Source of the DNA: Candidatus Margulisiibacteriota bacterium
GTDB taxonomy: Bacteria; Margulisbacteria; WOR-1; JAHJIW01
Direction of reading: 5' to 3'
DNA length: 43,950 bases
NCBI GenBank assembly: GCA_041645285.1
Contig: JBAZQH010000001.1
Span: 1-43,950 of the forward strand
The notes under the pieces were generated by a model that was not told where the DNA came from, searched no databases, and worked only from the letters and a program-made list of their open reading frames with translations. The translations under genes were made by a program, and so were the position numbers. How positions within the stretch are numbered: position 1 is the first letter of the stretch; every line of letters starts with the position of its first letter. Of the stretch, positions 1-43,950 are shown one piece after another.

Positions 1-1
1 A

Positions 2-382
2 AAAGGGTGGGTGGCAATGGGAAAAACCTCTTTGCTGGTTTTAAATCCGCCTAAAATTATCAGCGCCAAAGTTGAACCGATGTCGGTCGTGGCGGACGGT
101 AAACACGAAATATTATTTAAAGTGCAGATTGAAGATCCGGAAGGCAAGTATGAAATCAAGCGTGTTTTTGCCAATCTCCAGGGATTGGGCGCCGGCAATG
201 TTACGTTATTTTCGGATGAAGGCGGCAATGGGGACGAGATCGCCGGGGATTTTGTGTATTCGGGTCGGGTTTTGATTCCGGCGGGCATTTCCCCCAAAAC
301 GGTCGAGGTTCCGGTTTATGCCGAAACCCATTCCGGCGCGGCGGATTTTTCCAAAGTCAAAATAAAAATAGTGGCAAAATAA
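2..382 (+). CDS. hypothetical protein, C-terminal part (ORF open to the left window edge)
   Basis: The frame is open from nt 2 with no upstream stop, so the GTG at 11 in the ORF track is probably internal. Stop TAA is at 380-382. The sequence is beta-rich with no motif I recognise. Confidence 0.5.
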   Translation, partial: KGWVAMGKTSLLVLNPPKIISAKVEPMSVVADGKHEILFKVQIEDPEGKYEIKRVFANLQGLGAGNVTLFSDEGGNGDEIAGDFVYSGRVLIPAGISPKTVEVPVYAETHSGAADFSKVKIKIVAK

Positions 383-389
383 TAAAAAT

Positions 390-3002
390 ATGTTGTCAAC
401 CTTAACCATTATCAGTATTTTTACCGAAATTTTTACGGCCGGTCTGCTGCTGGCAGCCGGGATCAGTTTTGTTCGCAAATTCTTCATGGAAAACTCCCGT
501 AAAGATCTTTATTTTGGTATAGTTTTTCTTTTGTTTTTCTGCAACGTTTCCCTGGCCGTGGTTTCGCAGATGATGTTCAACCTGGGGCGCAGCTTATCGG
601 AGTTGATTCTGGTCCATAAATCAATTTCGGCTGTGTCCACGCTGTGTGTGGTGGGGTTGTGGTTTTACCTGATTTCCAAGTTTAAATTTAACCAGATCAA
701 ATGGATCAAATACGTAACTTGGGCCATTGAGGCCCTGGCGGTCGTGGCCATCTGGCGCATTGTAATATCTTCCGTCAGTTTAATTTACCGGCAAGGCGTG
801 ATTGAGCCCCTGGTAGATTTTTCGCATCCGGTTCCGGTTAAGACCATGTGGATTTTGATCTGGCTCACGCTGGCAGCTGTTTCCGGCTGGCGCTTATTAT
901 CTTATAAACCATCCGGCAGAAAAAACCTTACCGTGATTTTGTCGCTTTCCGCTTTTTTGATTGTGGTGGCTTATTTTTGCACGGTTTTGTACTCAAATTT
1001 GGGGCAGTCCTATTATTTGCTGATATCATGGTTGATTACCCTGCTGGCGGTGGTGGGGTTGCTGCTGGCGGAAATGATTTCTCCGTTTGCCAAGATTGCG
1101 GCTTTTCCTTTGAGTTATTTCAGGACCCGCATACTGTTTAAGCTGATTTTGATTTTTGTGTTGTTGATTGTCATCCTTTTTGAGGCCACCACGTTAATTA
1201 TTATTGGCATCAGCAAACGTTCATTGATGGATGCTGTGGTTTTGTCGCACCGCACGGCGGCGGTGGATGTGGCCGATAAAATTAACGATTCTCTGTCTGC
1301 TGCGGTCCATGATTTGAAAATTATTGCCGGGGCTGCGGCGCTCTCTTCCGGCAGTGCGGGAGCCGCCCGCTCCCAGTTAAAGCTGCTGCTGGAGATCAAT
1401 CCACTGTTTGGCGGCCTGGCGGTGCTGTCCGCCGGCGGGCAAATGGAGATCAATTTAACCCAAGCTGATGTTAAGCTGTCGGCTGCGGAAATTAATGCTG
1501 CCGAAATGAAAACTGCCTTTGCCGCTGGGGCAGTATCTTTTGGGCCGGTCTTGAGGGAGCAGGACGGCTGGCCTTACTTTATGGTGGCGGTTCCAGCGGC
1601 GGCCTCCGGCCGGTCCGTGGTGGCAAAAATAAACCTGCGCTATGTGCAGGAAATGGTCAGTAAGATATCTTATCAGAAGCACGGCGTTGCTTATCTGGTT
1701 GACCGCAACGGAAAAATTTTGGTGCATCCGGATGAAGTGCGGGCCAAAAGCGCAGAGGACTTGAAAGCCAGCCCGGTAGTGCAACAGGTTTTGGCGGGAC
1801 AAACCGGGGGCGGGGAATTTTACAGCGAAAGTTTAGGAGAAGAGATGGTGGGGGCGTTTGCTCCGGTGAAGGCAGTGGGCTGGGGGGTGATTGTTGAGGA
1901 ACCGACCGCCCAGGCCTATTTTGAGATTCGGCGGGTAGAAACCAACTCATTGATGTTTGTGATTATCGGGATAGTGTTGACGGTAGTGGTGGGAGTATTT
2001 TTTGCCAAAAGCATGGAAAAGCCAATTATGGATTTGATTGCCGGGACGGATGCGGTCAGGCAGGGAAACCTGAATATCCGGATCGACGTTGATGCCATTG
2101 ATGAAGTTGGGACGCTGGCTTCGGCTTTTAATCTGATGACTAAAGAACTGCGGGAAAGTCAGGATCGCTTGATCCTGTCAGAAAAATTGGCTTCGCTGGG
2201 CACCATGGCGGCGGGCATGGCGCACGAAATTAAAAATCCTCTAGTTTCACTGCGGACATTTACCCAGTTACTGCAGCAAAAATGGGACGACGAAGAATAT
2301 CGCAAGAAATTTGTCCAAATTGTCCCGCACGAAATCGAGCGCATCAACAAAATTGCTGAAAGCTTGTTGAAATTTGGCAAACCCATGAAGCCCGAGTTGA
2401 CTAAAGTGGATGTCAATGCGCTGCTGGAAGATGTTTTGCTGCTTTTTGAGAGTGAAGCTAAGAAAAACAACGTGCGGATTACCACAAAATTTGCGGAATT
2501 GCCTCTGATTGTGGGCGACCAGGGTCAACTGTCCCAAGCATTGGTGAACATTGTCTTAAATGCCATCCAGGCCATGAAAAAAGGCGGCGAATTGACGGTC
2601 AAGACGGATGTAGGCGAAGTAATTCATCTGGGTAAAATGCTGGGAAATAAGGGCAAATTCAGGCGCGACGGCAATGTGGGAGAAATGACGTTTGGGGAGG
2701 AAGAAAGCGGCGCTCAGTCCGAAGTATTAAAACCAACCGGTGTCGTGTTTGTTGAAATATCAGATACCGGCGAAGGGATCCCAGCGGAAAACCTAAAAAG
2801 CTTATTTGACCCGTTTTTTACTACTAAGATGACCGGTACCGGCATGGGCCTGCCCATCACCCTGCGGATTATCGAAGAACATAAGGGTTCAATTAAGGTA
2901 CGCAGCCAGCTGGATGCGGGAACCACCTTTTTGATTACCCTGCCGCAAAATTTGGAGGAGCAGAAAGAGAAGCTGGAAGAGAAGATTGATAATATAGAAT
3001 AA
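390..3002 (+). CDS. sensor histidine kinase (multi-TM N-terminus, extracytoplasmic sensor region, HAMP, HisKA, HATPase_c)
   Basis: The first ~270 aa contain many hydrophobic helices, and a second TM (FVIIGIVLTVVVGVFFA) precedes a HAMP-like segment. Kinase motifs are present: H-box MAHEIKNPL, N-box NIVLNAIQAM, G1 DTGEGI, G2 GTGMGL. Confidence 0.9.
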   Translation: MLSTLTIISIFTEIFTAGLLLAAGISFVRKFFMENSRKDLYFGIVFLLFFCNVSLAVVSQMMFNLGRSLSELILVHKSISAVSTLCVVGLWFYLISKFKFNQIKWIKYVTWAIEALAVVAIWRIVISSVSLIYRQGVIEPLVDFSHPVPVKTMWILIWLTLAAVSGWRLLSYKPSGRKNLTVILSLSAFLIVVAYFCTVLYSNLGQSYYLLISWLITLLAVVGLLLAEMISPFAKIAAFPLSYFRTRILFKLILIFVLLIVILFEATTLIIIGISKRSLMDAVVLSHRTAAVDVADKINDSLSAAVHDLKIIAGAAALSSGSAGAARSQLKLLLEINPLFGGLAVLSAGGQMEINLTQADVKLSAAEINAAEMKTAFAAGAVSFGPVLREQDGWPYFMVAVPAAASGRSVVAKINLRYVQEMVSKISYQKHGVAYLVDRNGKILVHPDEVRAKSAEDLKASPVVQQVLAGQTGGGEFYSESLGEEMVGAFAPVKAVGWGVIVEEPTAQAYFEIRRVETNSLMFVIIGIVLTVVVGVFFAKSMEKPIMDLIAGTDAVRQGNLNIRIDVDAIDEVGTLASAFNLMTKELRESQDRLILSEKLASLGTMAAGMAHEIKNPLVSLRTFTQLLQQKWDDEEYRKKFVQIVPHEIERINKIAESLLKFGKPMKPELTKVDVNALLEDVLLLFESEAKKNNVRITTKFAELPLIVGDQGQLSQALVNIVLNAIQAMKKGGELTVKTDVGEVIHLGKMLGNKGKFRRDGNVGEMTFGEEESGAQSEVLKPTGVVFVEISDTGEGIPAENLKSLFDPFFTTKMTGTGMGLPITLRIIEEHKGSIKVRSQLDAGTTFLITLPQNLEEQKEKLEEKIDNIE

Positions 3003-3254
3003 TTATTTGTTTTTCTTGTAGTACCCCTGAAATCCGCGTTCAAAGGCCTCCAAGGCGCAATCCAGGTCTGATTTTTGGCTGATATAACCGGTGCTGAATT
3101 CACGGCCTTCATGAAAAGTAATATTCCCGCCGGTCACAATGACCTCTTTCCGGTCATCGGAAATCCAGACATTGGCCGGACAAAAAAATCCTGCCGGAGA
3201 CGACTTTGGATCGGATAAATTGTAAGCCGGATTATCTAGTTCAATGATTGGCAT
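3003..3254 (-). CDS. small hypothetical protein (83 aa)
   Basis: The ATG at 3254 (MPIIELD...) is preceded by a GGAAAGGAAAA SD-like run. The longer ORF to 3338 has no SD. No recognisable domain. Confidence 0.45.
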   Translation of the reverse strand: MPIIELDNPAYNLSDPKSSPAGFFCPANVWISDDRKEVIVTGGNITFHEGREFSTGYISQKSDLDCALEAFERGFQGYYKKNK

Positions 3255-3347
3255 GCTGGATTTTCCTTTCCCCGTTTTTAGCGGGTTTTTTGGGACCTTC
3301 CGTTGTATATATCGGGTTAAATGGGCAAAAACTTGCATGATTGGCGC

Positions 3348-3376
3348 TTGAATTTGGATGATTTGCGTAGTAAAGT
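3348..3376 (+). promoter_or_regulatory. candidate sigma70-type promoter (TTGAAT-17 nt-TAAAGT)
   Basis: -35 TTGAAT is at 3348-3353 and -10 TAAAGT at 3371-3376, about 50 nt upstream of the 3428 CDS. Motif match only. Confidence 0.3.
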
Positions 3377-3427
3377 ATAAATACGCTTGGCGTTGATTTT
3401 GTATGATTTTTTCCCCGAGGAGGAGAA

Positions 3428-3952
3428 ATGATGAAAAGGGTTTTTATATGGGTTTGTTTGGGAATTTTAGTTTTTTGCCTGGCGGGTGGGGTCGGAGCTG
3501 CTGCCAAGGTCCAAAAAACTCCCGTTCCGGCGAGTAAAGCAGTACCGGAGTCGTCAATAATATTCAAGCCGGAGCGCCTGGGCGAATATAGGTTATTTAC
3601 TGCGTACGGTGGCGGGGCGGTGGCGGTGGGTTTGGGATACCTTTTCCCGGTTGAACGGGACTATGATGTTATATTGGACGCGGCTTATTACCTTGGCAAC
3701 CAATATTCTATTTTGACGGCAAAACTGGCCGCGGATGTCAAAATTGGGCAAGACCTGTATACCGGATTGAGCCTGGGCTGGGTCAGCTACTCACAAACCA
3801 TTGCCGATATTCCCGGCCTTTCCGGCAATACTGCCAGCGGCAGCCATATTGATGCGGGCATATTTTTAGGCAAGGAAATACGAGAGTGGAGAGTGCAGGC
3901 GGGCTACGGGACGGCCATGGGGCTAACCGGTGAACTATCCTATAAATTTTAA
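3428..3952 (+). CDS. secreted small beta-barrel-like outer membrane protein
   Basis: SD GAGGAGGAG lies just upstream. There is an N-terminal signal peptide (VCLGILVFCLAGGVGAAA), Gly/Tyr-rich alternating segments, and a C-terminal ...ELSYKF aromatic terminus typical of OM beta-barrels. Confidence 0.6.
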   Translation: MMKRVFIWVCLGILVFCLAGGVGAAAKVQKTPVPASKAVPESSIIFKPERLGEYRLFTAYGGGAVAVGLGYLFPVERDYDVILDAAYYLGNQYSILTAKLAADVKIGQDLYTGLSLGWVSYSQTIADIPGLSGNTASGSHIDAGIFLGKEIREWRVQAGYGTAMGLTGELSYKF

Positions 3953-3992
3953 TTTCCTAAAAAGTTAAGCAACTAAAAAGCTAATTACAACC

Positions 3993-4916
3993 ATGCTAAA
4001 ACATTTTATTTCAATTCATGAACTGACGCTTGCCGAAATCGAAAAGATTTTTAATCTGGCCGCGCGGCTAAAGAAAAAACCCCGACAGAGCATCTTAAAG
4101 GGGAAATCCCTGGCGTTGATTTTCGAAAAACCTTCCACCCGCACGCGCGTGTCTTTTGAGGTTGGCATGTTTGAGCTGGGAGGCACCACCATTCATTTGT
4201 CTCCCAATGCCGTCCAACTGGGGGTGCGGGAGTCAGTGGCGGATGTGGCCCGGACCCTGTCGCGTTATGTCCAGGGAGTGATGCTGCGCACCTTTGACCA
4301 CCATGCCCTGATTGAATTTGCGCGCTATTCCAGTGTTCCGGTCATTAACGGGCTTTCAGATGTATCGCATCCCTGCCAGGGGTTAGCGGATGTGTTTACG
4401 GTAATGGAAAAGAAAGGTGCCGGGAGTTTGAAAAACTTGAAAAAAGTAAAAATGGCGTATATTGGCGACGGCAATAACGTGTGCCATAGTTTGATGTTGG
4501 CGGCGGCAAAGGTGGGGATGAATCTGTCCGTAGCTACTCCTCCCGGGTTTGAGCCCCGGCCGGAAATTACCCGCCTGGCGCAAGCGGATGCCCGCGGCAG
4601 CGGCGCCAAAATTGAAATTATGAATGACCCCAAAAAAGCGGTGGAAAAAGCCGATGTAATTTATACGGATGTATGGGCCTCAATGGGACAGGAGGAAGAA
4701 GCCGCCAGCCGAAAGATTAAGTTTGCGGCTTTTCAGGTAAACCGGCGCTTGGTTGGTTTGGCCAAACCGGATGCCATTATCATGCATTGCTTGCCGGCAC
4801 ACCGCGGTGAGGAAATTACGGACGAGGTGATTGACGGGCCGAATTCGGTGGTTTTTGACCAGGCCGAAAATCGCCTGCATGTTCAGAAGGCAATTTTGGC
4901 AATACTTTTGAGGTGA
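3993..4916 (+). CDS. argF: ornithine carbamoyltransferase
   Basis: Motifs seen are STRTRVSFE (carbamoyl-phosphate site), SHPCQGLAD, DVWASMG and MHCLPAHRGEE. The 307-aa length fits. Confidence 0.95.
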   Translation: MLKHFISIHELTLAEIEKIFNLAARLKKKPRQSILKGKSLALIFEKPSTRTRVSFEVGMFELGGTTIHLSPNAVQLGVRESVADVARTLSRYVQGVMLRTFDHHALIEFARYSSVPVINGLSDVSHPCQGLADVFTVMEKKGAGSLKNLKKVKMAYIGDGNNVCHSLMLAAAKVGMNLSVATPPGFEPRPEITRLAQADARGSGAKIEIMNDPKKAVEKADVIYTDVWASMGQEEEAASRKIKFAAFQVNRRLVGLAKPDAIIMHCLPAHRGEEITDEVIDGPNSVVFDQAENRLHVQKAILAILLR

Positions 4917-4919
4917 TTT

Positions 4920-6128
4920 ATGAAAAAAGTTAACAAAGTAGTCCTGGCATACTCCGGCGGCTTGGATACTTCCATTATTATTCCTTGGCTAAAAGAAAAT
5001 TACGGGTGTGAAGTGGTGGCGATGGTGGCGGACCTGGGGCAGGGAGAGGATCTGGCCGCAGCAAAAGCAAAAGCGCTAAAAACCGGGGCCAGCGCGGCCT
5101 ACGTTGAGGATTTGAAAGAGGTTTTTGCGCGCGATTACCTGATGCCCATGTTAAAATCCGGTGCAATTTACGAAGGTAGATATTATTTGGGAACCTCGAT
5201 TGCCCGTCCTTTGATTGCCAAACGGCAGGTTGAAATTGCCCGCCGGGAAAAAGCCGATGCAGTTTCGCACGGCGCAACCGGCAAAGGTAACGACCAGGTA
5301 AGGTTTGAGCTAACCTATAAGGCCTTGGCGCCAAATTTGCAAATTATTGCTCCCTGGCGGGAATGGGAAATCAAAAGCCGCAGTGATGCGGTGGAATATG
5401 CCAGGGCCCGGAGAATTCCAGTGCCGGTAACAAAAAAGAAACCCTATTCATCTGACCGCAACCTGTGGCATGTGAGCTACGAAGGCGGCGTTTTGGAAGA
5501 CCCGTGGAAAGAACCGGACGAATCGATGTTTGAGATGACGGTCTCTCCGGAAAAAGCGCCGAATAAGCCGCTCTACATTGACATTGATTTTGCAAAAGGG
5601 ATTCCGGTTAAGGTTAACGGCAAAAAAGGCCGCCCGTTGGATTTGGTCAATATTTTGAACCAGCTGGCCGGTGCACACGGGGTGGGTCGGGTGGATATGG
5701 TGGAAAACCGGCTGGTGGGAATTAAGTCACGCGGGGTGTACGAAACCCCCGGCGGCACGGTTTTGTGTCTGGCCCACCAGGACCTGGAATCCATTACGCT
5801 TGACCGTGACACGGCGCATTATAAACGGCTAGTGGCGGAAAAATTTGCCGAATTGATTTACAATGGCCAGTGGTTTTCTCCCCTGCGCGCGGCGCTGTCC
5901 GATTTTATCGATCGAACGCAGGCGGTGGTAACCGGTACGGTGCGGGTAAAATTGTTCAAAGGCGCGTGCGCCGTTTGCGGGCGCAAGTCCCCGGTATCTT
6001 TGTATAATCCGGACCTGGCCACTTTTGAAAAAGAAGAAATTTACAACCAGAAAGATGCTGAAGGGTTTATCAATCTTTTTGGTTTGCAGTTAAAAATGGG
6101 AGCAAAAATAAGAGGAGCAAAATTATGA
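4920..6128 (+). CDS. argG: argininosuccinate synthase
   Basis: N-terminal ATP-PPase motif AYSGGLDTS and later ...[13 protein letters not shown]... are present. The 402-aa length fits and the gene follows argF. Confidence 0.95.
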
Positions 6129-7576
6129 ACGAAGAAAAAATCGTAAAAGAAAAAACCGCCAAAGAAAAAGCCGAAGACAAACTTTGGGGTGGAAGGTTCC
6201 GGGAGCCAATGAACAAATCGGCCGAGAAGTTTTCTGCTTCCATTAGTTTTGACCAGCGGCTTTACCGCCAGGATATTATGGGCAGCATTGCCTACGCGAA
6301 TGCGCTGGCAAAGGCGCACGTGATTACTCCCAAGGAATGCAAGCGTATTATCAAGGGGCTGCTGTCTATTTCCAAAGGCCTGGAATCCGGCCGGCTGAAG
6401 CTCAAGATCGAATACGAAGATGTGCACATGAATATCGAGAAAATGCTGACTGACCTGATAGGGGAAACCGGCAAAAAAATTCATACCGGCCGCAGCCGCA
6501 ACGACCAGGTAGCCACCGATTTAAGGTTATATTTAAAAGAAGAGATTGCGATGGTGGTTTCATTGCTCGAAAAGCTGCAGTCCACCGTCCTGGACCTGGC
6601 GGAAGAATACATCAAGGTGATTATGCCTGGTTACACGCATTTGCAGCGCGCCCAACCGGTATTGTTTTCGCATCACCTGATGGCTTATTTTGAAATGTTT
6701 GACCGCGACAAAGACCGGTTTTTGGGAATTTTTAAAAGGGTGGATGTTTTGCCGCTGGGTTCCGGGGCGCTGGCGGGAACCAATTTTAAAATTGACCGCA
6801 AATTTTTGGCCCAGGTTTTGGGCTTTGCGGAAATTTCAAAAAACAGTATCGATGCGGTTTCGGATCGTGATTTTGCGGTTGATTTTATCTACGCCGCGGC
6901 TTCCGTCATGCTGCATCTTTCTCGTTTTTGCACCGAATTGATTTTGTGGTCATCCTATGAATTTAATTTTGTGGAATTGTCGGACCGGTACACCACCGGC
7001 TCATCCATCATGCCGCAAAAGAAAAATCCGGATATTGCGGAGCTGATCCGCGGCAAGAGCAGCCGGGTTTTTGGCAACCTGGTTTCGATTTTGTCATTGA
7101 TGAAAGGATTGCCGCTGGCTTATAACCGCGACGCACAGGAAGATAAGGAACCGTTGTTTGATACCGTCGATACGCTCAAGGCCTCTTTGTCGATGATGGA
7201 TGAAATGCTGAAAACCTCGAAGTTTAACGCCACTGAAATGTTGGAAGCGGCGCGCAAGGGTTTTTTGACCGCAACCGACCTGGCGTTTTACCTGGTGGGC
7301 AAAAATGTGCCTTTCCGCAAGGCGCACGAGATTGTCGGCAAGATCATTAATTATTGCGAAGATTCCAATATGCAGCTGGATTACCTTTCGGTGGCCGAGC
7401 TAAAGAAATTTTCGGACAAAATCAGCTTTGACGTGCAAAAAATTCTCTCTACCGAATCCAGCGTTGAGATGAAAGATACCTTTGGCGGGACGGCGCCGGT
7501 GCAGGTTAAAGCCGCCATCAAAACTGCCCGCGCCAGTTTGTCTAAAGCCACCCGCATTGGGGGCCGCAAGCTTTGA
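6125..7576 (+). CDS. argH: argininosuccinate lyase
   Basis: Fumarate-lyase signature [12 protein letters not shown] and N-terminal LWGGRF are present. The start ATGA overlaps the argG stop. Confidence 0.95.
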
Positions 7577-8010
7577 GTGAGCGCACTTTTTTCATGATAA
7601 AACCAGACGGGGTGGCGCGCGGCCTCATTGCAGATATAAAACAACGGGTTGTCTCTGCCGGCTATACATTGGTTGCAGAAAAAACTATCCAAATGGAAGC
7701 GGAACAAGCGAAAAAACTTTATGCGGTGCATAAAGGCCAGCCGTTTTACCCGGGGTTGGTGGCGTTTATTACTTCCGGCAAGGTTTTTGTTTCGGTGGTG
7801 GAAGGGGAGGGCGCCATCTTAGGAATCAGGAAATTAATGGGCGCCACTGATCCACGTAAAGCGCAGCCGGGCACCATCCGCGGGGACTTGAGAGAAGAAA
7901 ACGTGATTAGTGCATCCGGAACAATCAAAAACGTAGTGCACGGATCGGATTCCCCCGCATCCGCCAAACATGAAATCCCGATTTTTTTTGCCAAGGAGCT
8001 TGAGGTATGA
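7573..8010 (+). CDS. ndk: nucleoside diphosphate kinase
   Basis: Motifs ERTFFMIKPDG and active-site NVVHGSDS are present. The TTG start at 7573 overlaps the argH stop (TTGA); an alternative ATG is at 7594. Confidence 0.92.
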   Translation: MSERTFFMIKPDGVARGLIADIKQRVVSAGYTLVAEKTIQMEAEQAKKLYAVHKGQPFYPGLVAFITSGKVFVSVVEGEGAILGIRKLMGATDPRKAQPGTIRGDLREENVISASGTIKNVVHGSDSPASAKHEIPIFFAKELEV

Positions 8011-9515
8011 AAATTAAAGTAGAGAGGGCCTCGCTGACCGATGTGGCGTGCGATCTGCTGGTGGTTAATTTGTTTGAAGGAGTAAAAGTGCCCTCCGGCG
8101 CCGCGGCGGCGGTGGATAAAGTTTTGGACGGCGCCATTGTGCGGCTGATACAGGAAGGTGAAATCACAGGGAAAAAGGATACGGTTACTTTGATTCATAC
8201 TTTGGAGAAGATCCCGGCCAAAAGGGTAGCGGTGGTGGGGTTAGGCAAAGCGGAAAAATTTGATATGAACGTGGTGCGCGGAGCTGCGGTGGCGGTGATC
8301 GGCTTGGCCAAAAAGGTAAAAGCGGCCAAGGTCTGTTCCATTGCGCACGGTGGGGGCGGCGGGGGGCTGGAGGCGGAAATTTCGGCGCGCGCTACCGTGG
8401 AAGGAACGCTGATCGGCAATTATGCATATGCGGGCATTGGCAAGGTGGAAGAGGAGCCGCCGTTTGAAATCAAAGAATTTGTTTTGATTGACAGGGATAA
8501 AGACAAGCTTGACGATCTCAAAAAGGGGGCGGGGTTGGGGGAAGTTTTTGCCACGGCGGCCAATCGGGTTAAAGATTTGGTGAATGCGCCTTCCAATATA
8601 GTTACGCCCAGTTACCTGGCCGAATATGCAAAGGCACAATCCCGAGCGGCGGGAATCAAATGTGAAATCTATGACATGGCGGACATCAAAAAAATGGGGA
8701 TGGAAGCCCTGTGGAACGTGGCGCGCGGATCCGAAGAAAGAGAAAAACTGATTGTGATGCGGTTTGACGGAGGCAAAAAGGGAGATAAGGAACTTTTGGG
8801 TTTGGTGGGTAAAGGGGTTACGTTTGATTCCGGCGGGATCGACATAAAACCCGGCCGGCATATGTGGGAGATGAAGACCGATATGGCTGGGGCGGCGGCG
8901 GTGATTGAAATTATGCTGGCGGCGGCGAAATTAAAAATCCCAAAGAATCTGCTGGCGGTGGTGCCGGCAACCGAAAATATGCCGGACGGCAAGGCCTTGA
9001 AGCCCGGCGACATTATCGGCTCGCTTTCCGGAAAAACCATCGAGATCATCTCAACCGATGCGGAGGGGAGATTGATTTTGGCGGATGCCATTACTTATGC
9101 AAAAAAACGGGGAGCTACCCGGTTGATAGATATCGCAACCTTAACTGGTGGCTGCATTATTGCACTAGGGGATGCGGCTTCCGGTATCCTAGGGAATGAT
9201 CAGGGAATGGTTGACGGGATTGTGGCGGCTTCAAAAAAGAGCGGAGAAAAGGTCTGGCAGCTGCCGTTGTTTGAAGAATATGGTGAATATTTAAAAAGTG
9301 AAGTAGCTTATGTGCTTAACTGCACTGAAACCGGCATGGCTTCTCCTGTTATCGGCGGCATATTTATTCAAAAATTCGTAGAAGATACGCCGTGGGTACA
9401 TTTTGACATTGCCGGAACCGCATATTTACGGCAGCAGCGTGCCTATCTGCCGCAGGGTGCCACCGGGGTTCCGGTACGGACGATTTTGGAATATCTACTT
9501 GAAACAAAAAGCTAA
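8007..9515 (+). CDS. pepA: leucyl aminopeptidase (M17)
   Basis: Motifs VGKGVTFDSGG and STDAEGRLILAD (the NTDAEGRL signature region) are present. The 502-aa length fits and the ATGA start overlaps the ndk stop. Confidence 0.93.
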   Translation: MKIKVERASLTDVACDLLVVNLFEGVKVPSGAAAAVDKVLDGAIVRLIQEGEITGKKDTVTLIHTLEKIPAKRVAVVGLGKAEKFDMNVVRGAAVAVIGLAKKVKAAKVCSIAHGGGGGGLEAEISARATVEGTLIGNYAYAGIGKVEEEPPFEIKEFVLIDRDKDKLDDLKKGAGLGEVFATAANRVKDLVNAPSNIVTPSYLAEYAKAQSRAAGIKCEIYDMADIKKMGMEALWNVARGSEEREKLIVMRFDGGKKGDKELLGLVGKGVTFDSGGIDIKPGRHMWEMKTDMAGAAAVIEIMLAAAKLKIPKNLLAVVPATENMPDGKALKPGDIIGSLSGKTIEIISTDAEGRLILADAITYAKKRGATRLIDIATLTGGCIIALGDAASGILGNDQGMVDGIVAASKKSGEKVWQLPLFEEYGEYLKSEVAYVLNCTETGMASPVIGGIFIQKFVEDTPWVHFDIAGTAYLRQQRAYLPQGATGVPVRTILEYLLETKS

Positions 9516-9519
9516 AGCA

Positions 9520-10695
9520 ATGTCTAAAACAATTCTTCCTTTCACGCTCGGCCATATACGCCCTGCTAAGTCTTATGCCATTGCTTTATTAACTTTGTTT
9601 TTCGCATTATTTTTTACTTTTTCAGCACAAGCTGAAGATTTTATCGAAACCGCCCGTATCCAGATTACGAATGAACGGGGCGGGGCAATTACCGTTAGTC
9701 ATGATAAAGGAAAAACCTGGAATAAAATCGGGCAGGTTCTGGCTCCGGCGCAAAAAGTTAATAATCAGGGATTTACCGCCAGCAAATGGGTGCAGGATCG
9801 GGAAGTTGCCGCTGTAGCGGTAAACGCCATCCATATCAAATGCGGCTATAACAAAAAAGACGATCGCGGGATTGTTTTTTCGATTTTGCCAAAGGAATTT
9901 TCGGCTGTGCCGGATGATTATAATTCGTTTTACAGCCCCAGTTCTTCCATTTTAACCGATATCCCGGCGGGAAAGCTTATCTTCGGGGAAAAAGACGCTC
10001 CGTATGTAGGGAATCAGGTCCAGCAGTTTGATGCGGGAGGCGCCGCCCGGACGGATAACCTTTCTCCTGTCCTTGGTTCAAAATACCTGATTATTGTAGA
10101 GCAACCCCAAAAATATCCGCGGGCCATTACGTTTGAAAATCGTTTCGGCGGCAAAATTGTCCTGGTTGATCACGACGGCAGCCAAAAAATAATCGGGCAG
10201 GTACTGCGGCCGGTTATAGGGGTGGGGAGGTTTCCCGGCACCAAATATGCGGAAGTAGGGCGCATCCGCGCCAATCACGCGGCGGTGATAGACGTTTCAA
10301 CTTCGCGTCTTAACAAAATCGGCGGGTTCCAAATTATACCGGCGCAACACGGCATGGACGCAGAAATGGTTTCGGCCCGCACTAAGACCCAGTGGATGGT
10401 GGTGGGTCCGCCTGCGGTCATCGATCCGGCACTGGAAGGGGTTGCCCCGCTGTTTAAGTATTTTATCCAGCCGGCTTATACCCGGAGTGATTTGTCCGAA
10501 AAAAACTGGCGGGAGATATTATTGTCGCGCTTTTTGGTAGAAGTTAAGCTGAAGGATAAGGGTAAGGATCAGGGAAAAGGAAAATGGGAAGCTATGCCCT
10601 TAGTTGAAGTTGATCCGGATCAGCCGCTGCCGCCATCGGCGGACAAAGCGCTGGAAAAGATAACGGACATGAGAATTTTGTTCCCGGTGAGGTAG
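9520..10695 (+). CDS. hypothetical exported protein
   Basis: The ATG at 9520 (MSKTILPF...) lies 5 nt after the pepA stop and is followed by a hydrophobic signal/anchor (YAIALLTLFFALFFTFSAQA). The ORF-track start 9403 would overlap pepA by 113 nt. No recognised domain; there is a KDKGKDQGKGK low-complexity patch near the C-terminus. Confidence 0.65.
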   Translation: MSKTILPFTLGHIRPAKSYAIALLTLFFALFFTFSAQAEDFIETARIQITNERGGAITVSHDKGKTWNKIGQVLAPAQKVNNQGFTASKWVQDREVAAVAVNAIHIKCGYNKKDDRGIVFSILPKEFSAVPDDYNSFYSPSSSILTDIPAGKLIFGEKDAPYVGNQVQQFDAGGAARTDNLSPVLGSKYLIIVEQPQKYPRAITFENRFGGKIVLVDHDGSQKIIGQVLRPVIGVGRFPGTKYAEVGRIRANHAAVIDVSTSRLNKIGGFQIIPAQHGMDAEMVSARTKTQWMVVGPPAVIDPALEGVAPLFKYFIQPAYTRSDLSEKNWREILLSRFLVEVKLKDKGKDQGKGKWEAMPLVEVDPDQPLPPSADKALEKITDMRILFPVR

Positions 10696-10700
10696 CTCTA

Positions 10701-11768
10701 ATGCAGGTGAAGATTTTTAAGGTCAACGAAAAAGATATGTGGAACGAGTTTGTCGCGCGCCATTTGGAATCGCCGGTGTTGCAAAGCTTTGAATGGGGCG
10801 TCTTGAAATCATTCTACGGATGGAAACCGATCCGCCTGGGGATAATGGATGAGGGTAATCTGGTAGCCGGGGCCTCAATCTTAATCAAAGAAATACCATT
10901 TTTAAAACGCAGCATTTTTTATGCACCGCGGGGGCCAGTGGTGGATTTTCGCAACCACGCTGCTTTTAATTTGCTGATCAATGCCATCCGGTTTAAGGCC
11001 GACGAGCATAAAGCCATTGTTTTTAAGATGGATCCGGACTTGGCGGAAAAAGATGTTGGTTCGATTTTGGCAATCAAGAAGGCCGGGTTTGATTTTGTGC
11101 GCAAGCAAGTGCAGCCGCGCACCACTTACGTGATTGATTTGGAGCAGGATTTGGAAAAAATCTTGATGGGGTTTGAGGAAAAAACCCGCTACAACGTGCG
11201 GCTGGCAGAGAAAAAAGGCGTCACGGTGGTCGAGGATTTAAGCGACTCCGGTCTGCAAACATTTTATCGCATGTACCGTGAAACCGCCGCGCGCGACCGG
11301 TTTTTAATTCACCCGCTGGAATATTATCAGCAGGTGAAGGAAACCGTGCTGGAGGCGGGGAAAGGGACAATCTTTTTTGCCCACTACAATAACCAGCCGG
11401 TGGCGGCGGTAGTGGTTTTTGCTTTTGGCCGCAAGGTCTGGTATATGTACGGTGCTTCCTTGACCAGTTTTCGCAATGTCATGCCCAACCATGCTCTGCA
11501 TTGGCAGGTCATCCAGTGGGCCAAGAAGCGCGGGTATAAATTATATGACTTATGGGGGATTCCTTCGGATCCGACGCCGGACCACCCGCTGTGGGGGGTC
11601 TATCGTTTTAAAAAAGGTTTTGGCGGAAAACAAGTCAAAAATATTGGCATGTGTGACCTGCCGTTAAACCCCATTTTATACCGCTTGTTTGACCGTGGGC
11701 TGGTAATGTGGCAGAACCTGCGCAGTTTGATAAAAAAAGGCAAAATTGTGGATTCGCTGGGAGAGTAA
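10701..11768 (+). CDS. FemAB-family peptidoglycan interpeptide-bridge aminoacyltransferase (FemX-like)
   Basis: The 355-aa protein has the overall FemX/FemAB pattern: N-terminal ...SPVLQSFEWG..K, ...TRYNVRLAEKKGV..., and C-terminal ...GVYRFKKGFGG. It is adjacent to murE. Confidence 0.8.
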   Translation: MQVKIFKVNEKDMWNEFVARHLESPVLQSFEWGVLKSFYGWKPIRLGIMDEGNLVAGASILIKEIPFLKRSIFYAPRGPVVDFRNHAAFNLLINAIRFKADEHKAIVFKMDPDLAEKDVGSILAIKKAGFDFVRKQVQPRTTYVIDLEQDLEKILMGFEEKTRYNVRLAEKKGVTVVEDLSDSGLQTFYRMYRETAARDRFLIHPLEYYQQVKETVLEAGKGTIFFAHYNNQPVAAVVVFAFGRKVWYMYGASLTSFRNVMPNHALHWQVIQWAKKRGYKLYDLWGIPSDPTPDHPLWGVYRFKKGFGGKQVKNIGMCDLPLNPILYRLFDRGLVMWQNLRSLIKKGKIVDSLGE

Positions 11769-11774
11769 CTTCAT

Positions 11775-11977
11775 GCTTGTTCCCTCAATAAATATTTTAA
11801 GCGATGGTCCACGTAAAATTAACGCTCGCCTATACCCCATTCCGCTCGGGCCCGAAACTCGCCCCGGCCAGCCGGGGCTCAAACAGTCGGTCCCTCGCTC
11901 CAGGGGTAATAGGCTTCGCGTTATAAAATAGAAGGTTTGCTTTGGACCATTGCTTTTAAAATATTGAGGGAACAAAC
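11775..11977 (+). ncRNA. rod-like structured RNA candidate (6S-RNA-like architecture; identity unconfirmed)
   Basis: Arms 11777-11811 and 11943-11975 form about 31 bp with two small bulges. A second helix pairs 11820-11838 with 11903-11923. An apical 7-bp GC hairpin is GCCCCGG-CCAG-CCGGGGC (11861-11878). An asymmetric internal loop (11812-11819 / 11924-11942) sits between the helices. One G-T pair (11803/11951) is tolerated only on the + strand. No credible coding potential. Confidence 0.4.
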
Positions 11978-11998
11978 GGTTAATGGGAGCAGACAATA

Positions 11999-13534
11999 AT
12001 GTTGCTTAGCCAGTTATTAAAAGGTATTAAAATCATAATCAACCCCCTGCCGGCCAAGGTTGACATTGCCAATGTTACCGATGACTCCAGAAAGGTTATG
12101 CCCGGCGCGCTTTTTGTTGCTATTCCCGGGACCAAAGTGGATGCAACTCAATTCATTGGAAAAGCAATTGCAAAAGGTACGGCGGCAGTAATTTGCGAAA
12201 AACTGCCGTCATCGCTGGCCACGCAACCTGCCGGACAGCTTTTGCGGCCGGCAAAAATTATTTTAGTCAAAAATGCCCGCCGAGCGCTGGCGCAAATTGC
12301 CGCCAATTATTACCGGCACCCATCGCGCAAAATGAAAATTATTGGTGTTACCGGCACTAACGGCAAGACCACTGTAACTTATTTGCTGGAAGCAATTTTG
12401 AGGCAAGCCGGCTACAAGGTTGGCGTAATTGGCACGATTAGTTCGCGCGTGGGCAAAGCAGTTATTGCCGAGGGCTTAACCACCCCGCCGCCGCTGGAAC
12501 TGCAGCGAATTTTGCGGGACATGGTTAAGCAGAAAGTGCAGTATGTGGTTTTAGAGGCATCATCGCATGCACTTTCTCAATATCGGCTGGGGGGCGTTGA
12601 CTTTGATGTTGCAATTTTTACCAATTTGACGCATGAACACCTTGATTACCATCACTCCATGCAAAACTATCTGGCAAGCAAACAGCAATTATTTCAACAG
12701 CTGGGAAAATCACCTAAAAAAACCTGCGCCGTAGTTAACGCGGATGACCAACTTGCTCACCGCGTGACCAAAGGGTTTACCGGAAAAATTTTAACGTACA
12801 GTATCGACAAAGCATCGGATTTTAAGGCGCAAAACGTGAAAATTTCGGCGGAGAGCATTAGTTTTAAGGCAAGGGAAAAAGCTTCTCAGGGAACAGTTTT
12901 TCATAGTAATTTGTCGGGAAAATATAACGTCTATAATCTTTTGGCGGCGGCAATGACCGCGTTGGCGCTTAAAATAAAAATCCGTAATATCCAAACCGCA
13001 CTGCAAAAAATCAAAACTATTCCCGGGCGCATGGAAGAGGTGCGAAACCGCCGCGGTTTTCGGATTTTTGTCGATTTTGCGCATACTCCGGATGGTTTGA
13101 CTCAGGCCCTGGGCGCCGCACGCATGAAAGTAAAAACCGGCGCAAAATTGATTTTACTTTTTGGCTGCCCGGGCGACCGCGATCGCACCAAGCGGCCGGT
13201 GATGGCAATGATCGCGCAACGGTTAGCGGACTGTGTGGTAATTACCACCGACGATCCGCACTCTGAAGACCCGGCTAAAATTGTGGATGAAATTGTGGCG
13301 GGTTGGGAAAAAACTGGCGGGCGGGCCGGAATGTCTAAAGTTAACCGGCGGCAAAATGATTGCTGTTTTAAAATTATTGACCGGCGGACGGCAATCAAAA
13401 AAGCTATCCAATTGGCAAGACGTGGCGATGTAGTTTTGTTGGCTGGCCGCGGGCACGAAAAATATCAGGATTTTAACGGGAAATATATTCTGCTTGACGA
13501 TCGTGACGTTGTTAAACTAATTCTTCAAAAATAA
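11999..13534 (+). CDS. murE: UDP-N-acetylmuramoyl-L-alanyl-D-glutamate--diamino acid ligase
   Basis: P-loop GVTGTNGKTT, the overall Mur-ligase layout and SD GGGAG at 11985-11989 support the call. The diamino-acid specificity motif reads DDPH instead of DNPR. Confidence 0.93.
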   Translation: MLLSQLLKGIKIIINPLPAKVDIANVTDDSRKVMPGALFVAIPGTKVDATQFIGKAIAKGTAAVICEKLPSSLATQPAGQLLRPAKIILVKNARRALAQIAANYYRHPSRKMKIIGVTGTNGKTTVTYLLEAILRQAGYKVGVIGTISSRVGKAVIAEGLTTPPPLELQRILRDMVKQKVQYVVLEASSHALSQYRLGGVDFDVAIFTNLTHEHLDYHHSMQNYLASKQQLFQQLGKSPKKTCAVVNADDQLAHRVTKGFTGKILTYSIDKASDFKAQNVKISAESISFKAREKASQGTVFHSNLSGKYNVYNLLAAAMTALALKIKIRNIQTALQKIKTIPGRMEEVRNRRGFRIFVDFAHTPDGLTQALGAARMKVKTGAKLILLFGCPGDRDRTKRPVMAMIAQRLADCVVITTDDPHSEDPAKIVDEIVAGWEKTGGRAGMSKVNRRQNDCCFKIIDRRTAIKKAIQLARRGDVVLLAGRGHEKYQDFNGKYILLDDRDVVKLILQK

Positions 13535-13784
13535 ATGGCCTTGTCAAAATAGACCTCGTAAGCTGAAGCGTGCCCATCCAATATAGTTTACCACCCTGAT
13601 CTGAAGGCCTGATGGATTTGAAGTTTTGCAAGAAAACCGCAAAAAATTTCCTTCCAAAAGTGAAATTTATTTTATAAACGGTCGAAAGTTGAAGGTGCTG
13701 AATAAATATATTATTAACCGAAGGAGGTAGCGGGCCGCTTACTATTCGTAGAGAATCAATAAAAATAATTAGGAGGAAAATAAA

Positions 13785-15443
13785 ATGGCAGGAAGAATAA
13801 TTACCTTGGAAGGTTACAGGAAAACAGCTGATTTTACTAGGTTGACGGGCAGCTTAAGAAGGGACCACGCTACCATTGCAAGATTTTTAAGTCGTAAGCC
13901 ATCAGCAGGAAGAATTAGAGACATAGTTGCTATCCCTGACCAAATGGGGGGAAGATTTCCAAAGGAAACATATCGAGTTTTGCTATTCGTTGAAGGACGG
14001 GCAACCCCCTTTATTGGAACATTACCGGCAGGAATATCTGAAGGGCAAAGCGCAGCTCGATTAATGGGGACGGCTGAAGGTATGAGTTTAAAAGACAGTC
14101 ACACCCAAGCTCGTCAATTCTTGCAAGATACTTTAAAACCAAAGCTGGTTGGAAGAAATGTAGCAGAATTAGGGAGCATTGAAGCCGAGTTTAAATTGGC
14201 TTCTGATGAAGCCAGAGCGGCTAACCCCAGATTAGGCCCTTATGAAAACATGGGAGCGCAGAATAGTTTAGGCATTACCATTGCGATGGCTTATGCGATA
14301 GCTGATCTAGCTAACGTGCCAGTTACTTCGGTAATCAACTATTTCTATAATAAAGCGTTGCAAAGCAAAGGATATAGCGAATTTGAGCCAATTTCACTGC
14401 CTATGGTTCAAGGCGTCTTGGGAGATTGCGGTCGTCATGGATTGGCGCTGACTCTTGATCAGATGGCCGAAAGGGGAATATTAACTGCTGAAGGAAGAAG
14501 GGCCTTCCCTGTCCAATTAGCGAGTGATTTTTCTTTACCAGTCATCGCTCCCCAGGAAGCGTTAGCTCTTTACCGTCGCTTTGATACATTTGATGCTATG
14601 ATCGCGGCTGCCGAAAAAGTCAGTGCCGCTTATCTCAAACTTCTTAAAGGTGCGGTCCCGGAAGATTCCATCCATCGCGGAGCTGAATCTGGTTATACTT
14701 CCCAGCATATGACATCACTGCATACTGTCTTAACTTTGATGCGAAAAGCTTATGAACAAAGCGGAATGGAAGGCAGAGTAAGCAGTTCGCTCGATGTGGC
14801 TATGTCAGAACTTGTTTTAACGCCAGATGCAACTTCACTCAGGGATATTCTCTGCTTTGTCGGGCCAGAATTGGCTGATAATGCAACCGGGGTACTTCCT
14901 CTATCTGAAGCTTACGAGAGAATTGTTGCTATTGCCCGAGCATTTAATATGCCGATTGTTGAGGATTTGGCGCCTGAAGCCGATGCCATGGGTCAATTGT
15001 CCAGGGCAGACCAGATTGCGGCGATGGCGTTGGCAGGCAATCTGTTGGCAGATGCTGGGATTGCTGCGGTTGCAGATGATACGACCGTTGGTAATCCAGC
15101 TCTAGCTCAAGAATTAGTTGTTGACGGAAGAATTGCTGGGTGGATTTTATTAAAAGATACTCAATCCGGTTCGTTCTTGACCCTGGTGGACTTTGCGGCA
15201 ACTGGCAGAGCCAATGGTATAAGATTAAATAATTCTCATAGAGGGAACGCGGTTGCCGGGGAAAGATGGCCAGGACACCTTGCGGTTGGACTTGGAGCAG
15301 AGTCAGCAAAATTTACTCCTTGGGGAACCGGTCGTGGCGAAAAGATAGTAGCAATGAGAGAAATTGAGGCAATCTACGCATCTCTCGGGATAATGTTGCC
15401 ATTCTGGGGAAATCCAGCGCATACTGGATTATTTAAAAACTAG
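13785..15443 (+). CDS. highly divergent enolase-family protein (552 aa)
   Basis: A strong SD AGGAGG precedes the start. By-eye alignment to enolase gives PAGISEG (vs PSGASTG), GAESGY (vs GDEGGY), SLDVAMSE (vs AMDCAASE), IVEDLA (vs SIEDGL), AVADDTTVGNP (vs LVGDDLFVTN), ILLKDTQSGS (vs ILIKFNQIGS), NSHRG (vs SHRSGE) and ESAKF (vs GQIKTG). Confidence 0.7.
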   Translation: MAGRIITLEGYRKTADFTRLTGSLRRDHATIARFLSRKPSAGRIRDIVAIPDQMGGRFPKETYRVLLFVEGRATPFIGTLPAGISEGQSAARLMGTAEGMSLKDSHTQARQFLQDTLKPKLVGRNVAELGSIEAEFKLASDEARAANPRLGPYENMGAQNSLGITIAMAYAIADLANVPVTSVINYFYNKALQSKGYSEFEPISLPMVQGVLGDCGRHGLALTLDQMAERGILTAEGRRAFPVQLASDFSLPVIAPQEALALYRRFDTFDAMIAAAEKVSAAYLKLLKGAVPEDSIHRGAESGYTSQHMTSLHTVLTLMRKAYEQSGMEGRVSSSLDVAMSELVLTPDATSLRDILCFVGPELADNATGVLPLSEAYERIVAIARAFNMPIVEDLAPEADAMGQLSRADQIAAMALAGNLLADAGIAAVADDTTVGNPALAQELVVDGRIAGWILLKDTQSGSFLTLVDFAATGRANGIRLNNSHRGNAVAGERWPGHLAVGLGAESAKFTPWGTGRGEKIVAMREIEAIYASLGIMLPFWGNPAHTGLFKN

Positions 15444-15460
15444 TCAAAGGACAAAAAATT

Positions 15461-15497
15461 GAAAGACGCTTGTAGTAATACAAGCGTCTTTCTTTTG
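15461..15497. terminator. bidirectional intrinsic terminator
   Basis: A perfect 14-bp stem GAAAGACGCTTGTA / TACAAGCGTCTTTC with loop GTAA is followed by TTTTG on the + strand. It is preceded by ACAAAAAATT, which gives a T-run on the - strand. It sits between convergent genes. Confidence 0.8.
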
Positions 15498-15519
15498 TAT
15501 TTACCATGAAACCCAGTGG

Positions 15520-16434
15520 TTATCTTCTCCAAATTGCGGTGTAAGCCGTAGCGCGGTCAGTACCTGCATCATAATCATTATAGAACATCCGCCAATTGCC
15601 ACTGCTAAGCTGTAAGATAAATGGATCTGCCCCATAAATTCCGGTTGATCCGCTCTCTGCCCAGGTTAAGCCGTCGCTGGAAGTTGCCTTGTAAACATAT
15701 TGGTGGGTGGAGTAATACATAATATATTGCCCGCCAAAGTAAAATACGTGGGGGTGGGTGGCGCGACCGGTTGAGCTGGCGAGGCGTACGCCCGATTCTT
15801 TGGTGAAGGTAAGCCCATCAGCTGAAGTGGCGCTCAAAATCACATAATTGATGGTAGCCCCGCTTTCGGATGAGCCGCCGTAATATAATCGATACGTCCC
15901 GTCAGGAAAAATTAAGGTAGTTCCCATATCTACTACCGCGGCATCATAGGCCCCACCGGTGGCAATGCGGGTGCCGGATTCGGCCTCCCAAGAGAGGCCG
16001 TCCGCAGAATATGCGCTGATAATGCCGGCATTGGCGGACTGGTTATAATAGAGTCGCCAGCCGCCGGCCGGTAGACGCAATGGTCGGCTGACCGAAATCC
16101 CCGTCAGGCGGATGCCTTCTTCGGTGGCCCAGGTAGTTTCATTGGATGAAATATGGGAGAAAAGCGCGGAACCGTAAGCCGGGCCGCTGGCAGAGTAGGC
16201 AATACTAACATAAAGCCGCAAAGAACCTCCCTCCACGGTGGCGATAGAAATATCGCCCACGCCGTCTTGGTTTAAACTTTCATCCGGCGACATGAAAATA
16301 CCTTCGGTGACCCAGGTTTCGGAGCTGCCGCCGCCACTCGAGGTGCAACCCCAAAATATTATAAGTGAGATAAAAACCAGAATGAGTACAACCCAAAGCC
16401 GAAGGGTAGAATTTTTTAACGATGGCGTTAACAT
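15520..16434 (-). CDS. exported beta-propeller protein (glycoside-hydrolase GH32/43/130-like or BNR-like blades), possible lipoprotein
   Basis: The N-terminal signal ends ...LIIFWGC (lipobox-like). Repeated blade pattern: GGWRLYYNQS...SADGLSWEAE, GTYRLYYGGS...SADGLTFTKE, GQYIMYYSTH...SSDGLTWAES, GNWRMFYNDY. Confidence 0.7.
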   Translation of the reverse strand: MLTPSLKNSTLRLWVVLILVFISLIIFWGCTSSGGGSSETWVTEGIFMSPDESLNQDGVGDISIATVEGGSLRLYVSIAYSASGPAYGSALFSHISSNETTWATEEGIRLTGISVSRPLRLPAGGWRLYYNQSANAGIISAYSADGLSWEAESGTRIATGGAYDAAVVDMGTTLIFPDGTYRLYYGGSSESGATINYVILSATSADGLTFTKESGVRLASSTGRATHPHVFYFGGQYIMYYSTHQYVYKATSSDGLTWAESGSTGIYGADPFILQLSSGNWRMFYNDYDAGTDRATAYTAIWRR

Positions 16435-16520
16435 AAAAATATCTTAGCATATTTTTGCAATTTTTTCCGTAAATGGACGAAGAAAGAGGGTCAAGCTTAA
16501 ATTAAATACGGGGGTAGTTT

Positions 16521-17066
16521 ATGCCAGTTAATTTACCAAGAACGGTTGCATTAAGTGAGTTGAGAATTGCAAGTCAAAGGTGGAGGCCAACTCCTGGTAA
16601 AAGCGTATGCGTACGGCCGTGGGATATGCGCCGAGAGTTGCCGGGCCGGCTTCTAGAAATTGTGGGTGGGGTTGATTTAGGAATTTTTCCGATGGCAGGT
16701 CGAGATTGGGAGCATCTTGAACAGTTGCATGTGAAAGTGACCCCAAGGGTGACAGAAGATGAAAGGCTTTTGGATAACGTAGCTAGAGTTTTTGCCTGTT
16801 CACAGGTGTGGAGCATGTATGCTGATGCTATAGGGCGAATGAGAGAAGGACGAAGTAATGCGGCGATACAAATTGGGCGGGATCATTTTGTTTTGAAATA
16901 TGGTGAAAAGACGGTTTTGGATCAACAGTTTTGGTTTTTATCCATGTGCGCAGGCAATGAAGAGCTTGCCGTGGTTTCTGAGCGATGGTATGTACCAAGA
17001 GATAATCCGCTACAAGGGCTTGTCGAAACATTAGGTCGACACGGCGGCTGGAAAAAAGCTAAGTAA
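16521..17066 (+). CDS. hypothetical protein (181 aa, ORFan)
   Basis: The ORF has a GGGGG SD-like run 8 nt upstream. No recognisable motif. The 3' end overlaps the convergent 17059-18405 gene by 8 nt. Confidence 0.5.
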   Translation: MPVNLPRTVALSELRIASQRWRPTPGKSVCVRPWDMRRELPGRLLEIVGGVDLGIFPMAGRDWEHLEQLHVKVTPRVTEDERLLDNVARVFACSQVWSMYADAIGRMREGRSNAAIQIGRDHFVLKYGEKTVLDQQFWFLSMCAGNEELAVVSERWYVPRDNPLQGLVETLGRHGGWKKAK

Positions 17067-18405
17067 TTCCCAAATCCGTTGGTGCCCGCCCCAAAGATTT
17101 TAACAGTGCCAGCGTATCTTCAATTTTTTCTTCTAATGGGTCTTTAATGCCAGCTTTATCCGGATAAATTTCGTAATGCGGCTGATATTTTTTAGGAGTG
17201 CAGTTGATCATTAATGAGTTGGCGCCGGCGAGTAACCCCTGCTGTTGGCCTTCTTTGGGATTTAGCGTTTCCAGCGCGGTAGTTACCACAATTTTGGCAT
17301 TGGGATCAATGAAGCGGGTGGCCGCAATTACTTTCAGCGATAAATCCAGGTTACCAAACGCGGTGTTTTTTAGTGGGGTGGCGTGATGGGGGATGAGCGG
17401 GCCAAAAGTGTACATTTCGGCGTGGAGCTTTTTGGCTAATTCGATGTCGTTGATTAAATCGTCCGCGGTTTGGTTAGGCAATCCGATGATACTGCCGGTT
17501 AAAATCAAATATCCCAGCTTATAACAATGTTCAATTATTGCCAGGCGGTCGGCTAATTTTTTCCCCGGCCGCAGTTTTTCATAGAGTGCGGCATTGCTGG
17601 TTTCAAATCGCAAAAGGACCCCCCGTGCCCCGGCCTCAAATAGCCGCGTGTAAGTTTCGGGAGAGCGTTCGCCGATGCTGATAAATAATAAAACCGCGCA
17701 TTTTTCTTTGATTTTTTTCACAAGTTCGACTAACTTTTCGTCTGCGTACCAGGGATCTTCGCCGGATTGTAAAACCATGGCTTTAAAGCCGTATTTGTTG
17801 ACTGCCATGTCCATGGCCTCGACAATTTCGTCGATTTCCATTCGGTATCGTTTTATAGATTGGTTATCGTTTCGAATGCCGCAATACCAGCAGTTATTGA
17901 TGCAATAATTGGAAAATTCGATGATGCCGTGGACACAGCAGGCGTTGCCTAAGTGTTTTTGCCGCACAAAGTTGGCGGCGCGGTAAATGGCGTCCAACTC
18001 TTTGGGTTTTTGCGCATTTAATATGTACAGTAAGTCAGCGCGGCTTAAATTTGGCGCGCCGGTTTGGCCGTTAACGGCGGGTGAGGTAGTGGTCGCATCG
18101 CTTCCTACCGCGCGATTTAATAAATCAATAAATTCCTTCGAAAACCCTTCTTCGGCAAACCGGCGCTCTGAAATTTTTAAGTCAATTTTTTTGAGCTCGA
18201 AAAACAGGTCTTTCCAGGCCTCCAGGGTTTCCAGCGCCTCTTTTTCGGGCACGCGCGAAATTACGTAGCCGCCCTGCGCGTAAATATAATCGCCGATTTT
18301 AAGGTCGACAAATTCATTCAGCGCTTTCCGTTTTTCGCCAAAATATTCGACAATCACGGACTTATCTTTAATTTCTATAACTTTACCGGGGATGGCGTAG
18401 CACAT
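17059..18405 (-). CDS. HypC-like domain fused to a HydE/BioB-type radical SAM enzyme
   Basis: The N-terminus MCYAIPGKVIEI...GDYIYAQGGYVI matches the HypC/HupF signature (Cys2, MC-x-x-IPG). It is followed by a radical SAM core, SNYCINNCWYCGIRNDN (CX3CX2C), as in HydE/biotin-synthase-family enzymes. Confidence 0.85.
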   Translation of the reverse strand: MCYAIPGKVIEIKDKSVIVEYFGEKRKALNEFVDLKIGDYIYAQGGYVISRVPEKEALETLEAWKDLFFELKKIDLKISERRFAEEGFSKEFIDLLNRAVGSDATTTSPAVNGQTGAPNLSRADLLYILNAQKPKELDAIYRAANFVRQKHLGNACCVHGIIEFSNYCINNCWYCGIRNDNQSIKRYRMEIDEIVEAMDMAVNKYGFKAMVLQSGEDPWYADEKLVELVKKIKEKCAVLLFISIGERSPETYTRLFEAGARGVLLRFETSNAALYEKLRPGKKLADRLAIIEHCYKLGYLILTGSIIGLPNQTADDLINDIELAKKLHAEMYTFGPLIPHHATPLKNTAFGNLDLSLKVIAATRFIDPNAKIVVTTALETLNPKEGQQQGLLAGANSLMINCTPKKYQPHYEIYPDKAGIKDPLEEKIEDTLALLKSLGRAPTDLGIT

Positions 18406-18592
18406 AGAGGATTATTTTAGCATGCCGGACCGCTAATTTTGCCGCTTCTTATTGCCCGCAAAAAAGGATGTAAAACATGGCGAAACCAGCAAAATAAAAA
18501 CGAATATAACTGAAATTTTAAAGGTGCGGTGTCGATAATGAAATGTTAGGTGTAAGGGAAAAGCGTCAAATAAATCAACCGGAGGGAATAGT

Positions 18593-19492
18593 ATGGCTAG
18601 TTTAAGTAGGACGGTAAGGCATCCGATAGCTAACATTAGAGTGGAAGGGCGGTCTGGCAGAGTAACCAGGCACCCATCCTTTCCTAGGCTTCCGTCGGAT
18701 GCCGGAATTTGCAGTCGAGCAGATGCAATAATTTACGATGGCAGGCCGGATGCAATAACCCGCTTACCTTTAGCAGTAGTCCGGGATATCGGTATGGTAA
18801 GAGGTAACATACCGCTGGGAAGGCTGGACCGGAAGCCAATTGTTGATCGACTAACTCGCGAACGCAAGTTTGCTGAAGCAATAGACCGGGCGGGATTTTT
18901 TGATAATTGGGCGCCGGGGAGGGACGGAGTTTTAATCCGGACATTTCCGATTACGGTGGCGGAAGTAATCGAGGTCGCGGGTGAAATGAGGGATGGGAAG
19001 GGGGATGCGAGTTGGGGGGATTATTTTGGCGAGGCAGGAGTAGAAGATTTTATGCTTAATGAACCTGGGAGCTCATCGCAGATTCCTGCACTGACACGCA
19101 ATTCCGGGATAATATTAGAGGTAATTGAAAATATCAATGAATATCGAATTGGTGTAGCGTTACCAACCCTGGTGCAACTCGAAGAAAATATGGCTTTGTG
19201 TTACGGTCTTCCGAATAGAGCTAGTGGTTTTACTGCGTACGAATTAGTTCGCGGCCCTGATGGAATTTTTGCGATTGTAAAAATAAGTATACGTTCGCAC
19301 GATATTGATAAAGACGTGTCCAGGGCGGAATTAGCTAGTAGGCCACTCGGAGAAAGTAAATCAGAACGTATCTGGCATGTTGAGATTTTTCGCTCATACA
19401 GCAATGCAAAAGAACTATCTACAGTTAGGCCGAGTGAACAAGCTTTGATGGCATTTCGATTAGTCAGGTGCCCAATTGTTGCCTTGGAATAA
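18593..19492 (+). CDS. hypothetical protein (299 aa, ORFan)
   Basis: SD GGAGGG lies 8 nt upstream. No recognisable motif. The stop is 2 nt from the stop of the convergent gene at 19495. Confidence 0.5.
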   Translation: MASLSRTVRHPIANIRVEGRSGRVTRHPSFPRLPSDAGICSRADAIIYDGRPDAITRLPLAVVRDIGMVRGNIPLGRLDRKPIVDRLTRERKFAEAIDRAGFFDNWAPGRDGVLIRTFPITVAEVIEVAGEMRDGKGDASWGDYFGEAGVEDFMLNEPGSSSQIPALTRNSGIILEVIENINEYRIGVALPTLVQLEENMALCYGLPNRASGFTAYELVRGPDGIFAIVKISIRSHDIDKDVSRAELASRPLGESKSERIWHVEIFRSYSNAKELSTVRPSEQALMAFRLVRCPIVALE

Positions 19493-19494
19493 GC

Positions 19495-20100
19495 TTACCA
19501 GTGTTCGCGGAAAATAACCTCGCGGCGGCAGGCGGGGCATAAGATTTTGACCGATGACCCGCGGCGGTGAATATTATCCTTGGGTTCTCCGCGGCCCAGC
19601 AGGCCTAATTCCCTTTGTTCGGCGATTAGCAGTGTTGGATTGCTAAATGCCAGCGGCCCCATTTTGTCGTGGATCCACGTTAGATGCTCTTTGGCAGAAA
19701 TTATGGCTCCGCATTTTTCGCACAAGACCAATTCTTTTTCAATTTCCGTATGCGCAGCAGATATATCGGTAGTGGCCAGGTCGTATTCCAGGGTTAGGCG
19801 GATACCTTTGCCGGTAATGCAGTCGCGTTCGCACTGACCGCAATACAAACAGCGCTCCTGGTGATGAGTTAAGCGGCGCAATTTAGCGGCGGCATTATCC
19901 TCCACGTCAATTGCGCGTGCCGGGCAAACTTCACTGCAGGCCCCGCACCCCACGCACTCTTCTTTATAATATTTGGGCACACCGCGAAACCCCTCCGGCG
20001 GGATGGACGGCGCAAAAGGAAATTTGCTGGTAAAAGGACCAACCCATAAGGCCTTTACGGCCTCAATAATTTCACGAACCTTAGGTAACTTAATTTTCAT
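19495..20100 (-). CDS. hydrogenase 4Fe-4S subunit (NuoI/HycF/MbhN-like)
   Basis: Two ferredoxin motifs, CVGCGACSEVCP and CLYCGQCERDC, plus a C-terminal CEKCG...CPAC Zn-ribbon-like extension. It is the last gene of the operon and overlaps the upstream gene by 4 nt. Confidence 0.85.
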   Translation of the reverse strand: MKIKLPKVREIIEAVKALWVGPFTSKFPFAPSIPPEGFRGVPKYYKEECVGCGACSEVCPARAIDVEDNAAAKLRRLTHHQERCLYCGQCERDCITGKGIRLTLEYDLATTDISAAHTEIEKELVLCEKCGAIISAKEHLTWIHDKMGPLAFSNPTLLIAEQRELGLLGRGEPKDNIHRRGSSVKILCPACRREVIFREHW

Positions 20101-21833
20101 TTTTTGTTATTCCTTAATTTAAAGGCCGCAAACACAAAAACCCCGCCTAAAATCAGCCAGGCAACCGCAATGTTAAATATTGCCGCCAAAGACAACTGGG
20201 GCAGGGCCAGATTTTTTAATGCAGTAATTGTGCCGGCGAAAGCCGCCGGCGCGGCTAAGGTTGGGGTAGGTATCAGCTCCGAATATTGGGCATAGCGGTT
20301 GATATCTAATACGGAGATGACGGCCGGGTTAAGCAGCTGGCTAATTATCAACGGATAAAAAATTCCGCAGAGCACACACAGCACGGCTAAAAAGACCATG
20401 GCGACCTGCATTGGGGCCGGGACTTCTTTAATCTGTTGCAGGTCAGGGGTGGACCCGGCGGAAGTGGAGCCAACTGCCGCGGATTCAACGCCGGCGGAAC
20501 CAAAAAATACGTATTTTTGAATTTTGGCGAAAGAGGCCAAGGTTAAAATGCTGACCACGGCCGCCAGCGCTGCATATAAATATTGCCCGGCAAAAACGGC
20601 CGCAAAAATAATTAAAAGTTTGCTCCAAAATCCGTTAAAAGGCGGGATTCCGGAGATGGACAGAGAGGCCACCAATGACGTGGCGGCGGTTACCGGCATT
20701 TTTTTGGAAAGGCCGCCCAGTTTTTTTAAGTCCCGGGTGCCGGTTGCGTATTCCACCGCGCCAGCGTTTAAAAATAAGAGCGACTTAAAAACCGAATGGT
20801 TGATCAAATGGAAAATCCCGCCCAATATTCCCAGCGGCGTTCCCAACCCGATCCCTAATAGGATATACCCCATCTGGCTGATGCTGTGCCAGGCCAAAAG
20901 GCGCTTGAAGTCCCACTGGGCCAGCGCCAAAAGCACGCCTACCACCATGGAAATTACTCCCAGGGTGATAAGAATTTGAGAAACTTGCGGTGTCAGGCCA
21001 AAAACGCTGAAAACAATGCGGGTGATAGCGTAAGCTCCGGCGGCCTTGATGGCCAGGCCGGAAAGGGCGGCCGAGATTGGTGCGGGAGCTGAAGGATGAG
21101 CATCCGGCAGCCACGTATGGAAAGGGACCAGTGCGGCTTTGATGCCAAAACCAGCCAGAAAAAGCGCCAACGCCAGAGGAATGCCGGGCAGGATATAGTT
21201 TGGCAATGCCGCGGCGCCGCTGGCCGGAGTTGGCAGTGTCGAATGTAAAAGTTGTGAAAGTTGCGGCAGGTTCAGTGTTCCGGCAAAGGTGTATACCAGA
21301 ACCACTCCCAAAAGGATCAGTAGTGAAGCCAATGATCCCAACAGCATATATTTTAGCGCGGCTTCCAGTTCTTCTTTTTCACAGCCAAAGGCCACCAGCG
21401 CGTAGGATGCCAGCGCCAGCAGTTCAATGAAGATATACAAATTGAACAAGTCCCCGCTTAATATAATTCCGTTCATGCCGGCTAACATCAGCAGGAGCAG
21501 GGCATAGTATTTGCCTTTAGCCGTGAATTTGTTGATATATGCAAAAGAATAAACCACAATGGCGAGCGCAATGATGGCCACGGTTAATAAAAGCAGGGAA
21601 CTTAATCCGTCCAGGATCAAATTGATCCCCAGTATTCCGTTGCCCAAACAGTAAACCTGCCCGGCAGTGGCTGCTCCGGCAATATAAAACCCGCTGATTA
21701 ATCCCAGCAAGAGCAAAATTGTGATTATGGCCGCGGCATCCAAAAACCAGCGCGCCCAGCGTGCCAGCAATAAGACCGCAAAGGCAGAAAATACCGGGAT
21801 CAAAACCAACGCGGCAATTAATATTGGCTGCAT
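20097..21833 (-). CDS. proton/sodium-translocating antiporter-like subunit (MrpD/NuoN/MbhH-like)
   Basis: 578-aa polytopic protein with motif FHTWLPDAHPSAPAPISAALSG, typical of the NuoL/M/N-MrpA/D family. Confidence 0.9.
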   Translation of the reverse strand: MQPILIAALVLIPVFSAFAVLLLARWARWFLDAAAIITILLLLGLISGFYIAGAATAGQVYCLGNGILGINLILDGLSSLLLLTVAIIALAIVVYSFAYINKFTAKGKYYALLLLMLAGMNGIILSGDLFNLYIFIELLALASYALVAFGCEKEELEAALKYMLLGSLASLLILLGVVLVYTFAGTLNLPQLSQLLHSTLPTPASGAAALPNYILPGIPLALALFLAGFGIKAALVPFHTWLPDAHPSAPAPISAALSGLAIKAAGAYAITRIVFSVFGLTPQVSQILITLGVISMVVGVLLALAQWDFKRLLAWHSISQMGYILLGIGLGTPLGILGGIFHLINHSVFKSLLFLNAGAVEYATGTRDLKKLGGLSKKMPVTAATSLVASLSISGIPPFNGFWSKLLIIFAAVFAGQYLYAALAAVVSILTLASFAKIQKYVFFGSAGVESAAVGSTSAGSTPDLQQIKEVPAPMQVAMVFLAVLCVLCGIFYPLIISQLLNPAVISVLDINRYAQYSELIPTPTLAAPAAFAGTITALKNLALPQLSLAAIFNIAVAWLILGGVFVFAAFKLRNNKK

Positions 21834-21843
21834 AGTTTATCCT

Positions 21844-22149
21844 TTAATCAGAGTATTCTTTCAATTGATTGATTTTCGAAATATCCAGTGTTTGATTTGT
21901 ATGGTTAACGCGCACGCTGATGGCGGTCAACAAAATTAGCGATGCCAGCCCTATCGTCAGTGTCACCATCGCCAGCTCAGTAATTAACGGGTTAACGCGG
22001 CTCCCGTTAAAACCAACCAGGACCATCAGTAAACTGACGGCGTATTCGGCCAGCACCAGGCCAATGATTACTTTTACCAGATTTTTTTGGATCAGCATGC
22101 ACAGGATTCCGCTGCAAAACAGGCCGCCGCATAAATAAAAAATTAACAT
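21844..22149 (-). CDS. small membrane subunit (MnhC/NuoK/MbhG-like)
   Basis: 101 aa with three hydrophobic helices; its position between MnhB-like and MrpD-like genes matches Mrp/Mbh operons. Confidence 0.65.
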   Translation of the reverse strand: MLIFYLCGGLFCSGILCMLIQKNLVKVIIGLVLAEYAVSLLMVLVGFNGSRVNPLITELAMVTLTIGLASLILLTAISVRVNHTNQTLDISKINQLKEYSD

Positions 22150-22170
22150 ATTAAATTCCTTCTTATCTTT

Positions 22171-22557
22171 CTAACCTCGGTCTTTTAATTTTTCAAAAGC
22201 CAAGAGAGCGCGTAAGGCCAAATTTAGTCCGGCGGCTACCAATAGCGCCACGATCAAGTTTAAACCGATCAGTGCAAAATCGCCGCCGGGTAAAAATGGG
22301 AAAGCGGCCCGGCCCAGCAGGAGGCAAAAGCACAAACCCGCCAGAGCAAAAAATACGCCGGTCAAATAGGCGCTTAAGGTTTTGGTAGGATCTTCTTTGG
22401 GAACGCCCAGGTTAATAAAAAACAAAGCCGCGGCCATCACCAGCCCGCCGGACAATCCGTCGCCAACTCCAGTGGAGCAAGCCAGCGCCAGGTACAGCCC
22501 AAAAGCCAGGGCACCAAAGCCGATGGTGCGGATTAATATTTTAGTTATCGTAGACAT
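22171..22557 (-). CDS. MnhB-domain membrane subunit (MbhE-like)
   Basis: 128 aa and polytopic. GVGDGLSGG sits at the position of the MnhB GGGF-x-GG motif. Confidence 0.65.
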   Translation of the reverse strand: MSTITKILIRTIGFGALAFGLYLALACSTGVGDGLSGGLVMAAALFFINLGVPKEDPTKTLSAYLTGVFFALAGLCFCLLLGRAAFPFLPGGDFALIGLNLIVALLVAAGLNLALRALLAFEKLKDRG

Positions 22558-23062
22558 CGCGTTCGTTCAATGCCTTTCTGCCTTTTAATCTCAAGACCGC
22601 GGCCGCGCCAATGGTGGCGGCAGTTAAAACGGCAACCAGTCCCGCTAGATCCCAGAGGCGCGCGCCAAAGAGAAGTGATGTGTTTTGGAGAGCCGCTTTG
22701 GTTTCTGCCGTAGTGGTTTCGGTTGACTGCGGCATTAGCTCAACCACCGTAAAGATAATGGCAAAAATGATCAGCAAAACCGCAATGGCGCCGCCCCAAT
22801 CTTTTAATGTTTTAGGATAGTTTTGGTTATCTCTGGCAGCTTTGGCCGCGCGCGGTAAAATCAACAAGACCATGGCTTCAAATACCAAAAGTGAAATGGC
22901 CAGGTCCGGTGCATTGAGCAAAAGGAAGATCACGCATAAAAATAATCCAGTGATGCCCAGGGAGGAAATCGCAACCATTAAATTGCGCGCCAGGGTGGCC
23001 AAGAGTGCCCCGCCCAGCATCAAAATCATTAAGGTAATCAAACACGTATACATGTCAGCCAA
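22541..23062 (-). CDS. MbhD/DUF4040-like membrane subunit (MrpA C-terminal/MrpB-related)
   Basis: 173 aa and polytopic. LLLNAPDLAISLLVFEAMV resembles the APDVALTE motif of MbhD/DUF4040. Confidence 0.65.
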   Translation of the reverse strand: MADMYTCLITLMILMLGGALLATLARNLMVAISSLGITGLFLCVIFLLLNAPDLAISLLVFEAMVLLILPRAAKAARDNQNYPKTLKDWGGAIAVLLIIFAIIFTVVELMPQSTETTTAETKAALQNTSLLFGARLWDLAGLVAVLTAATIGAAAVLRLKGRKALNERDVYDN

Positions 23063-24868
23063 TTATCCTTTCACCAGAAAATATAATATAGCCAAAAACC
23101 CGGCCAGGCACCAGAGCAGATAAGTTTGTACCAATCCCCGGTGGAACCAGCGCAAAAAATCACCTAGTCCAAAAACCAGGCCTTTTAACGGTTCGTATAT
23201 GTCAATCCATTGGCTTTTTGCCAGTCGATAAATAAAGCGCACCGGCCTAACCGTCTGGAGCGTATTGTAAAATTCGTTGCCGGAGACCTTGGTATGAATT
23301 TTTTCCCCTCCCAAAAATGGGGCGGCGGTGTGGAATTTTTGGGTGCGGGTGGCCGCAAAGTAGGCCAGGAAACCGGTCAACAGCCCCAGACAAAGCAATC
23401 CGGCGGCCAGTGTCGGGTCCCATGATCCAACAAAATCAACGGTCGTGGGCAGGGCTTGAAAAATAAAATATGGCAAAGGCAGCTGAAAAGCCAAAACCCC
23501 AAAGAGGATACAAAGAATTGCTAACGTTACCATGGGAATCCACATGGTTGCCGGGACTTCCTTTACGCCTGGCCGTGAGGCAGTGCTTTGGCTAAAGAAA
23601 GCGGCGTGCAACAGTTTAGTAAAAGAAGCCATGGTCAAAATACTGCCCAGCATTGCACACAAAAGCCAGATAACCCAGAGGTTGTTTTGGGAATCTAAAA
23701 TCCCCTGGTAGATCATCCATTTGGAAACAAAACCGTTCAAAGGCGGGACGCCGGAAATGGCCAGCGCACAAATTAACGCGGAAAAAAACGTGATTGGCAT
23801 GGCGGCGGTCAGCCCACCCATGTCTTTCATTTCGGTTAGTTTAGTGCGAAATTCAATGGCCCCGCCGCATAAAAATAGGCAAGTTTTGTAAATGGCATTA
23901 TTGAGCATATGGAAGAGCCCTCCGGCAATTCCAACCGGGACCGCGGTCCCAATGCCGATTAACATATAACCCACCTGGCTGACTGCATGGTATGACAATA
24001 ATTTTTGAAAATTATGCTGCTGCAGCGCCATCAACACTGCGCAAATAAGAGTTAGCGACCCGATTGCCAAGAGAAATATTGAGATGCCCGAATTGGGCTG
24101 GATAACGAAAATATCCAGAGATAACCGTGCCAGGAAATAAATTCCAATCAATTTGTCCAGTGAAGCCGGGAGGTAGGCCATGACGGTGGCGGGAGTCACG
24201 GTTGCGGATTCAGGAACCCAGGAAGAAAACGGCAAAGCTCCGGCTTTAGCCAGCGCCCCGGAAACCAGTAAAAGATAGGCGCTGATGGTTAAGGGATGAT
24301 TGAGCGGCAGGCCCAGGGCTTGCAGATTGAAAGTCCGCGCCATATAAAAAACCATGGCGGTGCCCAAAATCATCAGGGCGTCGGTCCCGCCCACAATAAT
24401 GAATGTTTTTTTAGCGGCGGCGGCCGCGGTAACCGTATCATTAATTCCAATCAGCCGGTACAGGGTAAATCCGGAAAATCCCCAAAAAACCAGCAGGGTT
24501 AGCAGGTCGCCTGCCAAAACCGTGCCGGCCGCCGATGCCAGGGTTAATAAAACGTAGCAATAGTATGAGTTGAGTTTTCGGTGGCCTTGCATAAAACTTT
24601 GCGAGTACAAAATGATCAAAAAGGCAAAAAACGCAATTGCAAAAAGCACATAGGCATTAAAAGTATATGCCCTTAACCCAAACAGCAAGTGAAGCGGGGA
24701 AGAGTCCTGCAGAAAAACTGAACGTTCTCCCGCAAAAATAATCAGGCCGGAAAAATAAACGACGGCGATGGAGGCCAGTAGTGCCAGCCAACGCGCCCAT
24801 TTTCCGGCGAACCGGCAGATTATGCCAGCCAGCAAGGGAATTAAGATTGTGTATAATAATATATTCAT
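23063..24868 (-). CDS. antiporter-like subunit (NuoL/MrpA/HyfB-like)
   Basis: 601-aa polytopic protein with family core ...FSSWVPESATVTPATVMAYL... and ...LLSYHAVSQVGYMLIGIG.... Its start overlaps the stop of the large-subunit gene (4 nt). Confidence 0.88.
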   Translation of the reverse strand: MNILLYTILIPLLAGIICRFAGKWARWLALLASIAVVYFSGLIIFAGERSVFLQDSSPLHLLFGLRAYTFNAYVLFAIAFFAFLIILYSQSFMQGHRKLNSYYCYVLLTLASAAGTVLAGDLLTLLVFWGFSGFTLYRLIGINDTVTAAAAAKKTFIIVGGTDALMILGTAMVFYMARTFNLQALGLPLNHPLTISAYLLLVSGALAKAGALPFSSWVPESATVTPATVMAYLPASLDKLIGIYFLARLSLDIFVIQPNSGISIFLLAIGSLTLICAVLMALQQHNFQKLLSYHAVSQVGYMLIGIGTAVPVGIAGGLFHMLNNAIYKTCLFLCGGAIEFRTKLTEMKDMGGLTAAMPITFFSALICALAISGVPPLNGFVSKWMIYQGILDSQNNLWVIWLLCAMLGSILTMASFTKLLHAAFFSQSTASRPGVKEVPATMWIPMVTLAILCILFGVLAFQLPLPYFIFQALPTTVDFVGSWDPTLAAGLLCLGLLTGFLAYFAATRTQKFHTAAPFLGGEKIHTKVSGNEFYNTLQTVRPVRFIYRLAKSQWIDIYEPLKGLVFGLGDFLRWFHRGLVQTYLLWCLAGFLAILYFLVKG

Positions 24869-26076
24869 TGTTTGGATTTAAGGTTTTCTGTCTTTTCCTG
24901 CGATAATCTTACCAGCTCATTCCCATCAACAATTACCTGCTGCGTTTTCGGATTGATTACGCCCATGCGCTCAGTACAGCAGTAGCACGGGTCCACTGCG
25001 GCAGTAATCAGTGCCGCATCGGCAACCTGTTGCCCGATGATGGTCCGCTTGAAAGACGGGATATTATTAAATGAAGGTGCGCGAATTTTATGCCGTTCGG
25101 GATAATTGCTCCCGTTGGACCGGACGTAGTGGATTACTTCTCCACGGGGAGCTTCCGCTTGTCCCACTCCTTCGGCCACCGGATATTCGCGGATTTCAAC
25201 TGCAATGGGCCCGGCAGGAATTTGCCGCAGGCACTGCCGCAATATTTTAATTGATTCCATGATTTCTAGCAGGCGCACCACGGCTTTAGAAAAAACACAA
25301 CCATCGGTCTGGGTGATGATATTAAAATTTACCAATGGGTAGGCAGCATAAGGATGGTCTTTGCGAATATCGATGGCCACTCCGGAAGCCCGGGCCACCG
25401 GCCCCACCACGCATAGGTCAATGGCATCGGCTTTGGTTAAAATGCCTACGCCTTTGGTACGGGCTTGCAATACCGGGTCATCTAAAATGGCTTTGGTAAT
25501 CATGTCGGTAAATTTTTCAATCTCATCCAGCGTCTTTAAGAATGGGGCATGGTCTTGGTCTTTTAAGTCGCGGCGCACCCCGCCCGGCATCATCATGCAG
25601 TAATGGTTACGGTTGCCGGTAATAAGTTCAGCAATATCCAAAATTGGCTCCCGCGCTTTCCAGGCCCACATAAAGACGGTGTTATAACCTAAAAAGTGTC
25701 CGGCCAGCCCCACCCACAAAAGGTGGCTGTGGATCCGCTCCATTTCGGCGATAATTGTGCGGATGTACAATGCCCGCTCCGGGACTTTGATGTTTGCCAG
25801 ATCTTCCACCGCCTGTACATAAGCCAGCGGGTGGGAAGTTGAGCAAATGCCGCAAATCCGCTCCACCAAATAGGGGACCTGGTCAAAGGTCTTACTTTCG
25901 GAAAGTTTTTCGATCCCGCGGTGGTTGTAGCCAATCCGCAAATCGGCGTCGACTACGGTTTCACCGTCAACGTAAAGCTTAAAAAATTCCGGTTCTTCCA
26001 GCAGGGGATGATAGGGCCCCAGCGGAATAAAAGTTTCTTTTAAATTATTTGGCATTGCCTTTGGTTTTTCAGTCAT
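24865..26076 (-). CDS. group-4 [NiFe] hydrogenase large subunit (NuoD/HycE/MbhL/EchE-like)
   Basis: Both Ni-Fe ligand cysteine pairs are present: N-terminal RICGICSTSH and C-terminal DPCYCCTER. ATG 26076 (MTEKPK) is preferred over the GTG at 26088. Confidence 0.92.
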   Translation of the reverse strand: MTEKPKAMPNNLKETFIPLGPYHPLLEEPEFFKLYVDGETVVDADLRIGYNHRGIEKLSESKTFDQVPYLVERICGICSTSHPLAYVQAVEDLANIKVPERALYIRTIIAEMERIHSHLLWVGLAGHFLGYNTVFMWAWKAREPILDIAELITGNRNHYCMMMPGGVRRDLKDQDHAPFLKTLDEIEKFTDMITKAILDDPVLQARTKGVGILTKADAIDLCVVGPVARASGVAIDIRKDHPYAAYPLVNFNIITQTDGCVFSKAVVRLLEIMESIKILRQCLRQIPAGPIAVEIREYPVAEGVGQAEAPRGEVIHYVRSNGSNYPERHKIRAPSFNNIPSFKRTIIGQQVADAALITAAVDPCYCCTERMGVINPKTQQVIVDGNELVRLSQEKTENLKSKQ

Positions 26077-26512
26077 GTTGAAGATCACTTTCCGGTTTTT
26101 TCCTTAAAGGGTACACGCCGGCAGGAAAGTCGTCGGAGAGCAGGAAAGGGCGGACGCGGGGATTGCCGGCAAAATTTACCCCCATCAACTCGTTCATTTC
26201 CAGCTCTATCCACTCTGCCCCCGGCAGAAAATCACAAATTGAATCCAGCGTAGGGTTTTCTCTGGGGGCCAGGGCCTTTATGGTACAAAGCAGCCCTTCC
26301 TTATCCAGAGAGAAATGGTACAAAACTTCAAATCCGGCGCGGGTATCCACTGCGGTGCAAGTTGACAGCCGCGCCCCCAATTCTTTAAATAAATAGCGGG
26401 CCACGTCGCGCACGTCTTTGCCGGCAACCGTGACGTAATAGCGTTGCGGGGAGTGCGCGTCAATGGTGATGCGGGCTTGAAACTGTTCTTTTAGCTTTTC
26501 GATTGTATTCAT
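26069..26512 (-). CDS. NuoC/HycE-N/MbhK-like subunit
   Basis: 147 aa with ...YHFSLDKEGLLCTIKA...PGAEWIELEMNELMGVNFAGNP..., typical of the 30-kDa subunit family. It overlaps the NuoB-like gene by 4 nt (ATGA). Confidence 0.88.
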   Translation of the reverse strand: MNTIEKLKEQFQARITIDAHSPQRYYVTVAGKDVRDVARYLFKELGARLSTCTAVDTRAGFEVLYHFSLDKEGLLCTIKALAPRENPTLDSICDFLPGAEWIELEMNELMGVNFAGNPRVRPFLLSDDFPAGVYPLRKKPESDLQHD

Positions 26513-26952
26513 TTTTTACCCAATATTTCCATTGCTTTCACAATTCCTAACATCATGGCCTCCGGTTTGGGCGGGCAGCCCGGCACATAGACATCGACCG
26601 GTATGTAATCTGACAGCGGCCCCGGCACGTTGTAGCTGTCCCGGAAAATGTTGCCGGAAGGGCAGGTGCCAATGGCGACCACGGCCTTGGGGTGGGGGGT
26701 TTGCGCGTAAACTTCCTTCAGGCGGGCGGCAATCTGCCGGTTTACCGAACCCGTTACTAGTAAAATGTCAGCGTGGCGGGGAGAACCCACCAGTACAATG
26801 CCAAAACGCTCAATGTCAAATTTGGGAGTTAGGCAATCTAAAATTTCAATGTCGCAGTTATTGCAGGCCGAAGCCCCTACGTGATAAACCCAGGGAGATT
26901 TTGTCAGTCCCCATTTTTTTAAGCTTTGCGTGTTAAATTTTGACCCGTGCAC
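26509..26952 (-). CDS. [NiFe] hydrogenase small subunit (NuoB/HycG/MbhJ-like)
   Basis: Cluster N2-type cysteines are in context: GASACNNCDIE ... GSPRHADILLVTG ... AIGTCP ... VPGCPP. Confidence 0.92.
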   Translation of the reverse strand: MHGSKFNTQSLKKWGLTKSPWVYHVGASACNNCDIEILDCLTPKFDIERFGIVLVGSPRHADILLVTGSVNRQIAARLKEVYAQTPHPKAVVAIGTCPSGNIFRDSYNVPGPLSDYIPVDVYVPGCPPKPEAMMLGIVKAMEILGKK

Positions 26953-26958
26953 TTATGT

Positions 26959-27870
26959 TTATGCTCCCATCATTGCCAAAATTAGCGCCAGCGTTGCTAC
27001 AATTGTTACCGGTCCCCAAAAAAACCTTAAGGCCTGGTCAATCCGCAATCTGGGATTGGTATTTTTTATTACGATAATCAACACCAGGATGCTGCAGTAT
27101 TTTAACACAATCACCGGGATCGAAACCCAGCCGGAAATACTCAAACCGCCGCAGAAAAGGGCAATTAAAAACAAGGGAAGCGTATAGAGCAAAATTGCTT
27201 TGGCCAGCTTAAATAACATCAGCGGCGCGCCGGAATATTCCAAAAGGACTCCACTGGAAATTTCCTGCTCGGCTTCCGCTAAATCAAAAGGCACTAAGCC
27301 CAGCTTGGCCTGGATGCAGAGCAGTGCGGCGCAAAATGCCAGGATTCCGGAAAAACTGAAAATAATTGGCTGGGCGGCCTGGGCGGCGGCGATTCCTTCC
27401 AGCATGATCGAATGGGTTTTTAGCACCACGGTAAAAATTGAAAGTAAAAAGGGCAGTTCGTAGGCCAGGATTAATTTCATTTCGCGGCTGGCGCCCAAGG
27501 CCGCGACGGGATTGTTGGCAGTAAAGCCCGCCATAATCAAAGCCAGGGAGGGGATGGTTAAAAAGTATAGAATTACGATCAGGTCTCCCCAAAATGGAGT
27601 CCACAGCAGTCCCGCCGCAAAAGCCGCGGCGGCCAAGGCCACCGTGGGCCAGAGTAAAAAGTAAAAAACAGAAGCCCCTTCGGGGATAAGGATTTCTTTG
27701 AAAAAAAGTTTACAACAGTCGGCGAACGGCTGAAACCAGGGCGGTCCAACGCGGTATTGCAGGCGGGCCGTAACTTTGCGGTCAACCCAGCAAGCTAATA
27801 GCCCAGCGACCGCGGCAAATAACAGGCCGGGGAAAAGCAGAAAGTTAAATAATATTGTTAAGAAATTCAT
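26959..27870 (-). CDS. membrane subunit NuoH/HycD/MbhM-like
   Basis: Motif DRKVTARLQYRVGPPWFQPFADCCKLFFKE matches the NuoH-family signature. ATG 27870 has GGAG 9 nt upstream; the ORF-track start 27885 is GTG. Confidence 0.88.
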   Translation of the reverse strand: MNFLTILFNFLLFPGLLFAAVAGLLACWVDRKVTARLQYRVGPPWFQPFADCCKLFFKEILIPEGASVFYFLLWPTVALAAAAFAAGLLWTPFWGDLIVILYFLTIPSLALIMAGFTANNPVAALGASREMKLILAYELPFLLSIFTVVLKTHSIMLEGIAAAQAAQPIIFSFSGILAFCAALLCIQAKLGLVPFDLAEAEQEISSGVLLEYSGAPLMLFKLAKAILLYTLPLFLIALFCGGLSISGWVSIPVIVLKYCSILVLIIVIKNTNPRLRIDQALRFFWGPVTIVATLALILAMMGA

Positions 27871-27900
27871 TGAAATCAGCTCCACTTTTGCGCAATGTTT

Positions 27901-28611
27901 TTACGAAAACTTGCTTTTCAGCTCCTCAATCATGGCAACATTTTTCTTGGATTTTTCGTCCATCGGGTCAATTTCAATCGCTTTTATAAAATGATTCAGG
28001 GCATGGTCGACATCCCCTTTAGTGTAATAGTTAAGCCCCAGCTGGTAATGGCCGGCGGCCGATTCCGGGCATTGTCCGATAAATTTTTCAAAGGCCTGGA
28101 TGGCGTCGTTATTTTTGCCTTCACGCGAGAGGGCAATGCCTAAATGATAATAAGCAATAGCCAGGTGCGGTTCTCTTTTGATGACTGCGTTAAAGTGTTC
28201 GATGGCTTCCTTTAATTTACCGGCATAATAATAAGTCAGTCCCAGCCAGTAGGCGGCAATATTCAGGTTAGGGTTGATTTTCAGGGCGTTTTCAAATGAT
28301 TTGGCGGCTTCCTCCAGTTTTCCGCGGCGGTAAAGTGCAATTCCCAGCTCATAATGCGCACCGGCATATTGGGGATTGCAGTGCAGGGCTTCGCGGTATT
28401 CGGCAATGGCTTCGTCCAGCATGGTTTGGCGGTAATAAATACTGCCCAAGCTTTGGTGCGCAATGGCGTTATTGGGATCCAATTTGATGGCATCCAGGTA
28501 GGCCTGGATGGCATCTTTGGTCTTGCCGGAGCGCAGTAAACTGCAGGCGCAATCCATCCTTTCTTCGGCTGCATTCTTGGGTGTTACCGGACATTTTTTT
28601 TCTTCTTCCAT
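27901..28611 (-). CDS. TPR repeat protein
   Basis: About six tandem 34-aa repeats, for example AIQAYLDAIKLDPNNAIAHQSLG, AIAEYREALHCNPQYAGAHYELG, AAKSFENALKINPNLNIAAYWLG. Confidence 0.88.
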   Translation of the reverse strand: MEEEKKCPVTPKNAAEERMDCACSLLRSGKTKDAIQAYLDAIKLDPNNAIAHQSLGSIYYRQTMLDEAIAEYREALHCNPQYAGAHYELGIALYRRGKLEEAAKSFENALKINPNLNIAAYWLGLTYYYAGKLKEAIEHFNAVIKREPHLAIAYYHLGIALSREGKNNDAIQAFEKFIGQCPESAAGHYQLGLNYYTKGDVDHALNHFIKAIEIDPMDEKSKKNVAMIEELKSKFS

Positions 28612-28623
28612 AAAAACTCCTCC

Positions 28624-29106
28624 TTATCTTCTGCGACCCAGGGCAAAACTTTGTAAACGGTTTGATAATAAAATTTTATTTGAATCCGCCACTGCGTCAT
28701 CATCTTCAAAGCTCAAGGCCCCGGAAGTGCAGGCCTGGACACAGCGCGGTTTTTCCCCCGCCCGGAGTTTATCAATGCACAAATTGCATTTGGGGGCGAT
28801 ATGCTTGCCTAAATTGATATCGATTACCCCAAAAGGGCAGGCGGCGGCGCAGGATTTACAGCCCACGCACATGAATTTGCTCCGTCTGACTATTCCGGTA
28901 TCAATTTCCTTTTGCATGGCCTGGTTTGGGCAAGCGGCAGCGCAGGATGGCTGGTCGCAATGCAAGCAATGCAAAGGCAGGCGAGCGGCACCCAGCACGT
29001 CGGCATGGCCCAGCAGGGTTTGGTAGTGATGGCTAAAATAACACGCGGCGGCGCAGGACTTGCAGCCGCAGCATTTATCCAAATGTAAGTAAATTCGTTT
29101 TGCCAT
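28624..29106 (-). CDS. 4Fe-4S polyferredoxin (HycB/HydN-like)
   Basis: Four Cys clusters: CCGCKSCAAAC, CLHCDQPSCAAACP, CVGCKSCAAACP, CNLCIDKL...CVQAC. Confidence 0.88.
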   Translation of the reverse strand: MAKRIYLHLDKCCGCKSCAAACYFSHHYQTLLGHADVLGAARLPLHCLHCDQPSCAAACPNQAMQKEIDTGIVRRSKFMCVGCKSCAAACPFGVIDINLGKHIAPKCNLCIDKLRAGEKPRCVQACTSGALSFEDDDAVADSNKILLSNRLQSFALGRRR

Positions 29107-29109
29107 TTT

Positions 29110-30249
29110 TTACCTGGTTCCTGGTTTGGTCAATCCATTAAAAATTTTAACGTAACTGCCGGCGCCGCCAAAGGGTTGAACCACCGGTACAACGGTGCGC
29201 AACTGTTCACCGCAAAAAATAAAACTGCCTCCGCATTCCTGCGGCATGGCCACTGGGAACACAATGTGGGCTTGTTGGGTTAAGTCGGTTTCCAGTAGAT
29301 CGGCGGCAACCAGGCAGGTTAGCGCGTTTAATTTTGGAAAAATTTCGGCCTCCAGCCCGGCTCCAAGTGCCAGTAGTACCTTTAGCTTGTTTCCCGCGAG
29401 GGCCGCCCTTACGCTAAGCTTTTGCAAGGTTTGGCGGGCGCCGTAAGTATTGGAAGCAGTGTGGAAGCATAAATATTTTTTCCCGGTTTTTTGCGCCAGC
29501 TGCCAGCCGATCGCTTCCAGCTGCGGGTCGTCATTGGGGGAAGATACTACTACCATTCCAGATTGGGCAGTTGACAGAATTTTTTCGGCGGCAGCGAGCG
29601 CCTCTGTCAATTCTGCCGGCAGTTGCCCCGCGCCATCTTTGGTGGTAAGCGGCGCCTTGAAAAACTGGGTAGCAAACCAGCTGGTGTGCGAAGCCGACTC
29701 GTCAATCACAATAATTTGGTTGCCCTTTTTGCCGTATTTTACGGCGTTGATAGAGCGTGAAAAACAGGGAGTTTTTTCCAGAACATCTCCCAGGATAACC
29801 ATTGTTTCCAGCGCGGGGATTTGTGCAAAAAGGGCATAATCGGGATTAACCAATGCGGTTTGCACCCCTTCAATTTCAAAATAAGGCGTCTGGATTGTTT
29901 CTGCGCAAAATTTTGCGGCGGCTTCCAACTCTTCCAGTGAAGCATGCCCACTGATTAAAACTCCAACTTCATGGCCTGCTACCTTGCCTAATTGGGAGGC
30001 CAATTCTTTTAGCGCGGCCTCCCAGGTGGTGTTCACCGCTTCGTTGTTAATTTTAATTGACGGGATTGAAAGGCGCCCAGGGTTGGTTAGCATCCCCAAT
30101 AAATCGTGGCCCCGCGGGCAAAGTGAGCCAAAATTAATCGGGTTATCGGTATCGTAGGCAATTTCCACGACATTATTGCCGTTTACTACAAAGCCCACGC
30201 CACAGCCCATTGAACAGTTAGTGCAAATAGTTTTTTTGATTGTTACCAT
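29110..30249 (-). CDS. molybdopterin-oxidoreductase-family protein, short form (formate dehydrogenase alpha / NuoG-like, probably non-catalytic)
   Basis: N-terminal 4Fe-4S Mo/W-bisMGD-type motif CTNCSMGCGV...GSLCPRG. The protein is only 379 aa with no C-terminal dinucleotide-binding domain. The stop is TAA, so it is not a Sec read-through. Confidence 0.75.
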   Translation of the reverse strand: MVTIKKTICTNCSMGCGVGFVVNGNNVVEIAYDTDNPINFGSLCPRGHDLLGMLTNPGRLSIPSIKINNEAVNTTWEAALKELASQLGKVAGHEVGVLISGHASLEELEAAAKFCAETIQTPYFEIEGVQTALVNPDYALFAQIPALETMVILGDVLEKTPCFSRSINAVKYGKKGNQIIVIDESASHTSWFATQFFKAPLTTKDGAGQLPAELTEALAAAEKILSTAQSGMVVVSSPNDDPQLEAIGWQLAQKTGKKYLCFHTASNTYGARQTLQKLSVRAALAGNKLKVLLALGAGLEAEIFPKLNALTCLVAADLLETDLTQQAHIVFPVAMPQECGGSFIFCGEQLRTVVPVVQPFGGAGSYVKIFNGLTKPGTR

Positions 30250-31061
30250 GGATCAGGTATATCCTTTATTTGATCCCACGTAAACACCGGCCCGTCTTTG
30301 CAGGCCAGATACGGGCCTACGTTGCAGTGGAAACACATCCCCACCCCGCAGCTCATGTTTTTTTCCATTGAAAGGTTGATTTGATCGGCGGCAAAACCCA
30401 AATCCAGCATTTTTTTAGTGACAAATTTCATCATGATAGGCGGGCCGCACACCACGCCGACGGCATCGGCCGGGTTGACGCCCGTGTTTTCCAAAATGGT
30501 GGTGACGATGCCAACTTTTCCGCCCCAGGTACTGTCGCCGCGGTCAACCGTAATGTCAAAATCAACTTTTTCCTTATTTTTCCATTCTTCCAGCAGTGTT
30601 TTGAAGGCAATGTCCTGCGGTGAGCGTGAGCCAAAACGGATAAATATTTTTTTATAATTTTGGATGTTGTGGAAAAGAGCGAACAACAGTGCGCGCAGGG
30701 GCGCCAACCCCACGCCGCCCCCCACCACAAAAATTTCCCGGCCCTTCCACTGGTCAATTTTATAATACGCGTTGCCTAAAGGGCCTCGCAGGCCCACCTG
30801 GTCGCCGATTTTGGCCTGATGCAAGAGTGCGGTAACACTGCCGGCTTTCATGATGGAAAACTCAAGGGTTTCGGTTTCGTACATTGATGAAGAAGGCGTA
30901 AACGGCGCTTCGCCCAATCCCGGCAAAGAAACCTGCATGAATTGTCCGGCGGCAAAACTAATTTTTTCTTCCGGCCGCAGGACAAAGGTCTTGATATTCG
31001 GCGTTTCGTCGATTATCTTCTCGATTTTAGCTTTGATGGGTTTGTATGGATTATTTAGCAT
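30243..31061 (-). CDS. FAD/NAD(P)-binding 2Fe-2S oxidoreductase (sulfhydrogenase gamma HydG / AsrB / PyrK-like)
   Basis: The protein starts MLNNPYKPIKAKIEKIIDETPNIKTF.... The flavin-reductase fold is indicated by ...FMQVSLPGLGEAPFT... and VVGGGVGLAPL. The C-terminal 2Fe-2S motif is CGVGMCFHCNVG...CKDGPVF. The ORF-track start 31241 would overlap the upstream gene by 143 nt. Confidence 0.85.
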   Translation of the reverse strand: MLNNPYKPIKAKIEKIIDETPNIKTFVLRPEEKISFAAGQFMQVSLPGLGEAPFTPSSSMYETETLEFSIMKAGSVTALLHQAKIGDQVGLRGPLGNAYYKIDQWKGREIFVVGGGVGLAPLRALLFALFHNIQNYKKIFIRFGSRSPQDIAFKTLLEEWKNKEKVDFDITVDRGDSTWGGKVGIVTTILENTGVNPADAVGVVCGPPIMMKFVTKKMLDLGFAADQINLSMEKNMSCGVGMCFHCNVGPYLACKDGPVFTWDQIKDIPDPW

Positions 31062-31098
31062 AGTTTTTAAACAACCAGAAACCTTTCCCTTTTCTTTA

Positions 31099-32148
31099 CT
31101 ATTCCAGCCGCGCCGATAGTACCGCGGCTTTAGCGAGCTCTTTAAATACCTGGCGCATATCAATTTTGCCGCAGCAAGCATCGATACAGCGCCCGCAGCC
31201 AACACAAGAATACCGGCCAATGCGGGAAACCATATAGTCAAACTTACATTGATAACGGTTTTGCAGACGGGAAAAAAGCGTGGCCCGGTCGTTGGCCCCG
31301 CCGGCTACCCGCGTGTAGGCGCCGTGCAAACAATTGTCCCAAACCTTGATTTTTTCCGCGGCCCCCTTATTAATTTGGTCAATCAACAAAAAACAGGTGC
31401 AGCTGGGACAGGCACGGTTGCAGGCCTGGCAGTCAACGCAGGTCCGCGTAATTTTTCTCCAAACCCCTTCGTTTTCAAGGGTGTGGCGATGGAGGTCGGT
31501 CAGGTCGGCGGTGTTGGCAAATTCCTGGTTTAAGGCATCAACTTTTTGAACGATTATGGTACGGTTTGCAAATTGTTCTTCCAGTGCTTGAGTGGCATCA
31601 ATAAACAGGGAGGCGTGTTCTTTTAGCAATTTTTCGCCTTTGGCGGAGCCCGCTTCGACCACAAAACCATCTGTAACCGGCGATAAATTGAGGTCGAAAC
31701 CTTTTTCGGGGTAGGGTTGCCCTTTGACCAGGCGGCAAAAACAAGTAGGGGCGGCATCGGTGCAGTCGGCGCTGATGATTAGGGCATTTTGGCGCCGGGA
31801 TAAATAAAATGGGTCTTTAATTTCCCCTGCGCCATAAACCTGGTCAATTACTTCAAGGGCAGACAGGTCGCAGGCTTTGGCCCCCAGGACAACGAAAGAA
31901 AAATCGCCGGCTCCTCCCCCGGGCTTGGGGAGTTCCAGCACATTTTCTGCAATTGGGTAAAAAAACTGCCGGATTGAATTAACGGTGCGGTATTGGCCAA
32001 CTTCGATATTTTGCAGGTTGTCGGCGGTGATTTTTTTGAATGCGAAAACATCGTAAACTTTAAGGGGAGCAAAAACTGGATAATTTGACAGCAGAGAGCC
32101 GATTAATTTCTGGAAGTCGTCCCGGCCGATGAATACATTATTGGTCAA
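31099..32148 (-). CDS. 4Fe-4S dicluster protein (sulfhydrogenase beta HydB / AsrA-like)
   Basis: Cys motifs CVDCQACNRACPSCTCF and CVGCGRCIDACCGKI. The TTG start at 32148 has SD GAGGAA 6 nt upstream. The longer ORF to 32373 has no family-like N-terminus and would run through the promoter region. Confidence 0.8.
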   Translation of the reverse strand: MTNNVFIGRDDFQKLIGSLLSNYPVFAPLKVYDVFAFKKITADNLQNIEVGQYRTVNSIRQFFYPIAENVLELPKPGGGAGDFSFVVLGAKACDLSALEVIDQVYGAGEIKDPFYLSRRQNALIISADCTDAAPTCFCRLVKGQPYPEKGFDLNLSPVTDGFVVEAGSAKGEKLLKEHASLFIDATQALEEQFANRTIIVQKVDALNQEFANTADLTDLHRHTLENEGVWRKITRTCVDCQACNRACPSCTCFLLIDQINKGAAEKIKVWDNCLHGAYTRVAGGANDRATLFSRLQNRYQCKFDYMVSRIGRYSCVGCGRCIDACCGKIDMRQVFKELAKAAVLSARLE

Positions 32149-32196
32149 GGCACATTCCTCGATTATTCTAACCCGCAAAATGGCGGCGGGAAATAC

Positions 32197-32226
32197 ATTA
32201 TATAAGGGAAAAACCAGGGTTGTCAA
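32197..32226 (-). promoter_or_regulatory. near-consensus sigma70-type promoter for the hydrogenase operon
   Basis: On the - strand the sequence reads TTGACA (32226-32221), an 18-nt spacer, then TATAAT (32202-32197). This is about 50 nt upstream of the TTG start at 32148. Confidence 0.5.
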
Positions 32227-32286
32227 ACGGCCCAAATAACCCGCCTCCCCGCTGAAATTTATCCATAAAAATGACGAAATATATAT

Positions 32287-35200
32287 ATGTCGAACGGCAA
32301 AACATATATGCCAAGCAGAAAAATTATGCATTCTCTTGGAAAAGCAAGGCGTAGAGTTGGAATAGTGTCTCAAGCGGCAACTGGCATTTACTCTACGCTG
32401 GGGTATGTTAACCGTCGGTCAATTTCCATAAGTTTACGCGAGCAGACCGCCAAGTTTTTGCCGGGGCAAAGAACCCAACTGGCCTTACTTTTGGTTCAAC
32501 ATCAAATTCTTCAGCCAACGGCTGCGCCAATAGAATTAACTAAAATCGGGGAAGCGGATTGTTGCAGAGCTATAACACGCAGAGATATCGATAGCTTTTT
32601 AATGGCCTTTAACGCAGAGTTTAGTGGTGTGTTTGAAGGATATTTCAGGAGGGAGCAGTTTAGTTTTCTGTCTTGTGCGGAGCGTGCGGGGGCGGGAGAA
32701 GAACGGACTTTGGTTGCGATCGCAGAGGTTGCTCCCGTGGCAGGGTCAATTGATTTGCGCGCAGAAGTATTGGAAGTATTGAGGACCGTTAACCGGCCGA
32801 TTACAGTGGCGGGTATTTGTGAGGAAATAAATGATATTCATGCCCAACGCAAGGCAGGTAAGGTTGGCGATGCCGAGATTGGAGTTTGTATTGGCCAATT
32901 GCTTCCAGCGGGAACATTGTCCTCTACGGTTGGGCCACGTGGGCGTGATAAACGATTTTTTATAACTGCCAGAACGGCAGAGCTGTTAGCCGAAAACACA
33001 ATTTTCAGATACGAGGACACGCGCTTAACGAGTTTTGTTTTCCGCGGAGATATTGAGGCGTTGGCCAAGCTCGGAAATATTTATCGTTTGTTAGGCCGGG
33101 ACGGGGAAAATGTTTTTTTGTCTGAAGATAAATTTAGGAGCCAGAGAGTTAATCTGGCAGAGGTTTTTTCGGGCGCTGGGCAAACCATGGCGGTTTATCG
33201 GGAAGATGCCAGAGATTTGGCAGAAAAAGGATATTTAATTGAAGGGCGCCATAATGATGGTCTTACGTTTTGCTACGTTGATGCGGCGGCGCAGTATGAG
33301 CACCGCGGATTAATTTTCAACGCGTTCTTTTTTGATTATTTGATTGTTAGCCCAGAAATGGATGCCGCCGGACAGGGACACTGCCGGGCACGCCTGGCGC
33401 GCGCTTTTGAGGTTGGTTTGGCGGCAGAGCTGGCCGAGGATGAAGAAACCACGGTGAATGAATATTTATATGAGGCCTGGACGGTGATCCGCAACGGGGC
33501 CAAAGAAAAAGCCGTGGTGATGGCGTTGGTTAAGCGTGCGGAGGTAGCAACCGATTTACTGCATGAGAATTTATTTACCACTATCGAAATTCGGGATTAT
33601 AGAGTGGGTTTAGAGCGGTTGGCATTAAGGATGGCCTTTCCAATGTGTTATATGTGTAACGTGTCGTGGTCATTACAGAACTTTTTTCACGATGTTTATG
33701 ACCAAACCGATAATTATGAGGTTTTTCTGCTTTTGTTGGTGAGAAAAGCAAATGTGGTGCGTCGGCTGGCGTTTTTGGAAAGCACGCCGGATTCCCTAAA
33801 TGTTTGCCGGGAAATGGAATTAGTTTATGCGCCGCTGGCGAGAAGTAAGGGATTAATTTATTTAGCCAATAATATGCTGGATTGTGTGGCTAAATTAAAG
33901 GACCAAACTGGATACAGTTCTGCGAAAGCGGCCATGGAGGCCGAGATTGGTATGGAATTTGACCAAGCCCGGCAGCATGCGCGTCTGGTTGCCAGAAGAA
34001 TCCATTCGGAAGTTCCTTTGCAACTCAGAAGCATGGTTAAGATATTAGCTACCCGGGTTAAAGAAGTAAGCGCTTTTGTTGGTAAGGTGAGCGCGCTGGG
34101 GGAGGAGGATTATCTTGATTTAAACGGAGTCCGGTTTGAAGCAAAAGCGCCGGAGCTAGTCGTTTCAGATGTACCCTTAACGGCAGAAAAAAAACTTGCG
34201 GCAAACATAGCTGTAGCGGACAAGTTGGCGGCAGAATTAGTGAGGCGTTTTGATTTAGTACCAGAAGATGAACTGCCCGAAGGGACAGCCCCGATTGTAA
34301 ATTACTTGAACACACCAAATGAAAGAAGTTGGAATGGATGGAGAGGATATTTTTATGATCCATTGCAACCCGAAGGGAATGAACGCCGCATTTTTTCTGT
34401 GCAGATTTTTACTCCCGAAATGACATTAGCGGACAGGCACGGGGAAGCCGCCCATTGGATATATAAAACTAAACGTGCGGCTAAAGCAGATCATCAGGCA
34501 CGTATGACAAAGAGAAAATTTATGCAGCCGCTTTTTGATTCGGTTTCCCCTAATGCATACAACGGAGATCCGGAACACGATTACTATGTTGATCAGCGGA
34601 TAGCGCGCCAGCACAAAAGGGTTTTAGTTTGGCTGCCCGACCAGCCATTTAGCGCAAAGGATTTTGCTTTTCCCGAATCGGGGGAACTGCTCATGTTGCG
34701 CATGGGGCAGGAAGAAACGGTTGAGGATGCCGCGGCTTTTCGGTCTTGGAGAAGCATGTTTGGTTCAACTTATGGATATACGGAAGTATATACTTTTGGA
34801 TTGCGTGAAGACGGCAAAATTGGGATTAGGCCGTGGCAGGGGGCGGCGCGGGCGGCAGTGGGGGCAATTTCTCCAAATGGCAGTCTTTTAGTATTTATGG
34901 GTGGGGTATTAGACGACAAAGCTTATCAAAGATTACACAGTAAGGTAAAGACGGTACGCGCACGCCTGTTTGTTGAAAGGAAGCTTAAGCATGCAGACCC
35001 AGAGCAATTAGCTCTAGCGGGGGTCAAGCAATCCGCCGGGCAGTTAATTTATACGAATGCTGATCTAATGCAGGTGTTACGGGCAACGGAGTTATTGGAT
35101 GAATCGGAGATATATCAAGCTATCGCCTTGGGCATATTAACAGAAGATGAAATCAGGAAGATAACGGGGGCTTTGGGAATAACCATTACGGTTCAATCAC

Positions 35201-35748
35201 TGCCGCAAGAAAAAACAGAAATTACGGTTACCGCCCCAGACAAAATCGGGTTGTTAAGTCAAATTTTAGGGCAGCTTTCACCCGATTTACAGGTGTTAGC
35301 GGCCAGTTCGGGCGCCGATAAGCAAGCCAGGGGAGCTTCGCCGTCAACCAGCGTATTGACGGTTAGGCCCAGACCTGGGATAGGGATGCCGCAAATAAAT
35401 AAAAATAAATTATCCCAGAGTTTGGAGGCATTTGGTAGAGTGAAAAATGGTGGCGGCGAAAACCTTACTCAACTAAAGGCAATTCTTATCCCTAGCGCAG
35501 GGATAAAAATGCCAAGGCATTGGAGTATGTTGCGAGAAATGTTGGGAATAGCGCAGGCATTCCAGTTGAATATTTTAGAATTAACCTTGCCGGATCTTTT
35601 AGAAGAAAAAGGCAAGAAAACTGGCGAGGTACTGTTTGAATGGAGCGGCGATCATCCGTTTTTAGCCGATGACCTTGCGGAAATTTCGAGTGCTTTAGCG
35701 GGTATTATGCCCGAAACGGTTAATTTTATGATTGCAGAAGTAGCTTAA
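32287..35748 (+). CDS. giant divergent RelA/SpoT-homolog (long RSH architecture with ~430-aa N-terminal extension)
   Basis: By-eye matches to long RSH proteins: an HD-region remnant FFHDVYDQTD and VYAPLARSKGLIYLANNMLD (vs IYAPLAHRLGI..K.ELED); synthetase motifs TRVKEVSAFVGK, LDLNGVRF, NYLNTPNE...NGWRGY and SVQIFTPEMTLADRHGEAAHWIYK; a TGS-like VLVWLPDQ...; and an ACT-like ITVTAPDKIGLLSQILGQL. The start codon is uncertain: there is no SD at 32287, and alternative ATGs lie at 32308 and 32326. Confidence 0.7.
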   Translation: MSNGKTYMPSRKIMHSLGKARRRVGIVSQAATGIYSTLGYVNRRSISISLREQTAKFLPGQRTQLALLLVQHQILQPTAAPIELTKIGEADCCRAITRRDIDSFLMAFNAEFSGVFEGYFRREQFSFLSCAERAGAGEERTLVAIAEVAPVAGSIDLRAEVLEVLRTVNRPITVAGICEEINDIHAQRKAGKVGDAEIGVCIGQLLPAGTLSSTVGPRGRDKRFFITARTAELLAENTIFRYEDTRLTSFVFRGDIEALAKLGNIYRLLGRDGENVFLSEDKFRSQRVNLAEVFSGAGQTMAVYREDARDLAEKGYLIEGRHNDGLTFCYVDAAAQYEHRGLIFNAFFFDYLIVSPEMDAAGQGHCRARLARAFEVGLAAELAEDEETTVNEYLYEAWTVIRNGAKEKAVVMALVKRAEVATDLLHENLFTTIEIRDYRVGLERLALRMAFPMCYMCNVSWSLQNFFHDVYDQTDNYEVFLLLLVRKANVVRRLAFLESTPDSLNVCREMELVYAPLARSKGLIYLANNMLDCVAKLKDQTGYSSAKAAMEAEIGMEFDQARQHARLVARRIHSEVPLQLRSMVKILATRVKEVSAFVGKVSALGEEDYLDLNGVRFEAKAPELVVSDVPLTAEKKLAANIAVADKLAAELVRRFDLVPEDELPEGTAPIVNYLNTPNERSWNGWRGYFYDPLQPEGNERRIFSVQIFTPEMTLADRHGEAAHWIYKTKRAAKADHQARMTKRKFMQPLFDSVSPNAYNGDPEHDYYVDQRIARQHKRVLVWLPDQPFSAKDFAFPESGELLMLRMGQEETVEDAAAFRSWRSMFGSTYGYTEVYTFGLREDGKIGIRPWQGAARAAVGAISPNGSLLVFMGGVLDDKAYQRLHSKVKTVRARLFVERKLKHADPEQLALAGVKQSAGQLIYTNADLMQVLRATELLDESEIYQAIALGILTEDEIRKITGALGITITVQSLPQEKTEITVTAPDKIGLLSQILGQLSPDLQVLAASSGADKQARGASPSTSVLTVRPRPGIGMPQINKNKLSQSLEAFGRVKNGGGENLTQLKAILIPSAGIKMPRHWSMLREMLGIAQAFQLNILELTLPDLLEEKGKKTGEVLFEWSGDHPFLADDLAEISSALAGIMPETVNFMIAEVA

Positions 35749-37051
35749 TTAATTGTTTTTCGGCATTAGTTAACTGTTTTTTTCTTCGTTGCAGGGCGGC
35801 CGCGCTCATGCGAAGGGCTTTTTCGATCTCAAACTTTTCCTTCATCCCAAAAGAAAACGGCGGCACATACTTGGGCGGCATGCCTTCAAAGATATTGCAG
35901 AAAATTGAGATTACGGTTCCGGTATTAATCATGGTGCCAATGGCGGTCTTGGTATGATCGCCGATCAGGCATCCCATAAATTGCTCTTTGGTATCAACCA
36001 GTTGTCCGTCGTTCCACATTTTAATGTTTCCGTAATTGTTTTTGAGGTTGCTGTTGGTGGTGCCGGCGCCCAGGTTAACCCATTCGCATATATAAGAATG
36101 GCCCAAAAACCCATAATGCGCTTTATTGGAATATCCGTGGATAATTGAATTGGTTACTTCCCCGTGTACTTTACAACTTGGTCCGATTGAAGTTCCGCTG
36201 CGGATTTGTGCGCCTAAGATTGTACTGTTTTCCCCGATGTAAGCTGGCCCTTCAATATAAGTAAGCGGCATTATATGCGCACCTGCGTCAATAATTACCG
36301 GTCCGCGGCGCGCGTCAATTACCACTTGCGCTTCAATGGTTGCGCCCTGGCCGATTATCGTGTTTTCCCGTTTGTAAAAGGTAACCGTTTTGTGGATTGC
36401 GGCCTTTTTCTTGGCACCCTTTTTGTTTATCCTCTTGTAGTCGGCCTCAATTTGGGCGGAGTTTTCTTTGATCAACTGCCACGGATAATCAATGAGTTTT
36501 ACGTCGATTTTGGTGGTTTTAATTTGCGGCAATTTGCGCGCTGGTTGCTTTGATTGTTTTTGCGGAGAAATACCGAGACCTTTCCCTGTGCTTAACCTTG
36601 CGGCCACTACGGTGCCGTTGCAAACAAAAGTTTCGTCCGGGCCGTCCAACGGGATTTTTTTAGAAAGGTTGGGCTCGGCCAGGATGCGGCCGTTGATAAA
36701 TAAACATGCGCCTGCTAATGCGTTTGCGGCGGCTTCGAGTGACGTGGCAACTGCGGTGGTATTAGGGAGAGTCGTGCCGTTAAACTCAATAACCTTACAC
36801 TCCGGATGTCTTTCCTGGACCGTTTCCTTAAGCATGCCGCGGCAAGCTAAAATAACTTTTGGTCCAGTTTTTTTTTCGGTGGCGGATTGTGTGGCGGGTG
36901 CGCCATATTCAAGCAGAATTTTATCCAGTAGGGATAAAATTCCGCATTTTACTTCAAAGCTGGCGCGCAGAAGGGTTATGGGCTCTAGTTTTTTGTAGCC
37001 GGCATCTTCAAAAATGCAGAGCGAAGTTTTGGGCGCTTTTTGTTTTTTCAT
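35726..37051 (-). CDS. sugar nucleotidyl transferase-like protein with left-handed beta-helix (GlmU-like, non-GlmU)
   Basis: A nucleotidyltransferase-like N-terminus (LCIFEDAGYKKLEPITLLR) plus C-terminal hexapeptide repeats (IGENSTILGAQIRSGTSIGPSCKVHGEVTNSIIHG...NLGAGTTNSNLKNNYG). Confidence 0.8.
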   Translation of the reverse strand: MKKQKAPKTSLCIFEDAGYKKLEPITLLRASFEVKCGILSLLDKILLEYGAPATQSATEKKTGPKVILACRGMLKETVQERHPECKVIEFNGTTLPNTTAVATSLEAAANALAGACLFINGRILAEPNLSKKIPLDGPDETFVCNGTVVAARLSTGKGLGISPQKQSKQPARKLPQIKTTKIDVKLIDYPWQLIKENSAQIEADYKRINKKGAKKKAAIHKTVTFYKRENTIIGQGATIEAQVVIDARRGPVIIDAGAHIMPLTYIEGPAYIGENSTILGAQIRSGTSIGPSCKVHGEVTNSIIHGYSNKAHYGFLGHSYICEWVNLGAGTTNSNLKNNYGNIKMWNDGQLVDTKEQFMGCLIGDHTKTAIGTMINTGTVISIFCNIFEGMPPKYVPPFSFGMKEKFEIEKALRMSAAALQRRKKQLTNAEKQLIKLLLQS

Positions 37052-38320
37052 TTAAGTATTTTTCCGATAATTTAAGTTTTCAAACGAGTAGGTAAACTCG
37101 GTATGGATTTTGTAGCGGCCTTCCAAAATAGCCACCACGTCCTCAATAAAGACAATTTCTTCGTTGGTGGGGATGACCCATACCTTTACCGGCGAATCAT
37201 CCGTGGAAATCAAGGTTTCCACTTCGCGGCTGACTGCGGAGCGGTTACGTTTTGAATCCAACAGGATGCCCATCGGTTCCAGCCCGGTCAAGGTTTTTTC
37301 GCGCAGCTGCCAATTTAATTCCCCGGCGCCGGCGGTAAAGACCAGCGCGTCCACCTGTCCCAAGATTGCAGAATAAGCGCCGATGTATTTTTTTAGCCGG
37401 TACGTCTCAATCTCTGTGGCCAAAATACAGCGCGCATCCCCCGCGGTGATACCTTTTTCAATGTCGCGGCGGTCGGCGTATTTTCCGGTAATACCCAAAA
37501 GCCCGCTTTTTTTGTTTAGGATGGCGTCAATTTCTTCAACGTAAAAACCCTCTTTTTCGATCATGAATAAAATTATGGCCGGGTCGATATCTCCGCATCG
37601 CGTGCCCATGACCACCCCTTCCAGCGGGGTTAGCCCCATGCTGGTATCGATTGAAATGCCGTTTTTGATAGCAGAAACACTGGAGCCGTTACCAATATGC
37701 AGGCTGATCAAATTGGTTTCGGACGGTTTTTTGCCCAGTAAGACCGCGGCGCGCCGCGATACATATAAATGCGAGGTGCCGTGGAAACCGTAGCGCCGGA
37801 CACCGTACATGGCGTACCACTCATAAGGAACAGGGTAGGTATAGGCGGCTTGGGGCATGGTCTGGTGGAAGGCAGTGTCAAACACGGCGATGTGGGGGGC
37901 GTGGGGCAGGATTTTTTCGGCGGCTTCAATGCCGGCCAGGTTGGGTGGGTTGTGGAGCGGCGCCAAATCCTGCATGTCGCGGATGGCGGCCTTGACTTCC
38001 TCGTCAATTTTTACCGACTGGTGGAATTTTTCACCGCCGTGCACCACGCGGTGCCCCACGGCGTGGATGTCATCAATATTTTTCAGGACGCCGGTTTCCG
38101 ATCCGGTAATAGCGTCAATAATGAGTCGGATGGCGGTATGGTGGTCTTTGCATTCGGTTTCTTTTTTAAATTCATCTTTACCGGGGCGTAAATGAGAGAT
38201 AAAAGAGTTGGCAATGCCGATTCTTTCTACCACGCCGCGGCAGAGCGTGGCCTTTTTTTGCCAGTCGTAGAGCTGGTATTTTACCGACGAACTGCCGCAA
38301 TTTAGGGCTAGGATGATCAT
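37052..38320 (-). CDS. ackA: acetate kinase
   Basis: N-terminal ILALNCGSSSVKYQLYD and ...HRVVHGG..F... and ...FHGTSH... motifs are present. The 422-aa length fits. Confidence 0.95.
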   Translation of the reverse strand: MIILALNCGSSSVKYQLYDWQKKATLCRGVVERIGIANSFISHLRPGKDEFKKETECKDHHTAIRLIIDAITGSETGVLKNIDDIHAVGHRVVHGGEKFHQSVKIDEEVKAAIRDMQDLAPLHNPPNLAGIEAAEKILPHAPHIAVFDTAFHQTMPQAAYTYPVPYEWYAMYGVRRYGFHGTSHLYVSRRAAVLLGKKPSETNLISLHIGNGSSVSAIKNGISIDTSMGLTPLEGVVMGTRCGDIDPAIILFMIEKEGFYVEEIDAILNKKSGLLGITGKYADRRDIEKGITAGDARCILATEIETYRLKKYIGAYSAILGQVDALVFTAGAGELNWQLREKTLTGLEPMGILLDSKRNRSAVSREVETLISTDDSPVKVWVIPTNEEIVFIEDVVAILEGRYKIHTEFTYSFENLNYRKNT

Positions 38321-38338
38321 ACGGAATATGTGTCCTTT

Positions 38339-39409
38339 TTAATCCTTAAGCAGCTTAAAACCTATAGAAGTATAAACCTTTCCGCGGGAGTCGACAATCA
38401 TCCCTTCGGTGTCGCGGCCAAAGTTGATCAGCCGCAAGCCGTCCCGTATGCCCATTGCAAAAACAGCCGTGGTGTAAGCATCTGCCAGCGCCGCGCTTTT
38501 TGAGATAATTACCACACATTCAATACCTTGAGCTGGATATCCGGTTTTGGGGTCAATGATATGACAATAGCGCTTGCCGTCAATTTCGGTGAATTGTTCG
38601 TAATCCCCGCTGGTAGAGAGCGCCTGGTTAGTTAATTCAACAAAACCCAGGTAGGGTTTTTCTTTAGCGGCGCGCGCGGCAGCAGAATTGGGAACAAAAC
38701 GCGGATTGCGGATTGCAATTTTCCAGGGTTTGCCTTTGGGATTTAGGCCGATGGCAATAATTGAGCTGCTGCACGAAATCAGCGCGTTTTGGACATGGTA
38801 GCTGTCCAGCACCTTTTTAGCCAGGTCAAAAGCGTACCCTTTGCCGATCCCGCCCAAATCCAATTTCATTTCCGGGTTTTGCAGTTGTATTGTTCCCAGG
38901 TTATCGTCCAGCAAAATTTGGCGCCAATCCACCAGCGCCCGGGCGGATTCAATTGCGTCTTTTTCGGGTAAAGCCTTATTTTGGATGGCGCATTTCCAGA
39001 GGTCGGCCAGGGGGCCGATGGTAATATCGAAATAACCGTTGGTTGCTTTTGAGAAATTAACGGATTGCTTCACGGCGTTATAGGTAACCGGGCTAACCGC
39101 CACCACGGATTCACCGGCAAAATTATTGATCAGGCAGATTTCGCTTTTGGAGTTGAATTTACTAATGAGGGATTCCGTTTTTTTGATTGAGTTAAATGCG
39201 GCCTGGGCGGCGGTGCGGGTCGCTGGCCCAAAGACCTTGATTTCGACCGTGGTGCCCAGCAGTTTTTGCTCTCCGGTGTATGCGTTTGCGACCTGCGGAG
39301 TAACCCAGAGATAAAAAGCGCTTGACGCAATGATCAATGCCGAGAATAATCCCAAGAGCAAGATTGGGGGAACCGGTTTTTGCGCATGTCGCCAAAGAAA
39401 GATTTGCAC
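38339..39409 (-). CDS. apbE: FAD:protein FMN transferase
   Basis: N-terminal anchor, then ApbE-family motifs ...DLGGIGKGYA... and ...ALSTSGDYEQ.... GTG start with SD GGAGGA 10 nt upstream. Confidence 0.88.
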   Translation of the reverse strand: MQIFLWRHAQKPVPPILLLGLFSALIIASSAFYLWVTPQVANAYTGEQKLLGTTVEIKVFGPATRTAAQAAFNSIKKTESLISKFNSKSEICLINNFAGESVVAVSPVTYNAVKQSVNFSKATNGYFDITIGPLADLWKCAIQNKALPEKDAIESARALVDWRQILLDDNLGTIQLQNPEMKLDLGGIGKGYAFDLAKKVLDSYHVQNALISCSSSIIAIGLNPKGKPWKIAIRNPRFVPNSAAARAAKEKPYLGFVELTNQALSTSGDYEQFTEIDGKRYCHIIDPKTGYPAQGIECVVIISKSAALADAYTTAVFAMGIRDGLRLINFGRDTEGMIVDSRGKVYTSIGFKLLKD

Positions 39410-39437
39410 GGAGAAAATATCCTCCCAAAACAGACCA

Positions 39438-39466
39438 TTGCCGATAAATCTGGGTAATGATATAAT
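39438..39466 (+). promoter_or_regulatory. sigma70-type promoter upstream of pyrB (TTGCCG-17 nt-TATAAT)
   Basis: -35 is at 39438-39443 and a perfect -10 TATAAT at 39461-39466, 36 nt before the pyrB ATG. Confidence 0.5.
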
Positions 39467-39501
39467 ATCTCCAAGCTTAATTCAAGGTTCGAAAAAGATA
39501 G

Positions 39502-40446
39502 ATGAATAAGGTAAAAAGCTTAGCCACAAAAGATCTCCTCGGTTTGAAGGACCTCTCTTTAGAAGACCTCAATTTAATTTTCCAAACCGCTGAATCAATG
39601 AAAGAAATATTTAACCGTCCCATCCGGCGCGCGCCGGCCCTCAACGGCAAGACCATCTTCACCCTGTTTTATGAAAACAGCACGCGCACCCGCTCCTCAT
39701 TTGAAATGGCGGCCAAAATGCTGTCGGCCACCACCGGTTCAATCAGCGCGGCCACCAGCAGTGCCAAAAAAGGTGAAACCTTAATCGATACGGTAAAAAA
39801 TATTGAAGTGATGGGGATCGATGCCATCGTTATTCGTCACTCCATGGCGGGGGCTCCGCACCTCATTGCCAAAAATCTCAAGGCCTCGGTGATTAATGCG
39901 GGGGATGGATGCAACGAGCATCCGACGCAAGGTTTGCTGGACATTTATACGATGCTGGAAAAAAGGGGAACGGTTAAAGGTAAAACTGTGTTGATTGTGG
40001 GGGACATTGCGCACTCACGTGTAGCGCGCTCAAACATCTGGGGACTTACCAAATTGGGCGCGCACGTTATTGTGTGCGGCCCGCCCACCTTAATGCCGGC
40101 GGGGATTGAACAAATGGGGGTGGAAGTTTCTTCCAATTTGGATGACGTCATCGGCGAAGCCGATTTTATCAATGTGCTTCGCATCCAGTTAGAAAGGCAG
40201 GAAAAGGGGCTCTTCCCTTCAAAGGAAGAATATACCCGCCTGTTTGGGATTGATGCCGCGCGTATGCAAAAAGCCCAAAAAGACGTAGTAATAATGCATC
40301 CCGGGCCGATTAACCGCGGAGTGGAGTTGTCGAGCGAAGTTGCCGACGGGCCTTACAACGTAATTTTGGATCAAGTAAAAAATGGGGTGGCTATTAGGAT
40401 GGCGGTGTTGTTCCTCTTGTTGGGCGGGAAAAACGGCGGGGAGTAA
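39502..40446 (+). CDS. pyrB: aspartate carbamoyltransferase catalytic subunit
   Basis: Motifs STRTRSSFE, HPTQGLLD and MHPGPINRGVE are present. The 314-aa length fits. No pyrI follows. Confidence 0.95.
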   Translation: MNKVKSLATKDLLGLKDLSLEDLNLIFQTAESMKEIFNRPIRRAPALNGKTIFTLFYENSTRTRSSFEMAAKMLSATTGSISAATSSAKKGETLIDTVKNIEVMGIDAIVIRHSMAGAPHLIAKNLKASVINAGDGCNEHPTQGLLDIYTMLEKRGTVKGKTVLIVGDIAHSRVARSNIWGLTKLGAHVIVCGPPTLMPAGIEQMGVEVSSNLDDVIGEADFINVLRIQLERQEKGLFPSKEEYTRLFGIDAARMQKAQKDVVIMHPGPINRGVELSSEVADGPYNVILDQVKNGVAIRMAVLFLLLGGKNGGE

Positions 40447-40461
40447 TTGCGTCGAATATAA

Positions 40462-40656
40462 TTAATCTTTATTAATCTCTTCAATCAATTCATCAACATT
40501 TATGCCGTGGACGTTAGCGGCTTGGGCGATGGTTTCAGACGCCGCAATAGAACAGCCCAGACAGTGCATGCCTTTGGCAAACAGGATGCCGGCAATTTGC
40601 GGCTTGATTTGCAGCGCTTCAGCAATGGTCATGTCTTTGGTAATTGGCTGGCTCAT
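40462..40656 (-). CDS. DUF1858 / hybrid-cluster-protein-associated redox disulfide domain protein
   Basis: 64 aa. MTIAEALQIKPQIAGILFAKGMHCLGCSIAASETI matches the small CXXC protein family. Confidence 0.7.
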   Translation of the reverse strand: MSQPITKDMTIAEALQIKPQIAGILFAKGMHCLGCSIAASETIAQAANVHGINVDELIEEINKD

Positions 40657-40690
40657 AATGAAAAATATTATATTACATGGAGGAAATATT

Positions 40691-41098
40691 TCAAAGCGAA
40701 AAATTTAGCAGCGCTTTTGGCAATTTAACCGGCCGAAAGGTTTTGAGGTTCATGGCAAATAAAACCACTGCGGCTTCACACAGCACTTTTTCGGTTTGGC
40801 TGGCTTGGGGATAGACCACTTTCTGCTCGAATGTGATGGTAGCGCCGGTGGTGGAGACAATTTGCGTATGAATTTCAACTTCATCGTAAAGCTTGGCCGG
40901 GGCAAAATATTTGCAGTGTACTTCTTTAACCGGGAACACGATGTTTTCCTTTTCGCGCAAGGTCTTTAACTTTATGCCCATTTGCTCAATCAACTCGGTG
41001 CGGCCGGCCTCCATCCATTTTAGATAGTTGGCGTAGTACACCACGCCTTCGGCGTCGGTGTCGCTGTAGTAGACTTTGATTTTTAGGATATTTTCCAT
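40691..41098 (-). CDS. acyl-CoA thioesterase, YbgC/4HBT family
   Basis: Hot-dog fold signature VYYSDTDAEGVVYYANYLKWME near the N-terminus. 135 aa. Confidence 0.85.
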   Translation of the reverse strand: MENILKIKVYYSDTDAEGVVYYANYLKWMEAGRTELIEQMGIKLKTLREKENIVFPVKEVHCKYFAPAKLYDEVEIHTQIVSTTGATITFEQKVVYPQASQTEKVLCEAAVVLFAMNLKTFRPVKLPKALLNFSL

Positions 41099-41146
41099 AA
41101 ATTTAGATACCTTGTCCTCCTTCGAGTCCTTCTCCTTTTCCTTTCT

Positions 41147-42250
41147 TTACAGATACCCCTCCACCAGCATGTCCTCCCCAATTTGCCGATAATCAACCGC
41201 CTTTAATTTTACGCTGGCGATCATGGAGCTGGCGCCTTTTCCTTCAAACCAGGTTTTGGCACCGGCGCCGCCAATCAATTTCGGTGCAATGAATACCATG
41301 ATTTTATCCACAATTTTTTCTTCCAGGGCATTGGTAAACACTTCACTGCCGCCTTCAATCAGGACGCTGGTGATTTTTCGCTTGCCTAGGATTGTCATCA
41401 ATGCTTTGAGGTTGATTTTGCCTGATTTTGCTTTGACCAGCATGACTTCGACGCCGCGTTTTTCCAGCGCCAAAATTTTATCTTTGGGGGTGGTGCGGGT
41501 GCAAGCTAGTAGGGTGGGGGCCGTTCTGGTATCCAACACTTTTGCGTTCAGCGGAATTTTGCAATTTGCGTCCAAAACAATCCTCAGCGGATTTTTGATT
41601 TGTTTGACCAGGCGCACGTTCAGCTGGGGATCATCTTTTAGGACCGTATTGATGCCAACCATTACTGCATCCACCTGGTTGCGCAGAGTATGGGTTAATT
41701 TCCTGGACTCTAAATTGCTAATCCAGCGGGAATCCCCGGCATGGGTTGCAATTTTTCCGTCGAGAGAGGCCGCGGCTTTTAAGATTACAAATGGTAGACC
41801 GGTAGTGATATGTTTAATGAAAAATTCGTTTAGTTTTTTGGCATCCGGCGCCAGCAGGCCCACCACAACTTTAATTTTTGCTTTTTTAAGAGTAGCAAAA
41901 CCTTTTCCGCTAACCAGCGGGTTGGGGTCCTGCATGGCCGCCACTATTTTTTTTATTTTGGCGCGGATAATATTTTCGGTGCACGGCGGGTTGTTGCCAA
42001 AATGATTACAGGGCTCGAGGTTGATATAAAGAGTGGCGCCGGCGGCGCGCTGCCCGGCTTTTTCAATTGCCCAGGTTTCGGCGTGCGGGGTGGTGAAGGG
42101 GCCGTGGTAACCCTCTGCAATAACTTTGTCGTTTTTAACCAGAACTGCTCCTACCATGGGGTCAGGGGAAGTAATGCCGCGCTGGGTTGCGGCCAGTTCT
42201 AGTGCTCGCTGCATGAAAATTTGGTCAGGGTTGAGTTTCTTCATTTTCAC
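41147..42250 (-). CDS. ribD: bifunctional riboflavin biosynthesis deaminase/reductase
   Basis: Deaminase zinc motifs HAETWAI and LEPCNHFGNNPPC, followed by the reductase domain (...AASLDGKIA...). 367 aa. Confidence 0.93.
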   Translation of the reverse strand: MKMKKLNPDQIFMQRALELAATQRGITSPDPMVGAVLVKNDKVIAEGYHGPFTTPHAETWAIEKAGQRAAGATLYINLEPCNHFGNNPPCTENIIRAKIKKIVAAMQDPNPLVSGKGFATLKKAKIKVVVGLLAPDAKKLNEFFIKHITTGLPFVILKAAASLDGKIATHAGDSRWISNLESRKLTHTLRNQVDAVMVGINTVLKDDPQLNVRLVKQIKNPLRIVLDANCKIPLNAKVLDTRTAPTLLACTRTTPKDKILALEKRGVEVMLVKAKSGKINLKALMTILGKRKITSVLIEGGSEVFTNALEEKIVDKIMVFIAPKLIGGAGAKTWFEGKGASSMIASVKLKAVDYRQIGEDMLVEGYL

Positions 42251-42860
42251 TGTTTTGGCCAGAGGGACGATCGTTTGCGTTTACTGCAATCACTACCTCA
42301 ATGGAGCTGCCGGAAGCCACTTCTTCCCCGGCAACCGGAGATTGCGATATGACGGTGCCGTCGGCAAATTCGGTGGAGTTAACGTTATCAACCGTTCCGA
42401 TACATAACCCGACGGCGGTTAAGACCACTTCAATTTGCTGGGAATCCTTGCCGATCAGGTTGGGGACAGTTACGCTTTTTTGCCCCATGCTGACCACCAA
42501 ATTAATGGAGCGTCCTTGTTTTACGCTGCGGCCGGGCTCTGGTTTCTGATAAACCACTTGGTTTTCTGGAATTCCTGGCTCGTAGGTTTTGTCGATTACC
42601 ACGGTGCTTAAATTCATTTGCTGGGAAATCTTTGCGGCTTCTTCGGCCGCCAGGCCGACCAGGTACGGCGTTTTGGTTTCGGGAATGGTCGCGCCGTAAA
42701 TCACGGCAAAATAAATTACCGCCAGAGGGATGAGCATTAAAAATAGTAAAACCAGGATAACCCGGAACGGGTGCTTGATTTTTACGGAAATGACCACTAG
42801 CCCGGCCAACGCCAGGTAGATGATACAGCAAAGCAGATAAATTAATAAATAATTTGCCAT
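42225..42860 (-). CDS. membrane-anchored PASTA-domain protein (two PASTA repeats)
   Basis: Two N-terminal TM helices, then PASTA-like units: PYLVGLAAEEAAKISQQMNL...VVYQKPEPGRSVKQGRSINLVV and VPNLIGKDSQQIEVVLTAVGL...VISQSPVAGEEVASGSSIEVVI. Confidence 0.8.
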   Translation of the reverse strand: MANYLLIYLLCCIIYLALAGLVVISVKIKHPFRVILVLLFLMLIPLAVIYFAVIYGATIPETKTPYLVGLAAEEAAKISQQMNLSTVVIDKTYEPGIPENQVVYQKPEPGRSVKQGRSINLVVSMGQKSVTVPNLIGKDSQQIEVVLTAVGLCIGTVDNVNSTEFADGTVISQSPVAGEEVASGSSIEVVIAVNANDRPSGQNSENEETQP

Positions 42861-42864
42861 TTTT

Positions 42865-43905
42865 TTAAGGTTTGATCAGTGTCATGATTGCCGCCAGAAT
42901 TAATCCGGCCAAAATGGTTAAGAGCAAAATTTTAAAAAACCACCCCCGGAGCCGGGCGGTAAAATCTTGCGGCTGGTTTTTTTCGGGCAAACGGATGTGT
43001 TCTCTGCCGGGTTCTTTTTCTCTGGGTTGGGGGCGGTCAGAAGTATCCAGGCAAATTTCCGGGATATCCGGCAGGTTGGTTTTGGTAACAATTCCCTTGT
43101 TTTTTAAGCTGGCAGCCAAATCATCAATTGAAGCAAACCGCAGTAGCGGGTCGCGCTCCAGGGCCTTGAGGACCAGGTCGTCAATGTTTTTGGGAATGGA
43201 GGGGTTAAACGTGGAGGGCGGCAGGGGCGTTGACTGGATCTTTTGCAGGGCAACCTGCAGGGAAATTTTTTCTTTTGGCAGGTCAAAGGGGAGGCGGCCG
43301 GCCAGCATTGCGTAAAGTACCAGCCCGGCGCCGTAAATATCAGATGACGGGGCGCAGTCCGCGCCCGCGATTTCTTCCGGGGACAAGTAAGTTGCGTCTT
43401 CGGTGACGTAGACGGCTTTTTGCGGCAGGGCTTCCTTGATGGATTTTTCTACCACAAAGTCGGCAACTTTGACAATTTTTTGAGTGGAAATCAGGATGTT
43501 GTTGGGGCAAAGGGCGCCATGGAGGATGCCGTTTTTGTGGGCAATGGACAGGGCGGCGCAGACATCGAGCATGATTTCAATGGCTTTGTCCAAATCCAGC
43601 GGATGGTGAGTTTTTAGTATTTCACTTAAAGATTGGCCTTCGATGTACTCTCTCACATAATAATACCCTTGCCAGCCATAGTCGCCGTCAATAATTTTGG
43701 TGATGTTATGGTGGTGAATTAAAGAAAAATCCTTGATTTTTTGGCGGATGATTTTGATGAGGGAGCTGTTTAAGGTGGCGCGTTTGTAAATTTTAATGAT
43801 GACCGGTTTTTCGTTGGATAGGTAGGTGCCTTTGTAAGTAATCCGGTAGGGATTATCGGAAATTTGCACGCCAATTTTGTAGCGGCTTTTTAAGAAGCGC
43901 TCCAT
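42865..43905 (-). CDS. Hanks-type Ser/Thr kinase-like protein, predicted pseudokinase, C-terminal TM anchor
   Basis: The fold aligns to PknB (VIIKIY lysine, YLSPEE, DIYGAGLVLYAMLAGRLPF). However, the catalytic loop reads HGALCPNN instead of HRDLKPxN, DFG reads DFV, and the Gly-rich loop is absent. The C-terminal TM is ILLLTILAGLILAAIMTLI. Confidence 0.82.
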   Translation of the reverse strand: MERFLKSRYKIGVQISDNPYRITYKGTYLSNEKPVIIKIYKRATLNSSLIKIIRQKIKDFSLIHHHNITKIIDGDYGWQGYYYVREYIEGQSLSEILKTHHPLDLDKAIEIMLDVCAALSIAHKNGILHGALCPNNILISTQKIVKVADFVVEKSIKEALPQKAVYVTEDATYLSPEEIAGADCAPSSDIYGAGLVLYAMLAGRLPFDLPKEKISLQVALQKIQSTPLPPSTFNPSIPKNIDDLVLKALERDPLLRFASIDDLAASLKNKGIVTKTNLPDIPEICLDTSDRPQPREKEPGREHIRLPEKNQPQDFTARLRGWFFKILLLTILAGLILAAIMTLIKP

Positions 43906-43950
43906 GCCCTGATTATACCTTAAAATTTTTGGCAGTTTGAGTGAAATTTT

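What the first reader, a model, noticed from the sequence alone, without database searches (positions are those of the whole stretch)
19495..32226. 15-gene Mrp-linked group-4 [NiFe] hydrogenase operon with a sulfhydrogenase-beta/gamma-like NAD(P)H module instead of a formate or CO input module
**Operon content**
- One - strand operon, read from a near-consensus promoter at 32197-32226, has mostly 4-nt overlaps or gaps of less than 40 nt.
- The membrane-bound hydrogenase core comprises NuoB/C/D/H/I-like subunits. The large subunit keeps both Ni-Fe cysteine pairs, RICGICSTSH and DPCYCCTER.
- Two antiporter-like subunits and MnhB/MbhD/MnhC-like subunits are also present.
- At the 5' end sit a HydB/AsrA-like Fe-S protein, a HydG/AsrB-like FAD/NAD(P) 2Fe-2S protein, a truncated molybdopterin-oxidoreductase-like protein and a HycB-like polyferredoxin.

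**Why it stands out**
- Well-characterised Mrp-linked group-4 enzymes take electrons from ferredoxin, formate (catalytic FdhA) or CO (CooS).
- Here the only obvious substrate-binding module is a pyridine-nucleotide-type flavoprotein plus a NuoG-like scaffold.
- This arrangement would resemble an intermediate between Mbh-type hydrogenases and respiratory complex I. It could be an ion-translocating H2:NAD(P)+ oxidoreductase.
- No MrpE/F/G-like genes are seen.
Basis: partly seen in the sequence, partly recalled or inferred. Interest (0 to 1): 0.65.

Follow-up and report, generated by a model that had tools for sequence, protein, structure and literature searches.

The report
NAD(P)H-linked membrane [NiFe] hydrogenase operon
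This is a real 15-gene operon for a complex-I-like membrane hydrogenase that seems to exchange electrons with NAD(P)H rather than formate or CO, but the same gene layout has already been described from genomes (2019, 2026) and is widespread, so this is a new member of a known, biochemically untested kind.

Summary
Window 19495-32226 (- strand) holds 15 tightly packed genes behind a perfect sigma-70 promoter.

The Fdh-like protein lacks the catalytic Cys/Sec-His and the dinucleotide-binding domain. It is by far the least conserved subunit.

In 60 of 60 related loci with enough flank, spread over more than ten phyla, the beta/gamma genes precede the hydrogenase core. The Fdh-like gene occurs in only 9 of 60. 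NAD(P)H is therefore the conserved partner, and the Fdh-like protein is most likely a relic or scaffold.

MrpEFG are present in 50 of 56 relatives and lost only in the Margulis/Saganbacteria lineage, this window included.

The architecture is not new. The Saganbacteria RX5A orthologue was called "enigmatic" in 2019. A 2026 paper describes group-4b clusters with SHI-beta/gamma and Cys-less Fdh. No biochemistry exists.

Best reading: an ion-translocating NAD(P)H:H+/H2:NAD(P)+ oxidoreductase (confidence about 0.55).

The parts
32197..32226 (-). Sigma-70-type promoter TTGACA-18 nt-TATAAT, about 40-50 nt upstream of the first gene
   Evidence: 12/12 consensus match. It is the only match above 9/12 in 19400-32300. 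Sequence read.
31099..32148 (-). SHI-beta / HydB / AsrA-like Fe-S subunit (349 aa from TTG 32148). Cys patterns fit three [4Fe-4S] sites.
   Evidence: PF17179 Fer4_22 at 6.7e-25. NCBIfam ShyB 7e-53, HydB 2e-45, AsrA 3e-32, all below equivalog cut-offs. PDB 9nez_B (P. furiosus sulfhydrogenase 1 beta) 2.6e-40 over residues 24-330. RBS and start read.
30243..31061 (-). SHI-gamma / HydG / AsrB-like flavoprotein (272 aa) with FAD-binding, NAD(P)-binding and [2Fe-2S] domains
   Evidence: PF00970, PF00175 and PF10418. PDB 9nez_C (sulfhydrogenase 1 gamma) 3.7e-48. GGGxGxAPxR, the 2Fe-2S cysteines and a basic residue aligned to the SHI-gamma Arg are conserved in 68-69 of 69 clade members.
29110..30249 (-). 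Truncated, non-catalytic formate-dehydrogenase-like protein (379 aa). It keeps only the N-terminal [4Fe-4S] motif and part of the Mo-pterin fold.
   Evidence: PF04879 at 8.8e-14 and weak PF00384; no PF01568. Best full-length PDB match is the cofactor-less Fdh-like domain of StnC, 8oh5_C. The FDH 'CARL(C/U)H' site aligns to non-conserved residues. Median 30% identity to orthologues, the lowest of all subunits.
28624..29106 (-). HycB/CooF/FdnH-type ferredoxin (160 aa) with four Cys motifs, consistent with four [4Fe-4S] clusters
   Evidence: PF13247 Fer4_11 at 6.6e-21. PDB FdnH 1kqf_B 5e-19, HDCR HycB3 7qv7_A 2e-18, FHL HycB 7z0s_B 6e-12. Cys motifs read.
27901..28611 (-). Cytoplasmic TPR-repeat protein (236 aa) inside the operon. 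It is either a lineage-specific extra subunit or an assembly factor.
   Evidence: TPR families up to 3.7e-43. Orthologues sit at the same position in 8 Margulis/Saganbacteria loci at 58-65% identity, as conserved as the core subunits. It is absent from RX5A and from all other phyla.
26959..27885 (-). NuoH / HycD / MbhM-like membrane subunit
   Evidence: PF00146 at 1.2e-62.
26509..26952 (-). NuoB-like hydrogenase small subunit (proximal [4Fe-4S])
   Evidence: PF01058 at 2.8e-29. NuoB subfamily 1e-39.
26069..26512 (-). NuoC-like subunit
   Evidence: PF00329 at 4.3e-23.
24865..26088 (-). [NiFe] hydrogenase large subunit (NuoD-like), with both CxxC pairs and a 33-residue C-terminal extension after DPCYCCTER
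   Evidence: PF00346 at 4.6e-68 and PF00374 at 5.6e-19. PDB HycE 7z0s_E 1.6e-86 and MbhL 6cfw_L 1.2e-85. Motifs and extension.
23063..24868 (-). Antiporter-like subunit A (601 aa, with C-terminal extension). TM7, TM8 and TM12 Lys are kept; the TM5 Glu is replaced by Gly.
   Evidence: PF00361 at 2.7e-47. MbhH 6cfw_H 1.3e-46; full-length match to the 618-residue MBS chain 6u8y_X. Gly in 69/73 and Lys in 73/73 clade members.
22541..23062 (-). MbhD / MrpA-C-terminal (NuoJ-like) membrane subunit
   Evidence: PF13244 MbhD at 9.5e-11, plus PF00499. MrpA residues ~600-770 at 5.5e-10.
22171..22557 (-). Small membrane protein, weakly MnhB-like
   Evidence: PF04039 at 1.8e-3, below cut-off. No NCBIfam hit. 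The assignment is tentative.
21844..22149 (-). NuoK / MrpC / HyfE-like membrane subunit
   Evidence: PF00420 at 8.4e-16. MrpC and HyfE models.
20097..21833 (-). Antiporter-like subunit B (MrpD/MbhH-like, 578 aa) with TM5 Glu and TM7, TM8 and TM12 Lys all conserved
   Evidence: PF00361 at 3.5e-70. MbhH 6cfw_H 4e-72, with alignment showing the conserved residues.
19495..20100 (-). HycF / HyfH / NuoI-like 2x[4Fe-4S] subunit (201 aa) with a clade-specific C-terminal CxxC...CPxCRR motif
   Evidence: Fer4 families. HycF-type model PRK12387 at 1.2e-27. The C-terminal four-Cys motif is conserved in the 11 loci inspected, spanning several phyla.

Best explanation
The operon encodes a membrane-bound, complex-I-related group-4 [NiFe] hydrogenase. 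Its cytoplasmic redox partner is NAD(P)H, handled by a module homologous to the beta and gamma subunits of Pyrococcus furiosus soluble hydrogenase I.

**Inferred electron path**
- NAD(P)H to FAD and [2Fe-2S] on the gamma-like subunit.
- Then three [4Fe-4S] clusters on the beta-like subunit.
- Then, possibly via the single [4Fe-4S] of the Fdh-like protein, four clusters of the HycB-like ferredoxin.
- Then two clusters of the HycF/NuoI-like subunit, the [4Fe-4S] of the NuoB-like small subunit, and finally the [NiFe] site.
- The path may run in either direction.

**Coupling and roles**
- The redox reaction is coupled to H+ or Na+ movement through the NuoH-like subunit, two antiporter-like subunits and small Mrp/NuoJ/NuoK-like subunits.
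- The Fdh-like protein is a degenerate, cofactor-less relic of a formate-hydrogenlyase-type input module. It now serves at most as an Fe-S relay or scaffold, comparable to the Mo-pterin-like part of NuoG.
- The direction depends on H2 pressure. It would be either H2 uptake making NAD(P)H while exporting ions, or gradient-assisted disposal of NAD(P)H as H2.

**Shown versus inferred**
- Shown: gene identities, cofactor motifs, and conservation of the module across the clade.
- Inferred: subunit contacts, NADPH versus NADH preference, ion coupling and direction.
For: **Identity of the hydrogenase and the NAD(P)H module**
- The large subunit has intact Ni-Fe motifs and is equally similar to HycE and MbhL.
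- The beta- and gamma-like subunits match SHI chains 9nez_B and 9nez_C at 2.6e-40 and 3.7e-48.
- In the gamma-like subunit, the FAD site, the NAD(P) site (GGGxGxAPxR), a basic residue aligned to the SHI-gamma Arg and the 2Fe-2S cysteines are kept in 68-69 of 69 clade members.

**Synteny**
- The beta/gamma genes lie directly upstream of the hydrogenase core in 60/60 related loci with at least 4.6 kb of flank. These come from Margulisiibacteriota, Omnitrophota, Planctomycetia, Bacteroidales, Zixibacteria, Clostridia and others.
- No other substrate-binding module is conserved across these loci.

**The Fdh-like protein is not catalytic**
- It lacks the catalytic residues and PF01568.
- It is present in only 9/60 loci.
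- It shrinks from 581-634 aa to about 467 aa to 379 aa across lineages.
- It is the least conserved subunit.

**Ion translocation**
- The antiporter-like subunits keep the conserved charged residues of MbhH.

**Operon structure and literature**
- The genes are compact, sit behind a perfect promoter, and show no above-chance internal terminators.
- PMC13582414 independently links SHI-beta/gamma homologues to NADPH in group-4b clusters.
Against: - There is no biochemical, transcript or structural evidence for any clade member.
- The beta/gamma-like proteins score far below the NCBIfam equivalog cut-offs. They are homologues, not demonstrated orthologues, of the NADPH module.
- H2 formation from NAD(P)H is endergonic under standard conditions (established thermodynamics), so the physiological direction is unclear.
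- Ferredoxin could still dock on the HycB-like or HycF-like subunits, as it does in Mbh or Ech. MAG papers have assumed this (PMC6349859; PMC8542988).
- This window lacks MrpE/F/G, and one antiporter-like subunit lacks the TM5 Glu. Ion coupling may therefore differ from Mbh.
- I could not model the complex. The monomer model of the Fdh-like protein failed.
Confidence: 0.55

Rival explanations
1. Ferredoxin-driven Mbh-type H2-evolving ion pump. Reduced ferredoxin is the main donor, docking on the HycB/HycF-like ferredoxin subunits. The beta/gamma module is a side branch that lets the same complex also reduce NADP+ or accept NADPH, acting as a combined Fd:H+ and Fd:NADP+ oxidoreductase.
For: - The core is as similar to MbhL as to HycE, and the membrane arm is Mbh/Mrp-like.
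- Most relatives carry a full MrpEFG set.
- The authors of PMC6349859 hypothesised an Mbh-like function.
- PMC8542988 treats Mrp-linked Omnitrophota enzymes as ferredoxin-dependent.
Against: - Mbh needs no beta/gamma module, yet this clade has it in 60/60 loci. That argues it is integral rather than accessory.
- No ferredoxin gene or Fd-producing enzyme is encoded in the operon.
- Neither paper analysed the beta/gamma genes as the input site.
Confidence: 0.2
2. Three-terminal electron-confurcating or -bifurcating complex. The Fe-S network branches to the [NiFe] site, to the SHI-gamma-like NADPH site and to the Fdh-like protein, where an unidentified third substrate reacts. This is the proposal of PMC13582414.
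For: - AlphaFold3 models of related group-4b clusters show three branches (PMC13582414).
- The Fdh-like protein here keeps its [4Fe-4S] cysteines.
- A conserved TPR protein co-occurs with it in this lineage.
Against: - The Fdh-like gene is absent from 51/60 loci of this clade, while beta/gamma is universal.
- It lacks catalytic residues and the dinucleotide-binding domain, is truncated to 379 aa here, and evolves fastest.
- The operon contains none of the known bifurcating flavoprotein types (NuoF-, HdrA-, Etf- or NfnB/GltD-like). That these are the recognised bifurcating modules is established knowledge, not a test made here.
Confidence: 0.1
3. Sulfur-linked enzyme. The AsrA/AsrB-like pair feeds or receives electrons for sulfite, polysulfide or S0 reduction, as in anaerobic sulfite reductase or the sulfhydrogenase side activity. 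This would make the complex a membrane-bound sulfhydrogenase.
For: - NCBIfam AsrB 1.2e-58 and AsrA 3.2e-32.
- SHI was first described as a sulfhydrogenase (references cited in PMC8542988).
Against: - There is no AsrC/siroheme subunit in the operon.
- The beta-like subunit scores better against ShyB/HydB than against AsrA, and both subunits match solved SHI chains at 2.6e-40 and 3.7e-48.
- The large subunit keeps all four Ni-Fe cysteines, unlike the sulfur-reducing MBS homologue. That MBS lacks them is established knowledge, not tested here.
Confidence: 0.05
4. Formate hydrogenlyase. The Mo-pterin protein oxidises formate, and electrons pass via HycB to the hydrogenase, as in E. coli FHL or Thermococcus Mfh.
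For: - HMMs name the protein Fdh-alpha (TIGR01591 at 6.5e-21).
- The HycB- and HycF-like partners resemble FHL subunits.
Against: - The score is far below the 666-bit cut-off.
- The catalytic Cys/Sec-His is absent in every family member.
- PF01568 is missing and the protein is only 379 aa.
- The gene is absent from most of the clade.
Confidence: 0.02
5. Decaying or non-functional operon in this lineage. Loss of MrpEFG, absence of hycI/hyp genes nearby and the shrinking Fdh-like gene would indicate relaxed selection.
For: - MrpEFG, HycI and HypA are not in the window, although they are typical of relatives.
- The Fdh-like protein is truncated.
- A relative, L007, has lost all antiporter-like genes.
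Against: - All 15 ORFs are intact, and catalytic and cofactor motifs are conserved.
- The promoter is a perfect consensus match.
- MrpEFG loss is shared by several Margulis/Saganbacteria genomes that keep the rest intact.
- Maturation genes may lie elsewhere in the genome, since only 44 kb was seen.
Confidence: 0.05

Closest known systems
'Enigmatic' group-4 [NiFe] hydrogenase of Saganbacteria RX5A (Matheus Carnevali et al. 2019, PMC6349859, Supplementary Note 5)
   Same: Orthologous cluster, with a 69% identical large subunit (P0073, locus L083). The order is the same: asrA-like, asrB-like, Mo-pterin-like, cooF/hycB-like, nuoH, B, C, D, antiporter-like, small membrane subunits, antiporter-like, nuoI-like. 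It also has no MrpEFG.
   Different: RX5A has no TPR gene and has hycI directly downstream. Its Fdh-like protein is 468 aa against 379 aa here. The authors proposed only an 'Mbh-like' function and did not single out NAD(P)H.
Group-4b clusters with SHI-beta/gamma homologues and Cys/Sec-less Fdh (Front Microbiol 2026, PMC13582414)
   Same: The same combination of large and small subunits, HyfC/HyfE-like and antiporter subunits, ferredoxins, an Fdh-like protein lacking catalytic Cys/Sec, and SHI-gamma/beta homologues. NADPH is named as a substrate.
   Different: Their examples come from Chloroflexota, Desulfobacterota, Acidobacteriota and others. I could not test whether they fall in the same large-subunit clade. 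They propose bifurcation with a third substrate, whereas my survey shows the Fdh-like gene is dispensable in most of this clade.
Pyrococcus furiosus membrane-bound hydrogenase Mbh (group 4d, PDB 6CFW)
   Same: NuoB/C/D/H/I-like module plus an Mrp-type membrane arm. MbhL matches at 1.2e-85 and MbhH at 4e-72, with conserved Glu and Lys residues.
   Different: Mbh takes electrons from ferredoxin, has one antiporter-like subunit and has MbhA-C (MrpEFG). This operon has two antiporter-like subunits, no MrpEFG, and four extra cytoplasmic redox proteins.
E. coli formate hydrogenlyase FHL-1 (group 4a, PDB 7Z0S)
   Same: HycE matches at 1.6e-86. There are HycB-like and HycF-like ferredoxin subunits and an Fdh-type protein next to HycB. 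The large subunit has a C-terminal extension, implying HycI-type processing.
   Different: The Fdh-like protein here is non-catalytic and truncated. An NAD(P)H flavoprotein module is added, and the membrane arm is larger.
P. furiosus soluble hydrogenase I (group 3b sulfhydrogenase, PDB 9NEZ), beta and gamma subunits
   Same: Clear homology over the full length, with the same Fe-S, FAD, NAD(P) and 2Fe-2S motifs.
   Different: In SHI the beta/gamma pair docks on a soluble group-3 hydrogenase dimer. Here it is encoded with a membrane-bound group-4 enzyme. Scores are well below the equivalog cut-offs.
Respiratory complex I (Nuo)
   Same: Shared NuoB/C/D/H/I/J/K and L/M/N-type subunits, a pyridine-nucleotide input and a degenerate Mo-pterin-like Fe-S protein, as in NuoG.
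   Different: There is no NuoE/NuoF. The input flavoprotein is FNR/PyrK-type with FAD rather than FMN. The NuoD homologue still has the [NiFe] cysteines, so the acceptor is H+ rather than quinone.

Membership tests
Group 4 (energy-converting, complex-I-related) [NiFe] hydrogenases | Large subunit with the N-terminal RxCGxCxxxH and C-terminal DPCxxCxxH/R Ni-Fe-binding motifs | tested here: met
   RICGICSTSH and DPCYCCTER are present. PF00374 and PF00346 both hit.
Group 4 (energy-converting, complex-I-related) [NiFe] hydrogenases | Co-encoded NuoB-, NuoC-, NuoH- and NuoI-like subunits | tested here: met
   PF01058, PF00329 and PF00146, plus a HycF/NuoI-type model.
Group 4 (energy-converting, complex-I-related) [NiFe] hydrogenases | HydDB subgroup assignment (4a-4i) by large-subunit phylogeny | not testable with these tools
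   No HydDB classifier or reference set was available. The protein is equidistant from HycE (4a) and MbhL (4d). The literature calls similar clusters 4b (PMC13582414), and calls Mrp-linked Omnitrophota enzymes, possibly the same clade, 4g (PMC8542988).
Mrp-linked hydrogenases (Mbh/Mfh/Mch type) | MrpD/MrpA-type antiporter-like subunit(s) with conserved TM5 Glu and TM7/TM12 Lys | tested here: met
   Subunit B keeps all of these residues. Subunit A keeps the Lys residues but has Gly at the TM5 Glu position.
Mrp-linked hydrogenases (Mbh/Mfh/Mch type) | MrpB- and MrpC-like small membrane subunits | tested here: met
   MbhD/MrpA-C-terminal-like and NuoK/MrpC-like subunits are clear. The MnhB-like assignment is weak.
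Mrp-linked hydrogenases (Mbh/Mfh/Mch type) | MrpE, MrpF and MrpG homologues (MbhA-C) | tested here: not met
   tblastn with clade MrpE/F/G finds nothing in the window. They are present in 50/56 related loci and confirmed by Pfam.
Formate hydrogenlyase / formate-dependent group 4a/4b enzymes | Catalytic FdhH-type subunit with the Mo/W-ligating Cys or Sec followed by His | tested here: not met
   The 'CARL(C/U)H' site of 9t1s_L, 7qv7_S and 7bkb_D aligns to non-conserved, non-Cys residues in this protein and in its family profile.
Formate hydrogenlyase / formate-dependent group 4a/4b enzymes | Complete Mo-bisPGD fold, including the C-terminal dinucleotide-binding domain (PF01568) | tested here: not met
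   Only PF04879 and a weak PF00384 are found, in 379 aa. PF01568 is retained only in the Zixibacteria/L022 homologues.
SHI/SHII (group 3b) beta-gamma NAD(P)H module | Beta subunit homologous to HydB/ShyB with its Cys clusters | tested here: met
   9nez_B at 2.6e-40 over the full length, with conserved Cys motifs. Scores are below the equivalog cut-offs, so this is a homologue and not a proven orthologue.
SHI/SHII (group 3b) beta-gamma NAD(P)H module | Gamma subunit with FAD, NAD(P) and [2Fe-2S] sites | tested here: met
   Three Pfam domains. 9nez_C at 3.7e-48. Motifs are conserved in 68-69 of 69 clade members.
SHI/SHII (group 3b) beta-gamma NAD(P)H module | Measured NADPH (or NADH) oxidoreductase activity and nucleotide specificity | not testable with these tools
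   The only cue is a conserved Arg/Lys aligned to the SHI-gamma Arg. The SHI structure paper is not held in the library.
Anaerobic sulfite reductase AsrABC | AsrC siroheme catalytic subunit encoded with AsrA/AsrB | tested here: not met
   No siroheme or NIR_SIR protein is among the 15 products. AsrA and AsrB scores are below the cut-offs.
Respiratory complex I | NuoE/NuoF NADH-FMN input module and a quinone-reducing NuoD without Ni-Fe cysteines | tested here: not met
   There are no NuoE/F-like genes in the operon. The NuoD homologue keeps all four Ni-Fe cysteines.

The most novel reading that the evidence does not exclude
The whole clade may be a never-characterised class of ion-translocating NAD(P)H-dependent hydrogenase. 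At least 540 species-representative genomes hold a relative of the large subunit. The 80 best-matching loci span more than ten phyla, and 60/60 of those with enough flank carry the SHI-beta/gamma genes. Such an enzyme would be a hydrogen-evolving or hydrogen-consuming functional analogue of complex I. Many MAG studies currently book it as a ferredoxin-dependent Mbh. In the Margulis/Saganbacteria branch it would additionally have a dedicated TPR subunit and a fossil Fdh domain that parallels the origin of NuoG.
Probability: 0.45. Interest if true: 0.7.

Novelty: new member of a known kind. Interest (0 to 1): 0.4.

Why it matters
- If the NAD(P)H link and the ion coupling are real, fermenters in many uncultured phyla could dispose of NAD(P)H as H2, or gain NAD(P)H from H2. 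They could do so through one membrane complex that conserves or consumes ion-motive force.
- That would change how hydrogen and redox budgets are inferred from MAGs, where relatives are routinely annotated as ferredoxin-dependent Mbh.
- It would also provide a living example of a hydrogenase with a pyridine-nucleotide input module and a fossil Mo-pterin subunit. This bears on how complex I acquired its N-module.
- This window adds no new principle beyond two in-silico publications. Its value lies in the survey result (beta/gamma universal, Fdh-like dispensable) and in lineage-specific details: the TPR gene, the loss of MrpEFG and the extreme Fdh truncation.

Tried and rejected
- **AlphaFold2 model of the Fdh-like protein.** The permitted three-sequence alignment gave pLDDT 35 and pTM 0.29. 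The model is unusable, so no fold search was run.
- **Homologue search with the Fdh-like protein.** It returned only three proteins. This shows how divergent the protein is, but gave no alignment depth.
- **Maturation and Mrp genes in the window.** I searched for HycI, HypA and MrpE/F/G, and for a homologue of the large unannotated ORF that is divergently transcribed in RX5A. None was found.
- **HydDB subgroup.** It could not be assigned. No reference set was available, and the supplement of PMC13582414 is not held.
- **SHI structure paper.** Xiao et al. 2025 is not held, so nucleotide-specificity residues could not be checked against the structure.
- **Literature leads that proved irrelevant.** The Staphylothermus marinus mbh/mbx operons have no NADPH module. 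PMC7382037 had nothing relevant.
- **Formate hydrogenlyase and Asr-type sulfite reductase readings.** Both were rejected on missing defining features.
- **Longer ORF starts.** TTG 32373 for the beta-like gene lies upstream of the promoter. TTG 31241 for the gamma-like gene overlaps the previous gene by 143 nt, and its N-terminus is absent from all relatives.
- **The NJ tree.** It is midpoint-rooted, has no outgroup and no support values. I used it only to see that loci carrying the Fdh-like gene (including the Margulis/Saganbacteria branch) all fall on one side of the tree, not to infer ancestry.

Full report
**Observation**

The region 19495-32226 contains 15 consecutive ORFs on the - strand. 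Junctions are overlaps of 4-20 nt or gaps of at most 37 nt.

Pfam, NCBIfam and PDB searches give the following order from 5' to 3':
- a HydB/AsrA-like Fe-S protein (31099-32148);
- a HydG/AsrB-like FAD/NAD(P)/[2Fe-2S] flavoprotein (30243-31061);
- a 379-aa molybdopterin-oxidoreductase-like protein (29110-30249);
- a four-cluster HycB/FdnH-type ferredoxin (28624-29106);
- NuoH-, NuoB- and NuoC-like subunits;
- the [NiFe] large subunit (24865-26088);
- an antiporter-like subunit (23063-24868);
- MbhD/MrpA-C-terminal-like, weak MnhB-like and NuoK/MrpC-like small membrane proteins;
- a second antiporter-like subunit (20097-21833);
- a HycF/NuoI-like 2x[4Fe-4S] protein (19495-20100).

The large subunit carries RICGICSTSH and DPCYCCTER, followed by a 33-residue C-terminal extension.

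A 12/12 sigma-70 consensus, TTGACA-18-TATAAT, lies at 32226-32197. It is followed by a GAGGAA ribosome-binding site and a TTG start at 32148. Across the operon, promoter-like and terminator-like matches are no more frequent than in shuffled sequence, and none of the terminator-like hits is intergenic.

**Origin and relatives**

The large subunit is on record on three contigs, the longest a 62-kb ENA metagenome contig. Its closest homologues, at 65-81% identity, are from Candidatus Margulisiibacteriota and Saganbacteria (WOR-1), followed by Omnitrophota.

A scan of one genome per species found at least 540 genomes encoding a relative. The best 80 loci come from Margulisiibacteriota/Saganbacteria, many Omnitrophota, Planctomycetia, Bacteroidales, Zixibacteria, Clostridia, Latescibacterota, Elusimicrobiota, Aerophobetes and others, at 58-76% identity.

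Flanking genes in the window (acetate kinase, ApbE, a hexapeptide transferase, an OTCase-family gene) are also neighbours of the orthologous locus in Saganbacteria RX5A.

**Synteny survey**

This is the most informative result. I used tblastn with the 15 window proteins, plus MrpE/F/G, HycI and variant ferredoxins, against all fetched loci (Pfam checks).

| Feature | Count | Distribution |
|---|---|---|
| HydB/HydG-like pair directly upstream of the core | 60 of 60 loci with at least 4.6 kb upstream | All phyla sampled |
| Mo-pterin-like gene | 9 of 60 | Margulis/Saganbacteria branch, one Zixibacteria locus, one unclassified locus |
| TPR gene | 8 loci plus the window | Margulis/Saganbacteria loci only; absent from RX5A |
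| MrpE, F and G between the second antiporter-like gene and the NuoI-like gene | 50 of 56 loci reaching the NuoI-like gene | The six exceptions are all Margulis/Saganbacteria |
| hycI downstream | 37 of 56 | Not broken down by phylum |

- Where the Mo-pterin-like gene is present, the following ferredoxin is the HycB type. Nearly all other loci, and every one shown to lack the Mo-pterin-like gene, have a different roughly 165-aa Fer4_11 protein instead.
- The window also lacks MrpE, F and G, and none is found elsewhere in it.
- One relative, L007, has lost all antiporter-like genes.
- The window's operon is therefore a derived variant of a widespread clade. The hallmark of that clade is the beta/gamma module, not the Mo-pterin-like protein.

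**The NAD(P)H module**

- The two proteins match the solved P. furiosus sulfhydrogenase-I beta and gamma chains (9nez_B at 2.6e-40; 9nez_C at 3.7e-48) over essentially their full lengths.
- Against NCBIfam, the beta-like subunit scores higher on ShyB/HydB than on AsrA, while the gamma-like subunit's top hit is AsrB. All scores are below the equivalog cut-offs.
- In 69 clade members the gamma-like subunit keeps several features in 68-69 sequences. These are the flavin-site motif, GGGxGxAPxR, the Cx4Cx2C...C [2Fe-2S] ligands, and an Arg/Lys aligned to the Arg of NADPH-dependent SHI-gamma.
- Cys patterns in the beta-like subunit fit three [4Fe-4S] sites, as read from the sequence.
- The module is under purifying selection with its cofactor sites intact.

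**The Mo-pterin-like protein**

- It has the N-terminal [4Fe-4S] motif and part of the Molybdopterin fold, but no PF01568 domain.
- Single-sequence and family-profile alignments to solved formate dehydrogenases agree. The catalytic 'CARL(C/U)H' segment falls on non-conserved residues without Cys or His.
- The best full-length PDB match for the single sequence is the cofactor-less Fdh-like domain of StnC, 8oh5_C.
- The family shrinks stepwise. Zixibacteria/L022 forms are 581-634 aa and keep PF01568. Margulis/Saganbacteria forms are about 464-468 aa without it. This window has 379 aa, and there is one other short form at 67% identity.
- Its median identity to orthologues is 30%. That compares with 61-69% for the gamma-like, HycB-like, TPR, NuoB-like and large subunits.
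- It is best read as a relic of a formate-hydrogenlyase-type input module, retained as an Fe-S relay or scaffold. This parallels the Mo-pterin-like part of NuoG.
- A structure prediction was uninformative (pLDDT 35).

**Membrane arm**

- Antiporter-like subunit B aligns with MbhH at 4e-72 and keeps the TM5 Glu and the TM7, TM8 and TM12 Lys.
- Subunit A keeps the three Lys in 73/73 clade members, but has Gly at the TM5 Glu position in 69/73.
- These features argue for a working ion-translocation apparatus. With MrpEFG missing here, it resembles the Hyf/complex-I layout more than Mbh.

**Mechanism**

The best-supported model is an ion-translocating NAD(P)H:H+ / H2:NAD(P)+ oxidoreductase.
- Electrons pass from FAD and [2Fe-2S] on the gamma-like subunit to three clusters on the beta-like subunit.
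- They may then pass through the Fdh-like [4Fe-4S] to four clusters on the HycB-like ferredoxin.
- They continue through two clusters on the HycF-like subunit and the NuoB-like cluster to the [NiFe] site.

The subunit order is inferred from homology to FHL-1 (FdhF-HycB-HycF-HycG-HycE) and to SHI, not from a model of this complex.

By established thermodynamics the H2/NAD(P)+ couple offers only about 18 kJ/mol under standard conditions. Its sign depends on H2 pressure, so either direction is possible. I give this model 0.55.

**Rivals**

- A ferredoxin-driven Mbh-like pump with beta/gamma as a side branch (0.2).
- The three-terminal bifurcation model of PMC13582414 (0.1). This is disfavoured because the Fdh-like gene is missing from 51/60 loci and no known bifurcating flavoprotein type is encoded.
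- A sulfur-linked enzyme (0.05; no AsrC).
- A decaying operon (0.05; all ORFs and motifs are intact).
- Formate hydrogenlyase (0.02; the defining features are not met).

**Comparison with the literature**

- Matheus Carnevali et al. 2019 (PMC6349859) describe an 'enigmatic' group-4 hydrogenase in Saganbacteria RX5A. It has Mrp-like subunits, an unclassifiable molybdopterin oxidoreductase, and cooF-, asrA- and asrB-like genes. Its nearest relatives are in Zixibacteria and Omnitrophica, and the authors hypothesise an Mbh-like function.
- I fetched that locus (L083). Its large subunit is 69% identical to the window's and the gene order is the same, apart from the missing TPR gene and the longer Fdh-like protein.
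- A September 2026 paper (PMC13582414) reports a related pattern in group-4b clusters. Those whose Fdh lacks the catalytic Cys/Sec co-occur with SHI-gamma and SHI-beta homologues. It proposes an NADPH-linked bifurcating or confurcating complex from AlphaFold3 models.
- Williams et al. 2021 (PMC8542988) annotate Mrp-linked Omnitrophota hydrogenases as HydDB group 4g and as ferredoxin-dependent, without mentioning an NADPH module. Whether these are the same clade was not tested.
- No paper found reports biochemistry. The architecture is therefore known in silico and uncharacterised experimentally.

**Verdict**

This is a new member of a known kind.
- The claim of standing apart from described systems does not hold.
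- 'Mrp-linked' is only partly true for this window.
- Interest is 0.4. The enzyme class matters and is untested, but this window adds only lineage-specific details.

**Side observations**

The most notable is a HypC domain fused to a HydE-type radical-SAM enzyme (17059-18405).
- It lies on the same strand, just downstream of the operon.
- It scores above the HydE equivalog cut-off (272.5 bits against 254.6).
- The fusion recurs next to this hydrogenase operon in Margulis/Saganbacteria and Omnitrophota loci.
- More than 100 fused homologues are found, including in Elusimicrobiota and in DPANN-type archaea. Genomic context varies.
- One full-text search found no description of this fusion.

Noticed in passing
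window 17059-18405 (- strand): A 448-aa protein with an N-terminal HupF/HypC domain fused to a radical-SAM/BATS enzyme. It scores above NCBIfam's equivalog cut-off for the [FeFe]-hydrogenase maturase HydE (272.5 bits against 254.6). It sits next to a [NiFe] hydrogenase operon, and similar fusions flank the same operon in L006, L007, L009, L010, L044, L045, L062 and L063. More than 100 fused homologues occur in Margulis/Saganbacteria, Elusimicrobiota, Aenigmarchaeota and Altiarchaeota. One full-text search found no description. It is possibly a [NiFe]-cofactor maturation factor.
   Followed up: partly
window 27901-28611 (- strand): A TPR-repeat gene lies inside the operon, between the HycB-like and NuoH-like genes. 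It is 58-65% identical across 8 Margulis/Saganbacteria loci, as conserved as the core subunits. The N-terminal D-x-A-C-x-(C/L)-L-R motif is conserved. The gene is absent from RX5A and from other phyla. Its role as a subunit or assembly factor is unknown.
   Followed up: partly
window 19495-19650 (C-terminus of the NuoI/HycF-like protein): The C-terminal extension carries a CxxC...CPxCRR four-Cys motif, conserved in the 11 clade members inspected across several phyla. It could be a zinc ribbon or an extra metal site. The HycF-type profile does not cover it.
   Followed up: partly
window 23063-24868 (antiporter-like subunit A): The conserved TM5 Glu of MbhH/NuoL-type subunits is Gly here and in 69/73 clade members. 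The Zixibacteria-type members keep Glu. The TM7, TM8 and TM12 Lys are invariant.
   Followed up: yes
L007 9992-11778 (CAVYHE010000007.1, 189-kb contig): In a close relative the large-subunit gene is followed directly by the NuoI-like gene. All antiporter-like and small Mrp-like genes are missing, while the beta/gamma, Fdh-like, HycB-like, TPR and NuoH/B/C genes remain. This looks like an Ech-sized version of the same enzyme.
   Followed up: no
window 32287-35748 (+) and 18593-19492 (+): Two flanking ORFs have no Pfam match: a 1153-aa ORF transcribed divergently from the operon promoter, and a 299-aa ORF convergent with the operon's end. RX5A also has a large unannotated ORF (1032 aa) in the divergent position, but with no detectable similarity.
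   Followed up: partly
L026 5722-7626 and L022 1980-3725: The longer Fdh-like proteins of the Zixibacteria-type loci keep the PF01568 domain. However, they have C-x2-C-x3-D in place of the third cysteine of the N-terminal [4Fe-4S] motif.
   Followed up: no
window 3993-4916 (+) and 39502-40446 (+): There are two aspartate/ornithine carbamoyltransferase-family genes in one 44-kb window. The first lies in an arginine-biosynthesis cluster with argininosuccinate synthase and lyase.
   Followed up: no

Follow-up and report, generated by a model that had tools for sequence, protein, structure and literature searches.

A lineage-restricted relative of RelA/SpoT from Margulisiibacteriota with neither canonical catalytic centre intact

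The window analysed here is a stretch of 43,950 nucleotides from a Candidatus Margulisiibacteriota bacterium (contig JBAZQH010000001.1). It contains an open reading frame of 1153 codons, the product of which was presented in a preliminary description as a RelA/SpoT homolog (RSH) with degenerate catalytic motifs. The ORF is present, and its parts and flanking features are as follows.

32197..32226, minus strand: perfect sigma-70 consensus, TTGACA-18-TATAAT, in a divergent intergenic region of ~140 bp
32287..35748, plus strand: whole ORF, 1153 aa; lineage-specific long-RSH-derived protein
32359..32676, plus strand: helical and β-hairpin domain, aa ~25-130 (AF2 secondary structure; no known family)
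32752..32964, plus strand: predicted winged-helix-like domain containing VLEVLRTVNRPITVAGICEEI, aa 156-226 (AF2 model)
32965..33300, plus strand: helix/β-hairpin repeat region, aa 227-338, four helix-strand-strand units (AF2 model)
33301..33966, plus strand: pseudo-hydrolase (HD-fold) domain, aa 339-560, colinear with SpoT 2-~190
33967..34539, plus strand: synthetase-fold domain, aa 561-751 (profile and residue alignments)
34141..34197, plus strand: 19-aa insertion PELVVSDVPLTAEKKLAAN, aa 619-637, in the window protein only (low model confidence)
34396..34398, plus strand: codon of S704, at the Glu position of E-x-Q-x-R-T (alignments)
34540..34914, plus strand: "Core"-like linker (aa 752-776; conservation) and predicted TGS-like β-grasp (aa 777-876; AF2 and Foldseek)
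34915..35172, plus strand: helical domain, aa 877-962 (HMMER, hhalign)
35173..35745, plus strand: two predicted ACT/RRM-like modules, aa 963-1050 and 1051-1153 (AF2 topology)
35726..37051, minus strand: convergent NTP_transf_4/hexapeptide gene

Two other candidate starts are M8 (32308) and M14 (32326); NCBI, which assigns the protein to a Ca. Margulisiibacteriota MAG, starts it at M8 and lists it as hypothetical, with 1146 aa. No SD sequence was found at any of the three starts, as the preliminary description had it, yet about one third of the contig genes are likewise without one. The bias of arginine codons that it reported is also seen: AGA/AGG account for 43% of them, where most contig genes have 0-29%, and GC3 is low as well, 0.44 versus about 0.55. 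The sigma-70 consensus faces away from the RSH-like gene and towards an Fe-S/flavin oxidoreductase and hydrogenase-like operon. The 3' end of the RSH-like gene overlaps the convergent gene by the 23 nt noted earlier. At the 12 orthologous loci compared with the window (L001-L007 and L016-L020), the RSH-like gene always occupies the orthologous position, and the convergent overlap (6-33 nt), followed by the ackA-apbE-OTCase-like block, is kept in every case. Its neighbours, the oxidoreductase operon and the convergent hexapeptide transferase, form a conserved synteny of the housekeeping type.

Taken alone, the 1153-aa sequence scores below the curated cutoffs of the relevant models: 16.6 bits versus 27 for RelA_SpoT (PF04607), 21.9 versus 499.2 for TIGR00691 (spoT_relA), and 15.3 versus 947 for PRK11092. 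RelA_SpoT is matched by all 15 members of the family described below, with the best E-value of 4.8e-10. A profile made of these 15 sequences matches the structures of Rel, RelA and small alarmone synthetases (SAS) in HMMER searches with E-values down to 1.9e-16; hhalign aligns residues 339-751 with E. coli SpoT 2-364 (98.5% probability, E=1.6e-15); and family orthologs match SpoT/RelA directly in tblastn searches (E down to 1.7e-12). The AF2 model of the protein (pLDDT 81.5, pTM 0.67) has full-length A. baumannii SpoT, 7qpr, as its best Foldseek match (E=4e-17, ~860 aligned columns); ribosome-bound RelA and B. subtilis Rel come next, and the structures of SAS and CapRel give weak partial matches only. 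The RSH homology is therefore real, far beyond chance; profile alignment, the check that the preliminary description had named as a possible refutation, recovers RSH domains. An HD-fold domain precedes the synthetase domain, colinear with the N-terminal half of long RSHs, although matches to HD_4 are weak and limited to 4 of the 15 members. The homology begins at about aa 339 and not, as proposed earlier, at about aa 430, which leaves an N-terminal region of ~338 aa.

Homologs of the 1153-aa protein fall into about 15 clusters; they are ~1100 aa long, 28-35% identical and full-length or nearly so, and every taxon-named member comes from Margulisiibacteriota/WOR-1 MAGs. The protein is a very diverged, lineage-restricted relative of RelA/SpoT. 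Compared with its neighbours it changes quickly, with ~30% identity versus ~70% for ackA and the OTCase-like gene. Seventeen columns of the family alignment are invariant and 28 nearly so. Columns conserved in at least 80% of the members number 49 in the HD half and 42 in the synthetase half, versus 4-16 per region elsewhere, so that conservation within the protein is highest in the degenerate RSH core, and above all in its HD half. ORFs of more than 1000 codons have stayed unbroken in lineages that share ackA at only ~70% identity. This combination of a best-conserved degenerate core with intact long ORFs indicates that purifying selection maintains a function different from classical catalysis.

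The HD half is a pseudo-hydrolase, in which every metal and catalytic position is replaced. The His ligand corresponds to E393, the H-D pair to K416-R417, and the E-D dyad falls in an alignment gap. The helix VRKANVVRRL was rightly equated with ADRLHNMR; the Asp of "ADRxHN" is K487 here, and this Lys is invariant in the family. Although the site is degenerate, as described before, the segment chosen then as the hydrolase motif HD-x-x-ED-T, HDVYDQTD (aa 468-475), has to be rejected: it follows the "SLQNF" helix, which is the counterpart of Rel "AENFRKM", so that H468-D469 lies off the HD position, and D469 is unconserved in the family.

In the synthetase half, the residues that contact ATP phosphates and Mg are present (R590, K592, S596, K600, D611, G614 and R616), as are W682 (Tyr in Rel; aromatic base-stacking), Q706, T709, H723 and K727. 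Among these, K592, D611, W682, T709, H723 and K727 are invariant in the family, and nearly all 15 members share the R-x-K...S...K set, D611, G614/R616, Q706, T709 and H723-W-x-x-K727; the AAHW-x-YK motif, reported as retained, is indeed found in the alignments as AAHWIYK. What is missing is the Glu and the Arg of E-x-Q-x-R-T. This motif reads SVQIFT, as the preliminary description had it, with S704 and F708 in their places, and profile alignments restore neither these residues nor those of the HD site. The Glu position is occupied by Ser in 13 of the 15 members, by His in one and by Ala in one, and the Arg position by Leu or Phe. The equivalent of S704 is Glu in E. coli SpoT and RelA (RelSeq E323, SpoT E319) and in the divergent RSHs P0020-P0026, and E319 is invariant among the other RSHs examined (alignment A2). 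In the characterised RSH synthetases this Glu is, as far as is known, essential: RelSeq E323Q, B. subtilis RelQ E139V and RelP E154V are inactive.

The acceptor loop, canonically D-Y-I-x-x-P-K-x-N-G-Y-Q-S-x-H, reads N672-Y-L-N-T-P-N-E-R-S-W682-N-G-W-R; NYLNTPNE was thus correctly matched with DYIxxPK, but the alignment contains no insertion within it. An invariant Trp takes the place of the loop Tyr, and neither its Lys nor its His remains. No motif of the protein is more invariant than this loop, for which the family consensus is P-N-x-N-G-W-x-G-W-R-G-Y; the window copy also has Asp to Asn in D-Y-I (N672) and N-G to R-S in the G-loop. A weak similarity of the insertion PELVVSDVPLTAEKKLAAN to phage/PVC baseplate proteins is at chance level.

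In the C-terminal half lies the linker of aa 752-776, where the mean substitution score of the family reaches its maximum. The helical domain ends in the motif L-DE-E---AIALG, a match to the helical domain of Rel/SpoT, and the helical linker ELLDESEIYQAIALG singled out in the preliminary description matches that motif; a second stretch of the family profile aligns with B. subtilis Rel 465-549 in HMMER, and hhalign relates the domain to SpoT with E=0.018. The order of pseudo-HD and synthetase domains proposed earlier agrees with the profiles, while its TGS-like and ACT-like parts are seen in the model only: the C-terminal profile finds nothing significant in PDB or Pfam. Structure prediction suggests a TGS-like fold at aa 777-876 and two ACT-like modules of β-α-β-β-α(-β) topology. 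"PDKIGLL" in the first of these modules resembles "DRSGLL" of RelA; their hhalign matches are weak (E=0.02-0.3), and ACT_4 is matched by one member (E=0.14). No invariant Cys is found at the place of a Zn-finger/CC domain.

The domains of the N-terminal region, like those of the C-terminal one, are assigned from a single AF2 model built from 15 sequences. The possible winged-helix stretch proposed earlier, VLEVLRTVNRPITVAGICEEI (aa 161-181), fits the modelled topology of three helices (157-166, 174-187 and 195-205) and a hairpin (211-226). Foldseek matches to Fur and ScpB are weak (E=0.008-0.15, aligned ranges not reported), and we infer that they belong to aa 156-226. Sequence hints are weak too: the winged helix of Hop2 (E=0.12) and HTH_20 (E=0.069, one member). 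P0006 and P0008 have one more copy of a ~53-aa repeat; within the window protein, similarity between repeats is weak (best z=2.1).

Compared with known systems, the HD and synthetase halves are colinear with those of long RSHs (Rel/RelA/SpoT; HD-SYNTH-TGS-helical-ZFD-ACT/RRM), with which the protein shares the YAPLA...G helix, R-x-K, D-x-x-G-x-R, Q-x-x-T, AAHW-YK and the helical-domain motif preceding the C-terminal modules. It differs from them in the ~338-aa N-terminal region, in a C-terminal half unrecognisable to sequence profiles, in the absence of the HD/ED residues and of the E-x-Q-x-R-T Glu and Arg, and in what are modelled as two ACT-like modules in place of ZFD and ACT. RelA[hS], a monofunctional synthetase, likewise keeps a conserved HD fold without catalytic residues, presumably in an allosteric or regulatory role (PMC3153485, PMC9974481); its synthetase site is complete, including the Glu that the present family lacks. 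SpoT of A. baumannii (Moraxellaceae, 7qpr) is a hydrolase-only long RSH with active HD, in which a pseudo-SYNTH, with the equivalents of RelTt R249, D272, R277, Y329 and Q347 substituted, is a non-catalytic regulatory module (PMC9974481). In the 1153-aa protein all five equivalents are present; its HD domain is dead, and its synthetase domain is short only of the Glu and Arg. The divergent second-copy long RSHs (RshA-D, divRel[HS]) of Actinobacteria, Bacteroidetes, Bacilli and delta-proteobacteria (Atkinson et al. 2011, PMC3153485) resemble the family in being lineage-specific and long-branched, and the HD domain of RshB is reported to be strongly diverged; in the excerpted text of that survey their descriptions mention neither an N-terminal winged-helix extension nor loss of the synthetase Glu, and Margulisiibacteriota are not met there. 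Toxic (toxSAS) and other small alarmone synthetases are single-domain proteins, the former with an adjacent antitoxin, in contrast to this multidomain protein with housekeeping neighbours.

Neither canonical catalytic centre of the 1153-aa protein is intact. Because the hydrolase site and a key synthetase residue are lost and the nucleotide pocket is strongly conserved, its role is probably to sense the alarm signal and not to make it. We give about an even chance to the explanation that we favour, namely that the protein is a Rel-derived pseudo-enzyme or sensor that binds nucleotide. A regulatory pseudo-enzyme was one of the two alternatives offered in the preliminary description, a long-branch functional Rel the other. 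Its core would still bind nucleotide (ATP, GTP/GDP or alarmone) without (p)ppGpp synthesis at a useful rate, and would act as a ligand-sensing or allosteric module, like the pseudo-HD of RelA and the pseudo-SYNTH of Moraxellaceae SpoT. This module may be coupled to the N-terminal winged helix and helix-hairpin repeats, which may bind nucleic acid or protein, and to a very diverged TGS-like, helical and doubly ACT-like C-terminus retained from a long-RSH ancestor. Judging by its residues, the synthetase is likely a dead enzyme. Against the pseudo-enzyme speak a pocket far less degraded than that of the known pseudo-SYNTH, a conserved Ser at the Glu position, the hydroxyl of which could in principle ligate Mg, and the near-invariant G-W-x-G-W-R-G-Y loop, which looks as if selected to suit a particular substrate or ligand and fits an active enzyme equally well. 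Such an enzyme would be a long-branch pyrophosphokinase, either the (p)ppGpp synthetase of the lineage or one with a changed acceptor, as in the tRNA pyrophosphokinases among toxSAS (CapRel is annotated so) or in Tas1, a (p)ppApp synthetase; metal binding would then fall to Ser704 together with D611, and acceptor binding to the remodelled loop. We consider this, the main rival, rather unlikely: the Glu kept in all other RSHs examined is missing from 15 of 15 members, its substitution inactivates characterised synthetases, and the window copy has the N672 and R-S changes, even though the ATP-binding set is conserved, the equivalents of D272 and Q347, the catalytic residues according to Tamman et al. 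(PMC9974481), are present, and no canonical rel/spoT was found in 122 kb of the window and syntenic loci, a very small sample.

A structural or scaffolding relic, in which the core is ligand-free and the N- and C-terminal domains do the work, perhaps in association with DNA, RNA or the ribosome, would agree with two incomplete active sites, with fast evolution and with low-GC3 codon usage, which would fit low expression. It is improbable, since the invariant residues are exactly those in contact with phosphate, Mg and base, and the core is conserved above the appended domains; upkeep of a ligand pocket is not expected of a mere scaffold. As for a mis-called or decaying gene, suggested by the missing SD, the atypical codons and the hypothetical-protein annotation, the intact 1153 codons, the fifteen homolog clusters, the constant position at the 12 other loci, the invariant columns, the confident model and the frequency of SD-less genes on the contig leave it a negligible chance, and the conservation data effectively refute it.

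The nearest proteins with true RelA_SpoT scores are P0020-P0024, which are short (~520-560 aa), and P0021/P0026 (E=5.6e-8 to 1e-3; P0026 is from Omnitrophota). These are undescribed divergent RSHs, and they have in common with the 1153-aa family a "GM-y--A--yL" insertion between HD and SYNTH. P0020-P0024 also share the G-W-x-G acceptor loop and the loss of the E-x-Q-x-R-T Arg, and P0020/P0024 the first ~70-100 N-terminal residues, of which ~70 lie in the helical and β-hairpin domain (P0020 14-85 versus window 32359-32577, tblastn E=4.5e-5; L011 RSH 1-97 versus L001, E=8.6e-7). In contrast to the long family, P0020-P0026 have the catalytic Glu (E-I-Q-I-M-T), and P0020-P0024 are without the winged-helix/repeat region and the entire C-terminal half; some of the latter have substitutions of their own in AAHW-YK. 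A second divergent RSH type, short and Glu-keeping, is present in the phylum at another locus, so that the role of lineage synthetase need not fall to the long form. The P0020/P0024 locus, hisG-RSH-panD-rnf, is conserved and distinct from that of the 1153-aa gene, and its HisG is 79-87% identical to HisG of named Margulisiibacteriota/WOR-1/Saganbacteria.

The ORF at 32287..35748 (+) encodes a protein of 1153 aa. NCBI has annotated the same frame as a hypothetical protein, 1146 aa long and starting at M8, in a Candidatus Margulisiibacteriota MAG; the contig concerned is the 43,950-bp window in full. Taken alone, the protein has a single Pfam match, RelA_SpoT at 16.6 bits (cutoff 27; aa 682-729), scores 21.9 bits with NCBIfam TIGR00691 (cutoff 499), and matches PDB sequences only with E>0.03, two weak Rel matches being colinear. 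It remains "hypothetical", below the thresholds of Pfam and NCBIfam, and the family profile built here would permit its proper annotation.

HMMER, run exhaustively against 1.84 billion representatives, gave 26 matches, a few of them fragments. Fourteen further clusters (P0002-P0015) are homologs with 28-35% identity, mostly ~1045-1180 aa long, several being shorter or truncated at contig ends; together with the window protein they make up what we call the long family. Six matches are more distant (P0020-24 and P0026, E=5.6e-8 to 1e-3) and are genuine RelA_SpoT proteins by Pfam, most of them with HD_4 as well. A word-index homology search, with either the sequence or the alignment as query, returned only the window protein itself. 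Every member of the long family with a taxon name is from a MAG of candidate division WOR-1 or of Margulisbacteria/Margulisiibacteriota, and a few members carry the automatic UniRef label "RelA/SpoT domain-containing protein".

The profile of the 15 sequences matches B. subtilis Rel, E. coli RelA, RelSeq and others with E=1.9e-16 to 1e-9 over Rel ~136-364, with a weak second stretch on the Rel helical domain. In hhalign, residues 339-751 align with E. coli SpoT 2-364 (98.5% probability, E=1.6e-15). PF04607 is matched by 15 of 15 members (best E=4.8e-10), and in tblastn several orthologs match SpoT/RelA directly, down to 1.7e-12, the window copy being among the hardest to recognise. An AlphaFold run on the single sequence was unusable (pLDDT 34); with the 15-sequence alignment, AlphaFold2 gave a model of pLDDT 81.5 and pTM 0.67, for which Foldseek ranks full-length A. 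baumannii SpoT first (7qpr; ~860 aligned columns, E=4e-17), followed by ribosome-bound RelA, B. subtilis Rel and ~20 structures of Rel N-terminal domains. Because profile, hhalign, tblastn and structural comparisons all recover RSH proteins, the RSH ancestry proposed in the preliminary description is established. The N-terminal, catalytic half is complete, with both its HD fold and its synthetase fold.

The hydrolase half is degenerate, as had been suspected. In the profile alignments, the first metal-binding His is replaced by E393 (Asp or Ser in other members of the family), the H-D pair by K416-R417, and the Asp of the "ADRxHNMR" helix by K487, a Lys invariant in the family; the position of the E-D dyad falls in an alignment gap. 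The sequence HDVYDQTD (aa 468-475), initially taken for the catalytic HD motif, is not that motif, because it directly follows an invariant S-L-Q-N-F that aligns with "AENFRKM" of Rel/SpoT, and so lies past the ENFRKM helix. Within the family H468 is variable and D469 is not conserved. Only 18 aa separate HDVYDQTD from the ADRLHNMR-like helix, as against ~67 aa between HD motif and helix in RelSeq; spacing and alignment position together rule the assignment out, the true position being K416-R417.

The synthetase half keeps R590, K592, S596 and K600 of the R-x-K-x-x-x-S-x-x-x-K ATP motif, as well as D611, G614, R616, Q706 and T709; H723, W724 and K727 confirm the retention of AAHW-x-YK. The base-stacking Tyr is replaced by W682, an invariant Trp inside a near-invariant G-W-x-G-W-R-G-Y loop. 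The reported loss of Glu and Arg from E-x-Q-x-R-T holds in the alignments of all 15 members: the Glu, present in E. coli SpoT/RelA and in the divergent RSHs P0020-26, is S704 here (Ser in 13/15, His and Ala in 1/15 each), and F708 takes the place of the Arg (most members have Leu). The window copy also has N672 where 12/15 members have Asp, R680-S681 in place of the family's N-G, and one insertion of its own:

34141-34197 (aa 619-637): 19-aa insertion PELVVSDVPLTAEKKLAAN, absent from 14/14 homologs, modelled with low confidence

A similarity to phage baseplate/PVC gp65 (aa 611-653, E=0.08-0.3) falls in this insertion and is due to chance.

Columns conserved at 80% or more number 49 in the pseudo-HD and 42 in the synthetase fold, as against 4-16 in each other region, a concentration that points to selection for some function of the core. 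Attempts to measure selection by dN/dS were uninformative, since one pair (P0005 in locus L020 and its cluster-mate in L002) has 99.9% identical nucleotides, and the remaining pairs share ~30% identity, with saturated synonymous sites. The equivalents of RelTt R249, D272, R277, Y329 and Q347 are all kept in the window protein, so that, judged from sequence, its synthetase site has decayed far less than a classical pseudo-SYNTH such as that of A. baumannii SpoT, where these five positions are substituted (PMC9974481).

The novel upstream part, put at ~430 aa in the preliminary description, comprises aa 1-338, as the RSH alignment starts at aa 339. Its family profile has no significant match to a known family in PDB or Pfam. 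Outside the catalytic half, the AlphaFold2 model contains the following regions.

Regions flanking the catalytic half in the AlphaFold2 model
aa ~25-130: helical and hairpin domain
between this domain and the winged-helix-like part: disordered linker
aa 156-226: winged-helix-like H-H-H-hairpin
aa 227-338: four helix-strand-strand units
aa 777-876: beta-grasp
after the beta-grasp: helical region ending in a Rel-like L-DE-E---AIALG motif
C-terminal to the helical region: two ACT-like modules

The stretch earlier singled out as possibly winged-helix-like lies inside the modelled H-H-H-hairpin, and weak Foldseek matches to Fur and ScpB, for which the search gave no aligned ranges, are compatible with a putative winged helix. 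The first ~70-100 residues are common to the long family and the short RSH group P0020/P0024. Copy number of the repeat varies: P0006 and P0008 have one extra helix/hairpin unit of ~53 aa at query aa ~253-279. At the other end, the proposed order of TGS-like, helical and ACT-like parts is compatible with the model and with the hhalign pieces, which are weak yet in the expected order; sequence profiles (against PDB and Pfam) detect no TGS or ACT domain in aa 752-1153. The family has no invariant cysteines that would mark a Zn-finger/CC domain.

In the bacterial stringent response, long RSH enzymes act as the central switches, and in the usual evolutionary scheme Rel splits into forms with one activity fewer: RelA has lost hydrolysis, and some SpoT have lost synthesis. 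Long RSHs with one activity lost include RelA (PMC3153485, PMC9974481), Moraxellaceae SpoT (PMC9974481) and the divergent RshA-D/divRel[HS] (PMC3153485). In the literature consulted we found no long RSH that combines an HD site without activity, loss of the synthetase Glu and a winged-helix/repeat N-terminal extension of ~338 aa. A conserved family that has lost the hydrolase site along with the synthetase Glu, with the nucleotide pocket under the strongest selection, would add to this scheme a possible "receptor" state or new chemistry.

The most likely reading, to which we give about an even chance, is that the window protein is a Rel-derived pseudo-enzyme. Its conserved synthetase pocket is predicted to bind a nucleotide and to act as a sensor or allosteric module, which would be coupled to the N-terminal winged-helix/repeat region and to the diverged regulatory C-terminus. 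More tentatively, both classical activities may have been abandoned, the pocket having become a nucleotide receptor, e.g. for (p)ppGpp produced by another enzyme. Such a receptor, together with the winged-helix/repeat module, would be an alarmone- or nucleotide-responsive regulator on a Rel scaffold, and the first long RSH with both classical activities given up. An equally tentative variant is an active site with Ser that would move pyrophosphate to a new acceptor.

The main rival is an active enzyme, in which Ser would assist metal binding, possibly with a new acceptor. The retained ATP motif fits such an enzyme; Rel, RelQ and RelP lose their activity when the Glu of E-x-Q-x-R-T is substituted, and we consider continued catalysis possible and somewhat doubtful. 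A ligand-free scaffold could also dispense with the lost catalytic residues, and would leave the conserved nucleotide pocket with nothing to bind; it is improbable, less likely than either a sensor or an active enzyme. An artefact is less likely than either as well, and hardly credible.

The family bears on alarmone signalling in Margulisiibacteriota, uncultured, hydrogen-metabolising relatives of Cyanobacteria; our literature search found no paper naming both Margulisbacteria and ppGpp. Downstream, an NTP_transf_4/hexapeptide gene is convergent with the RSH-like gene and overlaps its 3' end by 23 nt, as noted before, and by 6-33 nt in orthologous loci. All related loci show synteny of this hexapeptide gene with ackA, apbE and a divergent gene of the OTCase fold, and the long-family genes are therefore positional orthologs. 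Between loci, AckA and the OTCase-like protein are ~70% identical, and the RSH-like protein ~30%, like ApbE. Upstream genes differ among loci; in the window, an Fe-S/flavin/molybdopterin-like oxidoreductase and a hydrogenase/Mrp-like operon occupy this side. The divergent intergenic region contains a promoter-like element, facing the Fer4_22, FAD-NAD and molybdopterin-like oxidoreductase genes:

32226->32197 (-): perfect sigma-70 consensus TTGACA-18-TATAAT, 12/12

The AGA/AGG usage remarked on earlier is real (AGR is 0.43 of Arg codons, GC3 0.44), and no SD is found at any candidate start, as for about a third of the contig's genes. Given positional orthology across the phylum, horizontal transfer is an unlikely source of the atypical codons, and low expression or relaxed codon selection is more likely.

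The short P0020/P0024 RSH (~520-560 aa) is a second, undescribed divergent type in the phylum, with the common N-terminal segment, an HD that is degenerate, and a synthetase in which "EIQIMT" keeps the Glu; some members have AATW-YN in place of AAHW-YK. Its genes lie in a conserved locus, hisG-RSH-panD-rseC-rnf, and in the WOR-1 MAGs examined the hisG-adjacent position is taken by another gene:

L010, 6001-7608: short RSH
L011, 8778-10469: short RSH
L012 (WOR-1 hisG locus), 2516-4195 (-): 559-aa PRPP-synthetase-like gene (Pribosyltran_N/Pribosyl_synth), divergent from hisG

The usual PRPP synthetase is ~240 aa shorter. HisG flanking the short RSH shares 79-87% identity with HisG proteins labelled Margulisiibacteriota, WOR-1 or Saganbacteria, and the FemAB and Mur-ligase neighbours in L011 match an adjacent pair in the window (56% and 45% identity). 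No contig or sample identifiers match between long-family members and short RSHs that would place both in one genome.

Several other genes of the contig deserve mention. Two encode carbamoyltransferase folds: 3993-4916 (+) immediately precedes genes for argininosuccinate synthase and lyase (by Pfam, argG/argH-like), and 39502-40446 (+), a member of the synteny block near the RSH-like gene and ~70% identical across loci, is possibly pyrB. The 552-aa ORF at 13785-15443 (+) has no Pfam match, a strong AGGAGG SD and the contig's most atypical codon usage (AGA/AGG 68% of Arg codons, GC3 0.36), and is possibly foreign or fast-evolving. The 448-aa ORF at 17059-18405 (-), beside the hydrogenase/Mrp-like cluster, joins an N-terminal HupF/HypC to a radical SAM domain, a fusion that, to our knowledge, has not been met before. 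At 42225-43905 (-), a Ser/Thr protein kinase (346 aa) and a PASTA protein (211 aa) are encoded by two neighbouring ORFs and not fused into a single PknB-like protein; the split may be genuine, or the MAG may have a frameshift here.
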